A DNA stretch of 64,000 nucleotides. Origin: Aplysia californica. Taxonomy: Eukaryota. The notes under the pieces were generated by a model. It was not told where the DNA came from, did not search any database, and worked only from the letters and a program-made list of their open reading frames with translations. Position numbers and translations under genes: made by a program. This document shows, in pieces, positions 1 to 64,000 of the stretch; the stretch's first letter is position 1; each line of letters starts with the position of its first letter. Where the stretch lies: NCBI RefSeq assembly GCF_000002075.1, contig NW_004797276.1, forward strand, positions 2,239,950 through 2,303,949. Reading direction: 5' to 3'.

Positions 1-119
1 TGCACGCTATTTTAGGTGAGAAGCTGCTCTTTGTACAACCATAAGAGAAACTGCAATAGTTTACTCTCTGTTCTGTTGTAATTTGTTAACCTTTGTGTGT
101 TGTCAAACATATTTGGTTG

Positions 120-356
120 AATGATAATACACCATCATATTTATCAAATCTGTTGAGACTGTACATTCCAACTCGCAGTTTAAGGTCACCAGCTGACAAA
201 AAGAAATTTCTTTTACTATCTATGAAACTTAAAACAACGGGTGAAAGGGCATTTGAATATCAAGGCCCCAAGGTCTGGAATGCTTTGCCAAGTACTTTGA
301 GAGAGATCAAATCCTTTTGATTCATTCAAATGTCAGCTGAAGTCATTTCTGTTTTT
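120..356 (+). mobile_element. 3' end of an L2/CR1-group LINE ORF2 (post-RT C-terminus), degenerate
   Basis: Translates to PSYLSNLL..YIPTRSLRS...GERAFEYQGPKVWNALP..LR, continuing after a frameshift as SFKCQLKSFLF, the typical L2/CR1 C-terminal motif. A matching tail (gagcgctatataaatg + (tta)n) lies at 960-1045. Confidence 0.8.
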
Positions 357-389
357 AAATTAATCAGATGAGTATTTGGAGTGATTTGT

Positions 390-909
390 GTCAATTGCTA
401 CCGAGTGACGCAGTGGCAATTGACGAAAATTGACTTTTTGTCAATTGCCACCGAGTAAATTGGAGCTCTTTTGCGTTGGTGGGTAGATCAAGCTTATTGT
501 GCTCGAGTGCTCGGTGTTGTGCGTTCGCCTCTCTGTCCCTCTGTGTGTGTGTGTGTCTTTTCCTGACCCCCGTCCCCCGATTTATGTTCCCCGATATAAT
601 GTGAATTTCTGCTTGAGTTTATGTGCGTTTGTGACCTTCTACTTCTAGAATTGCCTGTGTTGGTTCTACATCAAAGTGTAGGCTAAGGCTAGCCTAGATC
701 TAGGCCTACGTCTCATTGAAAACACGCCAAGTTGGCACCGTAGCTCTAGACTAGATGCTCGTCCAATGAAATCATTGAGAACAAATTGATCCATTAGACA
801 CACATTATGTACAATGCTAAAGATAGTGTTGTTTTCAGACTTGACACCGCTTCACTCTGTGGCAATTGACAAGTGGCAATTGCCACAGCGTCACTCGGTG
901 GCAATTGAC
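390..909. mobile_element. MITE with ~31-bp imperfect TIRs inserted in the LINE 3' region
   Basis: gtcaattgctaccgagtgacgcagtggcaat (390-420) is the reverse complement of 879-909 with 2 mismatches. Confidence 0.75.
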
Positions 910-959
910 GCTACCATTTTCTTTTGGTCAGAACACAGCGTTTTATGTTACTGTTGTAT

Positions 960-1045
960 TGTATTGTAAAGCGCTCAGAGCCTGTGTACTTTTATCGGAG
1001 GTTGAGCGCTATATAAATGTTATTTATTTATTATTATTATTATTA
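960..1045 (+). mobile_element. L2-type LINE/SINE 3' tail with (TTA)n
   Basis: aagcgctcagag...gagcgctatataaatg...(tta)n; related tails at about 2530-2600 and 62345-62412. Confidence 0.6.
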
Positions 1046-1343
1046 GGTATCATCATCTTGTCTATCTCTGCTTTGCTGCCTAATTTTTAGAGAAGAAAAC
1101 ACCTGTGTTGCTGAATCATGTCATTTGAGGTTAAATTATTGTTTTGTGTAAAACTTTTTTTTCTCTCCTACTATCATCTTGGAAATGGGGATAACCATCA
1201 GATTTTATGCACTAGTAGTGACATCTTCCCTGTATCAGTCGAATTTCACACTAAGATCAAGGTGCCTGCAATCTGGAGAGAAAAATTTGAGGAGGCCATG
1301 TCTGAGACATAGGTGGCATTTGTCAAGCTTACCTGTAAACTGT

Positions 1344-2162
1344 TAAGCCCCGGTTACAAGCAACGATAAATTGTATCAGATTCATCATATGAGAGAACTG
1401 TCTGTTTTATCGAACTGTGTTGTCTGTTTACACGTTCCAATCTATCGCCCAGTTTTCTTTCGATTGAGGAGATTCCTAGTCATAAAGCCACCATGTCTGT
1501 TTGCGACGACAGGGATTTGCCTGCTCTCTATGTGAAGGTTTCAAGCTCTGGACTTAATGAATGAAAGGCGAACACTACCTCTAGATCACAGAAGGCCCCC
1601 CCCCCCCCCCCCTCCCTTTCCCCTGTACATTTTGCTATAGCAGAACAGTGTCTTTAGAAAAGGTGGCCATACTGTAGGCCTACCGTGTTGTGTGTAGAAC
1701 CGGAAGCTTTGACTTGACTGCAGGTGTGCAACGCACAAAGTGTCCTTGATGCACAGCTTCACTCCTGACGATCAACTAAATAATAAAATTGCTAAATTAT
1801 ATATATAATAACACACCAAATCAGGTTTTCGGAGAGTAACTTGGCTTATTTTGAGACGCTGATTCCAAATATGAAATCAGTTTTTACCTACTATAATTAT
1901 TTTAACAATTTTGAGTCCTTAGTTTTGTTCTGCTCGGTGGCAAATTTCAAAGTGAATCTTCGTCACAGCGCGTGTCCCTCAAGTGTGACCCTGATCGCAC
2001 GGAAAATATCAAGCAGCGCTTGATTTCTCGACCGAGTCTCCAAACCATCGTGCAATTGTCCAAATTTTGTACAATTTTGTGGTTACACCTAATATTTTAT
2101 GGTATGATCGCTATATCGTCCTGTTTTTTAACAATTTATCATTACGTGTAACCGGGCCTTTA
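1344..2162. mobile_element. Non-autonomous DNA transposon, PIF/Harbinger-like TIRs
   Basis: Left end taagccccggttacaagcaacgataaattgt matches the reverse complement of the right end (taaaggcccggttacacgtaatgataaattgt). The internal part resembles 23995-24420. Confidence 0.65.
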
Positions 2163-2897
2163 GTTGGAGTGAGTTTAAAGAGTCAGTATCACTCAAATGT
2201 ATGTTCCACTAAGACCAAGATATCAGTTTCTTATGAGAGCACCTAGGAAGTGAGGCCAAAAACTCACCCATGGAGTCCTTTTCTCATCTATCTGGAACTC
2301 TCTCCCACAACATTTGAGGGATACAAAGTTGGAGATAAAACACCGTATGAAATGCCATTTTAATAGTTGGTCCTTCTTTTTTCTAGTACTCTTAGCTTCA
2401 TAATATGATGTGTATATTGTTATCATTTATGCTGTAATAGTATGATTGTCTGCTATGTGTTAGCGTTAATCTAAAGGCTGCATGTATGCATGTTCATTCA
2501 TTCACTAGTGTTATGTATGGGTAAAGATGTTGTTAAGCGCCTAAAGCTGTATATTACAGGAATGGGTGCTATAGAAATAATCTGCCTATTCAGTATTAAT
2601 TTTTACATGAGCTTGATTGAGTACATTTTGGACTTAACCTTTTACTATCTATTTGAAACTTTACTTTTCTAATGGGCGATATGGACTATTCTGTCTTTAC
2701 AGAAAGTGTTGTGGAAGGCTTTTAAATTTGAATAGTCTGTCAGCTGTCTCCATGATTTATGGGTATTTTAAAAAACTATTGAAAGATGTGTGTGTCATTG
2801 AAAATCAGAGCATCTGTCCCTTATTTAATTCCAATTTTACATTTATTTCTCTTCATTTTTTCATAAAGTTAATAACTTAAATTTTTTTATGTTCCAG

Positions 2898-3751
2898 GTT
2901 TTTGTCAACACCACTCTCGTGAATTGCCAACAGACATTCGACGGACAATCCAACAGAAAATTGGTTACGCCAAGTTTTATTTTGTAAAGAAGACACAGGA
3001 CCCAGACTCTCCCAAAACAACACCTGCATCTATTTCGGTGGAGGCGTCCCCACGCCGTATGTCTATGGAGATGGCTCGGCGTGCTGCAGGGGGTGCGTTA
3101 TTGCCAGAGTCTATGGTGCGTTCACACAGCAGGCGTGGGAGAAAGTCTGGCCAGCACCTGTCTCGAGGGATGTCTGAGCCCGACGACGTTCTCTCACGTC
3201 TGCCTGTGGTGAGAGGTGGTCCTGACGCGGCGGCGCGGGGCTATTCTGATCTCGCCAGTGATGGTTCTGATCGCTTAGGAGAGGACGGGATGTCTGGTCG
3301 TCTCAGCGCTTCTTCTTCCAGTGAAATATTATCAGACCGATTACCCTCAGACATTACCAGTAGACTGCCAGGAAATCTTTGTAACCGGATCACCAGTGAC
3401 CTGGCACGCAGAATGTCCACTGACTTGGCCGGCCGAGTGCAAGGAGATTTCTCTAGTCGGATGGTGAGTGAGTTGGCAGGCAGGACGTCTACTTCAGAGC
3501 ATATGGGTCGAGCTCCTGAGGACCTGTCTTCGCGAGGTTCAGCAGAGCTTCCCACAAGTTCTGCCGCTGAGCTGCCCAGTAGAATGACATCAGAAATTTC
3601 AAACCGACTGCCTAGCACAGCCATTGATGTCATGTCAGGTAGGACAACAGAAGGAGGTATAGCTGACCAAGCCAACAGGATGGGAGCCATGCCCTCTGGA
3701 ATGTCACGGGGTTTCCTTGATATGCTCAATAATATCTATCCCAACAACTGA
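2898..3751 (+). CDS. Terminal coding exon of a spliced gene: putative BEN-like domain C-terminal helix followed by a Ser/Arg/Gly-rich low-complexity tail
   Basis: Acceptor tttttatgttccag at 2897 (phase 1). The GC-rich frame FCQHHSRELPTDIRRTIQQKIGYAKFYF... stays open to TGA at 3749-3751. The BEN-like call is from motif recall only. Confidence 0.8.
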
Positions 3752-6700
3752 GGAGTTTCTTTCCATTGTGTGAAAACTTTGTTGGGACTGATAGGCCGGT
3801 GAAGCTTCAAAAAAGGGCTCGTTTATTCTCGGTGAAAGCATCTATTGATAAATGCTCATCCACATGTTAGTTGAGAGAAAGAGCTGTGCATATATGCGTC
3901 TTTGTTTCATTATATAATTAGACCCTTCGACTTCTGAACCTGCTGCTCTTGGCTTGCTATATTTGTTTTAATGAGTGGAGTTCTTCTGTTAGAAATACAG
4001 TTTCAAAATTTTATTGAAAGTCAGAATTGGGAAGTAAAACTGAAACCACTGTGCATTCGCTGTACTTATATTATAAGCAAATAATTTTGGTAATGAAGTA
4101 AGTGGCTAAAAGATACTGGAAGAGAAAGGAAAGGGAAACACCACCACCAAACATACTAGCACAAACACACACTCACACCGGAAGAACTCCGGTGGAACAG
4201 GCTTACTTTATATAACTTTAAATATTTGATTGATCATCTCTGTCTTGGAATAAAAGGCTGAATTTTGCCTTTACTCGGGTTTTCTAAAATGTCTCTATTA
4301 GGCCTGTGTCTGTTTAGTACTACTTTTTATTTTGTGGTCTCCAAAATCTGGATCTGCTCACAGAGCTGCACCACTGGCTGGAAAAATGCACTCTTTCTTG
4401 TGAGTTGATTTATGGCAAACCAAACAATAGTTTTAGAACTGCTTTCTTTATGAGTCTTGTCGATATATTACTTGGCTTTGAAAACAAATAGAAATACTAT
4501 ATATAAAGATTTGTCCATTTGGCAGCAAAACTTCTTTGCCACTGCTCATGCCAGTCAAAATGATTGGAGAAACTCCCATGCTAAGAAACTGTGCTGGAGT
4601 TGGAGGGTCAATCATAATATTTGTAGGTAAAAAAAATGGTTATTCTAAGATATGGGATGTTTGCTGCAACTGTAATTGCTTTGTGTAAAATGTTTTGTGT
4701 AAATGAATCTTGAACACACATTTCAGTAGTGAGAGGGCTGACTACCTGTAGAGCTGTGCACGGAGCAATGACTGAGGCTTGCCCGGGGAGGGAAGAGGTG
4801 AGACCTGACATGTAAGACACTATTGCTGTTATTGATCTATTCTCTGAAGGCCAAGATGAGTACACTGTTGTTTTGTTAACGTCTGTTGTGGTTCCTTTCT
4901 CAGTTCATACCATTTACAATATTGTTTCATGTTGACATCAGAAGTGTGTGTTCATTTTCTCAGAAATATTTTACCGAGAGATTGTTGCTTATTTCAGTCT
5001 GCAAAAATGTTCATTATGATTTTTAAGACTATTTTTAAGTATTGTTGATAGGTTGAATCTCTTTTTAAAGATTTTCAGCTTCAGCTGATTGTTTTGTGAA
5101 AATTGTTATGCTTTCACGTGATAATGTTATTATATTCAAATACTGTGAAACTTTGTACACTGTAACTTTCCATAAACAGTAACCCATGTTTTATCTTTCT
5201 GAGGTTTTAGATCACTGTCTTATTGTTGAATAGCAGAGAAAAAAAGTGTATCTTTCCCAAATATTGTCTGAAATGTTGTAATCTTTTAAAATGGATGTAT
5301 ATGTAATGGGTCTGTGTTGTAAACTTATACAATGGATGTATAAGAAATATGAGCACTATAAGAAAAAAGTTGTATGTCCCACACTTATTTGAAATGGAAG
5401 AAGTTCAAAATGATTTTAAAAATTATATTAAGCTATAACGGGTTGACATTTTTTAAAGAGGAGACCCTCAATCAAAGGCAGTGGAGTCTACTTGCTTTCA
5501 ATGTTTCAGACTAATGGTAAATGAATGGATAGTAAATTAAACAGCAGTAGAACATTTCTCCATCCCCTTCCTGTGCCGGGAAACAAGTCATAAACAGAAG
5601 CAGCTGTAAAGAAGATGTGTTTATTTCGGTTTTCATTTACCACTGGAAGTAATTATTCTTTGACCCTGCTCTGACAAAAGGTTTTGTTGCATCTGTCACT
5701 ATTTTAGTTACTGTAGGTTAGGGTGGATTTGATAGGAAGTGGTCACAGAGGTTTGTTATTCCTTTCCTTTAAAATAAAACTCAGTAGTTTTTATCAATGT
5801 TGTTGTTCAGTGCTGGCTGCTTTTACAAATAGAAATTGAAACCTTTGTGTAGTCCATCTATACTCAGTTGCGTAGGTTGGGATCTGGTATTGTTTTTTAA
5901 GGTGAGAAGTTGAATCCTAGATAATTGGGGGGGGGTGTTAATGCAGTGATAATATTTATTTTGCAAATTGACATGGAAGTGAAATAGGCTCTACTGTCTA
6001 AGATGTAATGCGTTTTATATCTCTGTTAGTTCTTCTGCAAATATGAAGTAGGAAGCAAAATGGAATCACTGCATTAGGGGCTAGGGATGTGAGTGTCTGT
6101 GATAGACTTGCACTTAGATTGCTGTCAATCAAAAACTTTCTTGGGTTTTCTTTTTGTTTCATTTTTGTCTCAGTATTAGTTTTTCAATAAACATGCGCTT
6201 ATTTATCAATCGTTCTTTTATTTATGTATTTCCTAGGATTCTTGGCCAGGATGGAATATTCAAAATGCCCGCTCCCCCAAAAAAACTTAAAGATGTCATT
6301 TTTTGTTCACACAGAATGTTTGATGTAATGTTAGAGAATTATAGATCAAAGAACAGGGTATTATTTGTTCATTATGTCTCTTCCTCTTTCCCCAACTTTT
6401 AATTTCCCCTCAGTGCGATCTTATGAGGGGCTGTTGTTTTGTTTTGGGTTTTTGGAGGGTGAAGTTGTTTGCTGAAATGTTTATTGTCAAATTGTCACTC
6501 GTTATAGTTAGTTTTCTTTGTAAAATTCCATTAAACATGTGTTTTATTTCATATTCTACATTGTATGCCCATAGATTTGTGGCTTATCTATTTTATTTCT
6601 TCCTGTCAACATTTATTGCATTTATCCAAAGAAGTGTTGGTTAACTGACATAAATGAGCTTCTTTCTCCCCCCCTTTTTCAAAGTTCAAATTTTTGCAAA

Positions 6701-9700
6701 TTCTAGGAGCATCCTCAAATAAAGGCACTAAAACTTTTGAAGAAAGTTGAATTGGTTGTGGATGATGCAGTTATTCAATGTTTACTAGTAAAAGATTGTT
6801 ATGTGTCGTATTTTAAAACAGATATGGGCAAACTACGGCCAGGGGACCAAATCCGGCCGTGAGCAATTTCAGTCCATTCCACGAGTCCTTAATTAATAGG
6901 CCTACTGAATTTGGCTTGTGGAGAGTTGATGATTATTAAAAACAAATCTTAGCTCAGCTAGAAGGAATACATCTAATATTTTATCTCATAAAATGCCATT
7001 GTGTGACAATTGCTACCTTGTCAGTTTTAGTCTCACTTAAGTCCTATTTTAGCCTGCAACATATTCAGAATTGCTTGAAGTTGATCAGGCCCTGACTTGT
7101 ATACATTTGCCCATGCCTGTTTTAAAACATTTCAAATATTTCAGGTGAGATATTCAATATTTGCTCAGCCTTCGTGCTAGTACTTGCTACATTACGAATT
7201 CTGTGCCTCTTTTAATTGTCTGAACTTGACATTCCTTGTTTTGTTGTTTTTTTGGGCTTGTTTCTCTGCAGGATTGTGTTTTAAAAGTCAAAAGCAAAAG
7301 CTAGGGAATGTGTCCCAATTAAAACAACATTTGATAGAAATGTTTTGTTTCTGTACATCACAGATTATATACCCCTAAGTTTCCAAAGTGACGTACAATC
7401 TTTTACATCACCTGACAACAACAAAAGTGACAAAGCTTTGTGTTCTTGTTTTAATAAATTTTCAGCAAAACTTTTCGGTTCTAAGTACATGGGATTGAAT
7501 TATTTGTGCATCTTTATCTTGCCCTTTATATATCACTCCTTAAAACAAAATAAAATTGCCAAGTGTTTTTGAGCAGCTGAGGGTATGGGAACCACTTGCC
7601 ATTTCTCCGTCCAGCTTGGATTCTGGTCTGAGTGCAATCAGCTAATGAGAATTATACACAGGAAAACACTTAGGTCTGTATGCTTTTCTTTCAGAAGAAG
7701 ATGATGATACCAATGTTGAAACTCTTTATTTCTGCTTGCTGTATACAGCAATTCTTCTGCCAGCCTTTGCGGCCACAGCTGTACACCTATCATGTTGCAA
7801 AATGCCCTTGTGAACTATTGTGCCATAGTTTTAATACAAATTATACAGTTTTACCCTCAATGTGACTTGCTGTTATGTGAATACTCATTAAGAACTTCAT
7901 AGCCATCGGAGACGTACAGAATACTGAAACAACTTGTGTTTGTGCAAGTTTGGTTCTTATTTTTATTTAGTTGTTTTTTGTTGTTTTTTCCTCTCTTGCT
8001 TTACCGCTGCTTTGTTTTCCTGAGAATTTCAAAGATTATTTTGACTATATTGAGCAACTGCCGGTGCTAAGTTTGTAGTTGCCAGTCTCACAAACAGTTT
8101 GGCCTTTTATCATGTCTAGAAAATAAAAGAAGAAATTTGCTTCCCCCCACCCCCCAAAAAGGAGAAATGATATTTCCCCCTTGCCTTGTTTGACAAGATT
8201 GATTACTGTATGTATTATTATATATATACTTTAAGGTATCTGGAGATTAACCCCGACAAATTACACTGTTTAATTCCTGTAGTTTGGAAAATGTGTTTGT
8301 GTACATGGGAAGGAAGAAGGATGTTATTGAAGGAACTCAATAAATTGATTAGATAGGGGAAATGATGTTAATCGCTGTTTTGAGTGTGATTCATATGATG
8401 TCTTTTGCATAGATAGTGCAGTCGTGGAATGTTTTGGGGGACCATAGTGAGTTTTTTATGATTTTATTTATCATTTGAATTGTAAAGTTCTTACTTCAAG
8501 TGTATACTTTACAGCTTTGTATATGGAGCAATTGTTTCTGAAACTGGTAAGAAAGCCATTGTTATTACGGTATTGCAGTTTTGTCTTGAACATTTTCCAA
8601 GTCATGTCAAGGGGATGTAGTTATCTTCTTTGTTTGCTGTTGTCTTCACTGATTGTCTTTGGGGTTTTTTTCGCTAGATGAAGATGCTGCTAATGGCACC
8701 TTCAGTTTCTAATAAGTGAAATAAAAGCTTACATATATAATGTAGTATCATCATAAAAGCATTGAGGGGTGTGATTTCCTCAAAAGATCATTCATAAGTG
8801 TCTTTTAGCTTTGTTGCTTTTTCCTGATCCAAGAGTTATAACAGGGCACCAGAAATTCCATGACATCACTTGACCCGTGGTGTGAAGCAAATGAAGTGAG
8901 CTTAAGCGTCACAATATTTTTCTGTGACGAAAAGGGGTCCTTAGTCTCTATAGAGTGGGCATGGGCAATCTAGGGCCTGTGAGTCTACCCAGTATTTAAT
9001 AATGAATGTGACCCACGGTGAGTGATAATTATCAAAAATAAAACTGTGAGTCTTGAAAATTAAAATTAATAGTTTCCTGCCCAGATGTAAGCAATAGCTC
9101 CCTTGTATATACTGTAGTGTCAGTTTTAGTCTCATTTTTGAGAGCTTGGTCATTTCAACAGATTTTACCAAAGTTTTTCCTGATTTGACGCATGAAATAT
9201 TCAGAATCACTGAATCTGGCCCTAGATTTTTACGCTCTTGCCCATGTCTGCTAAAGATGTGGGGTATCCTGCACACATCAGTAGCCTAGCATTTGTTGTA
9301 GAGATCAAACTACAATATTTTTTTGTTATGATAAAAATCAAAAAAGTACTTAGCCTATGCTGCACCTTGAAATGAGAATAAGAGTGATAAAATTCTAAGA
9401 TTTTGTGCTCTTCTCTCCGCTTAATGCAAGTCTTGATGCTTCTCTGAAAGTATCATGCTTTTGTTTCACTTTAAAAAGCATAGTCTTTTACTGCTTGGGA
9501 AATTCTGTGTGATGCAGTTTGGTGGTATTGTGGAGGATGTGTTATGGGAAATGTAAAAAAGAATTGTTGACTTCTGACATGCTGTGATCTTGAGAGTACA
9601 AGACCCAAGTTGTATACCAGTTTAAAAAACCTGATAGGAGGAAAGAGGTTGGGTTTTGTTTTACTTCACCTTTTTCACTATTGTTGACCTGAGTGAACTT

Positions 9701-12700
9701 GAACCATAATCGTCTTTCAGCAGATGTTGTGGTGGACAGCACTAGCAGCAATGCTCAACAGGTCTTTTTTGCCTCTTTGGTTTTTCCAACATGGACAAGA
9801 ACTTTGAAGAAATCTTAAAATTCCCAACTGTGTCAACTGAAACTTCCTCATATATCATGTGCATGTTTTTGTTTGACCTTAGTGACCGGAGTTTTTACAG
9901 TAATGAACTAGACCTTTGTGTGTTTCTCTTTGATAGCTTTCATTTTGTTGCAAAGAGCATGCAACTCAAATGTGTTAAATCCGTAAAATGGTAAAGTGTT
10001 GCAAGTCTGTACTTTGTTTGAAAGCAAAACAGGGATGTGTAACTATTGTGACCGAGAGCCGTTTCACAAGCTTCCCATTCTCCCTATTGTTCTTTTAAGT
10101 GGAAGTAAAACTCTTATCTTACGTGCTACTGAATATGGATAGGAAAAAAAAAGAAATGTTATCGTGTAATGTAAAATCTTTTATTTCAATGAGCTCAATT
10201 GTATATATGGCTACAACTACAAGTATTATACTTATAAATGTCTGTTGGAAATGTGCTGTACTGCTTCTGTCAATGTTTGTGGTCAACAATTTCTATGCCT
10301 CTGTGATTGTTTCACAAAGTGTTCACAAACGTACACTTAATCACCATAGCTGTTTGACTTTTTAAGTTACCCCTTTATAAAGTTTGTTTTACTTTATTTT
10401 TAAAGGTTCCCTGGATATGTTTCATAAATTCTTCATTGCAATATGAAAGTATGGTGTGGTCACAGATCTCAGTTGTTTATAATAGACTTGATCAGGCACG
10501 AAGGCACCATACTATTCTACTGACTGGTTGCTTCCCAGTAACACCAGCTTTTTTTATTCGGCTATTGAAATTTGGTTAGATGCGCATGCACTTGATGCCA
10601 TGAAATGAAAAGAAAAACAAGTTGGCTTACGGACTATAAACAAAAAGCAGTGAAAACCAGCTTTAGAGTCTGTGTTATCACATTAATTTCCTTCAATAAA
10701 AAGCCTAACTGATACATCTTAGATTATGTCGGTATCAGATTGTATTCGTTGATCACTTCAACAGCATGGTGATCAGTATTTTTGTATCCTTATTGCCCTC
10801 TAGTAGAACAAATTTGTTGTTTTCTTACCCGTGACTGTTGGTGCATAATCAGACAAAAAAAAGTACCCACAGATTCAATTTTTATAATAAAAGAGAATGG
10901 ACCAAGCAGTACTACAATGTTTATATTTTTAGTACATTAACAATAGTTAGCTGTCTGTGTAACCTCTTTACTGTCCAGCCTCTGTGTAGCAATGGTCGAT
11001 CTGCTCACCCTAGACTGTCTCGAGTTGAGGCAGAAAAATGTTTTTGTCTCTGGGGCAAAGGGAAAAATGCCACAGAGAAAAAAATGATGGAGATGCCATG
11101 CAACAATGATACTTCATGAGAGGATGAGTTTTAAGGCTCTGTGAAATGTCATGGTGAAAGTGGTGTCATAGGCATAGTTTATGGTAAAATACGGCCATTG
11201 TTCCCCCCCCTTCCCATAAAAGCAGATCTTCCCGTCTAGTTGTTTTTGTTTAGAAGGTCAACAAATACACTGTCTTGCTCAATCAAGTAACATGTGTTTT
11301 ATACTACAGAGAAACACCTGACAGACATCATTGGTGTGTTGCAGTATTAAATTATGATTGTTATGTGTTGCCTGTTTCTGGGGATCCCTATCCTATCCCA
11401 AGGGTGTCGTGGTACCCATTTGATAATTGCCAACACATAGATAATAATAAATGTCAAATATTGAACATGCTTTCTCAGCGAAACATAATTTTGTTTTTAC
11501 GTTATGACTAGAGCGTACTTAAGACCCACATTATGGTCCTATACACACAAAAAACAAGGCATCAAGACACGTGAGTTTCCTCATAGAACTTTCTGTTTGC
11601 ATTTCCTGAGGAGAAAGACAGGTTGAGTTTTAGTTTTGTATCTGGCTGAACTTGTGGACTTCCCGTACATATTTTTCCAGGCTCCCATCAGTCACTGTCA
11701 GTCTTATGTTGACATTCTATTTGACGACTTCAGAAGGGTGTAGGTGCCAAGGAAAGCTTTCAACACCGTGATGAGTAGGAAATATAACTTATATGTGAGT
11801 TTGAGTTTGATTTGGTATTAGGATCCCTGTAAAATATCAGTCAGTACCGTCGTTGGAGCACAGTGCTTAAATGTATCATGAATGTAAAAAAAAAAAATGT
11901 CAAGCATAGATTATAACACAAAACATGGAAAACTCAAAATAACTAGCTCGTACAATTTGCTATTCCCCAACTGATGTTTCTTTAACTTTAATTTTTCGTT
12001 AAGGATGTACCAAACACTTTTGTCAATCCGCGAGGTGTTTGAGTTATCCATGCCTGACTGTAGGTAGTGCAGCAAAGTACTTCCCTCTGGTCATCCCGGA
12101 TTCGGGTCAAATGCGAAATAAAAAATGTTTTAAAACACGCTTTGAATCCCAGAAACCTTGGCTCTTCTACATTTGCTCTTTCCTAGAAATGAATTTCCTT
12201 TTGTTAAAGTAATTCTGTTACTGTCATACATTGTCGTGATCTTTTCTAGCTTTGGGTTGAGGTCAGGAGGAAAATTAAGTTTGAGATCAAATCGGAGATA
12301 TACGAATGAAGCTCTTCAAGCAGTGAGAGAGTGGTTCATATCATCGTGTCCCTAGCTCTGTCCTACACTGGCACTGGTCAGTCACTCTCATCTCCTCCAC
12401 TCAGTGGGCGCCAAAGTTTTGCTAGAACTCTTCTTTGACTTCTATGAGTAACAGGAACTTGTACAAGTTGTTCTGAAAGTCAAAATAGAAAAATAACTCA
12501 ACACAACTTTGAGTACCGTAATTGCGAGTAGTTGATGACAGTAGTATAGAAAATGCCTGACCTGTGGGAAAAGTTTGCATGAGAGAAAGTGAAGCATGTC
12601 TGTAGGCTTAGACCATCCCCCAAAAATTAATGTTTTAGTACTATCTTATACCTGCCTCCCACCATCACTTGCCCATATGTCAGTGAAAGATTCTCGCTGC

Positions 12701-14146
12701 TTAATATAGAAACTATTGAAATGTGTATGTTACATGCTTATCAGGGACTCACAGTTTGCTGTCATACTGGACCGCAGAGCAGGTGACTTGGATTGAAAAC
12801 CCAGAAAGGTCTTTCTTGAACAGGTAGGTTGTGGAGCTTCAGTGTATGCCTCTCCACCCAGATAAGTTGGTCCTATCTGAGACACACTTTCAGCCCTTCA
12901 CAACGTGGTGAAGGAGGCAAGATGCTGCTCTTATGAAATTCAGCCAATTTTTTTTTCCATACCAAGAAATCTTTCGCTTTTACTTTTAACTTTTAGGGAC
13001 AATTTTTTTGGTTCGCAAACCAGATCTAATTAAAGCTTTGGCAATCGACTACTAAATTGAACACCTTTCATCCTTGGGGATTCAAAATTGTGCTTGGTGA
13101 AGCACAAATTGACCCTGCATCATGGTGGAATTAGTCGTCCTACCTCTTGGATAGCCCTTGTGTATTGACAGTGAAAGAGGTGTGTTGTTTGTCCCTGTGC
13201 TTTGCCGTAGTGCCAACAGGTTCTGGCACCTGTTGCTATGTTGGCTGTGCTGTGATGTCCTGTCTGGGCTGTTTGTTTACAGCACTGGATGTCTGGACTT
13301 GAAGTGTCGGTGAAATAAGAAATATTTGTCGTGATTTCACATGTAACTCACTCTGTGAATCTTCTTTTTTTTTCTCCTTTTGCTGCAAAAATGCACCATT
13401 TGTTCATGTTATTTTACTTACATGTGGCTTATATGTGATCATTTTTATCATTGCATGCCTTCGCCCCATCCTCATGTTACAGTGTATCGTTGTGTGTTTA
13501 GTGCGGGGCACCCGATGTGAAAGACAAAACATGTTGTTGAAGTCATCTCATGGTTGTCCGGACAACTGCCAGTCTCGGTGTCTGTTCCTCAGAGGTTTTG
13601 TTATTACTATTACTGTGGTTTGGGGACATTTATATGAACGTTTTTGTATTGTTTTTTGCGTTAATTTGTATTTTCAGAATGTTGCTACAAATTGTTATGA
13701 ACTATCCCATTACTACGCGCATATGAAATATTGAACAAATATTTGACAATGCCGCATATTATCTCTGAGGTTGCATTCTTTGGCCTTTGAAACCTACCCA
13801 CTCCCCTGAACCCACCAGCTTCTTTCAATACGACTACAACAGTTGAGATGCGTTGTATATCACTGAGATTTTTATGTCATGTTTTGTCCAAACATTGTAT
13901 ACCAATATGACATGCACAGGCCACACTGTTTATGTAAACATGTTGAAAGGAGAGTGGATTGACCAAAATGACAGTCAATGCGGGACATCACGAGTAACGG
14001 TGTAGGTACCCCCTGTACTTGAGTGCATGTAGGCCTACTACTTGTGTTCTGTTCCGACAGGTAGTATGAGATGAGGTTAGGTTTTTGCTTATTACAGAGT
14101 TGCTGTCATTTGTGATCATCTATCATGGTGCTGGTTGTGCAATAAA
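3752..14146 (+). other. Probable long 3' UTR / downstream region of the + gene
   Basis: T/GT-rich, nearly repeat-free and without credible ORFs. Several AATAAA hexamers occur (e.g. 8720, 14141), so the true end is unknown. Confidence 0.35.
11940..12062 (+). repeat. Dispersed repeat (MITE fragment), second copy at 33458-33588
   Basis: tagctcgtacaatttg...gagttatccatg(c/t)ctgactgta is shared by both loci. Confidence 0.6.
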
Positions 14147-14279
14147 AGGTGTTGAAAATAAGAATTGGCTTGTGCTTGTGCTTTAGTTGTATCAGTGTAT
14201 CTCTTGTAGATCTATGTTGTTTTTGTGGGGGGGGGGGGGTTACATGTACAGTCGTGCCACTGACTGTAGTGTCTTTAGG

Positions 14280-14630
14280 TCATTCCCAAAGGGGGGTTAT
14301 TTCTCGTTCAAGCACAGTAGAGAATTGTAAATGGGCTGATTCACGTCACGCTCATAACTGTGCCTGATCTACAACAGGGAACTGCTTCTTTTTCTTTCCT
14401 AATCCTTACTATTGTCATTTTCCTCTACTTCTTTTGTATGTTTGTCACACTCTTAATTTATGACCTGCTATTTCCAGGGTGCCTTGATAGTCGAAGCAGA
14501 CCCTGTGCTGTTGAAGCTAGAGAGGTGAGCAGAGTAAGTCTGATTCCCTGTAAATTGTAAATACTTCTCTGTTGACACCCACCCCTTGGCGCTCATATGA
14601 CCTTATGCAGTTGCGAGCGCCGTAAAACCC
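14280..14630 (+). mobile_element. SINE-like dispersed repeat with an I-clade LINE-type 3' end; inverted copy at about 28850-29165
   Basis: High similarity to the reverse complement of 28850-29165. Its 3' end gctcatatgaccttatgcagttgcgagcg matches the LINE tail at 32771-32800. Confidence 0.7.
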
Positions 14631-15060
14631 TCTACTATATTTTTTTTAAACAGTCGAACCTGTGTACGACGGATTCGCAAGGGAGCCAGAAAAAAGTCCG
14701 TCTTAGACAGGGAAAATTAATGGGGGGGGGGGGGTCAAAGGCCAGCCGGTGGGATGAAGGGTCTCTTGTCCGGTCAGCAACAATGACACGTGGTCAAAAC
14801 TTCACACCTTTCAGCTGCTATCCTCTCTGATAATGACGTGCGTCAGTCTTACTTATACTATTACCACCAGTGCTTGGATTTCATATGACCACTGTTTGAC
14901 CTATTAAAAATAGAAACGTTTGAACATCTCCTTTGCTTCCACCCTTAACCCCACCCATGTGTTTAACAAGCACAGTCAACCAATGCCACCCCTCACTGCC
15001 ATGTAACAACGATTCGAGGAATTCTTTTCTCGGCTGGATGTACGATCAGGGAGGCAGGCA

Positions 15061-15750
15061 TTGGTCAAACTAATTTCCTTTCAAGTCTATGGATCGGCAA
15101 AACCTCACATCCTAAAAATGCTAGACCCAGTGCAAAACCAAGGACTCCGCCTCGCTTGGGGGGCTTTCCGCACTTCTCCAGGCCGAGGCAAACATAGCAT
15201 CACTCGCACCCAGACGCTCACGACTCGCACTACAGTACGCAATTAAACAGAGCTCAACACCAGAGAACCCAGCACACGACTGCATTTTCAAAACAAACCC
15301 AGACACGATAAACAAATTCCAAAATGACGAAAAACTCATCAAATCCTTCGGCCTCAGAGTCCTTGAGGACCTCAAAAACATACACTTTTCCAAACAAGAC
15401 ATCCAACAATTTCTTTTCCCCGACCTCCCTCCGTGGCACCTCACCAAGGCAAAAGTAGACTTACAGCTGACCACACACGACAAAGAAAGCACAAACACCA
15501 AAACATTTAAAGCAGAATACAAAAACGTATAGAAAAATGCCCCGGTGCGGAGCTAATCTTCATCACTGACTTAAAAAGATTTTTTTAGGTCTGTTAATCT
15601 TCATAGACGGCTCCAAATCAGACTCTGGTGTGGGCGCTGCAGCCTTATTTTCAAACAGTACACACCAGAGCAGACTCCATCCCGAAGCCTCCATTCTCTC
15701 TGCGGAGGCCACTGCCATTGGCATGGCACTGGACTCCGTAGACCTATAAA
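15061..15750 (+). mobile_element. Degenerate I-clade LINE fragment (RT C-terminus and RNase H)
   Basis: VYGSAKPHILKMLDPVQNQGLRLAWGAFRTSP, then IFIDGSKSDSGVGAA...SILSAEATAI (RNase H D..E motifs); frameshifted. Confidence 0.85.
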
Positions 15751-17532
15751 TCGCTCTTTGGGATAACCCAAACGATGACGACACTTGTAGAGAGTTTGGC
15801 GGTACATTAATATTAATAAGACGGCACATCTCAAATGTGCTCATGCCGAATAGCGTCGAAACATAGCCCACAGTAGGCAATCTAAAAATAAACGCCATAG
15901 ATTGTTCACTATTCCATGCCAAAATTATGTGGGCCCCGGAGCAATCCAGCGGGGTGCTCAAGTGAATTGTGATTGGTCCATTGTCTTGTCGCTATTTTAA
16001 GTGACTCTGTGACTGTGAACCTGAGGAAGGTGAACGTGACATACTTAAGTCGCCGTCCTATGAGTTGTGCTTTTGAATGGTTTTGTAGTGGAGCGGTGAA
16101 AGGCATTACTTGAGTGTTCAGTTCTAATGCAGGATGAATGAAATTGACCTTTAGCTGACAAACAGATTTAGTTCTAGAAGGCAAAGCCACAAGTAAAAAG
16201 AATGAAAACAAAAGCACAAGGTCTTCCTTCACCAACCCAAAGATCCTAAAATTATGCACCTTCCCATTTACTCTGCCCTTGATTATCTTCAGCCTTTAGA
16301 AGATAGCTTAATTGTCCACTTTTTAGACCCACGAGCCGCCCCTGGTGTCAATAGATCCGGTGAATACCACCACTGTGACTGAGTGACAGGGTGTCGAGTC
16401 ACTGAATCTAGCGCGATTGATCACGCGATGTAACGGGGCATGCGCAGTGTGCAGAAATCCCCACGGCCAGAACGCGGAACATGCGCAGAAATCCCCACGA
16501 GTCAGAAGTACTCAGAAGCCGCAGGCTAATCGACCGAATTCGTTCGAGTAGCAAAACGCTAGCCACCCCAGATCGGGCGACTAGCTACTCCGTAAACAAT
16601 AATGATCAAATTGCTCTGTCATCCTCATTTTGCACACTACATAATATGTGTATACTACTTGTGTAAATGACACGGAGATGTAAGGAAAACAGGTTCAGCC
16701 CCCACCACTCTACCGTGTTTCACTACACCGTACACGTACCCTAAAATGCTTCATGTGCCGGGTATTGTGCATTTCTCATGCGTCAGTGAGACTCGATATC
16801 TTCTCTTCTCGTCAACATATTATGAAACAGGGGTTAGTGTTTCCTCAAAATCAGGGTTCCAGATTTATTGATGAATTTGATTTGTCTGTACCGGTACGGG
16901 AATGTTGTCAGTTGTCTGCCCAACTCAACACAGGATGGACCATTTTGAACGCATCAACAAAGCACCAAACTTGACAGTCATGACAACTTTTGTGTTTTAT
17001 CATTGGCTTGCACCCTAGGCTTGCTGTTGTCTAGTGCTCTATGATGTGCATGGTCTTCCCTATTTTTTAATTTCAAATTTTTAAATTGTAATTTAATTTG
17101 ATTGATTGATTGATTTTTTGATTTTTTAAATATTTTTTTATTTCAAAAAAATTGGGGGGGGGGGGCATCNNNNNNNNNNNNNNNNNNNNNNNNNNNNNNN
17201 NNNNNNNNNNNNNNNNNNNNNNNNNNNNNNNNNNNNNNNNNNNNNNNNNNNNNNNNNNNNNNNNNNNNNGGGGGGGGGGGCATCATTTGGTAAACTATTC
17301 ACGTTCTAGGACCTTTCGTGTCGTCAGCCTGTCTTATTCTGTTAAGGTTATAATTACCATTTTTATCCTCTAACTCTAAAGTCCAGAAAAGACCACACAC
17401 AAAGCTTCCTCATTTTTCTCCTCTTCCTATCATCCATCTTCTTCCTTGTTCTCTAGTTTTCCTCCTCCTGCTTTTACAGTTTTAAATGTGTTTATTGTTT
17501 ATGTGTGCATGTCGGCTTATTGTGCAAGAGTG

Positions 17533-17534
<2 letters not shown>

Positions 17535-17586
<52 letters not shown>
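17535..17586. repeat. (CT)n microsatellite
   Basis: About 26 CT units. Confidence 0.95.
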
Positions 17587-17591
<5 letters not shown>

Positions 17592-18537
17592 CTCTCTGTC
17601 GACTTGATCACTTTTATACTACATGTACCTAACTGGCATGCCCAAGTTTATTGATGTAACATTCATCACATGTATCGCTAGCACCAGGTCAATTAACATG
17701 ACTCTAGTGCCTGATCACTGGCCTGTATCCTGTGTGTTCAGGGAAGGGAGAAACCACGGCCCACTTCCGTATAATAGTTCATACTGTATAGCTGTCCCCG
17801 TGGTTTTATGCACCCCGCATAATTTAGCAAAATTTGATCATTTTTTGCATAATTTCTTATTATTTTCCTTTATCATTCTTTGTTAATATTTACAGAATCA
17901 CATAGTTTCACATTTTTGGCCTCAGTTTGCATAATTTCAGAATTTTTTTTTGCATAAAACCACGGGGACAGGTATAGTGAATGCTGAGGCAGATCTGGAG
18001 TTGTGCCTTTATACTTTAATGGGCATACTAGTAGATCTACTACATGTATTACTAAGGACTAAAATACAATTTTGAAGATCAAGGAAAAAGATGAAGATAA
18101 TATCCAAGCTCCAAATTGTACCACCTGCTCCAAGTCGGTTTCATCGTGCCGTTTCAATTACAGCAGAGCACTCACTACATGGATGTTGACTGTACCAGCA
18201 TAATTGTTGATCTCGCTGTTGGGGTGGGGTTTTTTTTTGGGGGGGGGGGAGGTTACCATTTTTTACAAAGCATACTGAAAACCTCAGCTTAATATACTAT
18301 GATCAAATCCAAGTGCATCTGTACAGTAATGCAAAATTTCATGCCAACGATGATCACACTGCAACTGCAAGTCCATAGACTATTATTAGACGTTCTGAAC
18401 CCAAGAATACAAGTAACACGTGGCCCAGAACTTATAAGATACAGTGTTGTCCGCTTAAAGTGAACTCTTTGGGACCAGAAGAAAGTGTTCACTTTATCCA
18501 AGGTTCAGTTTAACCATTTTGGTAGGGTGGAGGCAAT

Positions 18538-20210
18538 GATAGTACATAACAAGATGGGCCACTTCTCTCTTTGAGCCAATTAAAAAAGTGTCCTCAAAAT
18601 TTGGTGGCGCCCTCTTCACAAAAGCGCACTCTTTGCGAACAGAGTTACCCTACTTGAGTTTTAAAAAATCAAAGTGAAACTAGCAAGTTTTGGGATAAAT
18701 TTCGGAAGAACGCTTTTTTAAAATGGTTACGCTGACAAAAAACCTCTTCCGGAGGAAAGGGTGATGGTTTTCTTCGTTTAATTTGACTTTAGAATGAAAG
18801 GCGAGAGGTCATAAAAAAATTTTTTAAACTAAAACTACGCACTGAACGTACCCGAACTGCTGATGAACAGCAGTCGATCTGCGCACGCAAGGAGGTGCTA
18901 TTCCTATTCTTCTTCTGGAAAAACGAAAGAGAGCTTCAAAACAGACTGCAGCGCCATCTGAAGCAAAGAGCATACTTCCTGCGGACACTTTTTTGGCTGA
19001 GTGGCCCATCTTGTTATTCACTATCTTTGACCAAACATGCTACATTTCGTCTCGATTTTCAGTAAGCTTAACCAAAGATAGTACATAACAAGATGGGCCA
19101 CTTCTCTCTTTGAGCCAATTAAAAAAGTGTCCTCAAAATTTGGTGGCGCCCTCTTCACAAAAGCGCACTCTTTGCGAACAGAGTTACCCTACTTGAGTTA
19201 TAAAAAATAAAAGTGAAACTAGCAAGTTTTGGGATAAATTTCGGAAGAACGCTTTTTTTAAATGGTTCCCCTGACAAAAAACCTCTTCCGGAGGAAAGGG
19301 TGATGGTTTTCTTCGTTTAATTTGACTTTAGAATGAAAGGCGAGAGGTTATTAACATTTAAAAAACCTAAAACTCCGCACTGAACGTACCCGAACTGCTG
19401 ATGAACAGCAGTCGATCTGCGCACGCAAGGAGGTGCTATTCCTATTCTTCTTCTGGAAAAACGAAAGAGAGCTTCAAAACAGACTGCAGCGCCATCTGAA
19501 GCAAAGAGCATACTTCCTGCGGACACTTTTTTGGCTGAGTGAACCATCTTGTTATGTACTATCATTGGTTAAGCCAATGATAGTAAATNNNNNNNNNNNN
19601 NNNNNNNNNNNNNNNNNNNNNNNNNNNNNNNNNNNNNNNNNNNNNNNNNNNNNNNNNNNNNNNNNNNNNNNNNNNNNNNNNNNNNNNNATTTACTATCAT
19701 TGGCTTAACCAATGATAGTACATAACAAGATGGTTCACTCAGCCAAAAAAGTGTCCGCAGGAAGTATGCTCTTTGCTTCAGATGGCGCTGCAGTCTGTTT
19801 TGAAGCTCTCTTTCGTTTTTCCAGAAGAAGAATAGGAATAGCACCTCCTTGCGTGCGCAGATCGACTGCTGTTCATCAGCAGTTCGGGTACGTTCAGTGC
19901 GTAGTTTTAGGTTTTTTCAATTTATTTCAATGACCTCTCGCCTTTCATTCTAAAGTCAAATTAAACGAAGAAAACCATCACCCTTTCCTCCGGAAAAGGT
20001 TTTTTGTCAGCGTAACCATTTTTAAAAAGCGTTCGTCCGAAATTTATCCCAAAACATGCTAGTTTCACTTTGATTTTTAAAAACTCAAGTAGGGTAACTC
20101 TGTTCGCAAAGAGTGCGCTTTTGTGAAGAGGGCGCCACCAAATTTTGAGGACACTTTTTTAATTGGCTCAAAGAGAGAAGTGGCCCATCTTGTTATGTAG
20201 GCCTACTATC
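18538..20210. mobile_element. Three copies of a ~490-bp MITE (18538-19025, 19077-19563, inverted 19714-20210)
   Basis: Each unit is bounded by TIRs gatagtacataacaagatgggccact / agtggcccatcttgttat(g/t)(t/c)actatc; the copies are near-identical. Confidence 0.85.
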
Positions 20211-20813
20211 ATTTGCTTAACTAGAGCTCAATCAAATCTCCCGCCAATCTGTTCATAAGGAGGATCAAGAAAGAGAGAAGTTGATCACAGCGTAAAGCAA
20301 GAAGGAGCTGTTGCAGGAAATTTTAAAGAAAAATTTCTTTTAAAATTCTGTCAGCTCAGTAGCAAGTTTGAAAACAGTCTCCAGAATGTTCTTAGAGTCT
20401 GAACTTTTGTTTCTCTCTCTTTGCATTGTCCTCTTCAGGTGGATGTCATCCTTTTCAGTGTAGATGCTGCTATTGCAATTCTCCGTTTTAACGTTGTTTT
20501 CCGATTTGACATTGTTTCTCCATGATTGGTTTATCATACTCCTACACGATCATACTCTTATTNNNNNNNNNNNNNNNNNNNNNNNNNNNNNNNNNNNNNN
20601 NNNNNNNNNNNNNNNNNNNNNNNNNNNNNNNNNNNNNNNNNNNNNNNNNNNNNNNNNNNNNNNNNNNNNNNNNNNNNNNNNNNNNNNNNNNNNNNNNNNN
20701 NNNNNNNNNNNNNNNNNNNNNNNNNNNNNNNNNNNNNNNNNNNNNNNNNNNNNNNNNNNNNNNNNNNNNNNNNNNNNNNNNNNNNNNNNNNNNNNNNNNN
20801 NNNNNNNNNNNNN

Positions 20814-21245
20814 AATTGGTGTTATTTTATTAAACATACATGTTCGTGTGTGTATCAATAAAGTACACATACAATGAAAACAAAAAAACATCAAGCTAAC
20901 AAGCAAATTATCAAACAGGCACACGAAATTTAAAGGGAGTCATTGATGTATGAAGCATAGATGTACGTGTGTGTATCATTAAAGCAAAAATAAGGGGAAA
21001 ACAAAAACACCAAACTAACAAACAAATAAACCAACACGCACACGGATTTATGATGGGAGTCGTTTTATGAAGCATACATGTACGTGTGTGTATCAGTAGT
21101 GGAGAAATGGAGAGAGTAAAAAAGAAAACAGAAACGGAAACAAAAAACAACCAAACAAATAAAAACACACCGGCACACGAATTTCTACTTGGGATCATTT
21201 CATAGAAAATAGAAATACAATATCATGTACACGTGTGTATTGTGT
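20814..21245. repeat. Degenerate ~120-bp tandem repeat next to a gap
   Basis: Recurrent catgtacgtgtgtgtatca...caaaaaacaccaaac...gcacacg...gggagtc. Confidence 0.6.
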
Positions 21246-21302
21246 ATCGGTTTAAAAAAGATCCCTGGAAGATCATTAAGAAATAGAACAATCAGAACCG
21301 TG

Positions 21303-21372
21303 GCTCTCGTGGTCTAGAGGTACGCGTTCACTTCACATTCAATAGGTTCCAGGTTCGAAACCTGACAGCGAC
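21303..21372 (+). mobile_element. tRNA-derived SINE head / tRNA pseudogene
   Basis: A box tggtctagagg and B box ggttcgaaacc at tRNA spacing; cloverleaf stems imperfect. Confidence 0.55.
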
Positions 21373-22483
21373 AGAAACATTAATTTTTTTCTCTAAAATG
21401 TTCTCTTTTCACTTCCTTTCCTTTTCTCTAGACATGTAGAAATAGTCAGGAGCAAAGGAGAGAGGAGCCCACTGGCCGGGGGTGGGCCGGGTTAGAGCGA
21501 GAAAGTGGAGATGAAAGCAGACGACAGAACGTACTGCTTCTCCTTGCTCCTTCTAACTACTGTCTTTCAGTCACACATCCCTGATCTTAGGGTAGGAGTG
21601 ACCGAACATTTGGCTTTCTCGAAAGGGCAAAATATCTCGGAGGTCCCATGTGCAAGCTGCGCACTTCAAGTTCTCTTGGTGGTTCTAAAATCGATAAGAG
21701 TAGGCTTCAGCGCCACCAAGGCAAAATTCAAAATTAATTCATGCCAAAACCTGACAATACTCTAGTCAGGATAAAGACATAAAGAGTACCTTTGAAATCT
21801 AAACGTGGCTGTCTGAAAGCAAGGGGCCCTACGAAGTAGGAAAAACGGTCACATACGTAAACATCCATTGTACTGTAGGTTGAAGAACCATTAGTCGACT
21901 TCCCCTNNNNNNNNNNNNNNNNNNNNNNNNNNNNNNNNNNNNNNNNNNNNNNNNNNNNNNNNNNNNNNNNNNNNNNNNNNNNNNNNNNNNNNNNNNNNNN
22001 NNNNNNNNNNNNNNNNNNNNNNNNNNNNNNNNNNNNNNNNNNNNNNNNNNNNNNNNNNNNNNNNNNNNNNNNNNNNNNNNNNNNNNNNNNNNNNNNNNNN
22101 NNNNNNNNNNNNNNNNNNNNNNNNNNNNNNGCTTGACTTTTTGTTACTTTTAACAGTGTAACAGTGACCCAGAATTTAGACCAAACAGTGCTTCCTTCTT
22201 TGTGGAATCAACCACATATGGCAGTATCTATCGTTTTCTCAATGAACATAGGAGAAAAGCATCTTTTTTGGTGACAGAACATGATGAGTAAATGGAGTAC
22301 GATTTTTTTTTTTTTGATTTTTGGGTGGGGTCACAATGTTTTTGCTTGGAGTACGTGCCATGGGGAAAGACTGAGCGTTATGCAGCGTTTTGAGTAAATA
22401 AGAGCTCAACTAACAAAAAAAAGTTGGATTTCTTACACCTAGTCACCAGATGAAAGGTGAGTACATGTACATGTTTTATTGTA

Positions 22484-23896
22484 CAGTGGCGTCCAAAAGA
22501 AACTTTAAAATGTAATCACCCAATCATCGTGTTAAAGCCTTGCACTACCCACTCATGCAGCATGTCAATTTAAAGCTAAATAAATCCTGCATCATCTGAC
22601 ACAATAATATTTCACTTATGTTCAGAGATGCTCGAGATATGGTCACTTAAAATTGACCTTAAAAATTCAGGCATGGCAAAATTGGGCGAAATCAAAGAAA
22701 CGTAAAAATGTGTTCGCGCGTGTATTGAGGTTCATCAACGTTTGCGGAATGGTTATGTATTGAATATCAAATGAAAAGAAAATACTATTGTCTTTGCAAT
22801 GAACAGCATCTTCTGAAGTACATTTTCAAACAAGTTAGAAAACAGATTACTTACAAATACCATGCTGAACTTACACTTAACATCGCATGTGCTCATTAGT
22901 ATGATTTTGTTTTAGTTTAGAAGCTATTGGTCTTCTTGTAGAGCACAAACCTTTTAGCACATGGCTGTGTAAGCTAGATTTTGGACTAGTCATCTGTCAG
23001 TGAGAGCAGAGGCCATGAAACTGCCTTTTTTCGGGGTGGACTTGGACGAAATAAACAAAATCGCCCGCATGCGAATCATCGGATGGCTTGCTTTAGTTGA
23101 CTACATCGCGCAAGTGTTGGAATGTCATGTCTTACCCTTATTTCCCTCATGGTGTCATTCAAGTAGACATCTCCAATTCATGGCATATCACTTTCTCATT
23201 GGGCCAATATTATTCACGAGACTATTCTTGCAAAACTATATCATATCAACGTTGGAGTGGCTACCAGTAAATAGCCCGATATGAATCCTACAGGTACATG
23301 TATGTCAAATCCCATGAAACAGCAGCTGAAGAAAACTGACATTGCTCCCTATTCAGGCCTTCGTTTGCAACTGTCTGTCACATATGGGATGGAATGACTG
23401 ATAATTGTCCAAATTTAGCAGAGCCGATGCCCTTTGGGTTTGTGCACTACACAAAACCAATGGCTCCTACGCAAAATAACAATGAGCACATAATTTAATG
23501 TTAAGTCCAAGTTTTTCTGGTATTTGTGATTGCCTTGTTTTCTGTTTTGTTTGAAATTGAAACTATCAACATTAAATATTGTTTATTGCAGAGAAACAAA
23601 TCCATTCCTGGATATGCAATGTATGTCCATTCTATCAATATTGAAGGTCCCCAATATACGCGCGAAGACAACGTTTCTGTGATTTCACACAATTTTGCCA
23701 AGCCTGATTTTTTAAGGTCAGTTTTGAGTTACCATATTGTTATCTCGAGCATCTCTTAACATAGATGAAATATTATTATGTCAGATGATGCAGAATGTAT
23801 TTAGCTTTAAATTGATATGCTGTATGGGTGGGTAGTGCAAGGCTTTAAACCGATTATTGGGTACTTACATTATCAAGTTTCTTTTGGAACCCACTG
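22484..23896. mobile_element. Non-autonomous Tc1/mariner-type element with long (~160 bp) TIRs
   Basis: TA|CAGTGG...CCACTG|TA termini; 22484-22645 is the reverse complement of about 23735-23896. Confidence 0.85.
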
Positions 23897-24673
23897 TATA
23901 ATACACGTGCGGGTGTGTTGCACCCTGTTGTCGGTCAAAAGGATATAAATAGGTTGCCGTGAAAAGGGTTAATTTGTAAAGCTTCTTCATATAGTAAAAC
24001 TGTCAGATTTATCAAACTCCTTATTCTGTTTACACATTCCAATTTATAGTGTCCAATTCCCTTTACATTGGGGGAGATTCCTTCTTCTTGCGCCAGATGA
24101 CTCTTCGCAACAATTTGCCTGCATTCTGTGAGTTGTTATTTTAAAAACTTAAAAAAGAGGCCCACGACGTTGTTAGTTGCAAAATTCTAATGACACAAGC
24201 TCTCCCTACGCTCTCTCTTAATAATTTGTTATTGTAGTCTCTGGACTTAATCGTCCACAGACATTCGAGGGATCTGTAGGTCTCTACATCTCAATAAAGA
24301 GAATAACAGTGTCTTTCGACCAAGTCACCATACAGTACACTGTACTACTGTACTACTGTACTGTAGTAGATAGTAGAAATGTAGTGTGCATTGTGTAATT
24401 CTAGCAGCTTTGACGTCTGCACTGGGTGACCTTGATACATAACTTTAGATTGAAAATAGACAATTGAAAAACAAAGTTTGCTCAACTCTCTTTTTGTTAA
24501 AAAATCACTAAATTCAATTAAAACGCTTGCCCCCCCCCCCTCCTAGGAAAACTTATCAGTTTTGATAAACAAAAAATTCTCAAGGCCCAAGTCACTTGCT
24601 TTGGCAGCCCAGGATAAATAACACATAGGTATCGATGTTTAGAGCAGGTATCGATACCGATACCAATACCAAA

Positions 24674-25672
24674 GATAGTGAATAACAAGATGGGCCACTC
24701 AGCCAAAAAAGTGTCCGTAGGAAGTATGCTCTTTGCTTCAGATGGCGCTGCAGTCTGTTTTGAAGCTCTCTTTCGTTTTTCCAGAAGAAGAATAGGAATA
24801 GCACCTCCTTGCGTGTGCAGATCGACTGCTGTTCATCAGCAGTTCGGGTACGTTCAGTGCGGCGTTTTAGTTTTTATTTATTTTAATGACCTCTCGCCTT
24901 TCATTCTAAAGTCAAATTAAACGAAGAAAACCATCACCCTTTCCTCCGGAAGAGGTTTTTTTTTGTCAGCGTAACCATTTTAAAAAAGTGTTCTTCCGAA
25001 ATTTATCCCAAAACTTGCTAGTTTCACTTTGATTTTTAAAAACTCAAGTAGGGTAACTCTGTTCGCAAAGAGTGCACTTTTGTGAAGAGGGCGCCACCAA
25101 ATTTTGAGGACACTTTTTTAATTGGCTCAAAGAGAGAAGTGGCCCATCCTGTTATGTACTATCATTGCCAATACCAATGATAGTAAATAACAAGATGGGC
25201 CACTCAGCTAAAAAAGTGTCCGCAAGAAGTATGCTCTTTGCTTCAGATGGCGCTGCAGTCTGTTTTGAAGCTCTCTTTCGTTTTTCCAGAAGAAGAATAG
25301 GAATAGCACCTCCTTGCGTGCGCAGATCGACTGCTGTTCATCAGCAGTTCGGGTAGGCCTACCTTCAGTGCGGATTTTTAGGTTTTTTAAAATTTTAATG
25401 ACCTCTCGCCTTTCATTCTTAAGTCAAATTAAACGAAGAAAACCATCACCCTTTCCTCCGGAAGAGGTTTTTTGTCAGGGTAACCATTTTAAAAAAGCGT
25501 TCTTCCGAAATTTATCCCAAAACTTGCTAGTTTCACTTTGATTTTTTATAACTCAAGTAGGGTAACTCTGTTTGCAAAGAGTGCGCTTTTGTGAAGAGGG
25601 CGCCACCAAATTTTGAGGACACTTTTTTAATTGGCTCAAAGAGAGAAGTGGCCCATCTTGTTATGTACTATC
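24674..25672. mobile_element. Two further tandem copies of the ~490-bp MITE (24674-25163, 25179-25672) inside an element with ggtatcgatacc ends
   Basis: Same TIRs and internal sequence as 18538-20210; flanked by aggtatcgatacc motifs at about 24646 and 25711. Confidence 0.85.
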
Positions 25673-27035
25673 TTTGCCAATACCTATAGGTATCTAAGTA
25701 TCGAGTACCTGGTATCGATACCTGCCCATCACTATAACTATTGTCATTTCGTTTTCCCAAATGGCAGGGACTGTCGCATCGATATCCGTTGGACAATAAG
25801 ATCTACTTTTAGTTTGAGAACTTCGAATCTTTTATTTATAATAATGTCATGTAAATATATTCGTCCGTCACTCTGTGCTTAGTTCACAACCCAACGTTCA
25901 GTCAAGTCTCTATAACAGTTTGCTTTGCTTTTTATCTACCTTTTTCCAAACTGTCACGTAGCCTACTTTCTTTTTCCTTTCTTGTTATTGTTAGACGGGG
26001 CGCCCACTACGTTTGTTTTTTAGGCGACCGAGTCGGGGCCGATCCCATCCGAAGTGGGCACCCCGCACGCAGAACACATTCATTTTTCTCTAAATCATTC
26101 CCTTCGTGATTTCGTGTCGTGTACATTTCTTCTCTCTCTCTCACACTCACACATTTTCTCTCCCCATTTACCTTCACATGTGCCCTCTCTATCTCAGATT
26201 CCTCTCCAACACTCAAATCTCTCTCTCCCCATTGTTCTTTCTTTCTCACTTCCTGTCTGTATGCCTTTCATTCTCTCTCTCTCTCTCGTATAAATAACCC
26301 ACCCAGATTTTGAATGAAAAGACCACAATTTTATATTTAATCTCCGTGGACCAAAATCCTGGTTCCTGGACTCTTCCTTCTTTCTGATTGAGATTGCCAT
26401 TGTCAACGCCGAGCTGGGGTTGTCTGCCGATGCGCTGAGGCAAAGAATTTTATTTTCGCAGCATGGCGACAGTGACATGGCCGGTCCGTTCTTCGCTTTC
26501 ACTCATGTTGTGCGTCCACTTTATCTGATTTTCCCATGAAACCGGTTCATTTTATCCATTAAAAAAAAACTTAATAAACAAATCGCATTTCAATCGGGAC
26601 CACAGAATATCGTTCACTTTAACTGATTGTTCAAATAAAGCGTGTTCACTTTAGTCTACTTTAGGCGAACTCCACGGTAGATCTATAATTTCAAGTCTCT
26701 TGTTTGTAGGGCTGTAATATTAATTTCTTTTGCTGTAGGATACCCGAGGGCATCCTGAACTTAACGTGCCTTCAACCAAAGCAGAACATAGAAATAAGTT
26801 TTTGTTCGAAGCATATCCCTATCCACTAGAGCTGGAGTCTGCTCGATTAATCGAAGACTTGCGAGCAGCAGACGGCTTGCGAGCAGGCTTGTACTTTGAT
26901 TTGTCTGCCGCTCGCTACCGGGGGGAACTTCCGGTGAGTTGTGACTCGCAGACAGGCTTGTTGTACAGTGTCGTGACGTCACGAACTCTCGTGGCTATGA
27001 GCTCAGTACAGAATATTATTACAGGATTCTGATTA

Positions 27036-28242
27036 CAGTAGAAACCTGATATGATATAACATAACAGGGGTGGTGGGACCAGAGAAAAACTCCAGTTATA
27101 TCAGATCCCTGTTAAATCAGATATGCAAGGGATGTAAGCATTTGTGAACTAATCCAGCTGTATTTATTCATGGATAGTTTCCCTTGCTACAAGTACCCAT
27201 GAACAGCACTCCGCAGCCCTCTCTCCTGCTGCGTGTGCTTGCAGTGGCGTGGCTTGGGCTTGAGTGGGATTGTTCCATGATTGCGTTACTCTCTCTCTTA
27301 CTTTTTGAACATTGTTAACGAGCCTTTGTCCCTGCTAAAACCGATTGGGCTCCGATGAGGCTCCGTTATTGCCGAAAACTTTTAATAGAGACAAAGAGTC
27401 GGAAAAAACGGGGATTTAAAAACGAAGTGTATACAGACCCGGTAACCGGGAACGAAGTCACGAAGTATACAGACCCGGTAGGGGAACTCTTTTGTGATTT
27501 CGGGAAGTTTCAGCCCCCAGACCCGGTNNNNNNNNNNNNNNNNNNNNNNNNNNNNNNNNNNNNNNNNNNNNNNNNNNNNNNNNNNNNNNNNNNNNNNNNN
27601 NNNNNNNNNNNNNNNNNNNNNNNNNNNNNNNNNNNNNNNNNNNNNNNNNNNNNNNNNNNNNNNNNNNNNNNNNNNNNNNNNNNNNNNNNNNNNNNNNNNN
27701 NNNNNNNNNNNNNNNNNNNNNNNNNNNNNNNNNNNNNNNNNNNNNNNNNNNNNNNNNNNNNNNNNNNNNNNNNNNNNNNNNNNNNNNNNNNNNNNNNNNN
27801 NNNNNNNNNNNNNNNNNNNNNNNNNNNNNNNNNNNNNNNNNNNNNNNNNNNNNNNNNNNNNNNNNNNNNNNNNNNNNNNNNNNNNNNNNNNNNNNNNNNN
27901 NNNNNNNNNNNNNNNNNNNNNNNNNNNNNNNNNNNNNNNNNNNNNNNNNNNNNNNNNNNNNNNNNNNNNNNNNNNNNNNNNNNNNNNNNNNNNNNNNNNN
28001 NNNNNNNNNNNNNNNNNNNNNNNNNNNNNNNNNNCTAGACCATAGATCTAGAAGAACCTAGGTCTACCCTGAGCCAAGAGGGCGCTGAAACTCTCCGAAA
28101 TCACAAAAGAGTTCCCTTACCGGGTCTGTATGCTTTGTGACTTTGTTCCCGGTTACCGGGTCTGTATACACTCCCATTTAAAAAATCGCTGTTATTATCG
28201 GATCCCTGTTATTCGGGTCTGGGTGTTATATGGTTTCCACTG
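27036..28242. mobile_element. Tc1/pogo-like MITE spanning an assembly gap
   Basis: TA|CAGTAGAAACC ... GGTTTCCACTG|TA; internal inverted arms at about 27420-27510 and 28090-28180. Confidence 0.65.
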
Positions 28243-29858
28243 TATTTGTATCGGTCTCTGGTGCAAGGTTATTGGGGTTTTTTTTCATAGTCGGGTTTAA
28301 AAAAAATTATCTATTCTATGCACGTAAAAATTAATAATGGATCGACTATATTCTAATGATACGAAGGCTGTTTTTTTCATGTCTTGTGCACGGGTCAAAC
28401 GTTTCATTGCCACACTCTTAACACATCAGTTCGATTCCCGTAAGGGGACATTTTTTTTAACCGAGAACTTCCGTCTTTCTGCTGGGGCGTTGTTCCCTCT
28501 CAGACCAGATTGGCCCTGACATTGGGTTGAAGTAGCCCGTCTCCTAAATGTCCTATATTATGCCATTGGGAGTGTAAAATATCTACAATACATACAATAT
28601 AAAAGCTAATCACAATGACCCAAGGAGTTTTCCATTCTAAGTTAATTTAAATCTAAGTCTACTTATTGGGAAGTGAAAAAGAGCTTCGGCTATTGCCCTC
28701 TACCCTCTACGTCTTGCACCAAAACGAGCACAGCCTCTCCCTTCCTCTACGGTTCCGAGTTCACATGCGGGCACACGTGGCTTGCCAGGCTGTGAGCAAG
28801 ACAAGGGACACAATGTAAAGCAAGTCATGGGCCACAAGTGGCTTGCTGTGCATAAGGTCATATCATGAGCGCCAACAGAGGAGTCCTTACAGTACAGGGA
28901 ATCAGACTTATTCTGCTCACCTCTCTAGCTTCAACAGCACAAAGTCTGCTTTGACTATCAAGGCACCCCTGAAACTGAAACAGAGTGTAACAAACATACA
29001 AAAGAAATAGAGGAAAATAACGATAGTAAGGATTAGGAAAGAAAAAGCAGCAGTTCTCTGTTGCAGGTCAGGCAGTTATGAGCATGGCATTGATGAATCA
29101 GCCCATTTACAATTTCTACTTTGCACAAGAACTCGAGATGTCAATGTTCCCCCTTTGGGAATGGCTCGCTCAACTCGCTGTGCTGCCAGCGGGATTTGAG
29201 GCTTACCTGCCTCACTGTGAGTGAGCGCGTCTCCCCCTCTTTCTGACGGTGGCTTCGCGGATAGCAAGCAGGGTGTGGGGAGAATGAGGGGGTTCGACAC
29301 GACTGGCTTCGCGGATTGCTAGTACAGTGTACTAGTAGTAGTGTTGTAGACTTGACACTCAGGCTAGACTCAAGTGAAACATGCTGGTGATTTGATGATT
29401 TGACCTAGTGGTTTGAGGCGACTAAGGGCTTGCAAGCACAAGCGGGTTTGCTATCGGGGTACAGCTCTACTATCCACCGACCAAACTGACACCAGCCAGC
29501 CACATGTATATAACTGGTGGCCCCTAGCTGTGACCACCCAACCAGACCATTGCCTGCGAGATGTCAGTAAAAGTAAAAACTCAAAGTAAAAAGACAGAAC
29601 ACAAAATACACTTACCCGGTACTTACATTTTCCTTTTTTAAATATTTCAGAAAATGGAAAGCCTTTCTACTTTCTGTGACAATATTTAGTTCTATCCATC
29701 CCATCATAAATTAGGACTATAGTAATGGCAGAACTTCTATAAATACTATTATTATCTTAAATACTATTATTATCTAAATTAGCCAATACTGGAGATACAC
29801 CAGTTTGTAAGAATAGCAAATTTAAAATGATAAGACAAATCACATTAGTTTTATCATA

Positions 29859-32386
29859 TTTATTGCTGTAACAACAGACAACTGTCTGGGAAACAGAAAA
29901 GAACAGAACATTTTTTTAAAAAATGAATGAGGAATCATTACAAGATAAATCAATATATATATGCACCATTGTCACTAGTTCCTGTATACGTCATGAGTAA
30001 TAATAGCACATTACTGAAATTATTGACAAACACAAATCCCAGAGCCATACAAAACAATGAAAAATGAAAACAACTTATCACTCTTGAGTGTTCTTGCATA
30101 GCCCATCCTAGTCGTCGCTGGGCTTACCTCCGAGAGTTCCCAGTCATACAAATAGCTACTACAGAATGGACAGAACCGCAAGACCATACACTCAATTAAC
30201 TGCTCATACAAGAACCACACTGGCTTATTTCTCTGCTTTGAGAAAAAGTACCATTCACAAAATGCTGTTCTATATTTTACAACATTTATTAGCGAGATTC
30301 AGCACAAAATAGGCTTAGGTAAGTATTTGCTAGAGTACATAATAAGTAAAAAAAATGTGACATCTCTTGTAACTGAAATACATTACATGCGGAAGTCACC
30401 AATATGAATGTAGCAAAATCAAACGACAAGCACTACCCTCATTGAGCGCAATTTTTAAAAAACTTGTCATAAGTGATTCTTTACAGACATGCATTGACCT
30501 GATCTGCCCTTTGTAAACCGTTTTATACTTTTATAAAAAAAAAAAAAGAGTATGTCTTCGGACAACTTTATGAACAACCATGCGGCAACATCATGCAATA
30601 ACTTGAGATTTTGAATCTGAAAGAAACATTTCAGGATAAAATTTATAATTTCAGCAACAATTACAGAATAGGCATATAAAAATCAAATGCGACAGGAGAA
30701 CAATTTTCACCCAAAGTTGTCAAAACCTAAAATGACAGGCCTGCCACCTTTAGACAATGAACAATGCAAACCCTCAACTAAATTTGAAAAATGACACCTT
30801 TGCCCCAACTTCGTGCCCGAACGGACAATCATAACTGATCACTCCCCCGAAAAGCTACTACTCCTTGTGTTATGACTCCTACATCTAAATTTCAATATAT
30901 GAATATTGTCAAAATTGTCCACTCAAACTCTTTTAAAAGATTCAAGGTTTTTATCAAAATATATCAGCACATAAATATGAAGACCATCAATTCCAATTTT
31001 TTAAATGTAACTAGAGGTCTAAATCGCTAAAACTGTAACCCAAGGCAGAAAGCAAAATTTCTTATACTGTACCTTAACGGGTGGCAGGTCTGAAATAAGT
31101 ATAGCATTCATATCTGATTATACTATATTCCCATATTTACATTCACTTAGTCAAGTGTCATATACAGATTCTCAGACAGGACACAGAAACATTTTTAAAC
31201 AAGAGAAAAAAAAAAAAAAATCTCACTTTTAAACACAACAAAATTGCCCCTTGCCACAACCAGCCAGGTATTTTATGAGTACTATGGTTAGTTTGCAAGA
31301 CTTAAAAATGTAGACCATTGTAGATTGATCAAATACATAAAAATCAAATGTTCAAGACTATAGACACAGCTTTCAAAAATCACTTCCACAACTGGTCCAT
31401 TTTAAGAACAAAAAAGTTACAGTGGCAGCCTATAATCTGGCTACAAGTATCTTTTTTAATCCCATAGTTGCCTTTTAAACGTATGGAACCTGGTCACCTT
31501 ACATTTGCAAGTTTTTCTAAATTTACGCACAAAATTTGGAGTATAGGGAATGAGGAAAGTCCTCAGGGTCAAAAAAGTGTCATGAATGTGCAAGATCTTG
31601 AGGCGAGAATCCAGTAACATTGAGACAGGAGACTACTGTCCTGGCTAACAAGCTTAGCTGAAAATCAGTGCTGACAGAAGGAACACATATCTCCTGGCAA
31701 TGAAGGGGCAAAGACTTCCTTGAAATTCACTCAGTGAGTTTTTAGAGAATTTTTTTTATTGGTTTGCGTTTCTAAACTGTTCTGCTCTTAAGATCAAAGC
31801 TATGAATCTTACATTTTTCAGTGAATATTATTAAGACTTTCAACCTAAAACACAAATTCCTTACAAAGCACAAAGAGTAAAAATGTAGCTCACAACAGAA
31901 TACACATAAAAACACATCCAAATCATGCATAAAAACATAGGGTAATCTGAAACTTTCATCCTTCACGTGACACATGCCATGACAACAATGAGCTGATTCA
32001 ACATAGACATTGGGCTCAGAAAAAATATCATGGGAAGTTCTTGTTGCAGAACTGCTTATCAATTTGATTTTGTTCCACTTAAAAAACGACGAAGATTCAC
32101 TCACGCAGTTAAGTTCAGATAAACACTGAATTAAATTTTACTCATCAAATCAAAATCCAAGATGACACTAAACAAACTTAGAGTTGAACAGTAACCTAAT
32201 GGGACATTTGCCTCACATGATTGAAAAATTGTTGTAAATATCTACTCATAATTCCTTATGGGGGAGAGAGAGACACAAAAAAAACAACTGAGAAATAATA
32301 TTCAGTGAATGACAGCCATGATTTTCACCTGAATACATGTCTAGATATTTCAAGGGGAACACCAAACAACAAGACAATTTCCAATT
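29859..32386 (-). other. Probable 3' UTR of the minus-strand cassette-array gene, with candidate poly(A) signal AATAAA at 29859-29864
   Basis: Repeat-free, U-rich sense sequence downstream of the stop codon; another AATAAA lies at about 30285. Confidence 0.45.
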
Positions 32387-32736
32387 CTAAATATCATCAT
32401 CATCATCTGGATCTATTTCTATCAATTCAAAATCATCCGTTTTCATAAAGCTCATGGGTGTGACTTCGTACTTGATATCGGGAGGACTTCCAGGAGGCTG
32501 ACCATTGCCCCCACCCCCGTCCGGAGGCTGGCCACCCCCGTGCCCACTTCCATCACCCGGGTCTCTCGGAACCTGGTCAGTACCAGTGCCATTGTTATCT
32601 CCAAAGGCTCCATGGAAGCCGGGGTGTTGCTGCATGCCCTCCGAGGTGGAGTGCTGGGTGCCCTGGCTGTCATCAGAGGCGAGTTGCTGGTAGTCATAAC
32701 TCTCTTCACCCGGCGCCTGGAGCAAGCTGTCACCTC
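32387..32736 (-). CDS. Last constant coding exon of the cassette-array gene (Gly/Pro/acidic disordered C-terminus)
   Basis: Acceptor ttgtctctcccag, phase 1; GDSLLQAPGEESYDYQQ...DIKYEVTPMSFMKTDDFELIEIDPDDDDDI*. Confidence 0.9.
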
Positions 32737-32769
32737 CTGGGAGAGACAAATGCACAAGTAGTAAGTACC

Positions 32770-33285
32770 CCGCTCGCAACTGCATATGGTCATATGAGCG
32801 CGCGAAACACAAGTTAGTTTTATTCGCAGTTTACTATACGGCTGGACACGGGTCAGTAGTTACATCTTAAAATGTTTAAATATTTTAAATTCGGTGTAAA
32901 TATATACAGCTTTCCTAAATAAAATTTTTTAATAATTCAATTTCACTCTATAATTTCCCATTAAGGCCAATGGCCTTCATAAAATCCAAAATTCTGTTGG
33001 GATCAACGACAGAAAAAATGTCTTGCAATTTTTTGCATTTAAAGTATTTCTTTCGGGTCTCTCTGAAGTCTAGACATTCGGTTAAAATGTGTCCAAAAAG
33101 GTAAAATCTGTGTTGCATCCGAGACAGAACGGCTTCTCTTCTCCCTAAAAGAGGTATTTGTGTGTTAGGGCCGTATGTCCGATGCGTAATCAAGTAAAAA
33201 TAACTTCGTCTCTTCTGGAGAAGCCCGAAGGATTTCGCGGCCCCAGGTTGGGTTTAATGTTGTGTAGTTTATTTCCAATGGCTCT
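32770..33285 (-). mobile_element. Intronic 3' fragment of an I-clade LINE (C-terminal zinc-knuckle region)
   Basis: EVIFT*LRIGHTALTHKYLF...HILTECLDFRETRKKYF...ILDFMKAIGL plus the LINE tail at 32771-32810. Confidence 0.8.
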
Positions 33286-33831
33286 CCCACAGACTGGAAC
33301 CCGACAAGTCAGTGGAGCTTCTTTCTTCTTAGAAATAACAGCGCCTTCAATGAGTGGCCAGCTGAAGGTCTACATATTTAATCTTATCTGATATGCTCCC
33401 TTTTCTTTTGACGTAGTTGAGCACAGATCTCACAAACATAGACAACTCGAAATCATGTACAGTATAGCTCGTACAATTTGACACTCCCCGACTGATATCT
33501 CTTTCATTTTTCACTATCAGTCAACCCGAATTATGGATGTGTCAAACACATTTGTCAATCTCTGACGAGTTATCCATGTCTGACTGTATTTCAATCTGCA
33601 CAGAAGAGAAATTTTGAGATGTTCCGTTTAGATTATTAACAAAACAAAAAAAAGGAGGGAATAGATCTAAATAAGTGAATCTGTCCGTCAGTCACCTTTA
33701 TAAACTCTTTCATGCTTCATTCAATTATGATTACAAAAAGCAATTTTTGACCTTGCTCAAGTAATCTTCCATAATGCACACTGAACAGAAAGGGAAAGTT
33801 ATCCGTATATCCATTTATCAACCAAACAAAC

Positions 33832-33981
33832 CTTCTGATGCCGTTGAGGACATTCTTCTCTCCATGCCAGGATATCCTGGGCTCTGCTGATAAGGGTAGC
33901 CTTGCTGGCTCATGTGAGGGGGAAAGTGTTGGCGGCCAAACTGGGGGCCGCGGGGACTTTGACCGGGGGATTTAAATTGGC
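33832..33981 (-). CDS. Constant exon immediately downstream of the variable array (150 nt, phase 1-1)
   Basis: ttgtgtttcag|GC CAA TTT AAA...GAA G|gtttgt; QFKSPGQSPRGPQFGRQHFPPHMSQQGYPYQQSPGYPGMERRMSSTASE. The phase matches every variable exon and the last exon. Confidence 0.9.
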
Positions 33982-35642
33982 CTGAAACACAAAGAAATAT
34001 CGTCAAACATTTGAAGGAACCACAGCATCACTCCTGTTTCACAAGTGATTTATAGGGTTCTACTCCAGTCCCTACACAAATTCCACTGACCGTTACACCT
34101 TTTTGTTCTAGATCAAAATTTCATGAGCTCTCAACGGGCATAAATATGGGGTGTAATTTCTCAATTCCAAACCCAATTTTAACCAAGTGCACATTGATCT
34201 CTTACATCACATCAGTGGGAACATCAGCAACTTTCTAGAGATTCTTTTGCACTGAAGTAACTATTAAGAAATAACGCAGATTCTTCTTCGGTATAGTATA
34301 GGCTCGGTATCTCTCCCCCATCAATTCACCTTCTATTATGTTCAAATAAAAACCCTGAAGAATTAATCAAATTGGCAATGCCATTTTTGAAGTATTGTTT
34401 AGAAGCACAAGTCTCCCCGTTAGCACCCATAGCTCCCAACAATATGTGAATGGTTGCAAAATCTTTATAAAGAGAACCTGAAAACTACACAAATCTCTAT
34501 TCACATTACCACTTTTGAATTTCAAAAGCCATGCTTCAAAATTTCTCCCAATAAGATAACACCAAACAAAATACTTGATATTTGGACTCAGACTAAGAAA
34601 CATTTGTGAAACAGGAATGAAAGAAAGCAATCAATCTATAACTGTTCCTAACAACAGTACATTACTGGTTTCAAAACTCAGATCATAAAGCCTATAACTG
34701 TTCTCAACAACTGTACATTACTGACATAAAAACTCAGATAACTATGAATGGTCTAACTAAAGACCAAGAAGGTTATCAATCTAATCTGAATGAAATTAGA
34801 GCGATTGAGAAATTTAACAACACAATCATATAAAGGGTATTTACGTCAGCTCAGTGCATAGGTCCTTATCTAAAATAATAATTAAAATAATTACAATAAT
34901 AATAACAAATACAAAGAGCATTGTCTTTTTTGTTGTTTTGATTCACTTCAAAACAATAGAGAACAAACAAAAAAACACAACCATAACAGGATCAAAGTAC
35001 TTGTACAAAGCAGGATCTTTATCAATGTTTTCACACTAAACTGCTTAAAACAAGTAGTATGACCCACCACAAAGAAGATTAATCAGTCGGGGAGTTTTAA
35101 TTCTAAAGGTTTAAGACTCAATATATTCAGTACCATCCTACATATTTGGTTCTCCCATCACAAACCATACATTGTGTGAGTGCAAAAGGTTGGAAAGCTC
35201 AGCACCTACATTATTTAAGTAATCATTGTTCAAAATTAAATTAATTTGGTATCCCCCACAGCGGCCATAGCATTTGTCAGACGGTGGCAGGTACAAGTGG
35301 CAAAATTTATACCAAGTCTTATTTGTTTTATGATTTAGTACGCATTTTGAAGATTAGAGATGTTACAAGAGAGTAACAAATACAAAAAAGGAGGAGAGCA
35401 AAGGACGATAAATGATTGATAAGAAACAAAGAACAAACCACGTCAGAGCAACCACCAACCACCCACACCGAGTCTTAAACCCAGTTAAATAATCTAGCAT
35501 AGCCAGATTAAACTTCCATTGTTTTAGTTTCCAACACTTTTGTTGGAAAAACACAGGCAATCTCCAGCAGAGCTCAGTAGCCCTGTCCACAAACAAGATG
35601 GATGTTTCATAAGTCACCATCTCACACAACAGCACAACTTAC

Positions 35643-35754
35643 TCTGACGAGAAACTTTCTTCTTCTGCATGCATATTCTTGATACAGTATTTGCAGAGAA
35701 AATGCATTTAGTCCGAACGAGCGCCTTTTCTAATATGGGCAACCGCTTAAATAA
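35643..35754 (-). CDS. Variable exon V1
   Basis: CAG/GTAAGT, 112 nt: LFKRLPILEKALVRTKCIFSANTVSRICMQKKKVSRQ. Confidence 0.88.
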
Positions 35755-36161
35755 CTGTCAAATACAAGCATCTGTGTGAGAACAATGCATAGCTCAACAG
35801 GCAGTACACATATCACTTAGCCCTTGATGCATGGTTTGACAAACTTTGGAAAAATCTTAACTTTAAAAAAGATGCCACATAGAGAGAACAGGAATAGGTT
35901 GCTCTACTATATGCAACAGAAAAATGTGTTCATCTTTATAAAACAAGCCATGAACGATGACAAGTCACCACTTGATGAAGCTATGTCCAATAGTCAACAT
36001 CAAACACTGGCCAAAAAGACAATTTCTGGGGCCTCTACAAGTCACTCCAGCAGCAAAAACAAACTTTTACTTTTTGAGAAATAAATTTACAGAAGTCAAC
36101 AAACTACCTTCAATTTGAACCAACTGTAAACAAGGAGTCTGAATGAATGTAACATCATTAC

Positions 36162-36261
36162 CTTTCTTTCGCTCTCGACAAAGTCGCTCACATGCCCTTT
36201 GGCGGAGGAAGTGCATAGTGCGAGCGAGATCATACCTCAGTAATGGGTGACGAGAGATGAG
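36162..36261 (-). CDS. Variable exon V2
   Basis: CAG/GTAATG, 100 nt: LISRHPLLRYDLARTMHFLRQRACERLCRERKK. Confidence 0.88.
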
Positions 36262-36511
36262 CTGAACAAATAAGCAAAATTGTATTCCCACATGTCTGTC
36301 ATACATACCCTTTTTTACTAAACAATTTCGCTCCCTGCTTACAATACACACAATCAATATTTGCCTGGAATATCATGGAGTATCACAAAAGTAGAACAAC
36401 TTTGAACCTCTCAAAATTGCCAATAACCTTAAGAATTTGGTACCTGGAGAAATCCTAGAAAATTACTGACAGGGACAAAAGAGGAATAATAATTCTTACT
36501 AATAAGATCAC

Positions 36512-36626
36512 CTGTAAATTGACACTTTCTATAAGTTCTTCTACTTTTCCGGTCTTTGGCAGTTTTCGCTAAATACCAAGAAGTTGTCTGGGAGCTGTAC
36601 CGCAGCAAAGGCATTCGGGCTACCAT
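36512..36626 (-). CDS. Variable exon V3
   Basis: TAG/GTGATC, 115 nt: MVARMPLLRYSSQTTSWYLAKTAKDRKSRRTYRKCQFT. Confidence 0.85.
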
Positions 36627-37214
36627 CTATTCAATTTCACCCACGAACATGGGGGAAACGGTGGGAAAGAGAAATAGCACTTGAAAAACACCCGAAAAAA
36701 ATTTAGAACAAAATTCACACTTTCTAAATGATTTGGTGCTTGACGTGAGTGGACATTACACTTTCAACCCCAAAAATCTCAACTTTGTTTGGAACATAGA
36801 ACTTGAACAAGAGCCTAAAAAAAACACACAAAAAAAAACCTTGCTTCGCCTCATAGAACTCAGAAATGATTATGGGGTATTGTTGAAAGAAACACAGACA
36901 ACACTGTAACGCACAGTCTGGAGGACACAGCAGGCCCGCAATACCATGAAGAAAAAAAAATAGTGGAAAGGTCTATAATTATTAAATATGCATTTGCTAA
37001 CCATTGCCAAATCCCACGACTCAAGAGGCTTGTGCTGCTTAAAAAAAATAAACAGCTCGACCTACCTATAACAGCCAGATAAAACCATGCAATCCAGCTC
37101 GAAAGTCTAGTGAGCAAACAGTACATCTGACACAACTGATTCAGTCACACACACAATAAAACCTTAATAAAATATAAAATGACTTCATTCACATCTAAAT
37201 AAAACTAGTTTTAC

Positions 37215-37320
37215 CTCTCACACGCTTTGTCCGATTGTAGTGCCTGTCATTTGCATTCTTTACGAATACTTGGCTTAGCCAGGACATATTTTTCTTTAAT
37301 AATGGTATCCGTCTTGTTAA
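37215..37320 (-). CDS. Variable exon V4
   Basis: TAG/GTAAAA, 106 nt: LTRRIPLLKKNMSWLSQVFVKNANDRHYNRTKRVR. Confidence 0.85.
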
Positions 37321-37596
37321 CTATACAAAGAAACAGTCCAAGTTGAAACAAGGTAAAAATACAATGAAAACTGACATTTGAACCCGAAAGACTTTAGGTG
37401 CTGTGACATTTTACCAATAATGCAATATTTCTCAATCTCTTCCAATCAAGTCTCAGATGTTTGCAATTTTGAAAAGCCACTGAATGAGACCTCTCCTCCA
37501 ATGGTTATAATAGCGAACGGTAATTACTGAAACTCGAAACCGGTGTGGTATATCCAAAATATAAAAAATACTTGAGAAAAATCTTTCAAATCTCAC

Positions 37597-37708
37597 CTTG
37601 ACACATAAGTGCCTTTTTATTCTTGCCTCTTCTATCTTTGGCAGTTTTGGCCAAGTACCACTCTGTTACACTGGCCTTGTACTTCAGAAGAGGCAGCCGC
37701 GCTAACAT
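37597..37708 (-). CDS. Variable exon V5
   Basis: CAG/GTGAGA, 112 nt: MLARLPLLKYKASVTEWYLAKTAKDRRGKNKKALMCQ. Confidence 0.88.
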
Positions 37709-38033
37709 CTGAATCATTACTCGGTGACAACATAATTCCCATCAAGAAGGTATGCACTTTAGAGTAGGAATAACCCCATAACCCTTTGACTACTTGGTGA
37801 AAGCTTCAATTTCATGCGTGCAAAAGTACAGCATAAGGGAACCAGATACAATACTAATCTTCAGAAAAAAGACTGTATGACGTTTCAAAATGCAGTCTAG
37901 CTTACACTTAGTTCTTTAACAAGAATGACAGTAACGAACAAGACTACGAAAAGACACAACATTTCGTGGGCTCATATCTTCTTCACACGAAGAATTCTTT
38001 ACTCAAAGAGTATGAACTGGGGTACAGTATTAC

Positions 38034-38133
38034 CTCGTTTACGACCTCTATACAGCCTTTCACATGTGCGCTGACAAAAAACAGCTGAAGTGCGTGTTTG
38101 GTCATACCTCAACAGAGGAACACGCATAAACAA
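38034..38133 (-). CDS. Variable exon V6
   Basis: TAG/GTAATA, 100 nt: LFMRVPLLRYDQTRTSAVFCQRTCERLYRGRKR. Confidence 0.88.
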
Positions 38134-38665
38134 CTACACCGGAGGGAAAAAACCAAAACAAGACAAACTCATTATGTTTCACACAATTGGACACTGCATC
38201 AATTTTCATTTTCTTCATAGAGTGTCATCACATATCTTCCCAGGAAGGTAAGCCCCTACCACATGCTTGTGATTTTGATGCTTTGATAGAATACTACGGA
38301 TTCATAGACACATAGCTACTTACGGCTGGAAATTCCCTATCGAAAAGATTTTACCAGCACCCGACATATTTCTTAAAATGGGCATATCACAGAAAAATTG
38401 TGTGTGTGTGTGCGTATGTGTGCGTGCATGTTTGTGTCCCCCCTCTCCCAAATCAGTGGGCTAACCAAAAACCCCCGAATTCAAGATCAAGAACAAAACC
38501 CATCTGCAAGCGACAAGAAGCAACAGAATGAACTCACCAACCCGTTAAAAAATATGAATGCAGCTTTGACACACCTCATACCAGACAAAGTCAGTAAACA
38601 TTGCAGGGGAGGGAAAGGTCTTAAAGAGACCTGAAACTTGTCCCACAATTAAAGATGCTGCTCAC

Positions 38666-38771
38666 CTTTGGAATAATAAACCTTTCTACTCTTTCTGTCA
38701 CTGGCTGTTTTGGCCAAGTACCACACTGCTCGGTGCACACTGTACTTCAAGATAGGTGTGCGCAACAACAC
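38666..38771 (-). CDS. Variable exon V7
   Basis: CAG/GTGAGC, 106 nt: VLLRTPILKYSVHRAVWYLAKTASDRKSRKVYYSK. Confidence 0.88.
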
Positions 38772-39131
38772 CTGGCTCACAGCAAAGACAATTTACAGAG
38801 ACTCCAGTATATTATACTTTACAATCATTAAGAGAAAGCCCAGTTACTTTTATTAATCCAAAAGGAAATCCCTGCTAAACAAAGTGAGGATCAAACTGTG
38901 GTGCAACAGATGGCCAGGAAGTACCTAGCACCTCAAGGAAAGAGAAACATCAAAACTTCTCCTTTAAAGTACCAGTTCATTATAAACAATAGAAAGTAGA
39001 AACAAGACAAGACTCGAAAGACAAAAGCAGAAAAAACTGCCACGGTCCTGAGACCAACTTTCTTACATTCTTAAACACCCCTGGAAGTAAAAATCGCTGA
39101 CTCAACAAATGGACCCAGTTGAACCACTCAC

Positions 39132-39249
39132 CTGCAAATTGTCTTCGCCTTCTGTGAGTCATTTCATACCTTCTGTGCTTTGCATTAATAGCCATGGTGG
39201 TCTCCAGACGCCTTACATTGTACCTTAACAAAGGCATACTCCTGACCAG
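39132..39249 (-). CDS. Variable exon V8
   Basis: CAG/GTGAGT, 118 nt: LVRSMPLLRYNVRRLETTMAINAKHRRYEMTHRRRRQFA. Confidence 0.88.
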
Positions 39250-40011
39250 CTGCAAAAATGTATCCTCTTATTCTATTACCCTTTAGACCAATGTCTAAAA
39301 GAAGACATTTTTTGTTCCATTTATTTACTCCCTTGACTTAAATAAAAATGACCAAGTAATGCCACTTGCCCGTCTTTCCTATTCTTAAAGAACAACATTG
39401 TAACACTTCAGTTCTGGATATTTCTAGACTAAAAGGCCATTTACACAACACCTAGCACTATATAGACCCAAGGAAAGCCAAACAAGAAAAACTAAATCAA
39501 GACCGGCTATTGGCTACCACTCCCTGTTTTTCAAAGTGTTATTACTTAGTCTCTTCCAACAATCCAAAAGAAAAGTCCATGCAAGGCAAAACCAAAGACA
39601 ATAGGTAGAGCCAATCAGAAAATATGACCATGTGAACAGGACCAGGGAAGCCTCTAAAAAAGTAATATTCAAATTGTACTTGTTATCGACCATCGCGCAT
39701 TGTAGTACATACTGAGAATTTGAGTATAAAAGTGCATTCTGAACACAAACTTTCCAGTCGTTGAAAGTCGAAGAACTGACACAAAGCAAACAGTAAAAAG
39801 CTGAATATTACCTTTGAAGATAGTAAGCATCTATAAGGAAAAAAAACCCAGCAGTTTCCATGGACAGAGAAACCAATGACAGAGACAGATCATATTCACA
39901 AAATTCTAACGGTTGAAAGGCAAGGACAAAGACAACAACACCACCATCATAACATCAACAATGATTGTTTCGGACACCAAGTACCGTTCTCAAAATCATG
40001 TGAACATGTAC

Positions 40012-40126
40012 CTCGGAGGCTTGGTCTGCAAGCTTTTCTACTGTATCTTCTGTCACTTGCATTTTTCGCAAGCATATATTGCAGTCGAAACATGCTAGCA
40101 CTCAACACAGGTATTCGTCTGATCAA
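40012..40126 (-). CDS. Variable exon V9
   Basis: CAG/GTACAT, 115 nt: LIRRIPVLSASMFRLQYMLAKNASDRRYSRKACRPSLR. Confidence 0.83.
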
Positions 40127-40242
40127 CTGTTGATGAGACACAGTAAACATAAATGTTGTCTGTGCTTGAAAAATGCCTTCGCTAACAAAGAAATTTACTC
40201 CAAACAGATGTTACCTCTTCATAGTTATTTAAAGGTACAAAC

Positions 40243-40354
40243 CTCTTGCTTTCAAACGGCGTGTCGAATCTGCTTTACGGTCACGAACACTTTTAGCAAG
40301 ATAGCCACTTACGAAAGGGATGTTAAGTCTAAGAACAGGAAATCTTAATAACAT
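40243..40354 (-). CDS. Variable exon V10
   Basis: CAG/GTTTGT, 112 nt: MLLRFPVLRLNIPFVSGYLAKSVRDRKADSTRRLKAR. Confidence 0.85.
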
Positions 40355-40529
40355 CTGAAAATGTATTTGTCGAATTAGGATGAGAACAAATTTATACCAA
40401 AGTCTTGAAAAATAAGAGCTCATTGCCTGGCACCTGGAGGTATCTGGTGAAACAACTCAAAAGTCACACGGAAGTGCATTTCATATTTTAGCCTCAGAAT
40501 TTATACTGACAGTTATTTTCTAAACTGAC

Positions 40530-40635
40530 CTTTCAAACGTCGAGCTAGATTTGCCCTCCTGTCCTGCGCAGTTTTAAGCAAATAAAAACTTGACAATTTC
40601 ACATTAAATTTCAGCAACGGCAGTCTTGAGACCAG
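40530..40635 (-). CDS. Variable exon V11
   Basis: CAG/GTCAGT, 106 nt: LVSRLPLLKFNVKLSSFYLLKTAQDRRANLARRLK. Confidence 0.88.
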
Positions 40636-41024
40636 CTGTCAAAACGAAAATAAAAAATATGAAAAAATAAAATTCTGCAGGATACACCCAAGTTTGCAGA
40701 CATTCATGCCAAGAGCATTTCTGAACAACAGTTGGTGCCTCAAGGCAAAATTTTATCTTGGATGTAATCAAAACATGACTGCCACTTCTCAGAGAGTAGA
40801 GACAAGAAGTCAAAAAGTGATATGAATACCGAGGATCCAAAAATGACAAGCTGATCAGCATAATTAGATAAAAAATAATAACCAGAAATAATTTTTTTTA
40901 AAAACTGCCTAGGGAGATCAAGACAATTCTACCATCCATACCACCAAATGGAACCATTATATATCTACTCAAGGTGCCAGAAGGAACCATGGACACAGAA
41001 AACTTCATACGGCCTTTTACCTAC

Positions 41025-41127
41025 CTTGATTTCTGCGGCTGTAACTACTTCGCCGTGCTGTCCTCACTCGAAGCATCCAACTGACATAATTTACATTGGC
41101 ACGCAGAACTGGTAACCGACGCAACAA
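41025..41127 (-). CDS. Variable exon V12
   Basis: CAG/GTAGGT, 103 nt: LLRRLPVLRANVNYVSWMLRVRTARRSSYSRRNQ. Confidence 0.88.
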
Positions 41128-41539
41128 CTGTGGCAACGTGATACACAAGAAAAATTCCTAATTCTATCCCATAAGTCAACTTACATTAAAAAAACAGGCA
41201 CTTTCTCAATCCCGTGCCAGCAGTGAAACTAGATGTGCTCGAGGGCCAGCAGTTAGTGAACTTTTGTAATGTCCAAACCAAAGAGACTTTTCAGCTTCTG
41301 CAGGACTCACCATCTGATCTTTTGTTATTGAGGAACTGAACAAAACTCTCTGAACCTTGACCTCCAAATATAAAAGTTAACCGCGCACGGTCAAAGGAGG
41401 TGAAAGAAATATTTTGAACCCTGAAAGTTTTGAAAATACACTTACAACCATTTTCTCTTTGTTTACAACATGCCAAAGCAGATCACTGGGAGATCACAAT
41501 ACATGACATACAGGGATTACCCCAGGGCTTTTTACATAC

Positions 41540-41642
41540 CTCGATTTCTGCGGTTGTAATTAGTTCGCCAGGCGGTCCTTACTCGAAGCAAATAACTCAC
41601 ATGTTCCACATTTGCACGAAGAAGTGGTAACCGTCTCAACAA
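41540..41642 (-). CDS. Variable exon V13 (close paralog of V12)
   Basis: CAG/GTATGT, 103 nt: LLRRLPLLRANVEHVSYLLRVRTAWRTNYNRRNR. Confidence 0.88.
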
Positions 41643-42107
41643 CTGACAACGCAATTCATAAGGTTTTTAATTGTTGCTTAGGTTTTACCAAGCTTCATTA
41701 TCCTTAAAAAATCTGTTTCATATGAAGGTGCTAGCAGTGAAACAATTCCTTAGCTCAGCAACCAACAGACACATGAACATGGACAAAATTAATATTTCTA
41801 GTTACTTTGATAGAGAAAGCACATTTTAACTCAGCCATACTGTTACAAGAAAAACTTAAGAGCTTTTACAAGACATTGGCTGACCCGACAGAAAAACCAG
41901 GATAAATTCCAAGAAGATATTTATCAGTGAATTTCATGTTTTGATGCGGCTCACTTATTAAAAACTTCCCAAGACAGAAACTAACATTTCGTCTCATCAG
42001 AGGAAAAGGTCCTTAATGTATTTCTAAAAATATGAAAAACACCCACAAGAAAAAAATTTAAGGATCATGCACCCAAAAAGTGTTGTGGCTGTAGCGAAAT
42101 CACAAAC

Positions 42108-42213
42108 CTTGAAATTTCTTTCTTTTTCGATAATGAATCTCTGCTGATCGAGCACTGAACAATGAAGTCACTCGCAAGGTGTCGTATCGAAGCAAAGGGA
42201 GGCGTGAGAAGAG
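42108..42213 (-). CDS. Variable exon V14
   Basis: CAG/GTTTGT, 106 nt: LFSRLPLLRYDTLRVTSLFSARSAEIHYRKRKKFQ. Confidence 0.87.
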
Positions 42214-43178
42214 CTGTTAGAGTGATACATGCTTTACTTGAGACCATAAAGCCGATATTGAAACCTACTTGCTTGAGGAATGCACAATAAATGAACTCAA
42301 AAGCCAAGTAGCAGAGCATCTAGCATCCTTAATGATCCAAAGTTCAAAGTAAACAAGACCTTCCTAGAACACTATTCACATCTTACTTATCAAAACAACC
42401 TGCCAAATACAAAGTAGGCAACTCAGAACTCTGAAATCAACACCTGAACTATAAGATGACAAAAATATCCTCCCCACAATATTAAGCACTGAAAGCAACC
42501 CCTACCCTCCACCTCCTGAAATGGATCCAAGGCACTGGTCTCGACTAGGTGATATAAATTGCAATGTGTGACTGAAATTTTTCTAAGGAGGCAACTGGCA
42601 AAACAAAACATGACTAGAACATCAACAAGAATAACGGAGACCACGTGAAAGCATTAGTTTTTACGTATAGTAAGTTTTACAGCGCTTGCAATTGTGAAAA
42701 ACGAGTTCATTTGCTTAAATTTTTAAAAAACTTTTTACTTAGAAATAGCTCAAAATATTTTAAAATACTAGAAAAAGCATCAAGTGCTATGAGACACATA
42801 TAGTCCATCAAAATCAATGGCAGACTTATGACTGTTAATTGCACAGTTCAAGTCAATGTCTCTGCTCAGTAGCAGTAAAAATGAAGGTGCTGCGGTGAAA
42901 TGGGTGACACCTTTACAAAAATCCTTCCTCAATAGTTACCAGAACAAGTTTAGCAAATTCCATGAGGTACACCAAGACCCAAAATACACCCCTTTAAAAA
43001 ATCCTTCTTGGCTGAAGGTTGGGTTACAAAGAAAACTTGGACATAAATCATTTGGAAGCATGTTTTTTTTTTATCATCGCTCTAATTTGACAGGTTTGAC
43101 AGGGGGGGAAAAATATATAATGTACGCATCATGTATGTGGGCGTTGAAAAATTCAAAAGATGAAGATTTCCATTGTAC

Positions 43179-43278
43179 CTCTCTTCTTTGCCTCATGATT
43201 TCTTGACCAAGTATTGTAACAAAATCTCGCTGAAACCCTTTTCACATCATATTGCAAAAGCGGCAGACGATGAAACAA
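43179..43278 (-). CDS. Variable exon V15
   Basis: CAG/GTACAA, 100 nt: LFHRLPLLQYDVKRVSARFCYNTWSRNHEAKKR. Confidence 0.85.
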
Positions 43279-44108
43279 CTGTCGAACAAGGATAGGTTGT
43301 GTTACGACATATGTGTTACAGCACTGCCAACACAGAAATGTCCGATGGAGCTTCAACAATGCTGTCAATCAATGCAACAAAGAACAGGGTAAACCCCACC
43401 CCAGGACAGGACGTGTCTACACTTATCTTAACTGGGCAAAAGACATCTTTTGTGAATAAAAAAGAATAGAAGAAAAGAATATCTGGTGCTGAGTGAACTC
43501 ACTATTGAATTAATATGCTACAATCACTCCAAACCTTGCATTAGTCCAACTAAAAACCAAGTATGTGCTCTCACTCCTTTCTTCATTGTTAGCACAACTG
43601 ATTTTAGAGCATAAACTCTGTACTCACTCTACAATACCGAAGCACTGAGTCTGTCCAAAGCAACAACATGCCCGTGCACTAACTTTAATATCAAAACAGC
43701 CATCATCATGTGAAATTCAGGACAAGCAAAACGGAAATCCCTTTGGATAGATCAAAGAAAAATCTCCCAAGAGTCCAGCAACTATTGCAAGACAAAAACA
43801 TACTGATACGGAGGTTCATCACATTTGGAACCAACAACAGGATATGACAACTTATGAATATTTCAGATTATCAGGACTGCGTGTCAAGTGGAAAATCAAA
43901 TGTTGCACACCCCACCCCTCTTTTAGAGTTCCATTGACAGCACAAGAATGAACAAATCAGAGAAAATAATACTTTCCTCTGACTGAGCTGGTTACAACTG
44001 TCTGCCTATGTACTGAATCATATACATATACACAAGAATTACTGCAGTTCATTGCACTTGCTCTATCAAGAGAAAAAATTTCTAGTCGGGTGACAATGAG
44101 AAGCCTAC

Positions 44109-44229
44109 CTCTCCTTCGACATCTCCAGAGTGACCTCCTTTCTTCATAGCGAATTTCAGCTGTTCTTGTGCAGAATTTTGAAACCAAACGACGTATGTGA
44201 AGTCCCAGAATTGGTTGGCGATTCACTAG
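44109..44229 (-). CDS. Variable exon V16
   Basis: CAG/GTAGGC, 121 nt: LVNRQPILGLHIRRLVSKFCTRTAEIRYEERRSLWRCRRR. Confidence 0.87.
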
Positions 44230-44409
44230 CTGTGTACAACACAAATAATCACAACCCCAAAACTTTATAAGTTCAGTCTTTCAAATTTCTAACTTGGTGC
44301 CATGCAAGGAAATTTACAATGTTTTCAGATGAAAGAGCTGTAACCAACCAGTCCATGTACCAAGATTAGCTTTTGGTCAAAAGTAGATAATTCTACAGAA
44401 AAATATCCA

Positions 44410-44510
44410 TTGAGCTCTATACAGTAACAGAGTCCACGCCAATGTACTACTGAAATGTCCCGATCAGTCGTTTTTTATCAAGGCCCAAAAACAGGAATAT
44501 TAGCTACCAG
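44410..44510 (-). pseudogene. Pseudo-exon (dead paralog of V17/V18)
   Basis: Intact acceptor, then LVANIPV, a +1 frameshift, LGLDKKRLIGTFQ*. The flanking intron matches that of V17 and no donor is recognisable. Confidence 0.75.
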
Positions 44511-45012
44511 CTGCCAAATTCAAGAAAGGAGCAAATTAAATACTCCAGGAGCCCAATAACAACTAAACAGAGGGAGGGAAAGTCCTGTACAGACTTTTGC
44601 GAGACAAGAGACCTACTTGATGTATATGCCAGAACAGAACAGCATTATGCCTGCTGCCAACACAAAACAGAATTAAGCCTACAGATCCTTGCACCATGTA
44701 AGATGTAAACCTGTCAATGAGTCAGAATTGGAGCCTCATAAAAAAAAGAAAGAAAGATAGCAACATTTACAATAATTTCCTAAACAATACTGGCACAAAC
44801 AGCGCTGAATGAGCGAATGCACATATCCACCCACACACTCAAAGCCAATAGGACAACAAATCTCCAGGAGATACAACCTGCTATTATTGTTCCAACTGCC
44901 CGCCCAAGCATTCTGATTATCTTCTCTAATTCTAAAAGACCACGGTATGATCATTACAATATTTGTTTTAATCAGTTGAACTACAGAAAGACACAAGTAA
45001 ATCTAGACTTAC

Positions 45013-45112
45013 ACATCCTTCGAGCTTTAAATCGGATATCCTTTACTCTGGTACAAAATGCCCAGACCAGTCGACTCTCGTCCAGGCCTAAAATAGGAGT
45101 ACGAGCCACGAG
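45013..45112 (-). CDS. Variable exon V17
   Basis: CAG/GTAAGT, 100 nt: LVARTPILGLDESRLVWAFCTRVKDIRFKARRM. Confidence 0.9.
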
Positions 45113-45896
45113 CTGCCAAGTTAGCAAAGGAGCAAAGCTAAACAATGCAGTAGAGACTTGTTACATTTAAAATGTCAAAATGTTCTGCGATGCCACACAA
45201 GAGAACAGATTTATGCCCAGATCAGTGGAAAAACATTATCACTATTCAGATGCCAGCAGCCTGAGGTTAATAAAAAACTTGAAAAATTTCTAGTACCACT
45301 TAAAGTGCCATAAAATAGTGGACAATAGGAAAGAGGTTTTACAATACACATATCTATACAGATATAAAACACTTTTGTGTGTAGTTTTTACACTGTTAAA
45401 GCAAAATGAACTACAAGACAGTCTTTGTGTTGACAACATTTAAACATTCAATGGTCACGAGTCTTCAAAACCCGGCGTCACCAAATCCTTATACCTGAGC
45501 CCCTCGGATAGAGGTAGACTGGAATACATCTCTGGGACTTGCAAACGAGGACATATTCAGACACACACACACAGAGGGCAGAGGAAAGTAAACAGCTAAT
45601 GAAGAGGTCAAACAAGATTCAAATGAAGATCTCAGCTGGAGCCCATTCAAGGGTCTTCATACACCAGAGCATGTTGACCGTCAGAGAACAGTATTTCCTT
45701 ATAAAACCCAGCAGGTTGCTTACAGTGACCACTAATGGAGAATCCAAGGGCATTCTATAATACAAACAAGCAAATTACCTTGTATCATAGATTGAACTGA
45801 AAACTTTAGAAAACCCAAATCCCATTCTAATTTTTAACGAAACATGTCACGTGTGCAATTTGCCAATGAACGGTAGCTCCCTAGTATTACACTTAC

Positions 45897-45996
45897 GCAT
45901 CCTTCGAGCTTTAAATCTGATATCTGTAGTCCTGGTACAAAAAACTTTGATAAGTCGATTTTCATCCAGGCCTAAAACAGGAGTGCGAGCCAAGAG
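45897..45996 (-). CDS. Variable exon V18 (close paralog of V17)
   Basis: CAG/GTAAGT, 100 nt: LLARTPVLGLDENRLIKVFCTRTTDIRFKARRM. Confidence 0.9.
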
Positions 45997-46426
45997 CTGC
46001 CAAAATCAGCAAAGAAACACATTACAACAGACCTATTACAATTAAACTGACTAAATGCAAAGAATTTGGTTGGTTGAGTAAAGAGAAGCACATCGACACA
46101 ATAATGGTCATTTAGTGCTGGGGAAAAAGTAAGACAGACAGAAACAAAAGAGGGAAAGTAAAGAATTAGGAGCTACCAGCGGCGCCCTACAAACCACCCG
46201 CAGTGCAAAGAATGGTGAAGGTAGCAACAAGATCTCATTCAGATCAGCAACACTTTATTGAATTACTGAATGCCAGGATAGCTAAACTGTTAAAACTGCA
46301 CATACCAAAACACAAAATGGGACACCTGCGATAGGCGAGACAGGGAGGAATCACTGAGCTGACATTGCAACTACAACTCGTAAGGTCACCAAAAGTAACA
46401 ATTGATCTCTTGTCTACAAAACTCAC

Positions 46427-46535
46427 CTGATTCTCGAGCTTTTCGTCTCCTATGCCTTATGCCTTGGGCTCTAATGCTAAATGTTATCTCCAGACGTCTT
46501 ATGTCATGTTGGAGAATGGGCAAACGGGACTTTAA
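46427..46535 (-). CDS. Variable exon V19
   Basis: CAG/GTGAGT, 109 nt: LKSRLPILQHDIRRLEITFSIRAQGIRHRRRKARES. Confidence 0.88.
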
Positions 46536-47255
46536 CTGTATAACAGACAAATATTTTGTCCATCATTTTAAAATATTCAGAAACTACTGTGTCAGCAGTG
46601 TTCATCTTGCAACAGGTCAAAGAATATTCCTAAAAAAAATTCTTAAACAAGGTTCTGGCCATTTTTGTCATTATTCATTTACTGGCTTATTTTCACAGGC
46701 TTTATTTCACCATTTTCCAAATGCTGAGCGACTAGAAGATCCAGGTTTCAAAAATATGTGGCCCAGCTAGAATTCACAAAACAACACAGGAAAAGAATAG
46801 AAGTGAAGACAATTGCTGAAAATAAAGCAACCAAATATCCAACTCAAAGAGCAAATGCTCATGGCAATAACCACCAGCATATACTGGCAGGAAAAAACTA
46901 TTCTGTCACTCTATACCACAGTGATCTCTTTCATTTCAGACTACAGATAGGCTCCTGAATGGTAAGTGACTACGGTTTACAAAAACATTCCTAGGATACA
47001 TGATCTCTCACAATCAGATCTATCTTTATAAACCACTTATTAGGGAGAAAACAAGGGAAAAAAGGAGACCAACCCCCCCCCCCCCCCCAAACAAAACCTG
47101 CAGTTTTCAACAAAACCAACTGCCTACTGTTGGTCAACTACAAAGCAATGGGGTTTATGAGACGGAACCGAACACCTTTCCAGATCACACATTTGAAAGG
47201 ACTCACTGAACATTGAACAGATTTCAAGTCCTTAGGAACAAATTCCTTAACCTAC

Positions 47256-47361
47256 CTCTTCGACGAGCCACACGAGCTTGATAACGAAACTCTGCACATC
47301 TAGCAGCAAAGTAAGCTTCAAAACTTGGGTGCTTTTGAACTATGGGCAAACGACTCAGCAC
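47256..47361 (-). CDS. Variable exon V20
   Basis: CAG/GTAGGT, 106 nt: VLSRLPIVQKHPSFEAYFAARCAEFRYQARVARRR. Confidence 0.87.
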
Positions 47362-48258
47362 CTGACAAGCATAGATTGTAGTCAGACTTCGTTTATTTGG
47401 ACACAACCATTTCTACGGCTTCACAGAGTTCAAGCTTAACATACACAGTACAAAATAAAGAGCCTTCCACAACAAAAATATGACCATGTCAGAATAATCA
47501 ATAATCAAGTGATCTCAAGATGATTTTGGTAACAAGCTGCTTAAAAAAAACATATTTTGTTGCAACACTGTGGTGGTATATTTCTTCAGTTTAGTCCAGA
47601 CCCCTGTACCGTATCCTCAAGTTAAAAAATTGGTAAGACAGGAACACTATGATACTTGCAACACCACAATGCCTCAGATAGGTAGGAAAGCAGATCACCA
47701 GTTATGGAAATGGAACAAGAAACAGAAAACTACACCAGAGAAAAACTTTAGCCATCTGCATGGAGAACAACAAGAGTCAAAATAGACGACAACCAATCCT
47801 CAGAACGGACAATAAGTTCAATATGCATTTTACATTCAAGATCCATAAACACCATATACAAGGAAAGCCATGTAAATTTACACAAGGGAGTTCTTTTTAA
47901 GTGTATCATTTCACTGCAATTGTAGTCAAGACTTGACTCTCCAAACAAGATTTGCCACCCAAAAGTTTGCAATGTCATAAAAAACTATTAACGAGGTTTT
48001 TTGTACTATTTTTTTTTTAATATCGACCGCAAAAATATGTTTATAAGGACTTTAATAATTTTGTTTTCACACAGTTCAGTCAGGCAAAAACATACACCTG
48101 GGAAAAAAGCAAACAGCTAAGACAGTCTTCAACCACTGCAAAGTACTGTTCCAGAACATAATAATTATACAGGAAGGGGATTCAAACTTTTTTAAAAATG
48201 TGATGAAAAAAGTGCTTCTCAATAACAACAAACCAAACATCTTCATCAGGTCTCTCAC

Positions 48259-48364
48259 CTTTCAATCTATTTCTCAAATCAAACATCCTCTTGCGAGTTC
48301 GAGACAAGAAAATAGGAACGACTCGGTGAAGATTAGATCTGAGTAAGGGCAGACGAAGACAGAG
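48259..48364 (-). CDS. Variable exon V21
   Basis: CAG/GTGAGA, 106 nt: LCLRLPLLRSNLHRVVPIFLSRTRKRMFDLRNRLK. Confidence 0.88.
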
Positions 48365-48586
48365 CTGCAGAAAAAAAATAAAATGCAGACCACAGAATAT
48401 GCCATGCTCCGTGCTCCAGTAATCCCACGGAAACAACCATACCTTAATAGGACAATTATCACAACTGCTGATGCTGTGGTACAAGCACAAAAGATTCACA
48501 TATTTCTATTAACATCTTAATTCTACACCATAACTAAAGAAATTTCAAAGGAATGAAATTTGGTAGTTGCAATAAGACAGGCAAAC

Positions 48587-48686
48587 CTCGACGCTTCTGG
48601 GAAGATCTTCTAACTCTAGCTGTTTGACAGAACAAAAGCTCTGCACGCTGGATACAAAGCCCAAGCACTGGAAGCCTATGTAACAA
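48587..48686 (-). CDS. Variable exon V22
   Basis: CAG/GTTTGC, 100 nt: LLHRLPVLGLCIQRAELLFCQTARVRRSSQKRR. Confidence 0.84.
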
Positions 48687-48918
48687 CTGTGAAGTGACAA
48701 GAGAGAGAATATCCTCAAATGGGACCAACCTTGACTAAAACAAGAATTTCATCAATAACTTTCAGAATAATGTGTGCAGTGGTGAACAGAAGAGTGGCCA
48801 TGACTAAATTAAACTGTACAGTTAATCTCTTGACTACTTCAACACAAGGGAACAGATTATTTCTTTTTTTAAAAACTATTGAGGCCTTTTAACAGATGAA
48901 ACGTGAAGTGCGACCTAC

Positions 48919-49018
48919 CTGCCATTTTTTTTGCATATCGTCTGCCTTTGGCTCTGGCAGCCATAAGCCAGCGGAGGCGCTTTGTGTCAAATCCCAAAAT
49001 CGGGCGCCTTCTGATCAA
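48919..49018 (-). CDS. Variable exon V23
   Basis: CAG/GTAGGT, 100 nt: LIRRRPILGFDTKRLRWLMAARAKGRRYAKKMA. Confidence 0.88.
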
Positions 49019-49329
49019 CTGATACATAAATAAGGCAAAGGGGCCAATGTAAAGATAGCTCACAAGATAGAGTGGTGAGAAACATCACTGGAAAAGCAGC
49101 CCTTGACAAAGTGGTAATCAGACTGTAATAAGTAAGTCCAGATGATAAGATTATTACCCCAATCAAGGTGGAGAATTTTGTGCTGCACCAAATATCAAGC
49201 TCCCTTTTGAATTTGTCAAGAACAGTTTCACTTCATAAATATTTCTTTTTCAGGAATGCATCCGTAAGGGACATTGCTTTTGTACAGCGCTAAATGTTTT
49301 CCATATTTAACGACTGATTTCCAACTTAC

Positions 49330-49426
49330 CTGCTCGTCTTCTCCTTAAATTCTCGGAACCACGAATGTTAAGCAATAAAGCAGCCCTCGCCGGATCATGC
49401 CGAAGCAAAGGAAGTCTAGAAAACAG
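49330..49426 (-). CDS. Variable exon V24
   Basis: TAG/GTAAGT, 97 nt: LFSRLPLLRHDPARAALLLNIRGSENLRRRRA. Confidence 0.88.
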
Positions 49427-49499
49427 CTACAGCAGAATAGGGATAATCAATATTTCTGACTGCTAATATATAAGGAAGCAAAGGGAACAAATTACTCAC

Positions 49500-49605
49500 C
49501 AGTGCCACCTCTAGCCCGTGCCCATTTTCTTTTGGAAGTGGTTTCAGAAAAAGTCATGGCCACTCTTTTCACTTCACACGACAATACAGGTATACGACGG
49601 AACAA
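49500..49605 (-). CDS. Variable exon V25
   Basis: CAG/GTGAGT, 106 nt: LFRRIPVLSCEVKRVAMTFSETTSKRKWARARGGT. Confidence 0.88.
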
Positions 49606-50432
49606 CTGTTAAAAATACAGACTCATCTTACACAATCATGCCATCAATAGGAAATTGAAAAGGTTATTATTTCTTTGTACTTCAAAACGTTTTTCGAAAT
49701 TCAAGAAATCAAAAGCCCTCTTGCCCTACACACAATCCCAAACGCAGTCTTTCACGAAAAAGAATGGCTAGAGACCCTAAGCAAGCTATACCAGTGGGAC
49801 GGACTACTGACACAACAGATCCAAAATCAATCAATCTCCTTATGAATGTATGACAGGACAGAAACAACTTCTAACAACATCCATGTGTGTTGTGCATCAC
49901 AGGCGTAACTAAACATTACAGTCACTCAACACCAGTGAAAAACCTCTCAAAGATACATTTCGAGTGACCAATCAGAAGATATTTTAATCATCCCCAAAAC
50001 ATATCGCTTGCCCAGTACCAAGTGTCTGTACAATGTGAAGAGGCTGTACATCACTTTCACTATGTTGTGTGAGGACTATCTTTGCCAAATAACCAGCTGA
50101 CGAGACTTGTTTTTGTTATCAGGTGTGCGCTGTCTAGGTTGTTATGAAAATGTCCCTTTGTACAGCTTTATCTGTTGGCGTGTTTCACGAACTGAAGTGG
50201 GCATTAAGAGGAAGTGACCGTGCATTTACATGTTTAATTACATTGTTTTAACAAAACTGTCGCACAAGGAAAGCCTACGTTTGAGCGCAACTTTGTATGG
50301 TGTGCGTTTTGGAGGAAACTACTGTAGTAGCATTGTATGGGGTAAATCAAGCCTGTTTTCGTTCAAGTGAATAGCAAAATTCTGAGACTCGTAAATAGAT
50401 AGAGGGTGGAAGAATGCACGAGCACTTCTCAC

Positions 50433-50544
50433 CATGTCTTGCAGCAAGGCACCTATGGTGAGACATTCTTCTCAACACAGTCTTGTTAAACAAGACATGA
50501 AGTCTGCGCATGTCTAACTCAAGGACAGGAAGACGGGAACATAG
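50433..50544 (-). CDS. Variable exon V26
   Basis: CAG/GTGAGA, 112 nt: LCSRLPVLELDMRRLHVLFNKTVLRRMSHHRCLAARH. Confidence 0.88.
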
Positions 50545-50947
50545 CTGGTGACAAGCAATCAAATGTTATTCATAAAACCTCAAAATGTCATTTTTCAGAG
50601 ACAATCAAGTCTTGCCTTTTTTTTTGATGCTGGGAAATTATAGAGACAAGCTGTGAAGAATCTCATTTCTGTTGGATCCTATTGCATATCGTCAACTTTC
50701 AAACTTTTGGCTTCCATACCAAAAATTGCTTCCCAGCGAGAACCCCACGACATAACAAGACCTGTTTATTGAGAAAGTTCATTCAAACAACCTGTCACTT
50801 TTCCAATGCTGAAGATGTAACAACCTGTACAGCAGGAGCACATTCAATTTTTAAAGAAAGAAGAAAACTGTTCAAAAGCAAAATAGCGAATAGAACAGCC
50901 TCGTGACTCTATAGGTCCACTTTGGTCTCAACACTGGCCTACCTTAC

Positions 50948-51053
50948 CTGTTTTTTTGTGGAACCTCTTGGACATTCTCTTTCTACTTGTTTCTCTCAAA
51001 ACAGTGCTAGCACGAGCAACATCAAGACTAATAACGGGCAATTGATGGAAAAG
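50948..51053 (-). CDS. Variable exon V27
   Basis: CAG/GTAAGG, 106 nt: LFHQLPVISLDVARASTVLRETSRKRMSKRFHKKT. Confidence 0.88.
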
Positions 51054-51613
51054 CTGTTGATAGCAGTACAAATATATCTACACGTAAATTTGATGTGCTT
51101 ATTTAACACAGATGAGTGTCATGGCCAGTTCAACAGGAATTATTTGACAAACTGACAGCTACCACCCCTAATCTTTTAATGCTGATTGAAAAGTTAAAAT
51201 TTTTTGGGAACAAGAAAATGCCCTAAAAAGACCAGTGCTAGAAGAGATAAGACGTTGAAACCAATCTAAGTCATGTCAGACAACTAAAAATCTATGCATA
51301 CATGTGTGTACATCACCGGTCATGTTTTCATAGCCAAGAGGACTCTTCTTCCAAAATAACAGGACTTCGATGAATTTTCCATGAAGAAATGAACAAGTGT
51401 ATGAGTACAATAAAGAACTATGGAATCTGGATTAGAAAACTGAAATTCTAAACCCCTGACCTCGTTTTCATAAAAAGCCCATACAAGACGACAAGAAAAC
51501 CTGAAAAATCGCAACTTCACTTTCATCTTTTGCCCAGTGCCAATTTTGCAAACGGGGTGAAAGAAAGCAGATACAAACTGAAAAAAAATATATTGCTGAA
51601 AAAGTGTAGCTAC

Positions 51614-51722
51614 CAAGTCTCTTTCTGTTGTTCCATTGCCACTTTCGTTTCCTTGAGGTGTCAGCTAGCAAGCTTATGGCTCTTAAAGGGTCAGAGCATA
51701 AAATCGGAAGGCGGGAAAACAG
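51614..51722 (-). CDS. Variable exon V28
   Basis: CAG/GTAGCT, 109 nt: LFSRLPILCSDPLRAISLLADTSRKRKWQWNNRKRL. Confidence 0.83.
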
Positions 51723-52030
51723 CTGTCAAAATAATATACCACAAACGGGTGTCCATCATTACTATCTAATAAATAGTGAGGGGAAGAGGCAGTCCTTAAA
51801 GTTACTACCTGTGGTGAAATTCTATGTTACAAAGCAAACCAAAATTGTGAATTAAATCAGTCCTAACCTGTCACATCCAAACACCAAGAAACAAAATTGT
51901 ATCTATGTATATAAGAACAGAATCATTTAAAAAGTTTCAGGAACAGTCACAAGAATTCTTTTTTTATTGTACTAAACAAAAAATGAATTGTCCTCTCCAC
52001 AATTGCCTTACGTTTCCACAGATCACTCAC

Positions 52031-52130
52031 ATCTCTTTTTCTGTACCCAGAGTCTCTGACATACTTTTCGCACCATCATATTAGCAGCCCGAGCAACATC
52101 ATAGCCCGCCAATGGCATGCGTCTAAAAAA
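52031..52130 (-). CDS. Variable exon V29
   Basis: CAG/GTGAGT, 100 nt: FFRRMPLAGYDVARAANMMVRKVCQRLWVQKKR. Confidence 0.87.
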
Positions 52131-52215
52131 CTGAACAGAGACGTAAAATTACAGTTACAAATTGAAATGGGATGGCTTGGCCAAAAGGTAATAAAATAAT
52201 ATCAGCATGACATAC

Positions 52216-52318
52216 CTTTAACTTTACCTCGTTTTCTAAGCCTGTCTCGAGTTACTTCCAAAAACCTACATACAGTCACATCCATGTTGTGACGAAGCAA
52301 TGGAACCCTTTTGAGCAG
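52216..52318 (-). CDS. Variable exon V30 (alternative in-phase donor ends the exon at 52228)
   Basis: AAG/GTATGT, 103 nt (or GTAAAG, 91 nt): LLKRVPLLRHNMDVTVCRFLEVTRDRLRKR(GKVK). Confidence 0.83.
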
Positions 52319-53160
52319 CTTAAAAAGACAGAATTTGAGGAAAAGAGGTCATCGTTGTAATTTCATTGTTGTAACTTTATTGTGAGCAACAATAGCCAGA
52401 AGAAAAACCACTAAAAAATGTCTTCGCAACATGAGATCAGTCATTTTAAGTAACAAGACCCTATAGGCTCAAAGTGCTATGGGGAAGTTCCAAATTCTGA
52501 TTGCCACCCAAGCCTCCATGAAAGACTTGCTATTAACATCTCCTAATCAGTCATGAACTTACCATGGAAATACACCAAGGACAAAGTACAAGGAGAAGAG
52601 ACCTATTTTTTTAATAGCTCGAGGTGGTCTAGAAAACAAACCAAAGTAGTGATTGAGGATCAACAATTTTACAAAAGAAAAGCTGAAGAAAGAACTGAAC
52701 CGCACACAAGTAATCTTTCAATACAAAATATATTCCGGGTTGTTCTTTTTTACAACTACAACATAACCGCGAAGCTTCCTGTAAGGATTTTTTTTAGTTG
52801 AATAGTAATAAATAGGTTCAAACGGTCCCAAATGCCTGTACACTAATCATGTCTGTGACACAGATATCTAAAACTACGGCAACTGACTCGATTGTACCTA
52901 AATCCAAAATTCCGTTGTTGGCTGGGAGGTATGTAGACCGACACGGGATGGAAGAAGCAAGCGAAAGTTCTCAGAGTTGTAGAGAGATAGATACCGTGAA
53001 TCAACACAACAGTAGCCACATTTCCCCAGACATGGGACAATCAAAACAGGGAAAAAGCAAAAGGAGCAAATCACACAAGCGCCCATAAACCAACTGCACC
53101 TTACAAAGAAGTAAGATTAGTGGAAACTCGCTGATTGAAAAAAAAAAGCATATATATTAC

Positions 53161-53278
53161 CTCTAGCATTCTGTTTCAAGCGAATGCGTCTCATGGCTGT
53201 TCGTGTGCGACAAATTTCAATGAAATAGGTCTCTGTTGCTTGGTTCCTTAGTTGAAGTATTGGCAGCCTAGCATATAA
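53161..53278 (-). CDS. Variable exon V31
   Basis: AAG/GTAATA, 118 nt: LYARLPILQLRNQATETYFIEICRTRTAMRRIRLKQNAR. Confidence 0.85.
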
Positions 53279-53523
53279 CTTTAAGGAGTAAAATTTAGAA
53301 GATTGTGGGGACTATCCAAGCTCTACAGACATTCACATTAATAACACTAAAATTATAATTTTCCAAAGCAAATGAATTTCCACACAAACAGACCCTTTAA
53401 TGGCAGATCGTCAACTAATCCAAAAACCATTTTTTGACAGACTAGAAGGTCCAAGCCAAGCTTCATTTCCAGATCTAAAACACGTTGATCGGATGACAAT
53501 TCAAATACATGTAATTAACTTAC

Positions 53524-53629
53524 TTAATCTCGTACTGTTCCGCTTGTTTATTCTCTTTCTTGTACTATCCCACAGGTAATCAGCGGCAGCGCGAAGACCG
53601 AACTTCAGAACCGGCATTCGTTGACATAA
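53524..53629 (-). CDS. Variable exon V32
   Basis: CAG/GTAAGT, 106 nt: LCQRMPVLKFGLRAAADYLWDSTRKRINKRNSTRL. Confidence 0.88.
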
Positions 53630-54042
53630 CTGTACAAAGTACCAGTGTACTAATAACAAAACTACAGACAGTACAACAGACTTTTTTCCTAAAGAATCCA
53701 ATTCCAAAAGGAGCTGTGACAATACAAAATGTATTTTTCTCAATACAGGGGTTTACAGCTACCAATTATGCGTTGATCTACTTTGTGGCCTATGTACAGG
53801 ACCTGTACAACTAAATCCTCCTGTAGACCTCTCATCTAATTTAAACCTTTTATCAGTTTCTTATTTAAACCTCTTATCAGATTCTAATCCAAAGCTACAA
53901 TGACTCCACAGATGAGCACCAAGACAGACTCCCAACAAAACCAAGGACCAAAGTATCCAATGACTGATGCTGAGAACATATCTCAGGGACAATCAACTCT
54001 GTTCCACTGCATACAGAAAAACAAAGAAACAGCCAAACTTAC

Positions 54043-54148
54043 GTCGCAACCTAAAACTGGTTTGAGAGCGGCGAGACATTGTACTGTTATACAAGTAACT
54101 TGATGCTCTCACCAGATCCTCTTTTAATATTGGCAATCTGTCAACCAC
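54043..54148 (-). CDS. Variable exon V33
   Basis: CAG/GTAAGT, 106 nt: VVDRLPILKEDLVRASSYLYNSTMSRRSQTSFRLR. Confidence 0.88.
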
Positions 54149-54415
54149 CTGTCAAATATCGGGCAAAAATAAACTTAACAAATCCATGATTAACTTTTAA
54201 GTGTTCATGAAGAGCCAATTCATTATGGTGCAAACAGGAACTTCAAATATTAAGACAGAGCACATTTCACAATCATCCCACAACAAAGCAGGCTGGATAA
54301 GGTCTTCAGATAGACAAAATACAAAACAAAAGAAAAAAGCTCTCACTCCTTGAAATCTCTTGTCTATAAAACAATAGAAAACTTCCAGATCAAAAGTTCT
54401 CCCGACAAAACTTAC

Positions 54416-54527
54416 TGCTTAATCGTTGGCGGTGGAGCTTCACATGTCGTCTCGTCATGGCATTTTTATTCAAATATAAGGCCACCTTATCGAGCTGTCT
54501 TGTCAACTCAGGCATTCGCTTCAGTAA
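54416..54527 (-). CDS. Variable exon V34
   Basis: CAG/GTAAGT, 112 nt: LLKRMPELTRQLDKVALYLNKNAMTRRHVKLHRQRLS. Confidence 0.88.
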
Positions 54528-54641
54528 CTGACAATCAAAAGAGTAAAATTCTACAGGATAGCACTGATGCAGCACATGAGCCCTTTTGGCAGTTGGCAAG
54601 CAGTTAAAAACAAAAGAGCACAACCTTACAAGTCCACTTAC

Positions 54642-54753
54642 GAGATGCCTTAGAGTTGTAAGTGCGGGAAGTTCTCCTGGACATGACACTGCGGTACAAA
54701 TACTGAGCAGCAGAAGACGCATCTGCTCCAAGGACAGGCATTCTGCCAAGAAG
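54642..54753 (-). CDS. Variable exon V35
   Basis: TAG/GTAAGT, 112 nt: LLGRMPVLGADASSAAQYLYRSVMSRRTSRTYNSKAS. Confidence 0.88.
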
Positions 54754-55627
54754 CTAATCAGAACGCAATTCAAGCACTTTAAGGAAAAATGTTAATACCA
54801 ACAGAGGAAAAGAGCCTTGCCAGGTGTGAAAGAAACTATGCCCGGGACAGAAAAATAACAGACATAACATGCACCCTCACATCATCTGAGCAGCAAAGTG
54901 AGAACTATGCTAACCAAAAAGAACCTGCCACTTCGACCCCTAGCGATTGACAGTCTCCTTGTTATGCCTAAGAAGACAACATTCAATGATTGAAAAACTT
55001 ATTCCGAACAAAGGCAATTTATATCCGAACGTTTACCAAAAAAGCAATAAATAAGGTTATGTTGAAACCATAAATTCAGAAACAGGGGCTCACGAAAGTG
55101 TATTTTAGAACTGAACAGTTCATACACAGACAATGACAAGGAGCTGGGAAAAGCAAGACCAGAAACAAAAAACCTGACAAGGAACGATATAAGATGATCA
55201 GTGTGCCACCTCCACATGTGTTCCCATTAATGAGGGCAGACAAAAGTCGTGAGGTACAACTACAAAAGGTGTCTTCTCCAGTCTTTTTAAATCTTTGGCA
55301 CAGTCCATTCAGACGACATAATCTTTCCATTCAATCATTTAATTCCTCAGACTTTCGAAATGTAAGAGCACTAATCAGGCCATCATATCACAAGACATCG
55401 GTTATCCAGAATACAGAAACGATGTCAAAGATTGTTGCAGACGACAACAGCAAGGCTTTGTTAATGAAAAAACCCATACTACCATAATTTAAAATCAAGA
55501 ACTAATTTTCTAATAATTTGACCCTGTGCAAGCCCAATGAGTAGAGAAACATCTTCCCAGCCCTCACCCTTCTAGAAAACAGGCAAACACATGACCTGAT
55601 ATTCAGCACCTGGAGTGCAGTACTTAC

Positions 55628-55748
55628 CATACATTTTGTTAAGTCGATCTCGGAAGAAACGTTGGCATCTACGTGACTTGGAACTTTGATGAAAGTAATT
55701 TGCCACACGAAGTATATCACACCCCATTATTGGCAGACGACTTACCAG
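55628..55748 (-). CDS. Variable exon V36
   Basis: CAG/GTAAGT, 121 nt: LVSRLPIMGCDILRVANYFHQSSKSRRCQRFFRDRLNKMY. Confidence 0.88.
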
Positions 55749-56462
55749 CTGAGAAGAAAATACTCCAGCTAAAATGTGATAACGGCTACCCCAGACAATA
55801 AAAAAGGTCGAGTAAAAAATATATAGACATAGCTACATAATTCTCTACAACTAAAACCACTTTCCAAACCAGAGCATGATAAAACAGTCAAGCACTAAAA
55901 GAAGTATGAAAGAAGACATAAGATTTGGTAAAGATGAGACAAGACACTGAAAGTGTCCAAAGAGCCCAACAAATCAATGCCTTTCTTTGTGGCAAGGACA
56001 AGTACATATTAAGTCATACTGAGAAAGAATCCAAACTCTATCCAAGCATGAAACAAAACTGAAATGGTCCATAAAGACAAAAATAATACGACAACCTTAA
56101 TGGAAGTAGACAAAAGTGGCAAAAAATATCACTAATCCAAATCAAATTACTCAAATCACAATCTTCAAAGAAACAGCCTTTAACAGGTACTTCAAGGCCA
56201 AACAAGTTTGTTGACAAATATTCAAAAACTGACCACACCTTTCATTTGACACTGCAATAATTCAATAGCTTTCCTACAAGTTTTTCACGACACCATGCCT
56301 CACAAACAAAAGGAAAAGCAAAACATTCCACAACGAGCCAGGTGGGAATTCATTAACATCCCAGTCTGACAGTAACTTCATAATCTCAAAAACACTTGCC
56401 CCACACATTCACCAGCCACTGATGCACACTCTTTCTTACGATTTCATTTGAAAAGCACTTAC

Positions 56463-56568
56463 TTCTTAACCGAAACGATCGCATTAAGCGCCTAGCTTTA
56501 CTGTTATGACAAAGAAGGCGCCCAGCTGTGACAGGATTCAGATTCAGGATTGGTAACCGTTTTAGAAG
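56463..56568 (-). CDS. Variable exon V37
   Basis: TAG/GTAAGT, 106 nt: LLKRLPILNLNPVTAGRLLCHNSKARRLMRSFRLR. Confidence 0.88.
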
Positions 56569-57024
56569 CTAAAACAGGCCAAAAAAAAAGAGGTAAAACA
56601 AAATCAATCTCTATATCAGCTGACCTTTCCATCGACATCTTTCAATGAAATTTCCACAATGAACATTAAAACAACGATAAAGAAAAGCCTAATGTACTAG
56701 AAAATACAATGAAAAAAGCATGGCCATCTTGACTTGGTGAGGTGAACAGAAACCTCCAAAGTAGAAACTTCCATCCAGGACGTATTTTCTATAAGACATG
56801 AAAAGAGCCAATAGGAGGAATCAGTGAAGTGGGACTATTTGTTACTTACTCTGTACAATTGTACTAAGGTTAATTTCTATCACTACTTAAGAGACACAAA
56901 AAATGGTATTGGTTCTGTACTCACAAGACAACTTACGATTTCTGTCACTGACTCAATAAACTACAAACATAAACAAAAGACCTAAACACTAGTCAGCAAA
57001 ATGCTGTACATACGAAGTACTTAC

Positions 57025-57136
57025 TGCTACATTTGAGTCGCCAGTTTCTCATGGTATTTTTTGACATACACCTACGATAAAGAAGATCCATTGTTCTATG
57101 AAAATTTCTCTTCAATACAGGCAGCCTGGAGAAAAG
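57025..57136 (-). CDS. Variable exon V38
   Basis: CAG/GTAAGT, 112 nt: LFSRLPVLKRNFHRTMDLLYRRCMSKNTMRNWRLKCS. Confidence 0.88.
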
Positions 57137-57434
57137 CTGATGACAAAGAACTAATTCTTAAGTTGTATACACCCAAATTGCACCAATAACAATGAACAGT
57201 AAGCAAACTAATGACAGAGCCTTTTTGGAATTGTTGCAGGCAACAAGTAACATCATGAGACAAGTGCTGCATTATATCATCAGCTGAAATCACCTATTAC
57301 AAGGAGTACACCAAAGATGCTTTACAGGTCGACTCTTAACAACAACACAGATGATCTACTTGCTCCTATCAGGAACAGACAGATATTAAATGCACAGGCT
57401 GCCAACGTCCAAATAAACCTTAAAATGTACTCAC

Positions 57435-57543
57435 TAGACTTTTTTAATTTCTTGGCATATAAGACACGTGAGCGAGAGTTTTGATAAAGGCAATTTTCCA
57501 CCCAAGCTGGAGCTGCTCTCAGAACAGGGAGACGTCTCAGAAG
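57435..57543 (-). CDS. Variable exon V39
   Basis: TAG/GTGAGT, 109 nt: LLRRLPVLRAAPAWVENCLYQNSRSRVLYAKKLKKS. Confidence 0.88.
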
Positions 57544-57712
57544 CTACAAGTGAAAGAAAATACAAATCACTGGGACACTGACATTCTCCTTAAGGACTCG
57601 CCCTTCGCTGAAGATGGTGTGTGGCCTCCTAATGCCATGCTTATTTAGAACACAAAGGTAAACCCAGAATAGCAGTATCCTTAGATGGACATATTCTTTT
57701 TTTTTCACTTAC

Positions 57713-57830
57713 TGCTTTTGAGATTTCGACACCGCTTGCTCCTCATGTAAACTTTATTGCGAGAATTTGTGTACATAAGATGCTCAGCCCGATCATAATC
57801 CATCAGAAGGCACGGCAAACGTTTAAACAG
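57713..57830 (-). CDS. Variable exon V40
   Basis: CAG/GTAAGT, 118 nt: LFKRLPCLLMDYDRAEHLMYTNSRNKVYMRSKRCRNLKS. Confidence 0.88.
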
Positions 57831-58482
57831 CTGAAGTGAAAGACAAACACGACCTTGTATCTATATTGACCAACTCTATGGTGCTATGGTGACGAAAAAT
57901 TACCCTTCAATGCCTTTCTCAAGCAGGGAAGACTGCCGTAAATCGTAAAAGAAATTGGTCCAAAGTACTTAACATTCACATACATGTGCATTTTTAGGAT
58001 GGCTGTACGCATTATCACACATGAGAACAAGACTAAACCCAGAATAAGAAAAGCGACTACAAAAGACAACCAACTTCTATTTAGAGTCTAATATGAAAAC
58101 AAGACAAGAAAAACAGAACAAAACTTGACTTCTCTTGTTCAAAGTACAAAAACAAAAAATTGATCAGGTAAAAAAGACATTCACAAAATAAAACACAAAA
58201 ACTACTGGCTTTCGTAAAACAACTCCCTTACATCCAATAAATGTACGTGCATGCAGGTGCAATGTACCTTTTGAACTCTTTGGTAAATTTCTGCTCCACA
58301 CATTATGAGGCCCTACACTCGCGGTTATTCAAAACAATGGAATCATGTCCATTTTTTCTTTTGTACTGACCCAGGTATGTTTCTCAATTCCCCCCTTGGA
58401 AAACCTATATTTCAACAGAAGCTGCTGTAAAAAGATGGTCATATATTACTACTGAGTCTGAGCCTTGTAGGAACCAACTTAC

Positions 58483-58603
58483 TTCTTTGTTGAGCTTGAG
58501 CTAAGCGCTTAGACCTCATGTGCATCTTGATCCGACAATTGGTATACAAAACTTCTGATGTTCTGATGATGTCATGAGATAAGATTGGCAGCCTGGCCAG
58601 TAG
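58483..58603 (-). CDS. Variable exon V41
   Basis: TAG/GTAAGT, 121 nt: LLARLPILSHDIIRTSEVLYTNCRIKMHMRSKRLAQAQQR. Confidence 0.88.
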
Positions 58604-58678
58604 CTAGGATTCAGAAAATGAACACATAAGGACTTCGAACTTGTGTGAAATTTGTATTGTGAGTCAAATGTTTCTCAC

Positions 58679-58787
58679 CTGCATTTTTTGTTCTGGATCT
58701 CATATAGATCTTGTGGTAGGTTTTTTTGTGCAAAAGAAACTCAGCTCTGCCTCTGTTTTGTTTCAATATTGGCAAACGACGAAACAA
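58679..58787 (-). CDS. Variable exon V42
   Basis: CAG/GTGAGA, 109 nt: LFRRLPILKQNRGRAEFLLHKKTYHKIYMRSRTKNA. Confidence 0.88.
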
Positions 58788-59156
58788 CTGATGTTTGAGA
58801 GAAAAACGAAGTAAATTTGAGGTAGACAGACTAACTACAACTAACAAAACACAAAAAATGTCAATCAACACCATGTCCGCACCTTACTTCATTTTCTTTG
58901 ACAGTCTTGAACCATTATATGCCAATTCTACTCGAGTTTTACACACAGACACCATTACCTCTTTTCTCTAACAACTCCGTCAATTGATCAAACAAACCAG
59001 CCACTGCATTTCCAGCAAGCAATAGAGCTCAAAAACACTTAAAACACACAGTCAGTTCTTTTTAGAGTTTTGGTTGAAATCCATTACATCTAAACTCTCT
59101 AAGAAACTAATGGATTCTCTTCTACATAGTACAAAACTAGTTTACCAAGGACATAC

Positions 59157-59268
59157 CTCTAACTATTTGACGAGACTGTCTGCGCCTCATTTTCTCGTAA
59201 CAGTTTATACGCATAATGCACTCAGTTTTTCCAACATTACCCATCAAGATGGGCAACCGATGAAACAA
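59157..59268 (-). CDS. Variable exon V43
   Basis: CAG/GTATGT, 112 nt: LFHRLPILMGNVGKTECIMRINCYEKMRRRQSRQIVR. Confidence 0.88.
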
Positions 59269-59609
59269 CTGAAGAGGAAAGGATGGGAGGAGAAAGAATA
59301 ATTGTCATAAACATCTTGTCCTACTGCTCCGTAACAAACCAAGTGTGAGCCCTGATGACCCTTTAAAATGTGTGGTTTCTTTAGTTTCTTCGAAGATATC
59401 AGCCAGTTAACCTAATCCTTTTCACTGAACAAAACAGAAAGTACCGTCCATTTTTTCTTACATCTGAAGCAACCTTCACTTAAACCTATCAATATCTGGA
59501 ACCTACTCCATACCTAAAGGACAAAACTTTTCCTGAAAAGATCACCAACAGAACTACCTCAACATCAGATGATACATTTACTGAGAGAAGCCAACAGAAA
59601 ACACAATCA

Positions 59610-59694
59610 TCAGTTTACAAGAACTTGCTCTTGACTAGTATTTGAAAAGAAGACAAGGTACATTTTTTTTTAAAATTGGGAGTACTTTAAATAA
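59610..59694 (-). pseudogene. Probable pseudo-exon (acceptor lost, internal stop)
   Basis: LFKVLPILKKNVPCLLFKY*SRASS, preceded by ttttgtcc instead of AG. Confidence 0.5.
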
Positions 59695-59968
59695 GGACAA
59701 AACCGTGACTGAACAAGATCTACAGAACGAACTGAATGGACCGTACCACCAAATGAAGCAAGTAAACACGGTCACCTGATACCCGTTACATAAAATATCA
59801 GCATCAGTAACATCCAAACAATTTTAGGAAATCCATATCGGTCCCACTATTTTTGGCTCACTAACTACCCCATCCATATTATGCAGTTCAGCACTTTGGT
59901 AACTGACTTGTAGACTACTTTTTTAACAATTGAGTGTCAAAACGGACGAACTAATAAAAAAAATATAC

Positions 59969-60074
59969 CATCAAACTTCATCCTCCATCTCGAAACCCTT
60001 TTCTTTCCATTTGTGTAAAGAATTTCAGTACATCTCTCTCGCCAGGCAGCAAGAATTGGAATGCGCCGCAAAAG
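59969..60074 (-). CDS. Variable exon V44
   Basis: TAG/GTATAT, 106 nt: LLRRIPILAAWRERCTEILYTNGKKRVSRWRMKFD. Confidence 0.86.
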
Positions 60075-60517
60075 CTAGGAATGGACAGAATAACAAATTT
60101 AGGGGGAAATGACACAGTTAACCACCATCTTACACTGTAGTTGCCTGTCCCGGTCCCTGTACATTCTCCTCATGCTGTTTATATAAAAATTGTCCACAAC
60201 TGATGAGCACCTTGCTTGCAATATTGGCATTCGCCTAAATAGCTGAGATACAATGAAGGATACACTTTAAAAGAGTGTGCGTTTGATACTAGCCCTTCTG
60301 AAGTTGTTGCACTATCGTCACCACTAGCATAAAGAGCACTCACTAGCATAAAGAGCACAAATAAAAGCTTTTGCATCTCCAATCTGTCTGATAACTATTT
60401 TCTACAAGTTAGAAAGGACCTTAAAAATTGATCTACAAAAATTGTCTGTGGCACACCTTGCTATTTTAGGTTTTAAAAAACTAGAAACTGCTTGATCAAC
60501 ATTCAGTGGTGACTTAC

Positions 60518-60614
60518 CCTGTTTCTGCCTTTGCACTCTCCTCATACAGTTAACATACAAGTATTGCTGTGTGCGTTCTATGCTGTACTGAAGAACGGGC
60601 AAGCGACTAACCAT
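60518..60614 (-). CDS. Variable exon V45
   Basis: CAG/GTAAGT, 97 nt: MVSRLPVLQYSIERTQQYLYVNCMRRVQRQKQ. Confidence 0.88.
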
Positions 60615-60855
60615 CTGGAGTATAGTTGCATTGGTAAAATATTTCAGACTGACCATGCGGAACAATAGCTGAAGTCAGTTTACTCCAAATCATACAGTAC
60701 TGTGGCGAGCGAGTTAGGAATTCAGTATTATCAAAACCTGAAGCCCCATAGTTAGCATGCACTGTTTTATTAGTCAACATTTGCTATTTATCAGCTCAAA
60801 AAGATTTCATTTCACCAATATATCACTGAGTAAATACTACACACTACGTACTTAC

Positions 60856-60967
60856 TTTTGTAAGTTGCCCTCAGGCGTCTTTTTTGCATTTTCCGAGTTG
60901 CATTAATATAGAAAGTCTCCAGTGCTCTTTTGCGGTGGTATGTGAGGACAGGCATACGGAGGAAAAG
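60856..60967 (-). CDS. Variable exon V46
   Basis: CAG/GTAAGT, 112 nt: LFLRMPVLTYHRKRALETFYINATRKMQKRRLRATYK. Confidence 0.88.
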
Positions 60968-61208
60968 CTGGCATTTTGAAAGTAAGTTGGAGGTGACAAC
61001 AAAGAGAATTACAGTAAAAGTAGAGAATTGATCTACAGGAACAACTTGGTCACAATTTCATAGAAAACAGCACCTGAGCTTAACTTCAAGTTTGCAATCC
61101 CTTCCATCGTTTCCACTCACTACATAAAAGTTCCGACTCAAAAACAACAAGAATAGTGGGGCAATTCAAACTTTCATGTGACAGTCAACAGCTGTTTAGC
61201 GTACTTAC

Positions 61209-61335
61209 GGTCTTTCATCATCATTGCATGAGTCCTGGTCTGCCTCCACCTGCGAGAGTTTCTACCTGCCCTCTCGTTGAACATATGCTCTACTCTAAGG
61301 GCATCCTCTCGCAACAAAGGCAAGCGGCCGAAAAG
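61209..61335 (-). CDS. Variable exon V47
   Basis: CAG/GTAAGT, 127 nt: LFGRLPLLREDALRVEHMFNERAGRNSRRWRQTRTHAMMMKD. Confidence 0.88.
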
Positions 61336-61477
61336 CTGAACAGAACGAGAATGAACATTCACTAAGCTCTCCCAGAGTTTACTTCTCGCTGTAATCCCTT
61401 ACACGGGAACCACAGTGAACTCAACAAAAAGAGAACCTTGCCAAAACTGAGATCACTGTGCTTATTCTTTTACTTAC

Positions 61478-61595
61478 TCCACTGAGCTGCAGACTTGTTC
61501 ATCCGCTGAAGCTGATTTCTCTTCCTTGCATTGACATACATTACTTCTTGAGCACGAAGCGCACTGCAGCGAAGTTGAGGCATTCTATTAAATAA
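61478..61595 (-). CDS. Variable exon V48
   Basis: CAG/GTAAGT, 118 nt: LFNRMPQLRCSALRAQEVMYVNARKRNQLQRMNKSAAQW. Confidence 0.88.
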
Positions 61596-61752
61596 CTGGG
61601 ATCACAAAGGAGGGGAAAAATCAGTCTCTTCAAAAATGTTCGGAATTCAAGGGTTACCTCAGAGATAGATCACCCTCAACTTGAACTATAAGATGCAAAT
61701 GCAAACAGCAGCATCTCAGGATGTAAATCAAAGACAAACGATAGAAACTCAC

Positions 61753-61870
61753 TGAAACCAATATCTTTTTGTCTACAGCGCCTCACTGACATCTTCTTCA
61801 TGCTGTTTGCATAGAACAGTGCCTCTGTCCGCAGCGAGTTTTGAGCAAGAACAGGTATTCGTAGATACAA
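61753..61870 (-). CDS. Variable exon V49
   Basis: CAG/GTGAGT, 118 nt: LYLRIPVLAQNSLRTEALFYANSMKKMSVRRCRQKDIGF. Confidence 0.88.
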
Positions 61871-62344
61871 CTGTGCAACACGAAAGATCATGATTATCCA
61901 GAGAAGACAAAACACAGATGGAAGTATGAAGTAAGATCGTCATTCAAACTATACAAGGATTTCCCTCATTTACAGTTTAGTGTTGTGGTCTCAGCCACAG
62001 CCACAATCTATAATATATTTTGGTCCAAGTACAAAAAAATATTTTTGTCTGTCTCTTTTTCTTCATCAATGGTTTTTCGTCCTGGGTTTTATTCTTAAAT
62101 TATCTGTTTGTTCTCCAGCCTGAACCCAGCACACTTTATTCGTGTGGTTGAAACAGGCATATATATCAGTACTTCTTTACTGTTTACACATGTCGTACTG
62201 AGTAAAATTACCAGGAGAACTTTCCCCTGTCCAAGTATATTTTGAAACTTTCAAGCTAAAATTTGTATGCTAAGGCATACCAGTGAAAAGTGGCATACAG
62301 TATTATCTCTGAAATTTCTCTCGATCTCCATCTGCAGCCTGTCA

Positions 62345-62412
62345 GTTTCAGCGCATTGAGCACTTTTTTGTGGAAATGCGCTATATAAATGCAATTTATT
62401 ATTATTATTATT
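62345..62412 (+). mobile_element. Short L2-type retroposon 3' tail inside an array intron
   Basis: cagcgcattgagcac...gcgctatataaatgcaatt(tat)n, similar to 960-1045. Confidence 0.55.
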
Positions 62413-62975
62413 CTCTTCCAGGAACTCTTTTCATTCTTTGTCTACATTGACCATGCACACAACCACGCCCTCTTTTAGCACTAGCCAGCCCTCTGATTCT
62501 TTGTGGAAGTACTTAGCTGAAGAAGTAATAACTAACTTTCACCCTGAATGAGAATCTGTGTGTCAATTGCATAAATGTCATCAGAATCATGGCACTATTT
62601 CCCAGAGCTTTTACATTATTTCAATCCATAAAAAACTCATTTAACACCTCTCAGCTGTGTAAGATTTCTTTGCCATCATTCATAATATTAAAATCAACTG
62701 ACCTACATTCGAATGAGAACCATTACGGTTTGAATTGAGCATTAGATTATTATCTTAGAGTTCTCTCTTCGACATTACTTTAGCGAGGGAAATCATTGAG
62801 ATAAAATAGCACAATTAATCTATTTGCAGTATCAATTCAAATAGGGAATCCCTATATGTTGGCAGCTGGAGATGAATCGTGAGCACAAAAATTCCTGTGC
62901 GTGGTACCAAATGTGTGAATCGCTGGCCAAAACAACTATTAGAGAGTAAATCAGTCTATTTCATAAACAACTCAC

Positions 62976-63081
62976 TTTTGTCCCTGCAGCGTCTGTATGA
63001 CAACTTTGCTGAGCAGTTCTTAATAAAATACAAGCTCGCACGCTTATAACAGCTACTGAGAATAGGCATCCGTGAAAATAT
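62976..63081 (-). CDS. Variable exon V50
   Basis: CAG/GTGAGT, 106 nt: IFSRMPILSSCYKRASLYFIKNCSAKLSYRRCRDK. Confidence 0.88.
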
Positions 63082-64000
63082 CTGTGAATATTTTCATCAA
63101 ACTTTTCTCATTGATTGTAAACCAAAGCAATTTCAAGGTGCTGCGACTTGACAATGCATTTCTAATAAGTCAAAACCTAACAAAGAAAAAGTTAAAAAAC
63201 AAACTTAAGGAGATATTCAGTGTCCATTCATAGCCTCCCTTTATCATTTCTTTTTCAGTCTCCATGCATGACCTACATTCAACTCTGTAAGAAAAGAAAG
63301 CACTGGAGTGCAGATCTACACCAGTATGTTTAGCAGTGGTTCAACAGAAGTATGGAAGGTCTTGGCAACAGAAGAGGCAATTTGAGATTGATTTAACTAG
63401 CCAAGTCAGCAGGACCCACGGTGGCAGGAAAGAAAAAAAAAAGAATGCCTTAAGGGTACACTTTGTCAGTCACCTGCTTTTTAAGCAATATAACCATACC
63501 TTTTTTAGTCTACCCCTTGGCTGTAAGGGACACAAAAAAGCCGTGTGGCACCATGGAGGACCTACTAACAACAACCTACTTCGTTATGAACAATGCCATT
63601 TTCACCAATCTCTCAACAACAACAAAAATCCACATTAACAACTGAGATCCAGTCAGAAGCCACCAAAAAAATATTGAATGATAAATCAACAGCAATGAAT
63701 AAAAAGCCCCATTACCCAGAAAACCTAGGGTAGTTATCTTCAGTTAAAAGTCAGTATGCTGGCATCACTCTCACAATTTGTCATTAAAATATCAAACGTG
63801 TCAATATAAGCATAAATATGCTTTGCAAAATACTTCAAAAGAACTTAAATGTCAGGAACTGCAACCAGAATACAAACAATTGGACAATGAACAAGACACA
63901 ACTTAACCTCAGTCGCCCTCACCAGAACTGGGAGCTAACAAACCAACGCTCTGTACACCCTTCCACGACTAGGGAGGGGTCTTTGAAATTATTGATATAA

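Follow-up and report, generated by a model that had tools for sequence, protein, structure and literature searches.

The window examined here is a stretch of 64,000 nt of the Aplysia californica genome. It carries a long tandem array of short exons on its minus strand, and the locus raises the question of whether the array belongs to one gene, how one exon out of it could be chosen, and what the exchanged module does. The array proves to be the cluster of variable exons in LOC101860137, labelled "uncharacterized protein" in RefSeq, with at least 33 isoforms of 553–563 aa. In the minus-strand pre-mRNA, the upstream constant exons are followed by an intron of 5955 nt, 51 cassettes, a constant exon (33981-33832) and the terminal exon (Table 1). 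The constant exon after the cluster was found in every inspected isoform (15 Aplysia RefSeq models), and the terminal exon agrees with the C-terminus of RefSeq isoform P0157. We hold with good confidence the reading as a whole, namely that LOC101860137 uses this cluster for one cassette per mRNA, that docking and selector sequences probably make the choice, and that the cassette encodes a variable helix with a probable role in target recognition.

Table 1. Exons, cassettes and candidate RNA elements of the LOC101860137 cluster. Positions are those of the window unless prefixed.
Feature	Position	Strand	Remarks
Upstream constant exons	G000:C6 2,315,519-2,308,986	minus-strand pre-mRNA	Outside window
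Last upstream constant exon (...DKALAE)	G000:C6:2308986-2309066		~5 kb past window end, ~6 kb upstream of V1
Docking element, 33 nt	G000:C6:2304639-2304671 = L002:690-722	minus	Outside window; intron after last upstream constant exon
Intron between upstream constant exon and V1, in-window part	63082..64000	-	Full length 5955 nt
Whole cluster, V1 (63081-62976) to V51 (35754-35643)	35643..63081	-	Motif/splice scan and profile
V1, first cassette (IFSRMPILSSCYKRASLYFIKNCSAKLSYRRCRDK)	62976..63081	-	Orthologue of first Lymnaea cassette
V5, best conserved cassette	60856..60967	-	32/34 residues identical to Lymnaea; in RefSeq isoform X6
V18	54416..54527	-	In RefSeq isoform X8 (XP_005089527.1)
V23 (FFRRMPLAGY...)	52031..52130	-	Intact; profile-only detection
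V25 (LFHQLPVISL...)	50948..51053	-	Intact; profile-only detection
V44 (LVRSMPLLRY...)	39132..39249	-	Intact; profile-only detection
V51, last cassette	35643..35754	-	In RefSeq isoform X11
Dead cassette, frameshifted, V34-V36 subfamily	44465..44522	-	
Candidate selector V7	60290..60321	-	-30.5 kcal/mol
Candidate selector V9	59346..59377	-	-30.1 kcal/mol
Candidate selector V13	57599..57626	-	-30.7 kcal/mol
Candidate selector V18	54577..54612	-	-29.7 kcal/mol
Candidate selector V40	41195..41230	-	-29.0 kcal/mol
Candidate selector V46	38249..38292	-	-31.2 kcal/mol
Candidate selector V48 (GTCACAGCACCTAAAGTC...)	37379..37407	-	58 nt upstream of acceptor; -33.4 kcal/mol with docking element
Constant exon after cluster (xQFKSPGQSPRG...STASE)	33832..33981	-	Entry and exit both phase 1
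Terminal coding exon (GGDSLLQ...ELIEIDPDDDDDI)	32387..32736	-	Stop codon 32389-32387

A scan for the motif and splice sites gave 48 cassettes, and a profile HMM built from those 48 added three more (V23, V25 and V44), in which one position of the motif is Q, S or A. Intact cassettes thus numbered 51, with one frameshifted dead copy, in about 27.4 kb. An earlier, sequence-only reading of this locus had reported 50 in 27.5 kb; the array itself, its AG/GT borders, its freedom from stops and its size range of 97–127 nt stood, while the count and extent were revised. All 51 cassettes are preceded by AG, usually with a pyrimidine tract, are free of stop codons and end at GT. Their lengths are without exception 1 mod 3, with entry in phase 0 and exit in phase 1. 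The 48 training cassettes had profile E-values between 1e-7 and 1e-14, and the three additions between 6e-7 and 3e-6. No other profile match better than E 0.5 was found in 144 kb, and on the plus strand none better than E 1.3. As tandem homologous exons of similar length and common phases, the cassettes form a cluster of the mutually exclusive kind. The sequence-only reading had also joined the cassettes in frame to the exon at 33981 and had seen no upstream constant exon within the window, and both the acceptor with its phase logic and the absence of an upstream constant exon from the window were confirmed. Its expectation that the array would run on past 64000 failed: V1 is the first cassette, and a profile search of the next 80 kb found no more.

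A single cassette was present in each of the 15 Aplysia RefSeq isoforms inspected out of 33, all different and each joined to the 33981 exon; models in the listed isoform cluster can cover at most 33 of the 51 cassettes. The 67 gene models of four heterobranch species likewise have one cassette each, with inserts of 31–48 aa that are all distinct within a species. An assembled transcript of 2047 nt from another species (L010) encodes the full protein, 545 aa long, and has just one cassette. Over 33800-39799, reads from three poly(A) RNA runs barely covered the gene and gave zero junctions. Because Aplysia RNA coverage is sparse, one cassette per mRNA is a statement about RefSeq and GenBank models and that one transcript from another species, and it holds for public models rather than for junction counts. 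At this level the earlier claim is supported that a single gene makes at least 50 isoforms, with one cassette in each mRNA. Since every public model has one cassette, the gene has the capacity for at least 51 proteins, which differ in one module of 32–42 residues.

The reading frame also enforces exclusivity. As every cassette is 1 mod 3 long, a transcript with none or with two of them goes out of frame and meets a premature stop. When skipping of the cluster was computed, the stop lay 81 nt ahead of the last junction, and adjacent double inclusion gave one more than 50 nt ahead of it in 50 of 50 pairs; products with zero or two cassettes would thus be non-functional. Biomphalaria isoform X43 and transcript P0162 are frameshifted skip forms, exactly as this frame logic predicts.

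Orthologous arrays, for which the sequence-only reading had proposed to search related genomes, have 55–56 cassettes in Lymnaea and at least 40 in Biomphalaria. Arrays in Physella and Bradybaena are implied by the many isoform models of these snails. Annotations of four other species, made independently, have 27–49 isoforms each. Reciprocal-best cassette pairs (33, 18 and 36) were collinear, with Spearman order correlations of 0.992, 0.996 and 1.0. Median identity was 51–72% for orthologous cassettes and 27% for paralogues within Aplysia. Cassettes that keep their orthology and order between lineages are unlike unused exons.

The cassette completes one helix, continues through a turn with an invariant proline and then supplies a long, strongly basic final helix; its net charge is +4 to +11. 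Its helix closes a conserved helical domain of about 95 residues, the rest of which is invariant across heterobranch snails. The model of this domain has five helices (pLDDT 79.7) and the shape of an elongated helical hairpin. Searches with 68 orthologues matched no Pfam family at E ≤10, and no solved fold in the PDB matched the domain. The N-terminal domain of the protein is common to gastropod paralogues with alternative zinc-finger, FLYWCH, BED or psq modules, and the paralogues place DNA-binding modules at the same protein position as the cassette. From these paralogues we infer that the protein is nuclear. As the domain is without a Pfam or fold match, a nucleic-acid-binding role is argued by analogy only; on this analogy the variable helix would most likely serve target recognition on DNA or RNA, which would give one regulator with some 50 specificities.

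The paralogues with DNA-binding modules at this very point of the protein also speak against another role for the variable basic helix, one other than reading DNA. It could serve protein-protein or homodimer pairing, RNA binding, or sub-nuclear targeting as an arginine-rich motif or a nuclear or nucleolar signal. The hairpin model would suit such a role, and most of the structures that resemble it, all weakly (Z ≤4.8), are oligomerisation or coiled-coil modules; the high charge and the absence of DNA-binding family matches point the same way. For a simple localisation signal, however, about 50 individually conserved, collinear variants would be superfluous, and we consider a role of this kind unlikely.

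Known domain classes were tried and did not match. A BTB factor of the lola/mod(mdg4) type does not fit, as no BTB/POZ domain was found (Pfam, E ≤10, 68 orthologues) and the variable unit has constant exons on both sides. Some cassettes, with an hFxxNxxR pattern, suggested a homeodomain; there was no Pfam match for one and none among the structural neighbours, and the actual upstream exon (RNMREAH...ALAE) is incompatible with the spacing first assumed. A BEN domain was considered on account of a similar pattern (TGK...LD...fP...basic helix). No PF10523 match was obtained at E ≤10 with whole proteins or the domain alone, no BEN structure appeared in the Foldseek or VIA matches, and a genome scan with PF10523 was without a match at the locus; these BEN tests are weak, the domain being split over three exons and its model not compact.

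The intron after the last upstream constant exon has a single, highly conserved element. This putative docking element, a 33-mer, is the same in Aplysia, Lymnaea and Biomphalaria, with one copy per locus, 1.2–1.6 kb upstream of the first cassette (about 1.6 kb from V1 in Aplysia). It lies within some 360 nt of conserved intron sequence. The 33-mer is unique in 144 kb, and a surrounding stretch of 231 nt is unique in the Aplysia genome. Duplex energies were calculated between the docking element and up to 300 nt upstream of each cassette, with dinucleotide shuffles as control. Median values in Aplysia, Lymnaea and Biomphalaria were -24.1, -24.5 and -24.6 kcal/mol, against -19.5±0.7, -18.1±0.7 and -17.7±0.8 for the shuffles (z of -6.7, -8.5 and -8.2). 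In the same order of species, duplexes of ≤-20 kcal/mol were predicted in 37/51, 46/55 and 33/40 upstream introns. Exact 9-mer complements occurred in 8/51, 22/55 and 15/40 (1.2, 2.0 and 1.4 expected), and the same-sense 9-mer control gave 4, 0/55 and 1/40. The selector signal was weaker in Aplysia than in both pond snails. Putative selectors, complementary to the docking element, were predicted upstream of most cassettes. In Aplysia, V8, V23, V28 and V43 have short upstream introns (59–116 nt) and no good selector.

From sequence statistics and conservation we infer that cassette choice may be under docking/selector control. The docking element would base-pair with a selector, mostly 20–250 nt upstream of most cassettes, and would accommodate one selector at a time. 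By analogy with Dscam1 exon 6, the pairing would activate the cassette just downstream. Complementarity far past that of shuffles in three species, and the pond-snail complements set against their same-sense control, are difficult to reconcile with choice solely by reading frame and mRNA decay, helped by locally too-short introns, in which the 33-nt element would act as a splicing enhancer bound by protein or as some other regulatory RNA. Frame logic by itself does remove zero- and two-cassette products, but a 51-exon cluster relying on frame alone would waste most transcripts. Four inter-cassette introns are just 59–85 nt, and a consensus fold puts the 33-mer in a local hairpin with the upstream conserved block, as such an explanation would have it. 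It also gains from the modest exact-match signal in Aplysia and from the pairs of the docking element, which are all invariant, so that covariation support is absent. On balance, choice by frame and decay alone appears quite improbable. That the majority of the cassettes were merely extrapolated in annotation or are duplicates in decay, with only a few truly spliced into mRNA, is hardly credible, since the dead copy, the junction-free poly(A) runs and the ceiling of 33 of 51 cassettes on Aplysia models stand against 51 of 51 cassettes with open frame, AG/GT pair and 1 mod 3 length and against the independent annotations of four other species.

The docking/selector arrangement has its closest parallel in exon 6 of Drosophila and pancrustacean Dscam1, which has 48 variants, a docking site after exon 5 and a selector before each variant. 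In both, dozens of homologous internal exons stand in tandem and an mRNA takes one of them; the intron that follows the upstream constant exon has one conserved docking element, putative in the snail gene; complements lie upstream of the variable exons, and individual variants are orthologous over long divergence. The snail gene is an unrelated gene of Mollusca with one cluster, whereas Dscam1 has three or four, and its module is a basic alpha-helix of a probably nuclear protein rather than half of an extracellular Ig domain. Its exons are 1 mod 3, so that the frame too enforces exclusivity, its pairing is predicted from sequence, and it is without a known repressor such as hrp36.

Drosophila lola and mod(mdg4) combine a BTB constant part with many alternative 3' exons for zinc-finger or FLYWCH modules. 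The sequence-only reading had cited lola, and the comparison is closer than the sequence alone could show: other gastropod members of the family use lola-like alternative 3' zinc-finger exons. Snail paralogues, including the upstream neighbour, have a conserved N-terminal domain and a disordered linker, to which tens of alternative 3' exons add C2H2, FLYWCH or BED modules. The aim appears to be shared: a constant body is fitted with many recognition modules. In LOC101860137, in contrast, the N-terminal domain is not BTB, and the isoforms differ by an internal cassette that is part of one domain and has constant exons after it. Clustered protocadherins and chelicerate sDscam use alternative first exons with their own promoters. 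They likewise derive some 50 isoforms of one protein from about 50 tandem variable units, but the snail units are internal exons that have both an acceptor and a donor site and share their upstream exons. Small docking/selector clusters are found in Drosophila 14-3-3 zeta, Mhc, MRP and srp and in human ATE1 (PMC4691838, PMC6071210, PMC7797038). There, too, competing RNA pairings pick one of several duplicated exons, from clusters of 2–8 exons against 51 in the snail gene.

Tentatively, and with slightly less than even confidence, we propose that heterobranch snails independently evolved Dscam-scale docking/selector splicing that acts on a nuclear regulator rather than a cell-surface receptor and exchanges its recognition helix, so that one gene yields about 50 individually conserved specificities for DNA or RNA. 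If so, no larger cluster of mutually exclusive exons would be known outside arthropod Dscam, and Lophotrochozoa would have their first example of this type. To our knowledge, very large mutually exclusive clusters and docking/selector control at such a scale belong essentially to one family, arthropod Dscam1; the snail gene would add a second case, from molluscs, that is unrelated to the first and apparently convergent with it. It would offer an independent system, with a short, perfectly conserved docking element and a compact 27 kb, in which to test how one exon among about 50 is chosen. The strategy could then diversify an intracellular, probably nucleic-acid-binding protein, and gastropods would be seen to have a family of regulators, parallel to insect lola and mod(mdg4), whose members come in many isoforms and share an uncharacterised N-terminal domain. 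It would also raise the matter of stochastic versus cell-type isoform expression, for example in neurons of Aplysia or Lymnaea, both classic models of neurobiology.

A literature search found no paper on LOC101860137 or its cassette array, in keeping with the novelty suspected in the sequence-only reading, which holds for the literature and not for the gene catalogues. The docking element and the selector complementarity are new here. The isoforms themselves are already in RefSeq, where they stand unnoticed as "uncharacterized protein".

The window (G000:C6:2239950-2303949 of a 927-Mb genome) is animal DNA with ~38% GC and 1182 N. A motif scan showed on its minus strand a dense run of open segments starting with (Q)L-x-x-R-h-P-h-L, followed by a basic stretch. 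Forty-eight stop-free cassettes had this motif, with an AG immediately in front of codon 1 and a phase 1 GT at 85-140 nt. A profile HMM was built from these 48 and searched against the window and 80 kb upstream of it, 144 kb in all, translated in six frames. It recovered 48/48 training cassettes (E 1e-7 to 1e-14) and 3 extra intact ones in which one motif position is Q, S or A, while no other match in the 144 kb was better than E 0.5 and none on the plus strand better than E 1.3. The total for LOC101860137 is 51 cassettes, V1 to V51 in transcript order, 97-127 nt in length and 1 mod 3 in all 51 cases, with introns of 59-1105 nt (median 379) between them. The motif and splice-site scan, the HMM and frame translation bear out the number of cassettes in the sequence-only reading, their size range and phase and the constant acceptor that it placed at 33981; its observation as a whole was confirmed. 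Its interpretation is also supported, except that the array was expected to continue past 64000; the HMM found no cassette above 63081 in the 80 kb of extended upstream sequence.

Positions of the features at the cassette locus and around it (positions above 64000 are extended coordinates that run past the window)
Feature	Window or extended position	Position in G000:C6	Strand	Remark
First coding exon	75570-74808		minus	begins MDFDSSSKF; upstream, outside window
Exon A	72360-72208		minus	upstream, outside window
Exon B	70784-70711		minus	GLTRAQQEELEMYYRKGTDQHLTFL; upstream, outside window
Exon C	69117-69037	2,308,986-2,309,066	minus	RNMREAHAMYPFTGKRDKELFDKALAE; upstream, outside window
Conserved intron block	64780-64418			just beyond window end
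Candidate docking 33-mer		2,304,639-2,304,671	minus	AGAGCCCTTTTGATTTTGGTGCTGTGGTGAAAC; L002:690-722 (L002, upstream Aplysia piece); from intron conservation and duplex scan
V1	63081-62976		minus	first cassette
V7/V8	59969-60134			short intron
V10/V11	58483-58679			short intron
V22/V23	52031-52216			short intron
V27/V28	49330-49500			short intron
V34/V35	45013-45996			recent duplicates
Frameshifted extra copy	44522-44465			from DNA profile search
V39/V40	41025-41642			recent duplicates
V51	35754-35643		minus	last cassette
~40-nt repeat	35349-35390			probable end of SINE-like element
Terminal exon	32736-32387			
Inverted repeat copies	19317-19933 and 24592-24920			open frames on both strands
LOC101859451 (P0098), last coding exon	2924-3751		plus	serine/arginine-rich repetitive tail
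LOC101859451, probable N-terminal exon		2198522-2198740	plus	family match
Upstream paralogue, zinc-finger exons	99.6-144 kb	~2,339,500-2,383,900	minus	L005-L009
Upstream paralogue, N-terminal exon		2399519-2399788		

V34 and V35, which at 76% identity resemble each other more than any other two cassettes of the array, are recent duplicates, as are V39 and V40. Together with the dead, frameshifted copy, these pairs fit birth-and-death turnover in an otherwise old array.

Four coding exons lie upstream on the minus strand, beyond the window end. Exon C, the last of them, ends in phase 0; the cassettes enter in phase 0 and leave in phase 1, and the 33981 exon and the terminal exon carry on in phase 1. 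Exons were joined by a local script only to translate frames, and searches used single exons, database proteins or L010, a transcript contig from another species. The reading frame enforces a single cassette. With the cluster skipped, local translation meets a stop that lies 81 nt ahead of the last exon junction, and inclusion of two adjacent cassettes gives a stop >50 nt before the last junction in 50/50 pairs. Frameshifted skip products exist, namely Biomphalaria isoform X43 and transcript P0162.

A word-indexed search with the Lymnaea orthologue as query returned LOC101860137 as a cluster of 33 isoforms. All 15 of the listed Aplysia isoforms (553-563 aa) contained exactly one cassette between ...DKALAE of exon C and QFKSPGQ of the 33981 exon, and all 15 cassettes were different; 14 map exactly to the genomic list and the 15th uses an alternative donor of V22. 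One cassette each was also found in 15 inspected models of Biomphalaria glabrata LOC106053932 (at least 43 isoforms), in 15 of Physella acuta LOC131934887 (at least 49 isoforms) and in 22 from two loci of Bradybaena similaris (27 and 9 member sequences in the clusters). The inserts in all four species, Aplysia included, were 31-48 aa, with no repeats within a species. The models from Aplysia and the other species thus agree with the earlier proposal of one gene making 50 or more isoforms that differ in one module. Apart from genome annotation, L010, a 2047-nt contig built from the reads of a public run, encodes a complete 545-aa orthologue with one cassette.

At window 33800-39799, three poly(A) RNA-seq runs of 2026 and one contig run were examined. 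Junction reads were zero, a count that is uninformative since the three poly(A) runs contain hardly any expression of the gene (depth at most 0.5 on the constant exon); the fourth run behaves like DNA. The sole deep signal, hundreds of RNA reads and a very high contig depth, came from a ~40-nt repeat whose reads continue into poly(A) or into sequence unrelated to it. This repeat probably marks where an abundant SINE-like element ends and does not belong to the gene. Several assembled transcripts of other species (P0001, P0152) end by reading exon C into the intron (ALAE|VC...), so splicing often leaves the large docking intron in place or takes it out slowly.

When exact k-mers were used to look for a selector word common to the Aplysia introns, only T-rich low-complexity words came out; the selectors are therefore degenerate. 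The intron between exon C and V1, compared between Aplysia and Lymnaea, contains a conserved block of ~360 nt (E 7e-39) with near-identical sub-blocks, for which Rfam gave only a chance-level match (E 0.55). When 28-nt windows were slid over this block against the flanks of every cassette, one window stood out, with a median of -21.0 kcal/mol for upstream flanks versus -18.2 for downstream flanks. The candidate docking element is a 33-mer, identical in Aplysia, Lymnaea and Biomphalaria, present in one copy per locus and located 1.2-1.6 kb upstream of the first cassette. No second copy was found within 144 kb allowing up to 6 substitutions, and the genome contains the surrounding 231-nt stretch only once. 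The ~330-nt intron module that carries it, conserved in the three species, lies at L002:400-800 (minus) in Aplysia, L011:34340-34730 in the Lymnaea locus and L015:28895-29290 in the Biomphalaria locus.

The best duplex of the docking element with up to 300 nt upstream of each cassette was compared with dinucleotide-preserving shuffles, and no shuffle reached the observed median.

Predicted pairing of the docking element with the introns upstream of the cassettes
Species	Median duplex (kcal/mol)	Shuffled docking elements (kcal/mol)	z	Introns with exact 9-nt Watson-Crick complement	Expected from shuffles	Same-sense control
Aplysia	-24.1	-19.5+-0.7	-6.7	8/51	1.2	4
Lymnaea	-24.5	-18.1+-0.7	-8.5	22/55	2.0	0
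Biomphalaria	-24.6	-17.7+-0.8	-8.2	15/40	1.4	1

Typical candidate selectors, those of V48 (GTCACAGCACCTAAAGTC), V49 (AAGCACCAAATCA) and V18 (...CAAAAGGGCTC), are complementary to overlapping parts of the docking element. Where the duplex reaches -20 kcal/mol or lower, the selector stops short of the acceptor by a median of 75 nt in Aplysia and 55 nt in Lymnaea. No covariation was found in the docking pairs, every pair being invariant. Statistics from the three species strongly suggest that the docking element pairs with selectors.

A convincing selector was absent for four Aplysia cassettes, all with very short upstream introns. Four introns measure 59-85 nt; of the cassettes behind them, V8, V28 and V23 are without a good selector of their own and V11 is marginal (-18.4 kcal/mol). 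Such cassettes may rely on a neighbour's selector, or steric hindrance may keep them from being spliced together. In the consensus fold, the docking element is predicted to form a local hairpin with a conserved upstream selector-like block (ACCATGCATTCAATGAAACAAGAG). About 170 nt downstream of the docking element there is another conserved selector-like word (CTGAGCACCT), again with all pairs invariant. The hairpin and this second word could possibly represent a closed regulatory state or a competitor of the docking element, and the hairpin may have no meaning at all.

A docking-site/selector architecture is established for Dscam1 exon 6 and was reportedly described by Graveley in 2005. Other papers also treat this architecture (for example PMC3535345, PMC4691838). 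The snail cluster resembles it, and the two agree at every sequence-level point compared. The proposed mechanism and the scale are known, but the phylum, the gene and the protein class are new. Full-text literature searches turned up no paper that deals with this gene or with a large cluster of mutually exclusive exons in any mollusc; the isoforms are already public in RefSeq, unnamed. The gene is not a member of the lola or mod(mdg4) type because it has no BTB domain and its own variable unit is internal.

Orthologous arrays, which had been proposed as a check in related genomes, were found in Lymnaea stagnalis (L011; 55 intact cassettes and one without donor in ~26 kb) and in Biomphalaria (L015; at least 40 cassettes). 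Reciprocal-best cassette pairs numbered 33 for Aplysia-Lymnaea (Spearman order 0.992), 18 for Aplysia-Biomphalaria (0.996) and 36 for Lymnaea-Biomphalaria (1.0), with 16 three-way consistent orthogroups. Median identity was 51-72% between orthologous cassettes, the highest being V5 with 32/34 residues, and only 27% between cassettes within Aplysia. Cassette orthology and the kept order therefore indicate that the array and the individual cassette identities predate the sea hare/pulmonate split and are under selection.

In the Lymnaea assembly the constant QFKSPGQ exon precedes the last five cassettes (L011:59248-59736, 62892-63247), and its upstream flank together with its first 25 nt recurs as a 98.9-100% copy that runs up to a single N at 63248. 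A local assembly error is the probable cause, since the exon follows the last cassette in both Biomphalaria and Aplysia.

AlphaFold gave mostly low confidence and a disordered look for the full protein. For the domain alone (from L010, with 71 homologues as alignment) the mean pLDDT was 79.7, with predicted helices at 5-15, 20-35, 41-57, 60-63 and 65-89. In this model the cassette encodes the last turns of helix 3, an invariant proline, a short turn and the entire final helix; 68 proteins show no variation in the domain's constant part (L307-E357 in isoform X8). Among 146 cassettes of three species, positions 1, 2, 4, 5, 6, 7, 8, 14, 18, 19 and 26 are conserved (L, h, R, h, P, h, L, R, h, h and R/K, respectively), positions 3, 9-13, 16-17, 21, 24-25 and most of the basic tail are highly variable, and net charge is +4 to +11. 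From its position and charge, the variable helix would most likely read DNA or RNA.

Pfam gave no family at E 10 or less for 68 orthologues, no usable match to the domain came from a PDB sequence profile, the ESM Atlas or Foldseek, and a wide structure search with VIA returned only helical hairpins (best Z 4.8). A BEN-like domain was unsupported by Pfam, a genome scan and fold searches. A homeodomain, considered from an hFxxNxxR pattern, was dropped when the true upstream exon was found and Pfam and fold searches were empty.

The first coding exon, used as query in a full HMMER search, gave 315 relatives. The family is defined by an N-terminal domain of ~90 residues and is confined to gastropods among nameable matches; its other members form tens of isoforms through alternative 3' exons with C2H2, FLYWCH, BED or psq/CENP-B modules. 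The upstream neighbour of LOC101860137 is such a paralogue, its N-terminal domain being 87% identical. Its >25 zinc-finger exons each encode a pair CPVxxC...HWxEKHE...C..C...H...H, a lola-like set of alternative 3' exons. Transcript P0297, from two other public runs, has an N-terminus closest to a Littorina member and has a homologous module (...FLRVMREAHQLFPFTGKKD...VLKQLPMLMTRRAQMENIFYTSTMSRIAKQRKKKQ) behind the constant region common to zinc-finger isoforms. A search for further caenogastropod copies of the module returned only the query. It is reasonable to suppose that a lola-like gene first had the module among its many alternative C-terminal ones, and that the module then got its own paralogue in heterobranchs, where the last exon would have been amplified ~50-fold.

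At the other end of the window lies the last coding exon of a further family member, LOC101859451, which is convergent with LOC101860137, the two paralogues standing tail to tail. Open frames of ~80-90 aa (MLFLFFFWKNERELQNRLQRH..., MIVHNKMVHSAKKVSAGS...) occur on both strands around an N run and recur 5 kb away; they belong to a repeated element in inverted copies.

What the first reader, a model, noticed from the sequence alone, without database searches (positions are those of the whole stretch)
35643..63081. The variable module looks like a swappable DNA-recognition helix (BEN/DUF4806-like C-terminal helix)
Structural positions are conserved (Leu1, Arg4, Pro6, Leu8, hydrophobic/aromatic at about 15, 18 and 19). 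Positions about 16-30 are hypervariable and rich in R/K/N/Q/T/S, ending in a basic tail. Several copies read (W)YLAKTAKDR(R/K), which I recall as resembling the end of BEN/DUF4806-type domains. Established: in BEN domains such as Drosophila Insensitive, the C-terminal helix reads bases in the major groove. Inference: splicing swaps DNA specificity on a common scaffold, giving a transcription factor or chromatin repertoire from one locus, possibly for cell identity or transposon recognition.
Basis: inference. Interest (0 to 1): 0.85.

Follow-up and report, generated by a model that had tools for sequence, protein, structure and literature searches.

The report
51 swappable exons in snail gene
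One sea-hare gene holds 51 alternative small exons, only one of which goes into each mRNA, and each gives a different basic end-helix to an otherwise invariant small helical domain; this probably yields about 50 nuclear proteins with different binding specificities, on the scale of insect Dscam.

Summary
Window 35643-63081 (minus strand) holds 51 homologous exons. All have AG/GT splice sites, are 97-127 nt long, have length 3n+1 and contain no stop codon. They occur nowhere else in the 927-Mb genome.

They are the mutually exclusive exon cluster of Aplysia californica LOC101860137, an 'uncharacterized protein' with at least 33 RefSeq isoforms. Orthologous clusters exist in Biomphalaria, Physella, Lymnaea, Bradybaena and Elysia.

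Each exon follows a 51-residue segment that is invariant across these snails. In the AlphaFold model it supplies the end of one helix, a Pro turn and a long basic helix (mean charge +7.4). A roughly 165-residue disordered acidic tail follows, so the module is not at the protein's C-terminus.

Positions 16-30 are 17% identical between paralogous exons but 75% identical between orthologous exons, as expected of specificity determinants.

BEN/DUF4806 membership is not shown. Pfam finds nothing in 79 family members and the fold searches find no match. A profile comparison with a true BEN domain is co-linear but weak (P about 0.03-0.06).

DNA binding is inferred, mainly from paralogues that carry alternative zinc-finger ends. 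Splicing-swapped specificity on a common scaffold is well supported. I found no paper describing this locus.

The parts
35643..63081 (-). Cluster of 51 mutually exclusive V exons of LOC101860137. Each codes L-x-x-R-x-P-x-L, then a loop, then a basic helix.
   Evidence: Exon coordinates (high-low, minus strand): 63081-62976, 61870-61753, 61595-61478, 61335-61209, 60967-60856, 60614-60518, 60242-60134, 60074-59969, 59268-59157, 58787-58679, 58603-58483, 57830-57713, 57543-57435, 57136-57025, 56568-56463, 55748-55628, 54753-54642, 54527-54416, 54148-54043, 53629-53524, 53278-53161, 52318-52216 (RefSeq uses a donor 12 nt earlier), 52130-52031, 51722-51614, 51053-50948, 50544-50433, 49605-49500, 49426-49330, 49018-48919, 48686-48587, 48364-48259, 47361-47256, 46535-46427, 45996-45897, 45112-45013, 44229-44109, 43278-43179, 42213-42108, 41642-41540, 41127-41025, 40635-40530, 40354-40243, 40126-40012, 39249-39132, 38771-38666, 38133-38034, 37708-37597, 37320-37215, 36626-36512, 36261-36162, 35754-35643. 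All have AG/GT and length 3n+1. They are the only 51 matches in the genome. 14 of the 15 listed RefSeq isoforms use one of these exons exactly as predicted, and the 15th differs only in its donor.
54416..54527 (-). V exon used by RefSeq isoform X8 (P0126); 112 nt.
   Evidence: Joining seven GT-AG exons, including this one, reproduces P0126 residue for residue (tblastn map).
60856..60967 (-). V exon with the best-conserved orthologues.
   Evidence: 89% identical to the V segment of isoforms from Biomphalaria, Physella and Bradybaena. Residues 13-33 are unchanged.
33832..33981 (-). Constant exon 6 (150 nt, phase-1 acceptor and phase-1 donor). It is the common splice target of all V donors and starts the disordered Q/P/G-rich tail.
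   Evidence: Phase-1 acceptor scan. Exact reconstruction of P0126. The split codon (last V base + GC) gives the G/S/R/C seen after each V in the isoforms.
32387..32736 (-). Terminal coding exon 7 (includes the stop codon). It encodes the acidic tail that ends in D/E-rich ...FELIEIDPDDDDDI.
   Evidence: The tail motif is nearly invariant across gastropods.
44440..44511 (-). Decayed V copy (pseudo-exon). An AG acceptor and the start LVANIPVF are kept, R4 is lost, and one frameshift and stops follow.
   Evidence: Weak nhmmer hit at 44465-44514. Three-frame reading.

Best explanation
The region is the variable-exon cluster of a single Aplysia californica gene, LOC101860137, transcribed on the minus strand.

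GENE STRUCTURE. Four constant 5' coding exons lie just outside the window, at window-equivalent coordinates 75570-74808, 72360-72208, 70784-70711 and 69117-69037. They encode an N-terminal domain of about 75 residues that is shared with a family of gastropod zinc-finger genes, then a long disordered linker, then an invariant 51-residue helical segment that ends in phase 0.

SPLICING RULE. The pre-mRNA then takes exactly one of 51 V exons (phase 0 in, phase 1 out) and joins it to constant exon 6 (phase-1 acceptor) and exon 7. Every V exon is 3n+1 long. Skipping V, or including two V exons, therefore breaks the frame, so only one-exon products are productive.

PROTEIN. The V exon supplies the last turn of helix 3, an R-x-P turn and a helix of about 29 residues. 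One face of that helix (positions 12, 15, 18/19, 22/23) is conserved and presumably packs on the invariant scaffold. Its exposed positions differ between exons and its end is strongly basic.

PROPOSED FUNCTION. Each isoform is a nuclear regulator whose nucleic-acid (most likely DNA) recognition helix has been exchanged. One gene then encodes about 50 binding specificities on one scaffold.

STATUS OF EACH STEP. Shown: the exon set, its phases, its use one at a time in annotated and assembled transcripts, and its conservation. Modelled: the helical layout. Inferred: packing, nuclear role and DNA recognition.
For: EXONS AND PHASES. There are 51 exons, all with AG/GT and all 3n+1. The cluster is unique in the genome.

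GENE IDENTITY AND ONE-AT-A-TIME USE. P0126 is XP_005089527.1, LOC101860137 isoform X8, in a cluster of 33 isoforms on a contig of 3,590,776 bases, which is the length of the window's contig. Seven GT-AG exons reproduce P0126 exactly. The 15 listed isoforms differ only in V, and 14 use my predicted exons exactly. Transcript-derived proteins from other snails (P0004, P0125, P0197-P0201) carry exon 3-4 joined to a single V. Biomphalaria isoform X43 (P0129) skips V and reads the tail out of frame, as the phases predict.

CONSERVATION. The 51-residue scaffold is invariant in 22 sequences from at least six gastropod species. In 22 cross-species exon pairs, positions 16-30 are 75% identical, against 17% between Aplysia paralogous exons. 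Loop positions 9-15 are only 36% identical between the same pairs.

STRUCTURE. The AlphaFold2 model has helices 35-46, 50-65, 71-87, 89-93 and 95-123 of P0123. pLDDT is 84-93 over the V part.

NUCLEIC-ACID READING. Net charge is +7.4, and 48% of residues at 16-30 are R/K/N/Q/T/S. Paralogues with the same N-terminal domain carry dozens of alternative C2H2 zinc-finger ends. The tail has psi-K-x-E sites and an acidic hydrophobic motif of the kind typical of nuclear regulators (sequence; that reading is my own knowledge). A weak co-linear match places V on the base-reading helix alpha5 of BEN.
Against: No experiment or computation here shows DNA binding.
- The models have low pTM (0.17 and 0.23), so a compact fold is not established.
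- phmmer against 1.84 billion proteins finds only 20 family members and fragments, so there is no characterised relative to lean on.
- Three Aplysia poly(A) RNA-seq runs show essentially no reads over the exons of 32001-38000, so expression and exclusivity rest on RefSeq models and on other species' transcript assemblies.
- A basic amphipathic helix could equally bind RNA, acidic proteins or membranes.
- No docking/selector RNA pairing was found that would explain how one exon is chosen.
Confidence: 0.55

Rival explanations
1. The variable helix is a protein-protein specificity code. Each isoform would pair with itself or with a particular partner, giving a nuclear analogue of Dscam or protocadherin isoform matching, or a bZIP-like partner choice. 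It would not read nucleic acid.
For: The hydrophobic positions 12, 15, 19, 22/23 and 26 follow a 3-4 spacing that could also build a coiled coil. The top, non-significant structural neighbours are coiled coils and bZIP helices. Conservation in orthologues with variability in paralogues fits any recognition function.
Against: A net charge of +7.4 with only 7% acidic residues in the variable part is unusual for a self-pairing surface, because like charges repel. The paralogues swap DNA-binding zinc fingers at the equivalent place.
Confidence: 0.17
2. The V helix is a basic tether that reads no DNA sequence. It would be an arginine-rich RNA-binding motif, a binder of nucleosome acidic patches or chromatin, or a variable signal for nuclear or subnuclear localisation. 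The exon choice would then tune affinity or localisation rather than DNA sequence choice.
For: The helix has a strongly basic tail and conserved R26 and R30-33. The conserved acidic C-terminal tail could fold back on it, as in proteins with auto-inhibitory acidic tails (sequence; the idea is inference).
Against: Simple tethers rarely need about 50 distinct versions. Nor do they usually keep each exposed, non-basic position fixed for the whole divergence of heterobranch snails: positions 16-30 are 75% identical in orthologues, and the exon at 60967 has residues 13-33 unchanged in four species.
Confidence: 0.15
3. The domain is a true but very divergent BEN domain, and V is its helix alpha5. It is compatible with the best explanation but is a separate claim about ancestry.
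For: hhalign of the domain profile against the BEN region of Aplysia 'polyhomeotic-proximal chromatin protein' is co-linear over 84 columns at 25% identity. It aligns ...GK(R/K)..., the helix before the conserved Pro, and V onto ...RLERLVWKNCVDR... Only 10 of 300 column shuffles reach its score. The lengths are similar (about 90 residues) and both are all-alpha with a long last helix.
Against: hhalign gives a probability of 0.9% and P = 0.06. There is no Pfam BEN hit in 79 members at E<=10. No BEN chain appears among the fold-search rows shown. The two N-terminal beta-strands of BEN are not predicted. The template profile came from a single orthologue group.
Confidence: 0.3
4. The cluster is mostly neutral duplication. 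Only a few exons would matter and the rest would be annotation noise.
For: One decayed copy exists. Neighbouring exons are more alike than distant ones: mean identity is 0.34 at lag 1 and 0.24 at lag 40. This shows ongoing tandem duplication. No reads were found in three RNA runs.
Against: 51 of 52 copies keep the acceptor, the donor, an open frame and the 3n+1 length. RefSeq isoforms use exons spread along the whole cluster, from 35754 to 60967. Many exons have one-to-one counterparts in distant snails.
Confidence: 0.03

Closest known systems
Dscam1 exon-6 cluster of insects (48 mutually exclusive exons of about 124 nt)
   Same: Both are tandem arrays of about 50 homologous internal exons of one length class. 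In both, the frame rule allows only one exon per mRNA, the exon supplies part of a domain on a constant scaffold, and some exons have orthologues across long evolutionary distances.
   Different: Dscam exons encode half of an extracellular Ig domain used for homophilic recognition. Exon choice there uses docking-site/selector RNA pairing (PMC3535345, PMC6071210; seen only as listing entries, not read). Here the product has no signal peptide or membrane segment and looks nuclear. The exon encodes a basic helix, and no shared intronic element or docking complementarity was found.
Drosophila lola and mod(mdg4) loci (my own knowledge of these loci)
   Same: One locus with a common N-terminal module yields dozens of isoforms that differ in a DNA-binding part. 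The gastropod paralogues of this gene do exactly that with C2H2 finger pairs.
   Different: lola and mod(mdg4) use alternative 3' terminal exons (partly by trans-splicing) that carry whole domains behind a BTB domain. This gene has no BTB (no Pfam hit). It uses an internal cassette and swaps only the last helix of a domain.
BEN domain (PF10523; NACC1, BANP, BEND3, Insensitive)
   Same: Both are all-alpha units of about 90 residues whose long C-terminal helix is the candidate reader. In BEN, alpha5 is the only helix in the major groove (PMC11472053). There is a weak co-linear profile alignment.
   Different: There is no HMM match, no structural match and no predicted N-terminal beta-strands, so membership is not established. 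No known BEN gene swaps alpha5 by splicing, as far as I know.
Skn-1 / CNC and Maf 'support helices plus basic helix' DNA-binding units (my own recollection, not tested here)
   Same: Short support helices hold a long C-terminal basic helix that binds the major groove without a zipper.
   Different: The bZIP basic-region signature is absent and there is no Pfam bZIP hit. No structural match to such entries stands out.

Membership tests
Mutually exclusive exon cluster (Dscam-type tandem array) | Tandem homologous internal exons with the same splice phases and a similar length | tested here: met
   51 exons, all AG/GT, phase 0 in and phase 1 out, 97-127 nt.
Mutually exclusive exon cluster (Dscam-type tandem array) | Exactly one exon of the cluster in each mature mRNA | tested here: met
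   All 15 listed RefSeq isoforms and all transcript-derived proteins of other snails carry one V. Zero or two V exons shift the frame. Direct Aplysia reads gave no coverage, so this rests on annotation and on other species' assemblies.
Mutually exclusive exon cluster (Dscam-type tandem array) | Docking-site/selector competing RNA structures | tested here: inconclusive
   No 9-mer is shared by more than 6 of the 50 introns apart from T-rich words. The best 'docking' candidates are a poly-G run and GT-rich low-complexity words that pair with pyrimidine tracts. These simple scans cannot exclude weak or gapped pairings.
BEN domain (PF10523) | Match to the Pfam BEN model | tested here: not met
   No hit at E<=10 in 5 and then 79 family members. 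A genome-wide BEN search finds hits only on contigs C573 and C1683.
BEN domain (PF10523) | Fold of two beta-strands plus five alpha-helices, superposable on solved BEN domains | tested here: inconclusive
BEN domain (PF10523) | Profile-profile similarity to a bona fide BEN domain | tested here: inconclusive
   hhalign score 15.3, P 0.063, 84 columns, 25% identity. 3.3% of 300 column shuffles reach that score.
BEN domain (PF10523) | C-terminal helix inserted in the DNA major groove | not testable with these tools
   This needs binding assays or a complex structure.
DUF4806 (PF16064) | Match to the Pfam model | tested here: not met
   No hit in 79 members. No match anywhere in the genome, although the control genomes did not match either.
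lola / mod(mdg4)-type BTB loci | Common N-terminal BTB domain and alternative 3' terminal exons | tested here: not met
   No BTB or any other Pfam family on the constant part. The V exons are internal and have donors. Only the logic is shared.
bZIP basic region | Pfam bZIP match / N-x7-R basic-region signature followed by a zipper | tested here: not met
   No bZIP family among the Pfam hits. The basic stretch is followed by a disordered Q/P/G-rich tail, not by heptads.

The most novel reading that the evidence does not exclude
Heterobranch gastropods run a Dscam-scale, one-of-51 splicing system inside the nucleus. It exchanges the base-reading helix of an orphan (possibly BEN-derived) DNA-binding domain on a frozen scaffold, so a single gene encodes about 50 sequence-specific transcription or chromatin factors. 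Each specificity would have been conserved throughout the divergence of these snails. The system could provide a combinatorial cell-identity or genome-defence code.
Probability: 0.4. Interest if true: 0.92.

Novelty: new variant of a known kind. Interest (0 to 1): 0.8.

Why it matters
Very large mutually exclusive exon clusters are known almost only from arthropod Dscam, where they diversify a cell-surface receptor. This locus applies the same genomic device to what looks like a nuclear regulator. It swaps only the presumed recognition helix of a domain, not a whole domain.

If the helix reads DNA, the locus is a natural library of about 50 recognition helices on one invariant scaffold, with orthologous sets in several snail genomes. 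That would be a ready-made system for learning a recognition code. It would also allow tests of how exon choice is controlled without a Dscam-type docking site, and of whether neurons or other cells of a classic neurobiology model (Aplysia) express individual isoform sets.

The total invariance of the 51-residue scaffold fits the idea that it must suit about 50 partner helices at once.

The gene is annotated only as 'uncharacterized protein'. The paper searches found no description of it.

Tried and rejected
RNA EVIDENCE. I laid three Aplysia poly(A) RNA-seq runs and one contig run on 32001-38000. Almost all laid reads belong to two short repeats (32771-32801, 35349-35395). The exons have about zero depth, so this gave no splice evidence either way.

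EXON-CHOICE MECHANISM. A shared intronic k-mer scan and an antiparallel-complementarity scan of both flanking constant introns against the 50 internal introns found only low-complexity signals.

HOMODIMER TEST. I ran a homodimer prediction on the helical domain (residues 28-128 of P0123, two copies). It returned no verdict: score 0.26, below the mark of 0.32, with controls not run. It is not evidence for or against binding.

REJECTED EARLY IDEAS.
- Alternative terminal exons: each V has a donor and the frame continues into exon 6.
- A repeat protein that reads through all exons: the 3n+1 length forbids it.
- A bZIP basic region followed by a zipper: the downstream exons are disordered.
- Joining V to a downstream 'BEN module': a paralogous N-terminal exon on the plus strand at about -41.4 kb, plus-strand zinc-finger exons, and the exact RefSeq model of this gene ending at 32387 all argue that module belongs to the convergent neighbour.

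OTHER. The look-up of encoding contigs for the divergent homologue P0204 found no record. I sent no self-joined spliced model to any search or folding tool. All searches and folds used database proteins or single exons by reference. The only joining was a local check that seven exons reproduce P0126.

Full report
WHAT IS THERE.

On the minus strand of window 35643-63081 a peptide pattern recurs about every 490 bases: L-x-x-R-x-P-x-L, then a short loop, then a basic stretch. A profile HMM built from the first 46 copies and run over all six frames found five more. It found nothing above 7 bits elsewhere in the window or on the plus strand.

All 51 copies start right after an AG that follows a pyrimidine-rich tract, and end at a GT with consensus AG|GTAAGT. 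They are 97-127 nt long. Every length is 3n+1 and none contains a stop. The introns between them are 59-1105 nt.

A six-frame search of the whole 927-Mb assembly with the 51-row alignment returns these 51 places and no other. One further, decayed copy lies at about 44440-44511. It has lost R4 and has a frameshift and stops. The stated coordinates are exactly the first base of the first exon and the last base of the last exon.

WHICH GENE.

The window is G000:C6:2239950-2303949, on a contig of 3,590,776 bases. An open frame 11.7 kb upstream (minus strand) matches many gastropod proteins.

A second search, restricted to the C-terminal part of a transcript-derived homologue (P0004), found 'uncharacterized protein LOC101860137 isoform X8 [Aplysia californica]' (P0126, XP_005089527.1). 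It stands for a 90%-identity cluster of 33 isoforms on a contig of exactly that length.

The same search found equivalent isoform swarms in other snails:
- Physella acuta: LOC131934887, 49 cluster members.
- Biomphalaria glabrata: LOC106053932, 43 members.
- Bradybaena similaris: two loci.
- Lymnaea stagnalis and Elysia.

Seven GT-AG exons reproduce P0126 residue for residue (tblastn map):
- Exon 1: 75570-74808.
- Exon 2: 72360-72208.
- Exon 3: 70784-70711.
- Exon 4: 69117-69037.
- V exon: 54527-54416.
- Exon 6: 33981-33832.
- Exon 7: 32736-32387.

I did this joining only inside a local script, as a check. No self-joined model was sent to any search or folding tool. Those used database proteins or single exons by reference.

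ONE EXON PER MESSAGE.

The 15 listed Aplysia isoforms are identical except in the V segment. 14 of them use one of my predicted exons exactly, and the 15th uses a donor 12 nt earlier, also 3n+1. The exons used are spread from 35754 to 60967.

Exon 4 ends in phase 0 and exon 6 begins in phase 1. The residue after V is G, S, R or C, as expected from the last V base plus GC.

Skipping V shifts the frame. Biomphalaria isoform X43 (P0129) shows exactly that out-of-frame tail. Two V exons would also shift it.

Transcript-assembly proteins from other species (P0004, P0125, P0197-P0201) carry exon 3-4 spliced to a single V.

My own attempt at direct evidence failed. Three Aplysia poly(A) RNA-seq runs give about zero depth on the exons in 32001-38000, and the reads that did map belong to two short repeats.

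I found no docking/selector RNA elements. How one exon is chosen is therefore open. Four introns shorter than 90 nt could prevent splicing between some neighbouring exons, and the frame rule removes the other wrong products. Both points are inference.

WHAT THE EXON ENCODES.

V follows the segment ...LTRAQQEELEMYYRKGTDQHLTFLRNMREAHAMYPFTGKRDKELFDKALAE. This segment is invariant in all 22 aligned sequences from Aplysia, Physella, Biomphalaria, Lymnaea, Bradybaena and an Elysia-like species.

AlphaFold2 on the Elysia protein P0123 with a 79-row alignment predicts helices 35-46, 50-65, 71-87, 89-93 and 95-123. pLDDT is 63-74 over the constant part and 84-93 over the V part. An earlier model of P0126 gave the same helices with lower confidence.

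V thus gives the last turn of helix 3, the R-x-P turn, a short turn-helix and the long final helix. About 165 disordered Q/P/G-rich and acidic residues follow. The helix is therefore C-terminal in the domain, not in the protein.

Within V, conserved positions (1, 2, 4-8, 12, 15, 18, 19, 22/23, 26) fall on one helical face. Most other positions between 13 and 29 have 3-4 bits of entropy. Mean net charge is +7.4.

CONSERVATION PATTERN.

61 V segments from other snails were compared with the 51 Aplysia exons. 22 of them have a single clear counterpart, and these map to 14 different Aplysia exons. The exon at 60967 is 89% identical in three other species, with residues 13-33 unchanged.

In those 22 pairs, positions 16-30 are 75% identical, against 17% among Aplysia paralogous exons. 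Loop positions 9-15 are only 36% identical.

The pairs were chosen by overall identity, so the absolute level is partly circular. The contrast between positions is not.

Positions that are hypervariable between exons but fixed within each exon lineage behave as specificity determinants under purifying selection. Neighbouring exons are more alike than distant ones (Spearman -0.22), consistent with growth by local duplication.

IS IT BEN OR DUF4806?

Sequence and fold searches find neither family:
- Pfam finds nothing in five and then 79 family members at E<=10.
- BEN hits in the genome lie on other contigs, and DUF4806 is not found at all.
- PDB sequence-profile searches find nothing.
- phmmer of P0123 against 1.84 billion representatives finds only 20 family members and fragments.

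As a direct test I compared the domain profile with the BEN region of a genuine Aplysia BEN protein and its orthologues. The alignment is co-linear over 84 columns at 25% identity and places V on the BEN C-terminal segment ...RLERLVWKNCVDR... However, hhalign gives P = 0.063, and 3.3% of 300 column-shuffled templates score as high.

I put it at about 0.3.

WHY A DNA-RECOGNITION READING IS STILL THE BEST GUESS.

The N-terminal roughly 75 residues are shared with a gastropod gene family. Its members join that domain to dozens of alternative C2H2 zinc-finger ends, with up to 37 isoforms per gene in Physella, Biomphalaria and Babylonia.

Such paralogues flank this gene:
- Zinc-finger-pair exons lie upstream on the minus strand, at window-equivalent 99.6-110 kb.
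- A convergent plus-strand paralogue starts at about -41.4 kb and has plus-strand finger exons.

In this family the alternatively spliced part is the DNA-binding part. Here, the equivalent part is the V helix. Its basic, N/T/S/R-rich exposed face suits nucleic-acid contact.

None of this is a measurement. Rival readings remain open: a protein-pairing code, an RNA or chromatin tether, or a localisation signal. A homodimer prediction for the domain gave no verdict.

RELATION TO KNOWN SYSTEMS AND NOVELTY.

In genomic logic this is a Dscam-type mutually exclusive cluster of comparable size. In biological logic it resembles lola and mod(mdg4), which produce many DNA-binding isoforms from one locus. 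It differs from those in three ways: it uses an internal cassette, it has no BTB, and it exchanges only one helix of a domain.

The locus is present in RefSeq as an uncharacterised multi-isoform gene. Searches by locus name and by topic found no paper on it.

I class it as a new variant of a known kind. The exon cluster and its one-at-a-time use are solid. The helical layout is modelled. DNA recognition and BEN ancestry are hypotheses with stated tests.

Noticed in passing
window 44440-44511 (-): A decayed V exon. The acceptor and the start LVANIPVF are kept, R4 is lost, and a one-base frameshift and stops follow.
   Followed up: partly
L011:8534-9352 (+), i.e. about 41.4 kb before the window start; also L010:7317-7685 (+): A paralogous N-terminal exon (56% identical over the first 74 residues) lies on the plus strand. 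Plus-strand C2H2 finger-pair exons follow it (Pfam zf-H2C2_5 and zf-C2H2). This is a convergent neighbour gene of the same family, running towards this window.
   Followed up: partly
window 2876-3748 (+): A 291-residue open frame rich in short S/R-L-P/A repeats (SRLP, SDLA, GRV...). It has no Pfam match. It may be a further terminal exon of the plus-strand neighbour.
   Followed up: partly
L006:6647-7318 (-) and L007:5726-6151 (-), window-equivalent 100.6-110.2 kb: Several minus-strand open frames each hold a pair of C2H2 fingers (Pfam hits). They look like alternative terminal exons of yet another paralogue upstream. RefSeq LOC101845285 (P0118) is on the same contig but not within the 174 kb examined.
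   Followed up: partly
It gave no Pfam family at E<=0.01.
   Followed up: partly
window 32771-32801 and 35349-35395: Two short repeat fragments attract thousands of partly matching RNA-seq reads (95-99% identity, many with poly(A) continuations). They are probably pieces of an abundant transcribed interspersed element and produce false 'joints' between the two sites.
   Followed up: no
about window 67640-67655 (outside the window, in L002), intron after constant exon 4: A run of 13 G. In a G-U-tolerant scan it pairs with the pyrimidine tracts of 30 of the 50 V introns. This is most likely a low-complexity artefact, but it is the only recurrent complement found.
   Followed up: partly
window 18460-25750, both strands: At least six copies of an element encoding ...LAQREKWPILLC... 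occur in both orientations, some next to assembly gaps (N runs at 19589-19688 and 20563-20813). It is a repeated mobile element in the intergenic space downstream of the gene.
   Followed up: no
C-terminal tail, exons at window 33832-33981 and 32387-32736 (-): The tail carries a psi-K-x-E site (DIKYE) and a hydrophobic core flanked by acidic runs (FELIEIDPDDDDDI). Both are nearly invariant across snails. By my own knowledge they resemble a SUMO acceptor site and a SUMO-interacting motif.
   Followed up: no

Follow-up and report, generated by a model that had tools for sequence, protein, structure and literature searches.

The variable-exon cluster of LOC101860137

The window analysed here, a stretch of 64,000 nucleotides of Aplysia californica DNA, carries 51 cassette exons on its minus strand from position 63081, where the first cassette begins, to 35643, where the last one ends; these are exactly the array ends that a preliminary description of the region had given. 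The region is the variable-exon cluster of LOC101860137, a heterobranch snail gene of uncharacterised function for which RefSeq records at least 33 isoforms and no paper was found. In gene order, four constant exons past the right edge of the window are followed by the 51 cassettes and then by two further constant exons. The exons bordering the array, a cassette-like frame behind it and the cassettes themselves are as follows.

Window 69117-69037 (L002:5037-5117, beyond the window): upstream constant exon (constant exon 4), 27 whole codons, ending in GAG followed by gtatgt
33832..33981, minus strand: downstream constant exon of 150 nt, opening with GC (phase 1) and closing in phase 1
32390..32736, minus strand: last coding exon, with a disordered Gly/Pro/Gln-rich tail, an acidic end and a TAG stop
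35366..35572, minus strand: cassette-like open frame past the last cassette, with a poor acceptor context and a hydrophobic stretch, then a stop
Cassettes 1-10, minus strand, first base/length in nt: 63081/106, 61870/118, 61595/118, 61335/127, 60967/112, 60614/97, 60242/109, 60074/106, 59268/112, 58787/109
Cassettes 11-20, minus strand: 58603/121, 57830/118, 57543/109, 57136/112, 56568/106, 55748/121, 54753/112, 54527/112, 54148/106, 53629/106
Cassettes 21-30, minus strand: 53278/118, 52318/103, 52130/100, 51722/109, 51053/106, 50544/112, 49605/106, 49426/97, 49018/100, 48686/100
Cassettes 31-40, minus strand: 48364/106, 47361/106, 46535/109, 45996/100, 45112/100, 44229/121, 43278/100, 42213/106, 41642/103, 41127/103
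Cassettes 41-51, minus strand: 40635/106, 40354/112, 40126/115, 39249/118, 38771/106, 38133/100, 37708/112, 37320/106, 36626/115, 36261/100, 35754/112

Cassettes were identified with a pattern scan, which returned 49, and an HMM scan, which added two more (51053-50948 and 39249-39132), both without the otherwise invariant Arg4. The HMM gave no match at 35366..35572, and this frame is probably a decayed cassette copy that lies outside the 51. An AG acceptor and a GT donor flank every cassette, and the lengths (97, 100, 103, 106, 109, 112, 115, 118, 121 and 127 nt) are all of the form 3n+1, identical to the set of whole-codon steps reported in the preliminary description. For a donor test that made no use of the frame, each GT in the open frame was scored with a generic donor matrix; the best-scoring donor gave a 3n+1 length in 49/49 cassettes and in both of those found by HMM, for which the chance expectation is about (1/3)^51. 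The earlier statement that each cassette runs from phase 0 to phase 1 holds for 51/51. Both flanking constant exons are compatible with entry in phase 0 and exit in phase 1, and the check that had been proposed for the upstream exon, an end in phase 0, was borne out by its whole codons. The downstream 150-nt exon has a tblastn match to the Lymnaea orthologue and is present in all 15 RefSeq isoforms sampled; its GC joins the last cassette base (G in 32 cassettes, A in 12, C in 4 and T in 3) to encode Gly, Ser, Arg or Cys, as had been described. All 51 single-cassette products remain open through to the TAG of the last coding exon.

Length, splice phase and homology, the properties by which mutually exclusive clusters are recognised (PMC3228551), agree among all 51 cassettes. 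The encoded peptide opens with [LMIV]-x-x-R-[LM]-P-x-L and closes in a basic stretch, Arg4 and Pro6 being invariant in alignment A1 (49 rows), and recent duplicate cassettes share 81% identity. When the genome was searched with a cassette profile, 50/50 matches fell inside the LOC101860137 array.

Single-cassette transcripts and the reading frame

Exactly one cassette was found in 15/15 sampled Aplysia RefSeq isoforms (XP records, which are models), and these used 15 different cassettes spread along the entire array, consistent with the earlier view that the cassettes are alternative and not constitutive repeat exons. Exon borders were identical to the predicted ones in 14 of the 15 isoforms; in the fifteenth, a donor in cassette 52318 is used that gives 91 nt, a length that again satisfies 3n+1. 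A 2-kb transcript contig of another species likewise contained one cassette. As three poly(A) RNA-seq runs had zero depth over the LOC101860137 exons, the statement of one cassette per mRNA draws on RefSeq models and, for relatives, on transcript contigs. Zero-cassette mRNAs are also recorded in relatives, as isoform X43 of Biomphalaria in RefSeq and as a transcript contig of 1.3 kb, so that either the choice is leaky or the zero-cassette form is useful.

Departures from single inclusion break the downstream frame, as had been claimed for zero, two or three cassettes. In Aplysia, cassette skipping turns codon 24 of the constant exon into a stop, 78 nt ahead of the last junction, and double inclusion leads to a stop within the second cassette; the normal stop was reached by none of 1,275 two-cassette orders, by none of 20,825 three-cassette orders and by 0.26% of four-cassette products. 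Zero- or multi-cassette products would therefore carry premature stops and give rise to truncated proteins or, possibly, to NMD substrates. Since the stop of the Biomphalaria zero-cassette isoform lies in the last exon, this product would not be an NMD target by stop position.

The 3n+1 length is by itself an ordinary consequence of exon phase. It is the phase that any functional duplicate must keep and hence an inherited property, from which selection for enforcement cannot be concluded; the phase 0 to 1 arrangement would have been passed to each duplicate, with the frame serving as a fail-safe and not as the chooser. A frame filter only discards products and cannot choose among 51 exons with usable splice sites. 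Of the proposal that the reading frame enforces a one-exon choice, the frame logic stands, whereas 3n+1 cannot pick one of 51 and a candidate selector system is present.

Orthologous arrays in other snails

The full-length Lymnaea orthologue was found with the cassette profile, and a word search then gave LOC101860137 of Aplysia as well as genes of Physella, with 49 isoforms on record, and Biomphalaria, with at least 43. The Lymnaea array comprises 52-58 cassettes (best donor 3n+1 in 48/52) and the Biomphalaria array 40-42 (38/40). Reciprocal-best cassette pairs are collinear between Aplysia and Lymnaea (27 pairs, Spearman 0.986) and between Lymnaea and Biomphalaria (30 pairs, Spearman 1.0).

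A conserved docking block and candidate selectors

The sole strong non-coding conservation in the introns flanking the array is a block of about 260 nt in the intron ahead of it, which contains near-invariant segments common to Aplysia, Lymnaea and Biomphalaria. Two docking segments lie in this block, in the intron that follows constant exon 4.

L002:686-721, minus strand: docking segment D1, core TTTTGGTGCTGTGGTGAAAC
L002:531-560, minus strand: docking segment D2, core TTGTAATCCCTTACATC

Complements to the docking block occur about 30-170 nt upstream of most cassettes. We calculated duplex energies between D1 and the approximately 135 nt upstream of each cassette and used reversed, reverse-complemented and shuffled sequences, all of unchanged composition, as controls. 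Pairing was stronger than in the controls in Aplysia (-22.5 vs about -18, p 4e-6), Lymnaea (-24.2 vs about -17, p 6e-9) and Biomphalaria (-25.2 vs about -16, p 4e-8), and alignment scores for D1 agreed with the duplex energies. Among introns of at least 300 nt, the best D1 match started 20-170 nt from the acceptor in 16/28 cases in Aplysia (7.5 expected), 15/22 in Lymnaea (6.4) and 7/10 in Biomphalaria (3.0), the position being tied to the acceptor regardless of intron length. When the entire first intron was scanned for exact 8-mer complements, D1 formed the top peak in Aplysia and Lymnaea and the second in Biomphalaria. Sense-strand pairing exceeded antisense pairing for 41/49 cassettes in Aplysia, 47/52 in Lymnaea and 31/40 in Biomphalaria, an excess part of which may be explained by the G/U-rich composition of D1, which inflates wobble pairing.

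Coverage of D1 by the Biomphalaria selectors peaks at the core TGGTGCTGTGG, and the Aplysia matches centre there too. Different selectors are complementary to shared docking bases, and their pairings would thus be mutually exclusive. The selector signal is a statistical one: it was found for the cassettes as a population, where in each of the three species it exceeded all three kinds of control, and not for every cassette. About one third of the Aplysia cassettes are without a convincing selector near the acceptor, and both pond snails show a stronger signal. Across the three genomes the docking block does not vary and offers no compensatory double changes. D2 selectors precede orthologous cassettes in two or three species. 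Candidate selectors in the window are given below.

61379..61404, minus strand: candidate D2 selector, 43 nt upstream of cassette 61335, score 46, the best of the array
61084..61108, minus strand: candidate D2 selector, 116 nt upstream of cassette 60967
59068..59090, minus strand: candidate D2 selector of 23 nt in the intron before cassette 58787, 280 nt upstream, score 41-43
57879..57892, minus strand: candidate D1 selector, 48 nt upstream of cassette 57830, score 34
54578..54615, minus strand: candidate D1 selector, 50 nt upstream of cassette 54527, score 40
53710..53729, minus strand: candidate D1 selector, 80 nt upstream of cassette 53629, score 34
48462..48490, minus strand: candidate D1 selector, 97 nt upstream of cassette 48364, score 35
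41727..41745, minus strand: candidate D1 selector, 84 nt upstream of cassette 41642, score 37
41204..41229, minus strand: candidate D1 selector, 76 nt upstream of cassette 41127, score 38
38266..38291, minus strand: candidate D1 selector, 132 nt upstream of cassette 38133, score 40
37380..37408, minus strand: candidate D1 selector, 59 nt upstream of cassette 37320, score 37

The Lymnaea orthologue of cassette 61335 also has a D2 selector, and for the orthologues of cassette 60967 one lies 136 nt upstream in Lymnaea and 108 nt upstream in Biomphalaria.

How one cassette may be chosen

We consider it probable, at roughly 0.78, that one of the 51 cassettes is chosen by competing RNA pairings of the Dscam exon 6 type and that the frame is a safety net only. 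The pairing would form in the pre-mRNA and direct cassette choice: one selector at a time would engage a docking segment, and the cassette behind that selector would be activated.

It seems unlikely to us that splicing is otherwise unconstrained and that the reading frame together with NMD enforces single-cassette mRNAs by degradation of wrong products. Such a filter would fit the uniform 3n+1 lengths, the failure of zero-, two- and three-cassette products to get to the normal stop and the stop of the Aplysia skip product ahead of the last junction, and its principle is known from FGFR2, where frame shift and NMD back up the mutual exclusion of exons IIIb and IIIc (Jones et al. 2001, cited in PMC6071210). 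Those exons are likewise not multiples of three, and their skipping or double inclusion leads to premature stops, but they are two and not 51, and in the snails an annotated zero-cassette form, that of Biomphalaria, stops in the last exon. Unconstrained splicing of 51 competent exons would hardly ever give precisely one, so that nearly all transcripts would be wasted, and a review states that NMD cannot account for large exon clusters (PMC6071210). Moreover, 3n+1 is needed by any working copy with or without surveillance, and a conserved arrangement of docking and selector sequences is present.

To a second explanation, in which the motifs act on DNA or are a compositional coincidence and the choice is made by splicing repressors or activators, steric limits of short introns or chromatin, we give similarly little credence. 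Controls that keep the composition score much lower, the position of the matches is fixed to the acceptor at any intron length, wobble pairs favour the transcribed strand and selectors recur at orthologous cassettes; this has to be set against the G/U-richness of D1, the third of Aplysia cassettes without a clear selector and the finding that no common exact k-mer is prominent among the introns of the array. Some inter-cassette introns, at just 59-85 nt, are short enough to hinder cassette-to-cassette splicing, but most are far above any steric limit. It is highly improbable that the array encodes a constitutively spliced repeat protein or is mostly a graveyard of dead exons with few live copies. 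Tandem repetition, the 81% identity of recent duplicates and 33 RefSeq isoforms vs 51 cassettes could be read in this way, yet a stop is met in 47/49 cassettes when entered in phase 1 and in 46/49 when entered in phase 2, whereas all 51 are open in the single correct frame between AG and GT borders. The one-to-one, in-order conservation of cassettes between Aplysia and the pond snails and the use of cassettes across the entire array by the sampled isoforms speak against this reading as well.

The variable helix and comparison with known systems

The cassette adds about 35 residues, which form a short hydrophobic turn and then a long basic helix, and in a structure model that is confident only at residues 345-395 this helix packs against the helix of constant exon 4. 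No Pfam match, BTB included, was obtained for any of 49 isoforms even at E = 10, and there was no match in a PDB sequence search with the protein or in a Foldseek search with the model; VIA-align with the model returned generic helical hairpins only (best NblA, Z 5.6). A homeodomain-like helix-turn-helix, to which an F-Y-x-N...R-K stretch had pointed, was rejected for want of a Pfam, PDB or Foldseek match. The N-terminal part of about 240 residues is common to snail paralogues with dozens of isoforms ending in different C2H2 zinc fingers, which suggests a family theme of a constant head combined with many variable modules. The protein is probably intracellular, and probably a nuclear, non-adhesion protein.

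Drosophila genes of the lola and mod(mdg4) type combine a common N-terminal part with many alternative DNA-binding ends. The snail gene resembles them in its constant head and many variable modules (zinc-finger ends in the paralogues) but is without BTB, and its variability resides in an internal cassette of a mutually exclusive set and does not arise from alternative 3' ends or trans-splicing.

Dscam1 is the model for RNA structure picking one exon of many, and mutually exclusive clusters of about 50 members are known almost only from Dscam1 of arthropods. An equally large cluster from a different phylum, in a protein unrelated to Dscam1, would offer a natural replicate for testing exon choice by RNA structure. 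In insects, exon 6 of Dscam1 has 48 variants with a docking site and selector sequences (Graveley 2005, summarised in PMC6071210). The snail array is like exon 6 in the use of a single member out of about 50 homologous cassettes arranged in tandem, in its conserved docking element just downstream of the preceding constant exon with complementary selectors upstream of the variants, and in the conservation of cassette identity and order between species. Unlike exon 6, it occurs in Mollusca, encodes a basic helix of about 35 residues in place of an Ig domain, has two docking segments that apparently serve different subsets of cassettes and is known here from sequence alone.

The idea that the gene is a 'nuclear Dscam' of heterobranch snails, a transcription-factor-like protein that belongs to a family in which the other members exchange zinc-finger ends and that itself swaps a basic recognition or partner-binding helix in about 50 versions by a docking/selector switch evolved independently of arthropods, is a tentative and rather doubtful one. 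If it were true, each cell could have a single one of the roughly 50 binding specificities or a random mixture of them. The cluster raises the question of why a non-adhesion, probably nuclear protein should have about 50 versions of one helix, and since Aplysia and Lymnaea have large identified neurons, the isoform choice of single cells is directly measurable.

An array of 51 alternative exons in LOC101860137

The direct repeats in the 35-64 kb region of the window terminate in a reverse-complemented 3' splice site, which places the feature on the minus strand. Scanning for an AG followed by an open frame starting [LFIVM]xxRxP and bounded by a GT yielded 49 cassettes (alternative exons named here by the window position of their first base), with first bases from 63081 to 35754, and found no cassette in a further 40 kb upstream of the array. 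An HMM built from the 49 peptides added two cassettes without the arginine (51053-50948 and 39249-39132). Every cassette has AG/GT borders and a length between 97 and 127 nt; 32 cassettes close with G, 12 with A, 4 with C and 3 with T. Across the assembly (927,310,431 bases in 4,332 contigs), all 50 matches to the cassette profile fall inside this array.

Two pairs of neighbouring cassettes, window 41011-41130/41526-41645 and 45004-45119/45888-46003, share 81% identity and, judged by their sequences, are recent duplications. A degenerate third copy of the latter pair, without an intact cassette frame, lies at window 44485-44538; such duplicates and the decayed copy are consistent with birth-and-death turnover.

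Database queries consisted of individual exons, the cassette alignment or database proteins. When 1.8 billion proteins were searched with the cassette profile, we recovered a Lymnaea stagnalis protein of 560 residues as well as several small ORFs with one cassette apiece. A word search with the Lymnaea protein led to Aplysia californica LOC101860137, an "uncharacterized protein" with isoforms X1-X33, and to orthologues in Physella (at least 49 isoforms), Biomphalaria (at least 43), Bradybaena, Plakobranchus and Elysia. These RefSeq isoform lists already imply alternative cassette use; no literature on this gene came up in full-text searches by locus name or in those combining docking/selector or mutually exclusive exons with molluscs or gastropods. 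The exons surrounding the array were placed as follows, exons 1 to 4 by tblastn.

Constant exons of LOC101860137 (window coordinates)
75570-74806, minus strand, past the right edge: constant exon 1
72364-72209, minus strand, past the right edge: constant exon 2
70782-70711, minus strand, past the right edge: constant exon 3
69117-69037, minus strand, past the right edge: constant exon 4, ending in phase 0
33981-33832, minus strand: downstream constant exon, opening with GC
32736-32390, minus strand: last exon, ending in TAG

In tblastn comparison, the protein sequence of exons 3 and 4 is 100% identical between Aplysia and Lymnaea.

The reading frame as a proposed fail-safe

Donor choice was made frame-blind, each GT in each open frame being scored with a generic donor matrix. 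The top-scoring donor gave a 3n+1 length in 49/49 cassettes and in both HMM-found ones, bearing out the preliminary description, which had assigned this length class to all cassettes and had listed the identical set of lengths. Its reading of the junction was likewise correct, the last cassette base and the GC of the downstream constant exon together encoding Gly, Ser, Arg or Cys. The phase of the upstream constant exon had been named beforehand as a point on which the scheme could fail, and it is 0: exon 4 comprises 27 whole codons and ends in GAG followed by gtatgt.

By frame arithmetic on translated joined exons, single-cassette products read to the normal stop in 51 of 51 cases. A product skipping the array stops at codon 24 of the downstream constant exon, leaving 78 nt to the last junction, and the normal stop lies out of reach for all 1,275 two-cassette and all 20,825 three-cassette orders, so that the earlier statement on zero, two or three cassettes holds. 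Four cassettes restore phase, and only 660 of 249,900 such combinations (0.26%) are open throughout, because a stop is present in 47/49 cassettes when entered in phase 1 and in 46/49 when entered in phase 2.

The further claim that the frame itself enforces the choice of one exon stands only in part. Phase is something that each functional duplicate has to inherit, and a filter cannot select; the frame would thus act as a fail-safe and not as the chooser. A review (PMC6071210) likewise states that nonsense-mediated decay (NMD) may play a part in mutual exclusion without being able to account for large clusters, and it names competing RNA structures as the main mechanism.

One cassette per message

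Exactly one cassette is present in 15/15 sampled Aplysia RefSeq isoforms, which use 15 different cassettes spread across the whole array. Exon borders are as predicted here in 14 of them, and the remaining isoform uses a 91-nt donor in cassette 52318, 91 also being 3n+1. One cassette is also present in the full-length protein encoded by a 2-kb transcript contig from another species. Zero-cassette mRNAs do occur in relatives, one being RefSeq isoform X43 of Biomphalaria and another a 1.3-kb transcript contig; since the Biomphalaria form terminates in the last exon, the clean-up of mis-spliced products by NMD that had been proposed would, judged by stop position, not be general.

Three poly(A) RNA-seq runs from the same species had zero depth over the exons in window 32300-38299. 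The only read pile-ups in this interval are partial repeat matches at 32771-32801 and 35349-35389, where about 1,500 reads per run match only 30-40 nt, beyond which they carry unrelated sequence or poly(A). The pattern resembles that of a short repeat common to abundant transcripts elsewhere and not that of expression of this gene.

Orthologous arrays in pond snails

The orthologous Lymnaea locus (L008) holds 52 cassettes by pattern and 58 with the HMM, and the best donor is 3n+1 in 48/52, the four others having only weak donors. At the Biomphalaria locus (L009) there are 40-42 cassettes, with a 3n+1 best donor in 38/40. The constant exon opens with GT in both pond snails and with GC in Aplysia, giving the same four junction residues. 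Reciprocal-best cassettes are collinear between Aplysia and Lymnaea (27 pairs, Spearman 0.986) and between Lymnaea and Biomphalaria (30 pairs, Spearman 1.0), and hence both the array and individual cassette identities are older than the split of these lineages.

The Lymnaea assembly places the constant exon (L008:59581-59736) ahead of the last four to six cassettes, and a 7-residue copy of that exon's start lies beside a single-N gap at L008:63226-63248, immediately ahead of the last exon. All cassettes precede the constant exon in Aplysia and Biomphalaria, and the Lymnaea placement is probably an assembly problem, not biology. A distant homologue, P0025 (462 aa, from short transcript contigs), has 35% identity and the same N-terminal domain; its one cassette-like segment is closest to the cassette that ends each of the three snail arrays, a likeness that hints that this last cassette may be the ancestral exon.

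A conserved putative docking block and candidate selectors ahead of the cassettes

Comparing the array-flanking introns across Aplysia, Lymnaea and Biomphalaria, we found a single strongly conserved non-coding block of about 260 nt, which contains two nearly invariant segments, D1 and D2, in all three species and has no family in Rfam. Coordinates prefixed L002 refer to the stretch of the same contig past the right edge of the window.

Putative docking elements in the intron between exon 4 and the first cassette
L002:477-796 (window ~64796-64477), minus strand: docking block, ~4.3 kb into the Aplysia intron
L002:686-721: D1 core
L002:531-560: D2

The D1 core is complementary to sequences upstream of most cassettes. 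We aligned D1 with the 130 nt upstream of each cassette and used the same windows reversed, reverse-complemented or shuffled as controls.

D1 alignment scores against upstream windows and controls
Aplysia: upstream 26.2; reversed 23.5; reverse-complemented 23.0; shuffled 22.1
Lymnaea: upstream 29.6; reversed 22.7; reverse-complemented 23.7; shuffled 21.9
Biomphalaria: upstream 30.6; reversed 21.4; reverse-complemented 22.0; shuffled 22.1

Duplex energies also set the real windows apart from controls in the three species (p 4e-6 to 6e-9). The position of the match is independent of intron length, and in introns of at least 300 nt it starts 20-170 nt from the acceptor in 16/28 (7.5 expected), 15/22 (6.4) and 7/10 (3.0) cases in the three species; several seeming exceptions are introns that conceal an HMM-only cassette. 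When the whole first intron was scanned for 36-nt windows matched by exact 8-mer complements ahead of many cassettes, the top peak was D1 in Aplysia (17/49 cassettes) and Lymnaea (34/52); in Biomphalaria D1 ranked second (22/40), behind only an A/T-rich low-complexity window. Sense exceeded antisense pairing for 41/49, 47/52 and 31/40 cassettes, an excess that fits RNA pairing including G-U wobble and to which the G/U richness of D1 contributes.

D2 has strong candidate selectors, that is, complementary upstream sequences, ahead of a few cassettes, with counterparts at the orthologous cassettes of other species: that ahead of cassette 60967-60856 is present 108-136 nt upstream in all three species, one other is common to Aplysia and Lymnaea, and one to Lymnaea and Biomphalaria. 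About one third of Aplysia cassettes have no convincing selector near the acceptor. No motif common to all inter-cassette introns rose above shuffles in an exact k-mer search, whole-intron duplex folding returned meaningless giant loops, and in a wobble-tolerant 9-mer scan saturation by G/U-rich low-complexity windows prevented discrimination.

This arrangement, in which the docking site follows the constant exon and selectors precede the variants, is that of Dscam exon 6 (PMC6071210). Docking-selector RNA pairing would choose the cassette, and the array is, on sequence evidence, probably a large new addition to the mutually exclusive exon clusters guided by RNA structure, outside arthropods.

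The same intron contains an element of 27-31 nt, kept in the three species (L002:2648-2674, minus strand; window ~66674-66648), which is reverse-complementary to the 5' portion of the docking block (L002:~740-768, minus strand; window ~64768-64740) lying about 1.9 kb downstream. Pairing of the two could give a long-range stem of ~26 bp next to the docking core, and this predicted stem might present or mask the docking site. A U6atac-like Rfam match in this intron (L002:2700-2794, minus strand; 19.2 bits against a gathering score of 33, E = 0.14) is probably due to chance.

The encoded protein and its neighbourhood

Pfam yielded no domain for single proteins or for all 49 isoforms, the PDB no match to the sequence profile, and ESM Atlas, Foldseek and a wide VIA-align search were blank or non-specific, the fold searches returning generic helical hairpins only; the idea of a homeodomain was dropped on these results. 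An AlphaFold model built with the isoform alignment was of low confidence overall (mean pLDDT 42) and confident only at residues 345-395, where a helix from the end of exon 4 is followed by a short turn, the R-x-P-x-L motif, and then by the cassette-encoded helix, which is long and basic. The N-terminal ~240 residues are common to snail paralogues whose dozens of isoforms differ in their terminal C2H2 zinc fingers, which as context, not proof, points to a possibly nuclear, modular family.

Upstream of the gene and on the same strand, C2H2 zinc-finger open frames lie at L005:5648-5935 and L005:6647-7318 (minus strand; window ~99.6-101.3 kb, in a stretch further along the contig) and may serve a neighbouring paralogue from this family as alternative zinc-finger ends. 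Several copies of one open frame of ~80-100 residues occur on both strands among assembly gaps at window 18793-19930 and 24521-25423, and look like a dispersed repeat or transposon fragment.

Follow-up and report, generated by a model that had tools for sequence, protein, structure and literature searches.

The window analysed here, 64,000 nt of Aplysia californica contig NW_004797276.1 (positions 2,239,950 to 2,303,949), contains on its minus strand a tandem array of 51 cassette exons of the gene LOC101860137, located at 63081-35643 with an iterated nhmmer profile. In transcript order, and given from acceptor to donor on the minus strand, cassettes 1-9 lie at 63081-62976, 61870-61753, 61595-61478, 61335-61209, 60967-60856, 60614-60518, 60242-60134, 60074-59969 and 59268-59157; cassettes 10-18 at 58787-58679, 58603-58483, 57830-57713, 57543-57435, 57136-57025, 56568-56463, 55748-55628, 54753-54642 and 54527-54416; cassettes 19-27 at 54148-54043, 53629-53524, 53278-53161, 52318-52216, 52130-52031, 51722-51614, 51053-50948, 50544-50433 and 49605-49500; cassettes 28-36 at 49426-49330, 49018-48919, 48686-48587, 48364-48259, 47361-47256, 46535-46427, 45996-45897, 45112-45013 and 44229-44109; cassettes 37-45 at 43278-43179, 42213-42108, 41642-41540, 41127-41025, 40635-40530, 40354-40243, 40126-40012, 39249-39132 and 38771-38666; and cassettes 46-51 at 38133-38034, 37708-37597, 37320-37215, 36626-36512, 36261-36162 and 35754-35643. 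AG/GT splice borders are present at 51 of 51 cassettes, and the lengths, which range from 97 to 127 nt, are all 3n+1, with a single reading frame common to every cassette. The cassette at 37320-37215 was the 51st to be found, through RefSeq isoform X22, which uses it. Recent duplicates (families D5 and D7, 81% identity) are present among the cassettes.

The 3' part of a 5,955-nt intron, bounded by the constant exon ending ...KALAE and by cassette 1, occupies 63082..64000 (minus). On the other side of the array, the downstream constant exon (QFKSPGQ...; 33830..33981, minus) is the same in all 15 RefSeq isoforms read and has a phase 1 acceptor, compatible with the 3n+1 cassettes, and the last coding exon, encoding an acidic C-terminus followed by the stop, lies at 32390..32736 (minus). 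Each of these 15 isoforms carries exactly one cassette, flanked by identical constant parts; this rule is derived from the RefSeq models, as RNA-seq reads over the array (22-27 per run over 5.9 kb of it) were too few for any junction. Clustering at 90% protein identity gave 49 member sequences for the orthologous gene of Physella and 43 for that of Biomphalaria.

An AlphaFold2 model shows just two long helices, with a pLDDT of 85-94 across the cassette, which supplies most of a long basic helix. The LOC101860137 protein lacks any signal for a surface receptor and is probably nuclear; the remaining members of its family have C2H2 zinc fingers at their ends. A BEN-domain identity was considered for the cassette-bearing region, but neither the full-length Lymnaea ortholog (E up to 10) nor the cassettes matched any Pfam family, BEN included.

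The initial annotation of this DNA had listed 15 variants of a short motif in the introns of the array, each of which we recovered at its plus-strand position, and had predicted that a common partner, tttcaccacagcacc on the plus strand, would be found beyond base 64000, after the upstream constant exon. An exact 15/15 match is indeed present there, 691-705 nt beyond the window end, and is the sole match with two or fewer mismatches in 104 kb. It lies at the centre of a 43-nt element on the minus strand (686-728 nt past the window end; contig 2304635-2304677), hereafter the docking site, which in transcript sense reads AGGATAAAGAGCCCTTTTGATTTTGGTGCTGTGGTGAAACAAA and is situated in the intron that follows the final upstream constant exon, 4.3 kb past the constant-exon donor and 1.6 kb ahead of the cassette 1 acceptor. 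A 41-mer of this site is unique in the 927-Mb Aplysia genome. In an unbiased scan, in which flank windows were ranked by their complementarity to the 6-mers enriched upstream of acceptors, the docking site was the top of 56,123 windows in Aplysia, with a score of 77 compared to 43.8 for the next window (z ~8), and the same scan placed it on top in Lymnaea (z 12.7) and Biomphalaria (z 11.5).

Five heterobranch gastropods (Aplysia, Plakobranchus, Lymnaea, Biomphalaria and Candidula) share the 43-nt core without a single change, and in all five it precedes the first cassette and follows the constant exon, within an intron that has diverged around it. An invariant docking site leaves no compensatory double changes to score. 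The core has stops in all three frames and has no match in Rfam. The docking site is flanked by two more conserved blocks, whereas conservation is absent from a docking-like element downstream of the Aplysia array (34030-33991).

In Aplysia, Lymnaea and Biomphalaria alike, the introns of the array carry a selector signal that is evident in enrichment, strand, position and substitution pattern. The 6-mers most enriched de novo in the 250 nt upstream of acceptors, relative to dinucleotide shuffles, are pieces of the annotated motif and its extension, and of the top 14 such 6-mers, 9 in Aplysia, 11 in Lymnaea and 9 in Biomphalaria fall inside the perfect complement of the docking site, where ~0.1 would be expected. 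Mean z scores for complementarity against shuffles were 0.87, 1.42 and 2.00, respectively, and the introns individually at p<=0.05 numbered 9 of 51, 17 of 55 and 18 of 38. Per-intron values derived from 200 shuffles in Aplysia placed 11 of 51 introns at p<=0.05 and 19 of 51 at p<=0.1; roughly one cassette in three has a selector that is significant by itself. The sense strand won over the antisense strand by 36:11 in Aplysia, 45:7 in Lymnaea and 34:3 in Biomphalaria. In 22 of the 31 Aplysia introns of at least 300 nt (9.9 expected), the best complementary segment stops 40-200 nt short of the acceptor, in agreement with the earlier claim that the motif mostly sits just 5' of acceptors, and its centre falls within -150 to -50 in 15 (6.1 expected; P about 2e-4). 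It had also been suggested that many deviations from the motif become G-U wobbles upon pairing, and at sites chosen without regard to G-U, wobble-preserving transitions (110 of 1407 sites) were in excess of pair-breaking ones (27 of 838; odds ratio 2.5, P = 6e-6). No significant selector signal was obtained for Candidula and Plakobranchus, for which just 9 and 13 introns, respectively, were available.

Gapped selector alignments cover most of the docking site, and the longest helices are divided between its left and right halves (15:33 in Aplysia, 22:29 in Lymnaea, 14:21 in Biomphalaria), with orthologous cassettes retaining the same docking-half type across species. Since strong helices map to either half, two selectors could in principle pair simultaneously, which would depart from a strict one-at-a-time model.

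Individual selectors, given below as the best complementary segments on the minus strand with cassettes designated by their acceptors, were identified throughout the array. That at 54578..54615 upstream of cassette 54527 (p 0.005, -33.3 kcal/mol) is complementary to the left docking half, and the same left-half selector is present at the orthologous cassettes of Lymnaea and Biomphalaria. Others precede cassettes 53629 (53690..53737; p 0.010, -28.4 kcal/mol), 49426 (49441..49482, within a 73-nt intron; p 0.010), 56568 (56711..56757; p 0.015, -29.7 kcal/mol), 38133 (38266..38294; p 0.015) and 61595 (61661..61699; p 0.050). Several contain sites of the annotated motif: 57880 for cassette 57830 (57870..57906, offset -76 to -40; p 0.025, -28.8 kcal/mol), 48470 for cassette 48364 (48462..48492; p 0.020, -26.7 kcal/mol), 41727 for cassette 41642 (41705..41751; p 0.020, -28.7 kcal/mol), 41214 for cassette 41127 (41189..41229; p 0.040, -30.9 kcal/mol) and 60700 for cassette 60614 (60683..60708; p 0.050, -24.1 kcal/mol). 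At slightly higher p values, selectors were assigned to cassettes 47361 (47545..47575; p 0.055), 49605 (49706..49753, left docking half; p 0.055), 51053 (51161..51205; p 0.055), 40354 (40410..40455; p 0.060, -30.5 kcal/mol) and 52318 (52455..52498, motif site 52474; p 0.070, -28.2 kcal/mol), together with a candidate for cassette 55748 (55853..55886; p 0.080) and a weak, A/U-rich candidate for cassette 61870 (62017..62046; p 0.055, just -13 kcal/mol). Motif site 37397 lies 771 nt from an acceptor if the 51st cassette is left out but 77 nt upstream of one once cassette 37320 is included, and belongs to a segment at 37380..37408 (offset -88 to -60; p 0.090, -32.1 kcal/mol).

For the remaining motif sites, the segment at 63128..63147 upstream of cassette 1 (site 63137; p 0.71, -19.1 kcal/mol) and that at 51784..51819 (site 51809, with a 10-nt perfect core; p 0.25, -25.1 kcal/mol) are the best of their introns and are not significant alone, and p values of 0.16, 0.42 and 0.53 were obtained for 50615..50637 (site 50626), 46111..46128 (site 46115) and 38891..38908 (site 38896), respectively. 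The segment at 48759..48791 (site 48774) has a p of 0.18 in Aplysia and 0.016 in Lymnaea, with near-identical right-half selectors at the orthologous cassettes of Lymnaea and Biomphalaria, and the segment at 43478..43497 (site 43485; p 0.24 in Aplysia) likewise has similar selectors in the orthologous introns of both species. Overall, 14 of the 15 motif sites fall inside the most complementary segment of their intron. The exception, 42886, is an orphan selector (42886..42900) that matches the docking core by pairing at 15 of 15 positions, including a single G-U; from there it is 673 nt to the next acceptor (42213), and no cassette-like sequence follows it.

Based on the data presented above, it is likely that the docking site and selectors pick one of the 51 LOC101860137 cassettes for each mRNA. 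The pre-mRNA would contain one docking site and, ~40-200 nt upstream of most cassettes, a degenerate selector, and we infer that pairing forms in vivo, with a single selector at a time, and decides exon choice. Such pairing would loop out the intervening cassettes and draw the chosen acceptor near the constant donor, so that the chosen cassette is activated and the remaining cassettes are skipped. Transcripts with two cassettes would be frameshifted, as every cassette is 3n+1, and would probably be removed by nonsense-mediated decay. Given that the selector motif pairs with a 43-nt site identical in five distant gastropods, the array very probably adds a second instance, of independent origin, to the RNA-pairing exon chooser known from the insect gene Dscam1. 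The initial annotation had proposed a mechanism like that of Dscam1 exon 6, and the array, the docking site and the collective selector signal all support this; a credible selector for every cassette was not found, with several short Aplysia introns (59-116 nt) having none.

Complementarity and conservation indicate a potential for pairing rather than its consequence, and the duplexes might have a role other than cassette choice, such as opening or looping the array, countering a bias to the first-transcribed cassettes, promoting back-splicing of looped-out cassettes, or providing dsRNA substrates for editing. The two extra conserved blocks beside the docking site would suit such a role, as would the presence near the Dscam1 docking site of RNA pairings with distinct functions, namely balancers and a locus control region (PMC8791459). 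However, each selector is set close to its acceptor, at a fixed distance upstream, and the selector type of a cassette is retained in its orthologs. Both observations are easier to reconcile with activation exon by exon than with a global role, and we consider this alternative unlikely. Less probable still is that the intron motifs are binding sites for splicing proteins, or neutral leftovers of the duplicated unit, and that their complementarity has no function. When an exon is duplicated in tandem, the neighbouring intron sequence is copied too (PMC6071210), and the D5 and D7 families show that some cassettes are recent duplicates, but the motifs are plural, tiling a 44-nt complement on its left or right half, their substitutions favour G-U, the signal is confined to the sense strand, and they have an inverted, genome-unique partner that is invariant amid a diverged intron. 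Chance resemblance chosen by eye is extremely improbable: while simply looking for the 15-mer without gaps, at three or fewer mismatches, gave 4 matches compared to 2.25 expected, which is not significant alone, the exact predicted partner and scans reaching z 8-13 in three species, replicated in independent genomes, rule it out.

If cassette choice does operate through the docking site and selectors, there would be two independent arrays of similar size under such control, and the solution would prove to be reachable more than once. In the literature we found, docking-site/selector control of a large array is described only for arthropod Dscam1, and no paper was found on such a mechanism in the LOC101860137 array. 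With a docking site invariant over sea hares, sacoglossans, pond snails and land snails, the array would offer a natural replicate for questions in splicing such as the competition of distal selectors and the silencing of unchosen exons. It also draws attention to an unstudied gastropod protein with ~50 alternative basic helices, whose hosts include neurobiology models (Aplysia and Lymnaea) and the schistosome vector Biomphalaria. It is conceivable, if doubtful, that the system is a convergent "Dscam of the nucleus", in which each cell of a heterobranch gastropod would choose, perhaps stochastically, among ~50 basic recognition helices for a transcription-factor-like protein by means of the docking-site/selector switch. 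Were this the case, cell-identity diversity in the style of surface receptors would be acting at the level of nucleic-acid binding.

Several known systems resemble the Aplysia array in part. In the vertebrate two-exon cases such as ATE1 (PMC7797038), conserved intronic elements also compete for pairing, but just two exons are involved, without an array. In Dscam1 exons 4 and 9 and in small clusters, competing intronic RNA pairings set the choice among tandem exons, as is proposed for Aplysia; the docking site of exons 4 and 9, however, is downstream of the cluster rather than upstream as in Aplysia, and the small clusters contain 2-5 exons rather than 51. The model in which selectors originate by duplication (Ivanov and Pervouchine 2018, PMC6071210) concerns origin and is not a system, and is compared here by position alone; the stereotyped placement of the selectors, 40-200 nt ahead of the acceptors, fits the copying of an exon along with one arm of an intronic stem. 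The closest parallel is Dscam1 exon 6, for which a docking site and selector sequences are described in Drosophila and other pancrustaceans (PMC8791459, citing the original 2005 description). The Aplysia array differs in belonging to an unrelated gene in Mollusca (Heterobranchia), in encoding most of a basic helix rather than half an Ig domain per exon, and in having selectors divided between two docking halves; moreover, hrp36 serves as the repressor in Dscam1, with no equivalent known for the Aplysia array, where the pairing is predicted from sequence. Nevertheless, in both cases homologous exons form a large tandem array, of 48 in the fly and 51 in Aplysia, from which each mRNA takes one, and one conserved docking site follows the upstream constant exon, in the intron ahead of the array. 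Both also have degenerate selectors upstream of the variants, in Aplysia putative ones for most cassettes, that are complementary to overlapping parts of the docking site.

Inclusion of a single cassette in LOC101860137 fits the reading frame. An iterated nhmmer profile search of the window (G000:C6:2239950-2303949, in an assembly of 927 Mb and 4,332 contigs) showed that its minus strand carries 50 homologous units, from 63088 to 35670, each bounded by AG at the acceptor and by GT at the donor, for which GTAAGT is the consensus. After correction of four donors, the exons are 97-127 nt long, all 3n+1, and share one common open frame counted from the acceptor. A 51st cassette, at 37320-37215, was recognised through a RefSeq isoform that uses it. 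The introns between cassettes have a median length of 389 nt (range 59-1105 nt). Position 69037, on a scale that carries window coordinates on past 64000, is the phase-0 end of the upstream constant exon, and the downstream constant exon begins in phase 1 at 33981; the frame is therefore kept by exactly one 3n+1 cassette, and any double inclusion produces a frameshift. Two further cassette-like sequences were observed on the minus strand: a dead copy at 44481-44517, interrupted in frame by a stop after 10 codons and related to the 45112 and 45996 cassettes, and, after the last cassette, a possible degenerate 52nd cassette at 35469-35574 (106 nt, open, its donor weak and its peptide atypical).

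Database proteins display the same arrangement. The C-terminal portion of the Lymnaea ortholog matched LOC101860137 of Aplysia californica, with 33 isoforms in its 90%-identity cluster, and the same search returned many-isoform orthologs from Physella, Biomphalaria and Bradybaena (two genes), as well as partial orthologs from Plakobranchus, Elysia and Candidula. Among the 15 Aplysia isoforms compared, the constant N- and C-terminal parts are identical and each isoform carries exactly one cassette: 13 are predicted cassettes, one is the 52318 cassette with a shorter donor, and one is the 51st. All full-length proteins used were database records. One isoform, XP_005089540.1 (X17), is titled 'AT-rich interactive domain-containing protein 1A', yet differs from the others in the cassette only, so that its RefSeq name looks like a misnomer. 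The first coding exon, 10.8-11.6 kb beyond the window end, is part of a 316-member protein family with a common N-terminal domain; the C-termini vary, and some contain C2H2 zinc fingers. Open frames encoding C2H2 zinc fingers also lie upstream of the gene on the same strand (L005:5648-7318, minus, 35.6-37.3 kb beyond the window end), and are perhaps a neighbouring member of this head-domain family. No Pfam match was detected for the cassettes, the flanking exons or the full-length ortholog. In the AlphaFold2 model of isoform X8 (mean pLDDT 41.7, with only the helices usable), the cassette is part of a basic helix that is long and confidently predicted (pLDDT 85-94), and the remainder is of low confidence.

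The initial annotation had predicted, as a 15-mer, a docking site in the intron between the upstream constant exon and the first cassette. A search of 40 kb past the window end found an exact 15/15 plus-strand match at L002:691-705, with no second match at fewer than three mismatches in 104 kb. Because additional enriched words complement the flanks of this match, the docking site extends to about 44 nt. A motif-independent scan, in which enrichment z-scores of reverse-complemented 6-mers were summed per 40-nt flank window, gave it the top score among 56,123 windows, 77.0, where the runner-up reached 43.8 (mean 1.5, sd 9.3). Mismatch-tolerant counting of 10-mers had been swamped by T-rich words and was replaced by these z-scored k-mers. 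The docking-site 41-mer occurs once genome-wide at up to 3 mismatches, the core contains stop codons in every frame, and the docking region has no match in Rfam.

Equivalent arrays were found on the gene strand in Lymnaea stagnalis (L006, 57 cassette-like units) and Biomphalaria glabrata (L007, 41 units), and in partial loci of Candidula (L008, 9 units) and Plakobranchus (L009, 16 units); nearly all of these units are open and 3n+1. All of these species have the 41-mer, at 0-1 mismatch, after the constant exon and ahead of the first cassette, and a 43-nt core, AGGATAAAGAGCCCTTTTGATTTTGGTGCTGTGGTGAAACAAA, is invariant in the five-species alignment, which contains three conserved blocks in all. 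The species compared span the clade Euthyneura, within which the split dates back some two hundred million years or more. The motif-independent scan, with the first intron excluded, again placed the docking site first in Lymnaea and Biomphalaria (z 12.7 and 11.5), the runners-up being poly-G or TA repeats.

The other two blocks flank the docking site at L002:730-790 and L002:520-560 (minus strand, aligned with L006, L007, L008 and L009): one of about 34 nt directly upstream, in the same relative place as the locus control region of Dscam1, and one of about 28 nt located 110-180 nt downstream, after which a short selector-like word appears in four of the species. RNAalifold predicts that these two blocks pair with each other, and no double-sided (compensatory) change in this pairing was found among the five species. 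In Lymnaea, the QFKSPG sequence with which the downstream constant exon begins was observed a second time, in frame, within the array and ahead of its last six cassettes (L006:59581).

Selectors were expected upstream of the cassette acceptors; the initial annotation had listed 15 intron strings, most of them just 5' of an acceptor. All 15 are present at their coordinates, and 14 lie within the best complementary segment of their own intron. An ungapped search with the consensus gave no significant excess. De novo, the top 6-mers in the 250 nt upstream of acceptors, compared to dinucleotide shuffles, were overlapping pieces of the same motif in transcript sense, and GCACCA, AAAGGG and GGCTCTT were also enriched. 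RNAduplex, with complete introns set against 66 nt of docking region, returned long, over-fitted gapped duplexes for all introns, and a local pairing alignment (G-C 3, A-U 2, G-U 1, mismatch -3, gap -4) evaluated against dinucleotide shuffles was employed instead. Mean z was 0.87 in Aplysia, 1.42 in Lymnaea and 2.00 in Biomphalaria, with p<=0.05 in 9/51, 17/55 and 18/38 introns and sense outscoring antisense by 36:11, 45:7 and 34:3, respectively; Candidula and Plakobranchus, with only 9 and 13 usable introns, gave no significant signal. When only the last 300 nt of the Aplysia introns were considered, 11/51 reached p<=0.05 and 19/51 p<=0.1. Ungapped helices of at least 12 pairs were detected in 16, 27 and 19 introns of Aplysia, Lymnaea and Biomphalaria, compared to 8, 7 and 4 in shuffles.

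The anticipated positional bias was also borne out. Of 31 long Aplysia introns, 22 have a best segment that ends 40-200 nt before the acceptor (9.9 expected), as do 15 of 21 in Lymnaea (7.1 expected) and 10 of 12 in Biomphalaria (4.5 expected). The proposed tolerance of G-U wobble agrees with the substitutions: counted from the perfect complement at sites selected blind to G-U, C-to-U and A-to-G changes occur at 2.5 times the per-site rate of U-to-C and G-to-A (P 6e-6). The introns are T-rich, which may account for part of this excess; the excess persists when only changes that yield the same base are set against each other. Selectors are complementary to either half of the bipartite docking site, and several very short introns lack a convincing one. 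Twenty cassettes have reciprocal-best, collinear orthologs in at least three species, and orthologous introns often share the selector type (right-half before 48686 and 43278, left-half before 54527 and 60242). The docking site and the cassette introns have the potential to pair, and this potential is conserved.

A second word was also observed in the array introns (window 35643-63081). The 8-mer AGAAATAT is present in 8/51 upstream regions (0.3 expected), mostly 10-80 nt upstream of the selector, and is absent from the corresponding regions of Lymnaea and Biomphalaria. Its exact complement, together with a docking-like word, is located at 33991-34030 (minus), 12-50 nt ahead of the acceptor of the downstream constant exon. 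This element pairs well with the intron that precedes the 48364 cassette (z 4.0), in a helix of two parts. As a general docking site it was rejected: its mean z over all introns is 0.27, with sense equal to antisense, and it is missing from Lymnaea and Biomphalaria.

None of the sequencing runs listed as containing the stretch was recorded as RNA. Two poly-A RNA-seq runs with the same species label contributed 22 and 27 reads over 5.9 kb, too few for junctions, and their loose ends mostly reflect A-rich priming. Reads stop at 57697-57716 in plus-strand T runs, beside an A-rich stretch just past the 57830 cassette, most likely owing to internal oligo-dT priming on intron RNA.

The docking/selector model of Dscam1 exon 6 (PMC8791459; PMC6071210) provides the basis for comparison. 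By likeness to that system, the docking site would pair with one selector, loop out the cassettes in between and activate the acceptor just downstream of the paired selector. In the full-text literature searched, docking/selector work was found only for arthropod Dscam1, other insect genes and a few vertebrate two-exon cases, with nothing on molluscs or on the gene identifiers concerned; the isoforms are already visible in RefSeq, and the mechanism appears to be undescribed. In contrast with fly Dscam1, the docking site here is bipartite and selectors match one half or the other, so that pairing alone does not guarantee strict mutual exclusion, and some very short introns are without a convincing selector. 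Moreover, the Aplysia protein shows no sign of being a surface receptor like fly Dscam1; its cassette forms part of a long basic helix in the AlphaFold2 model.
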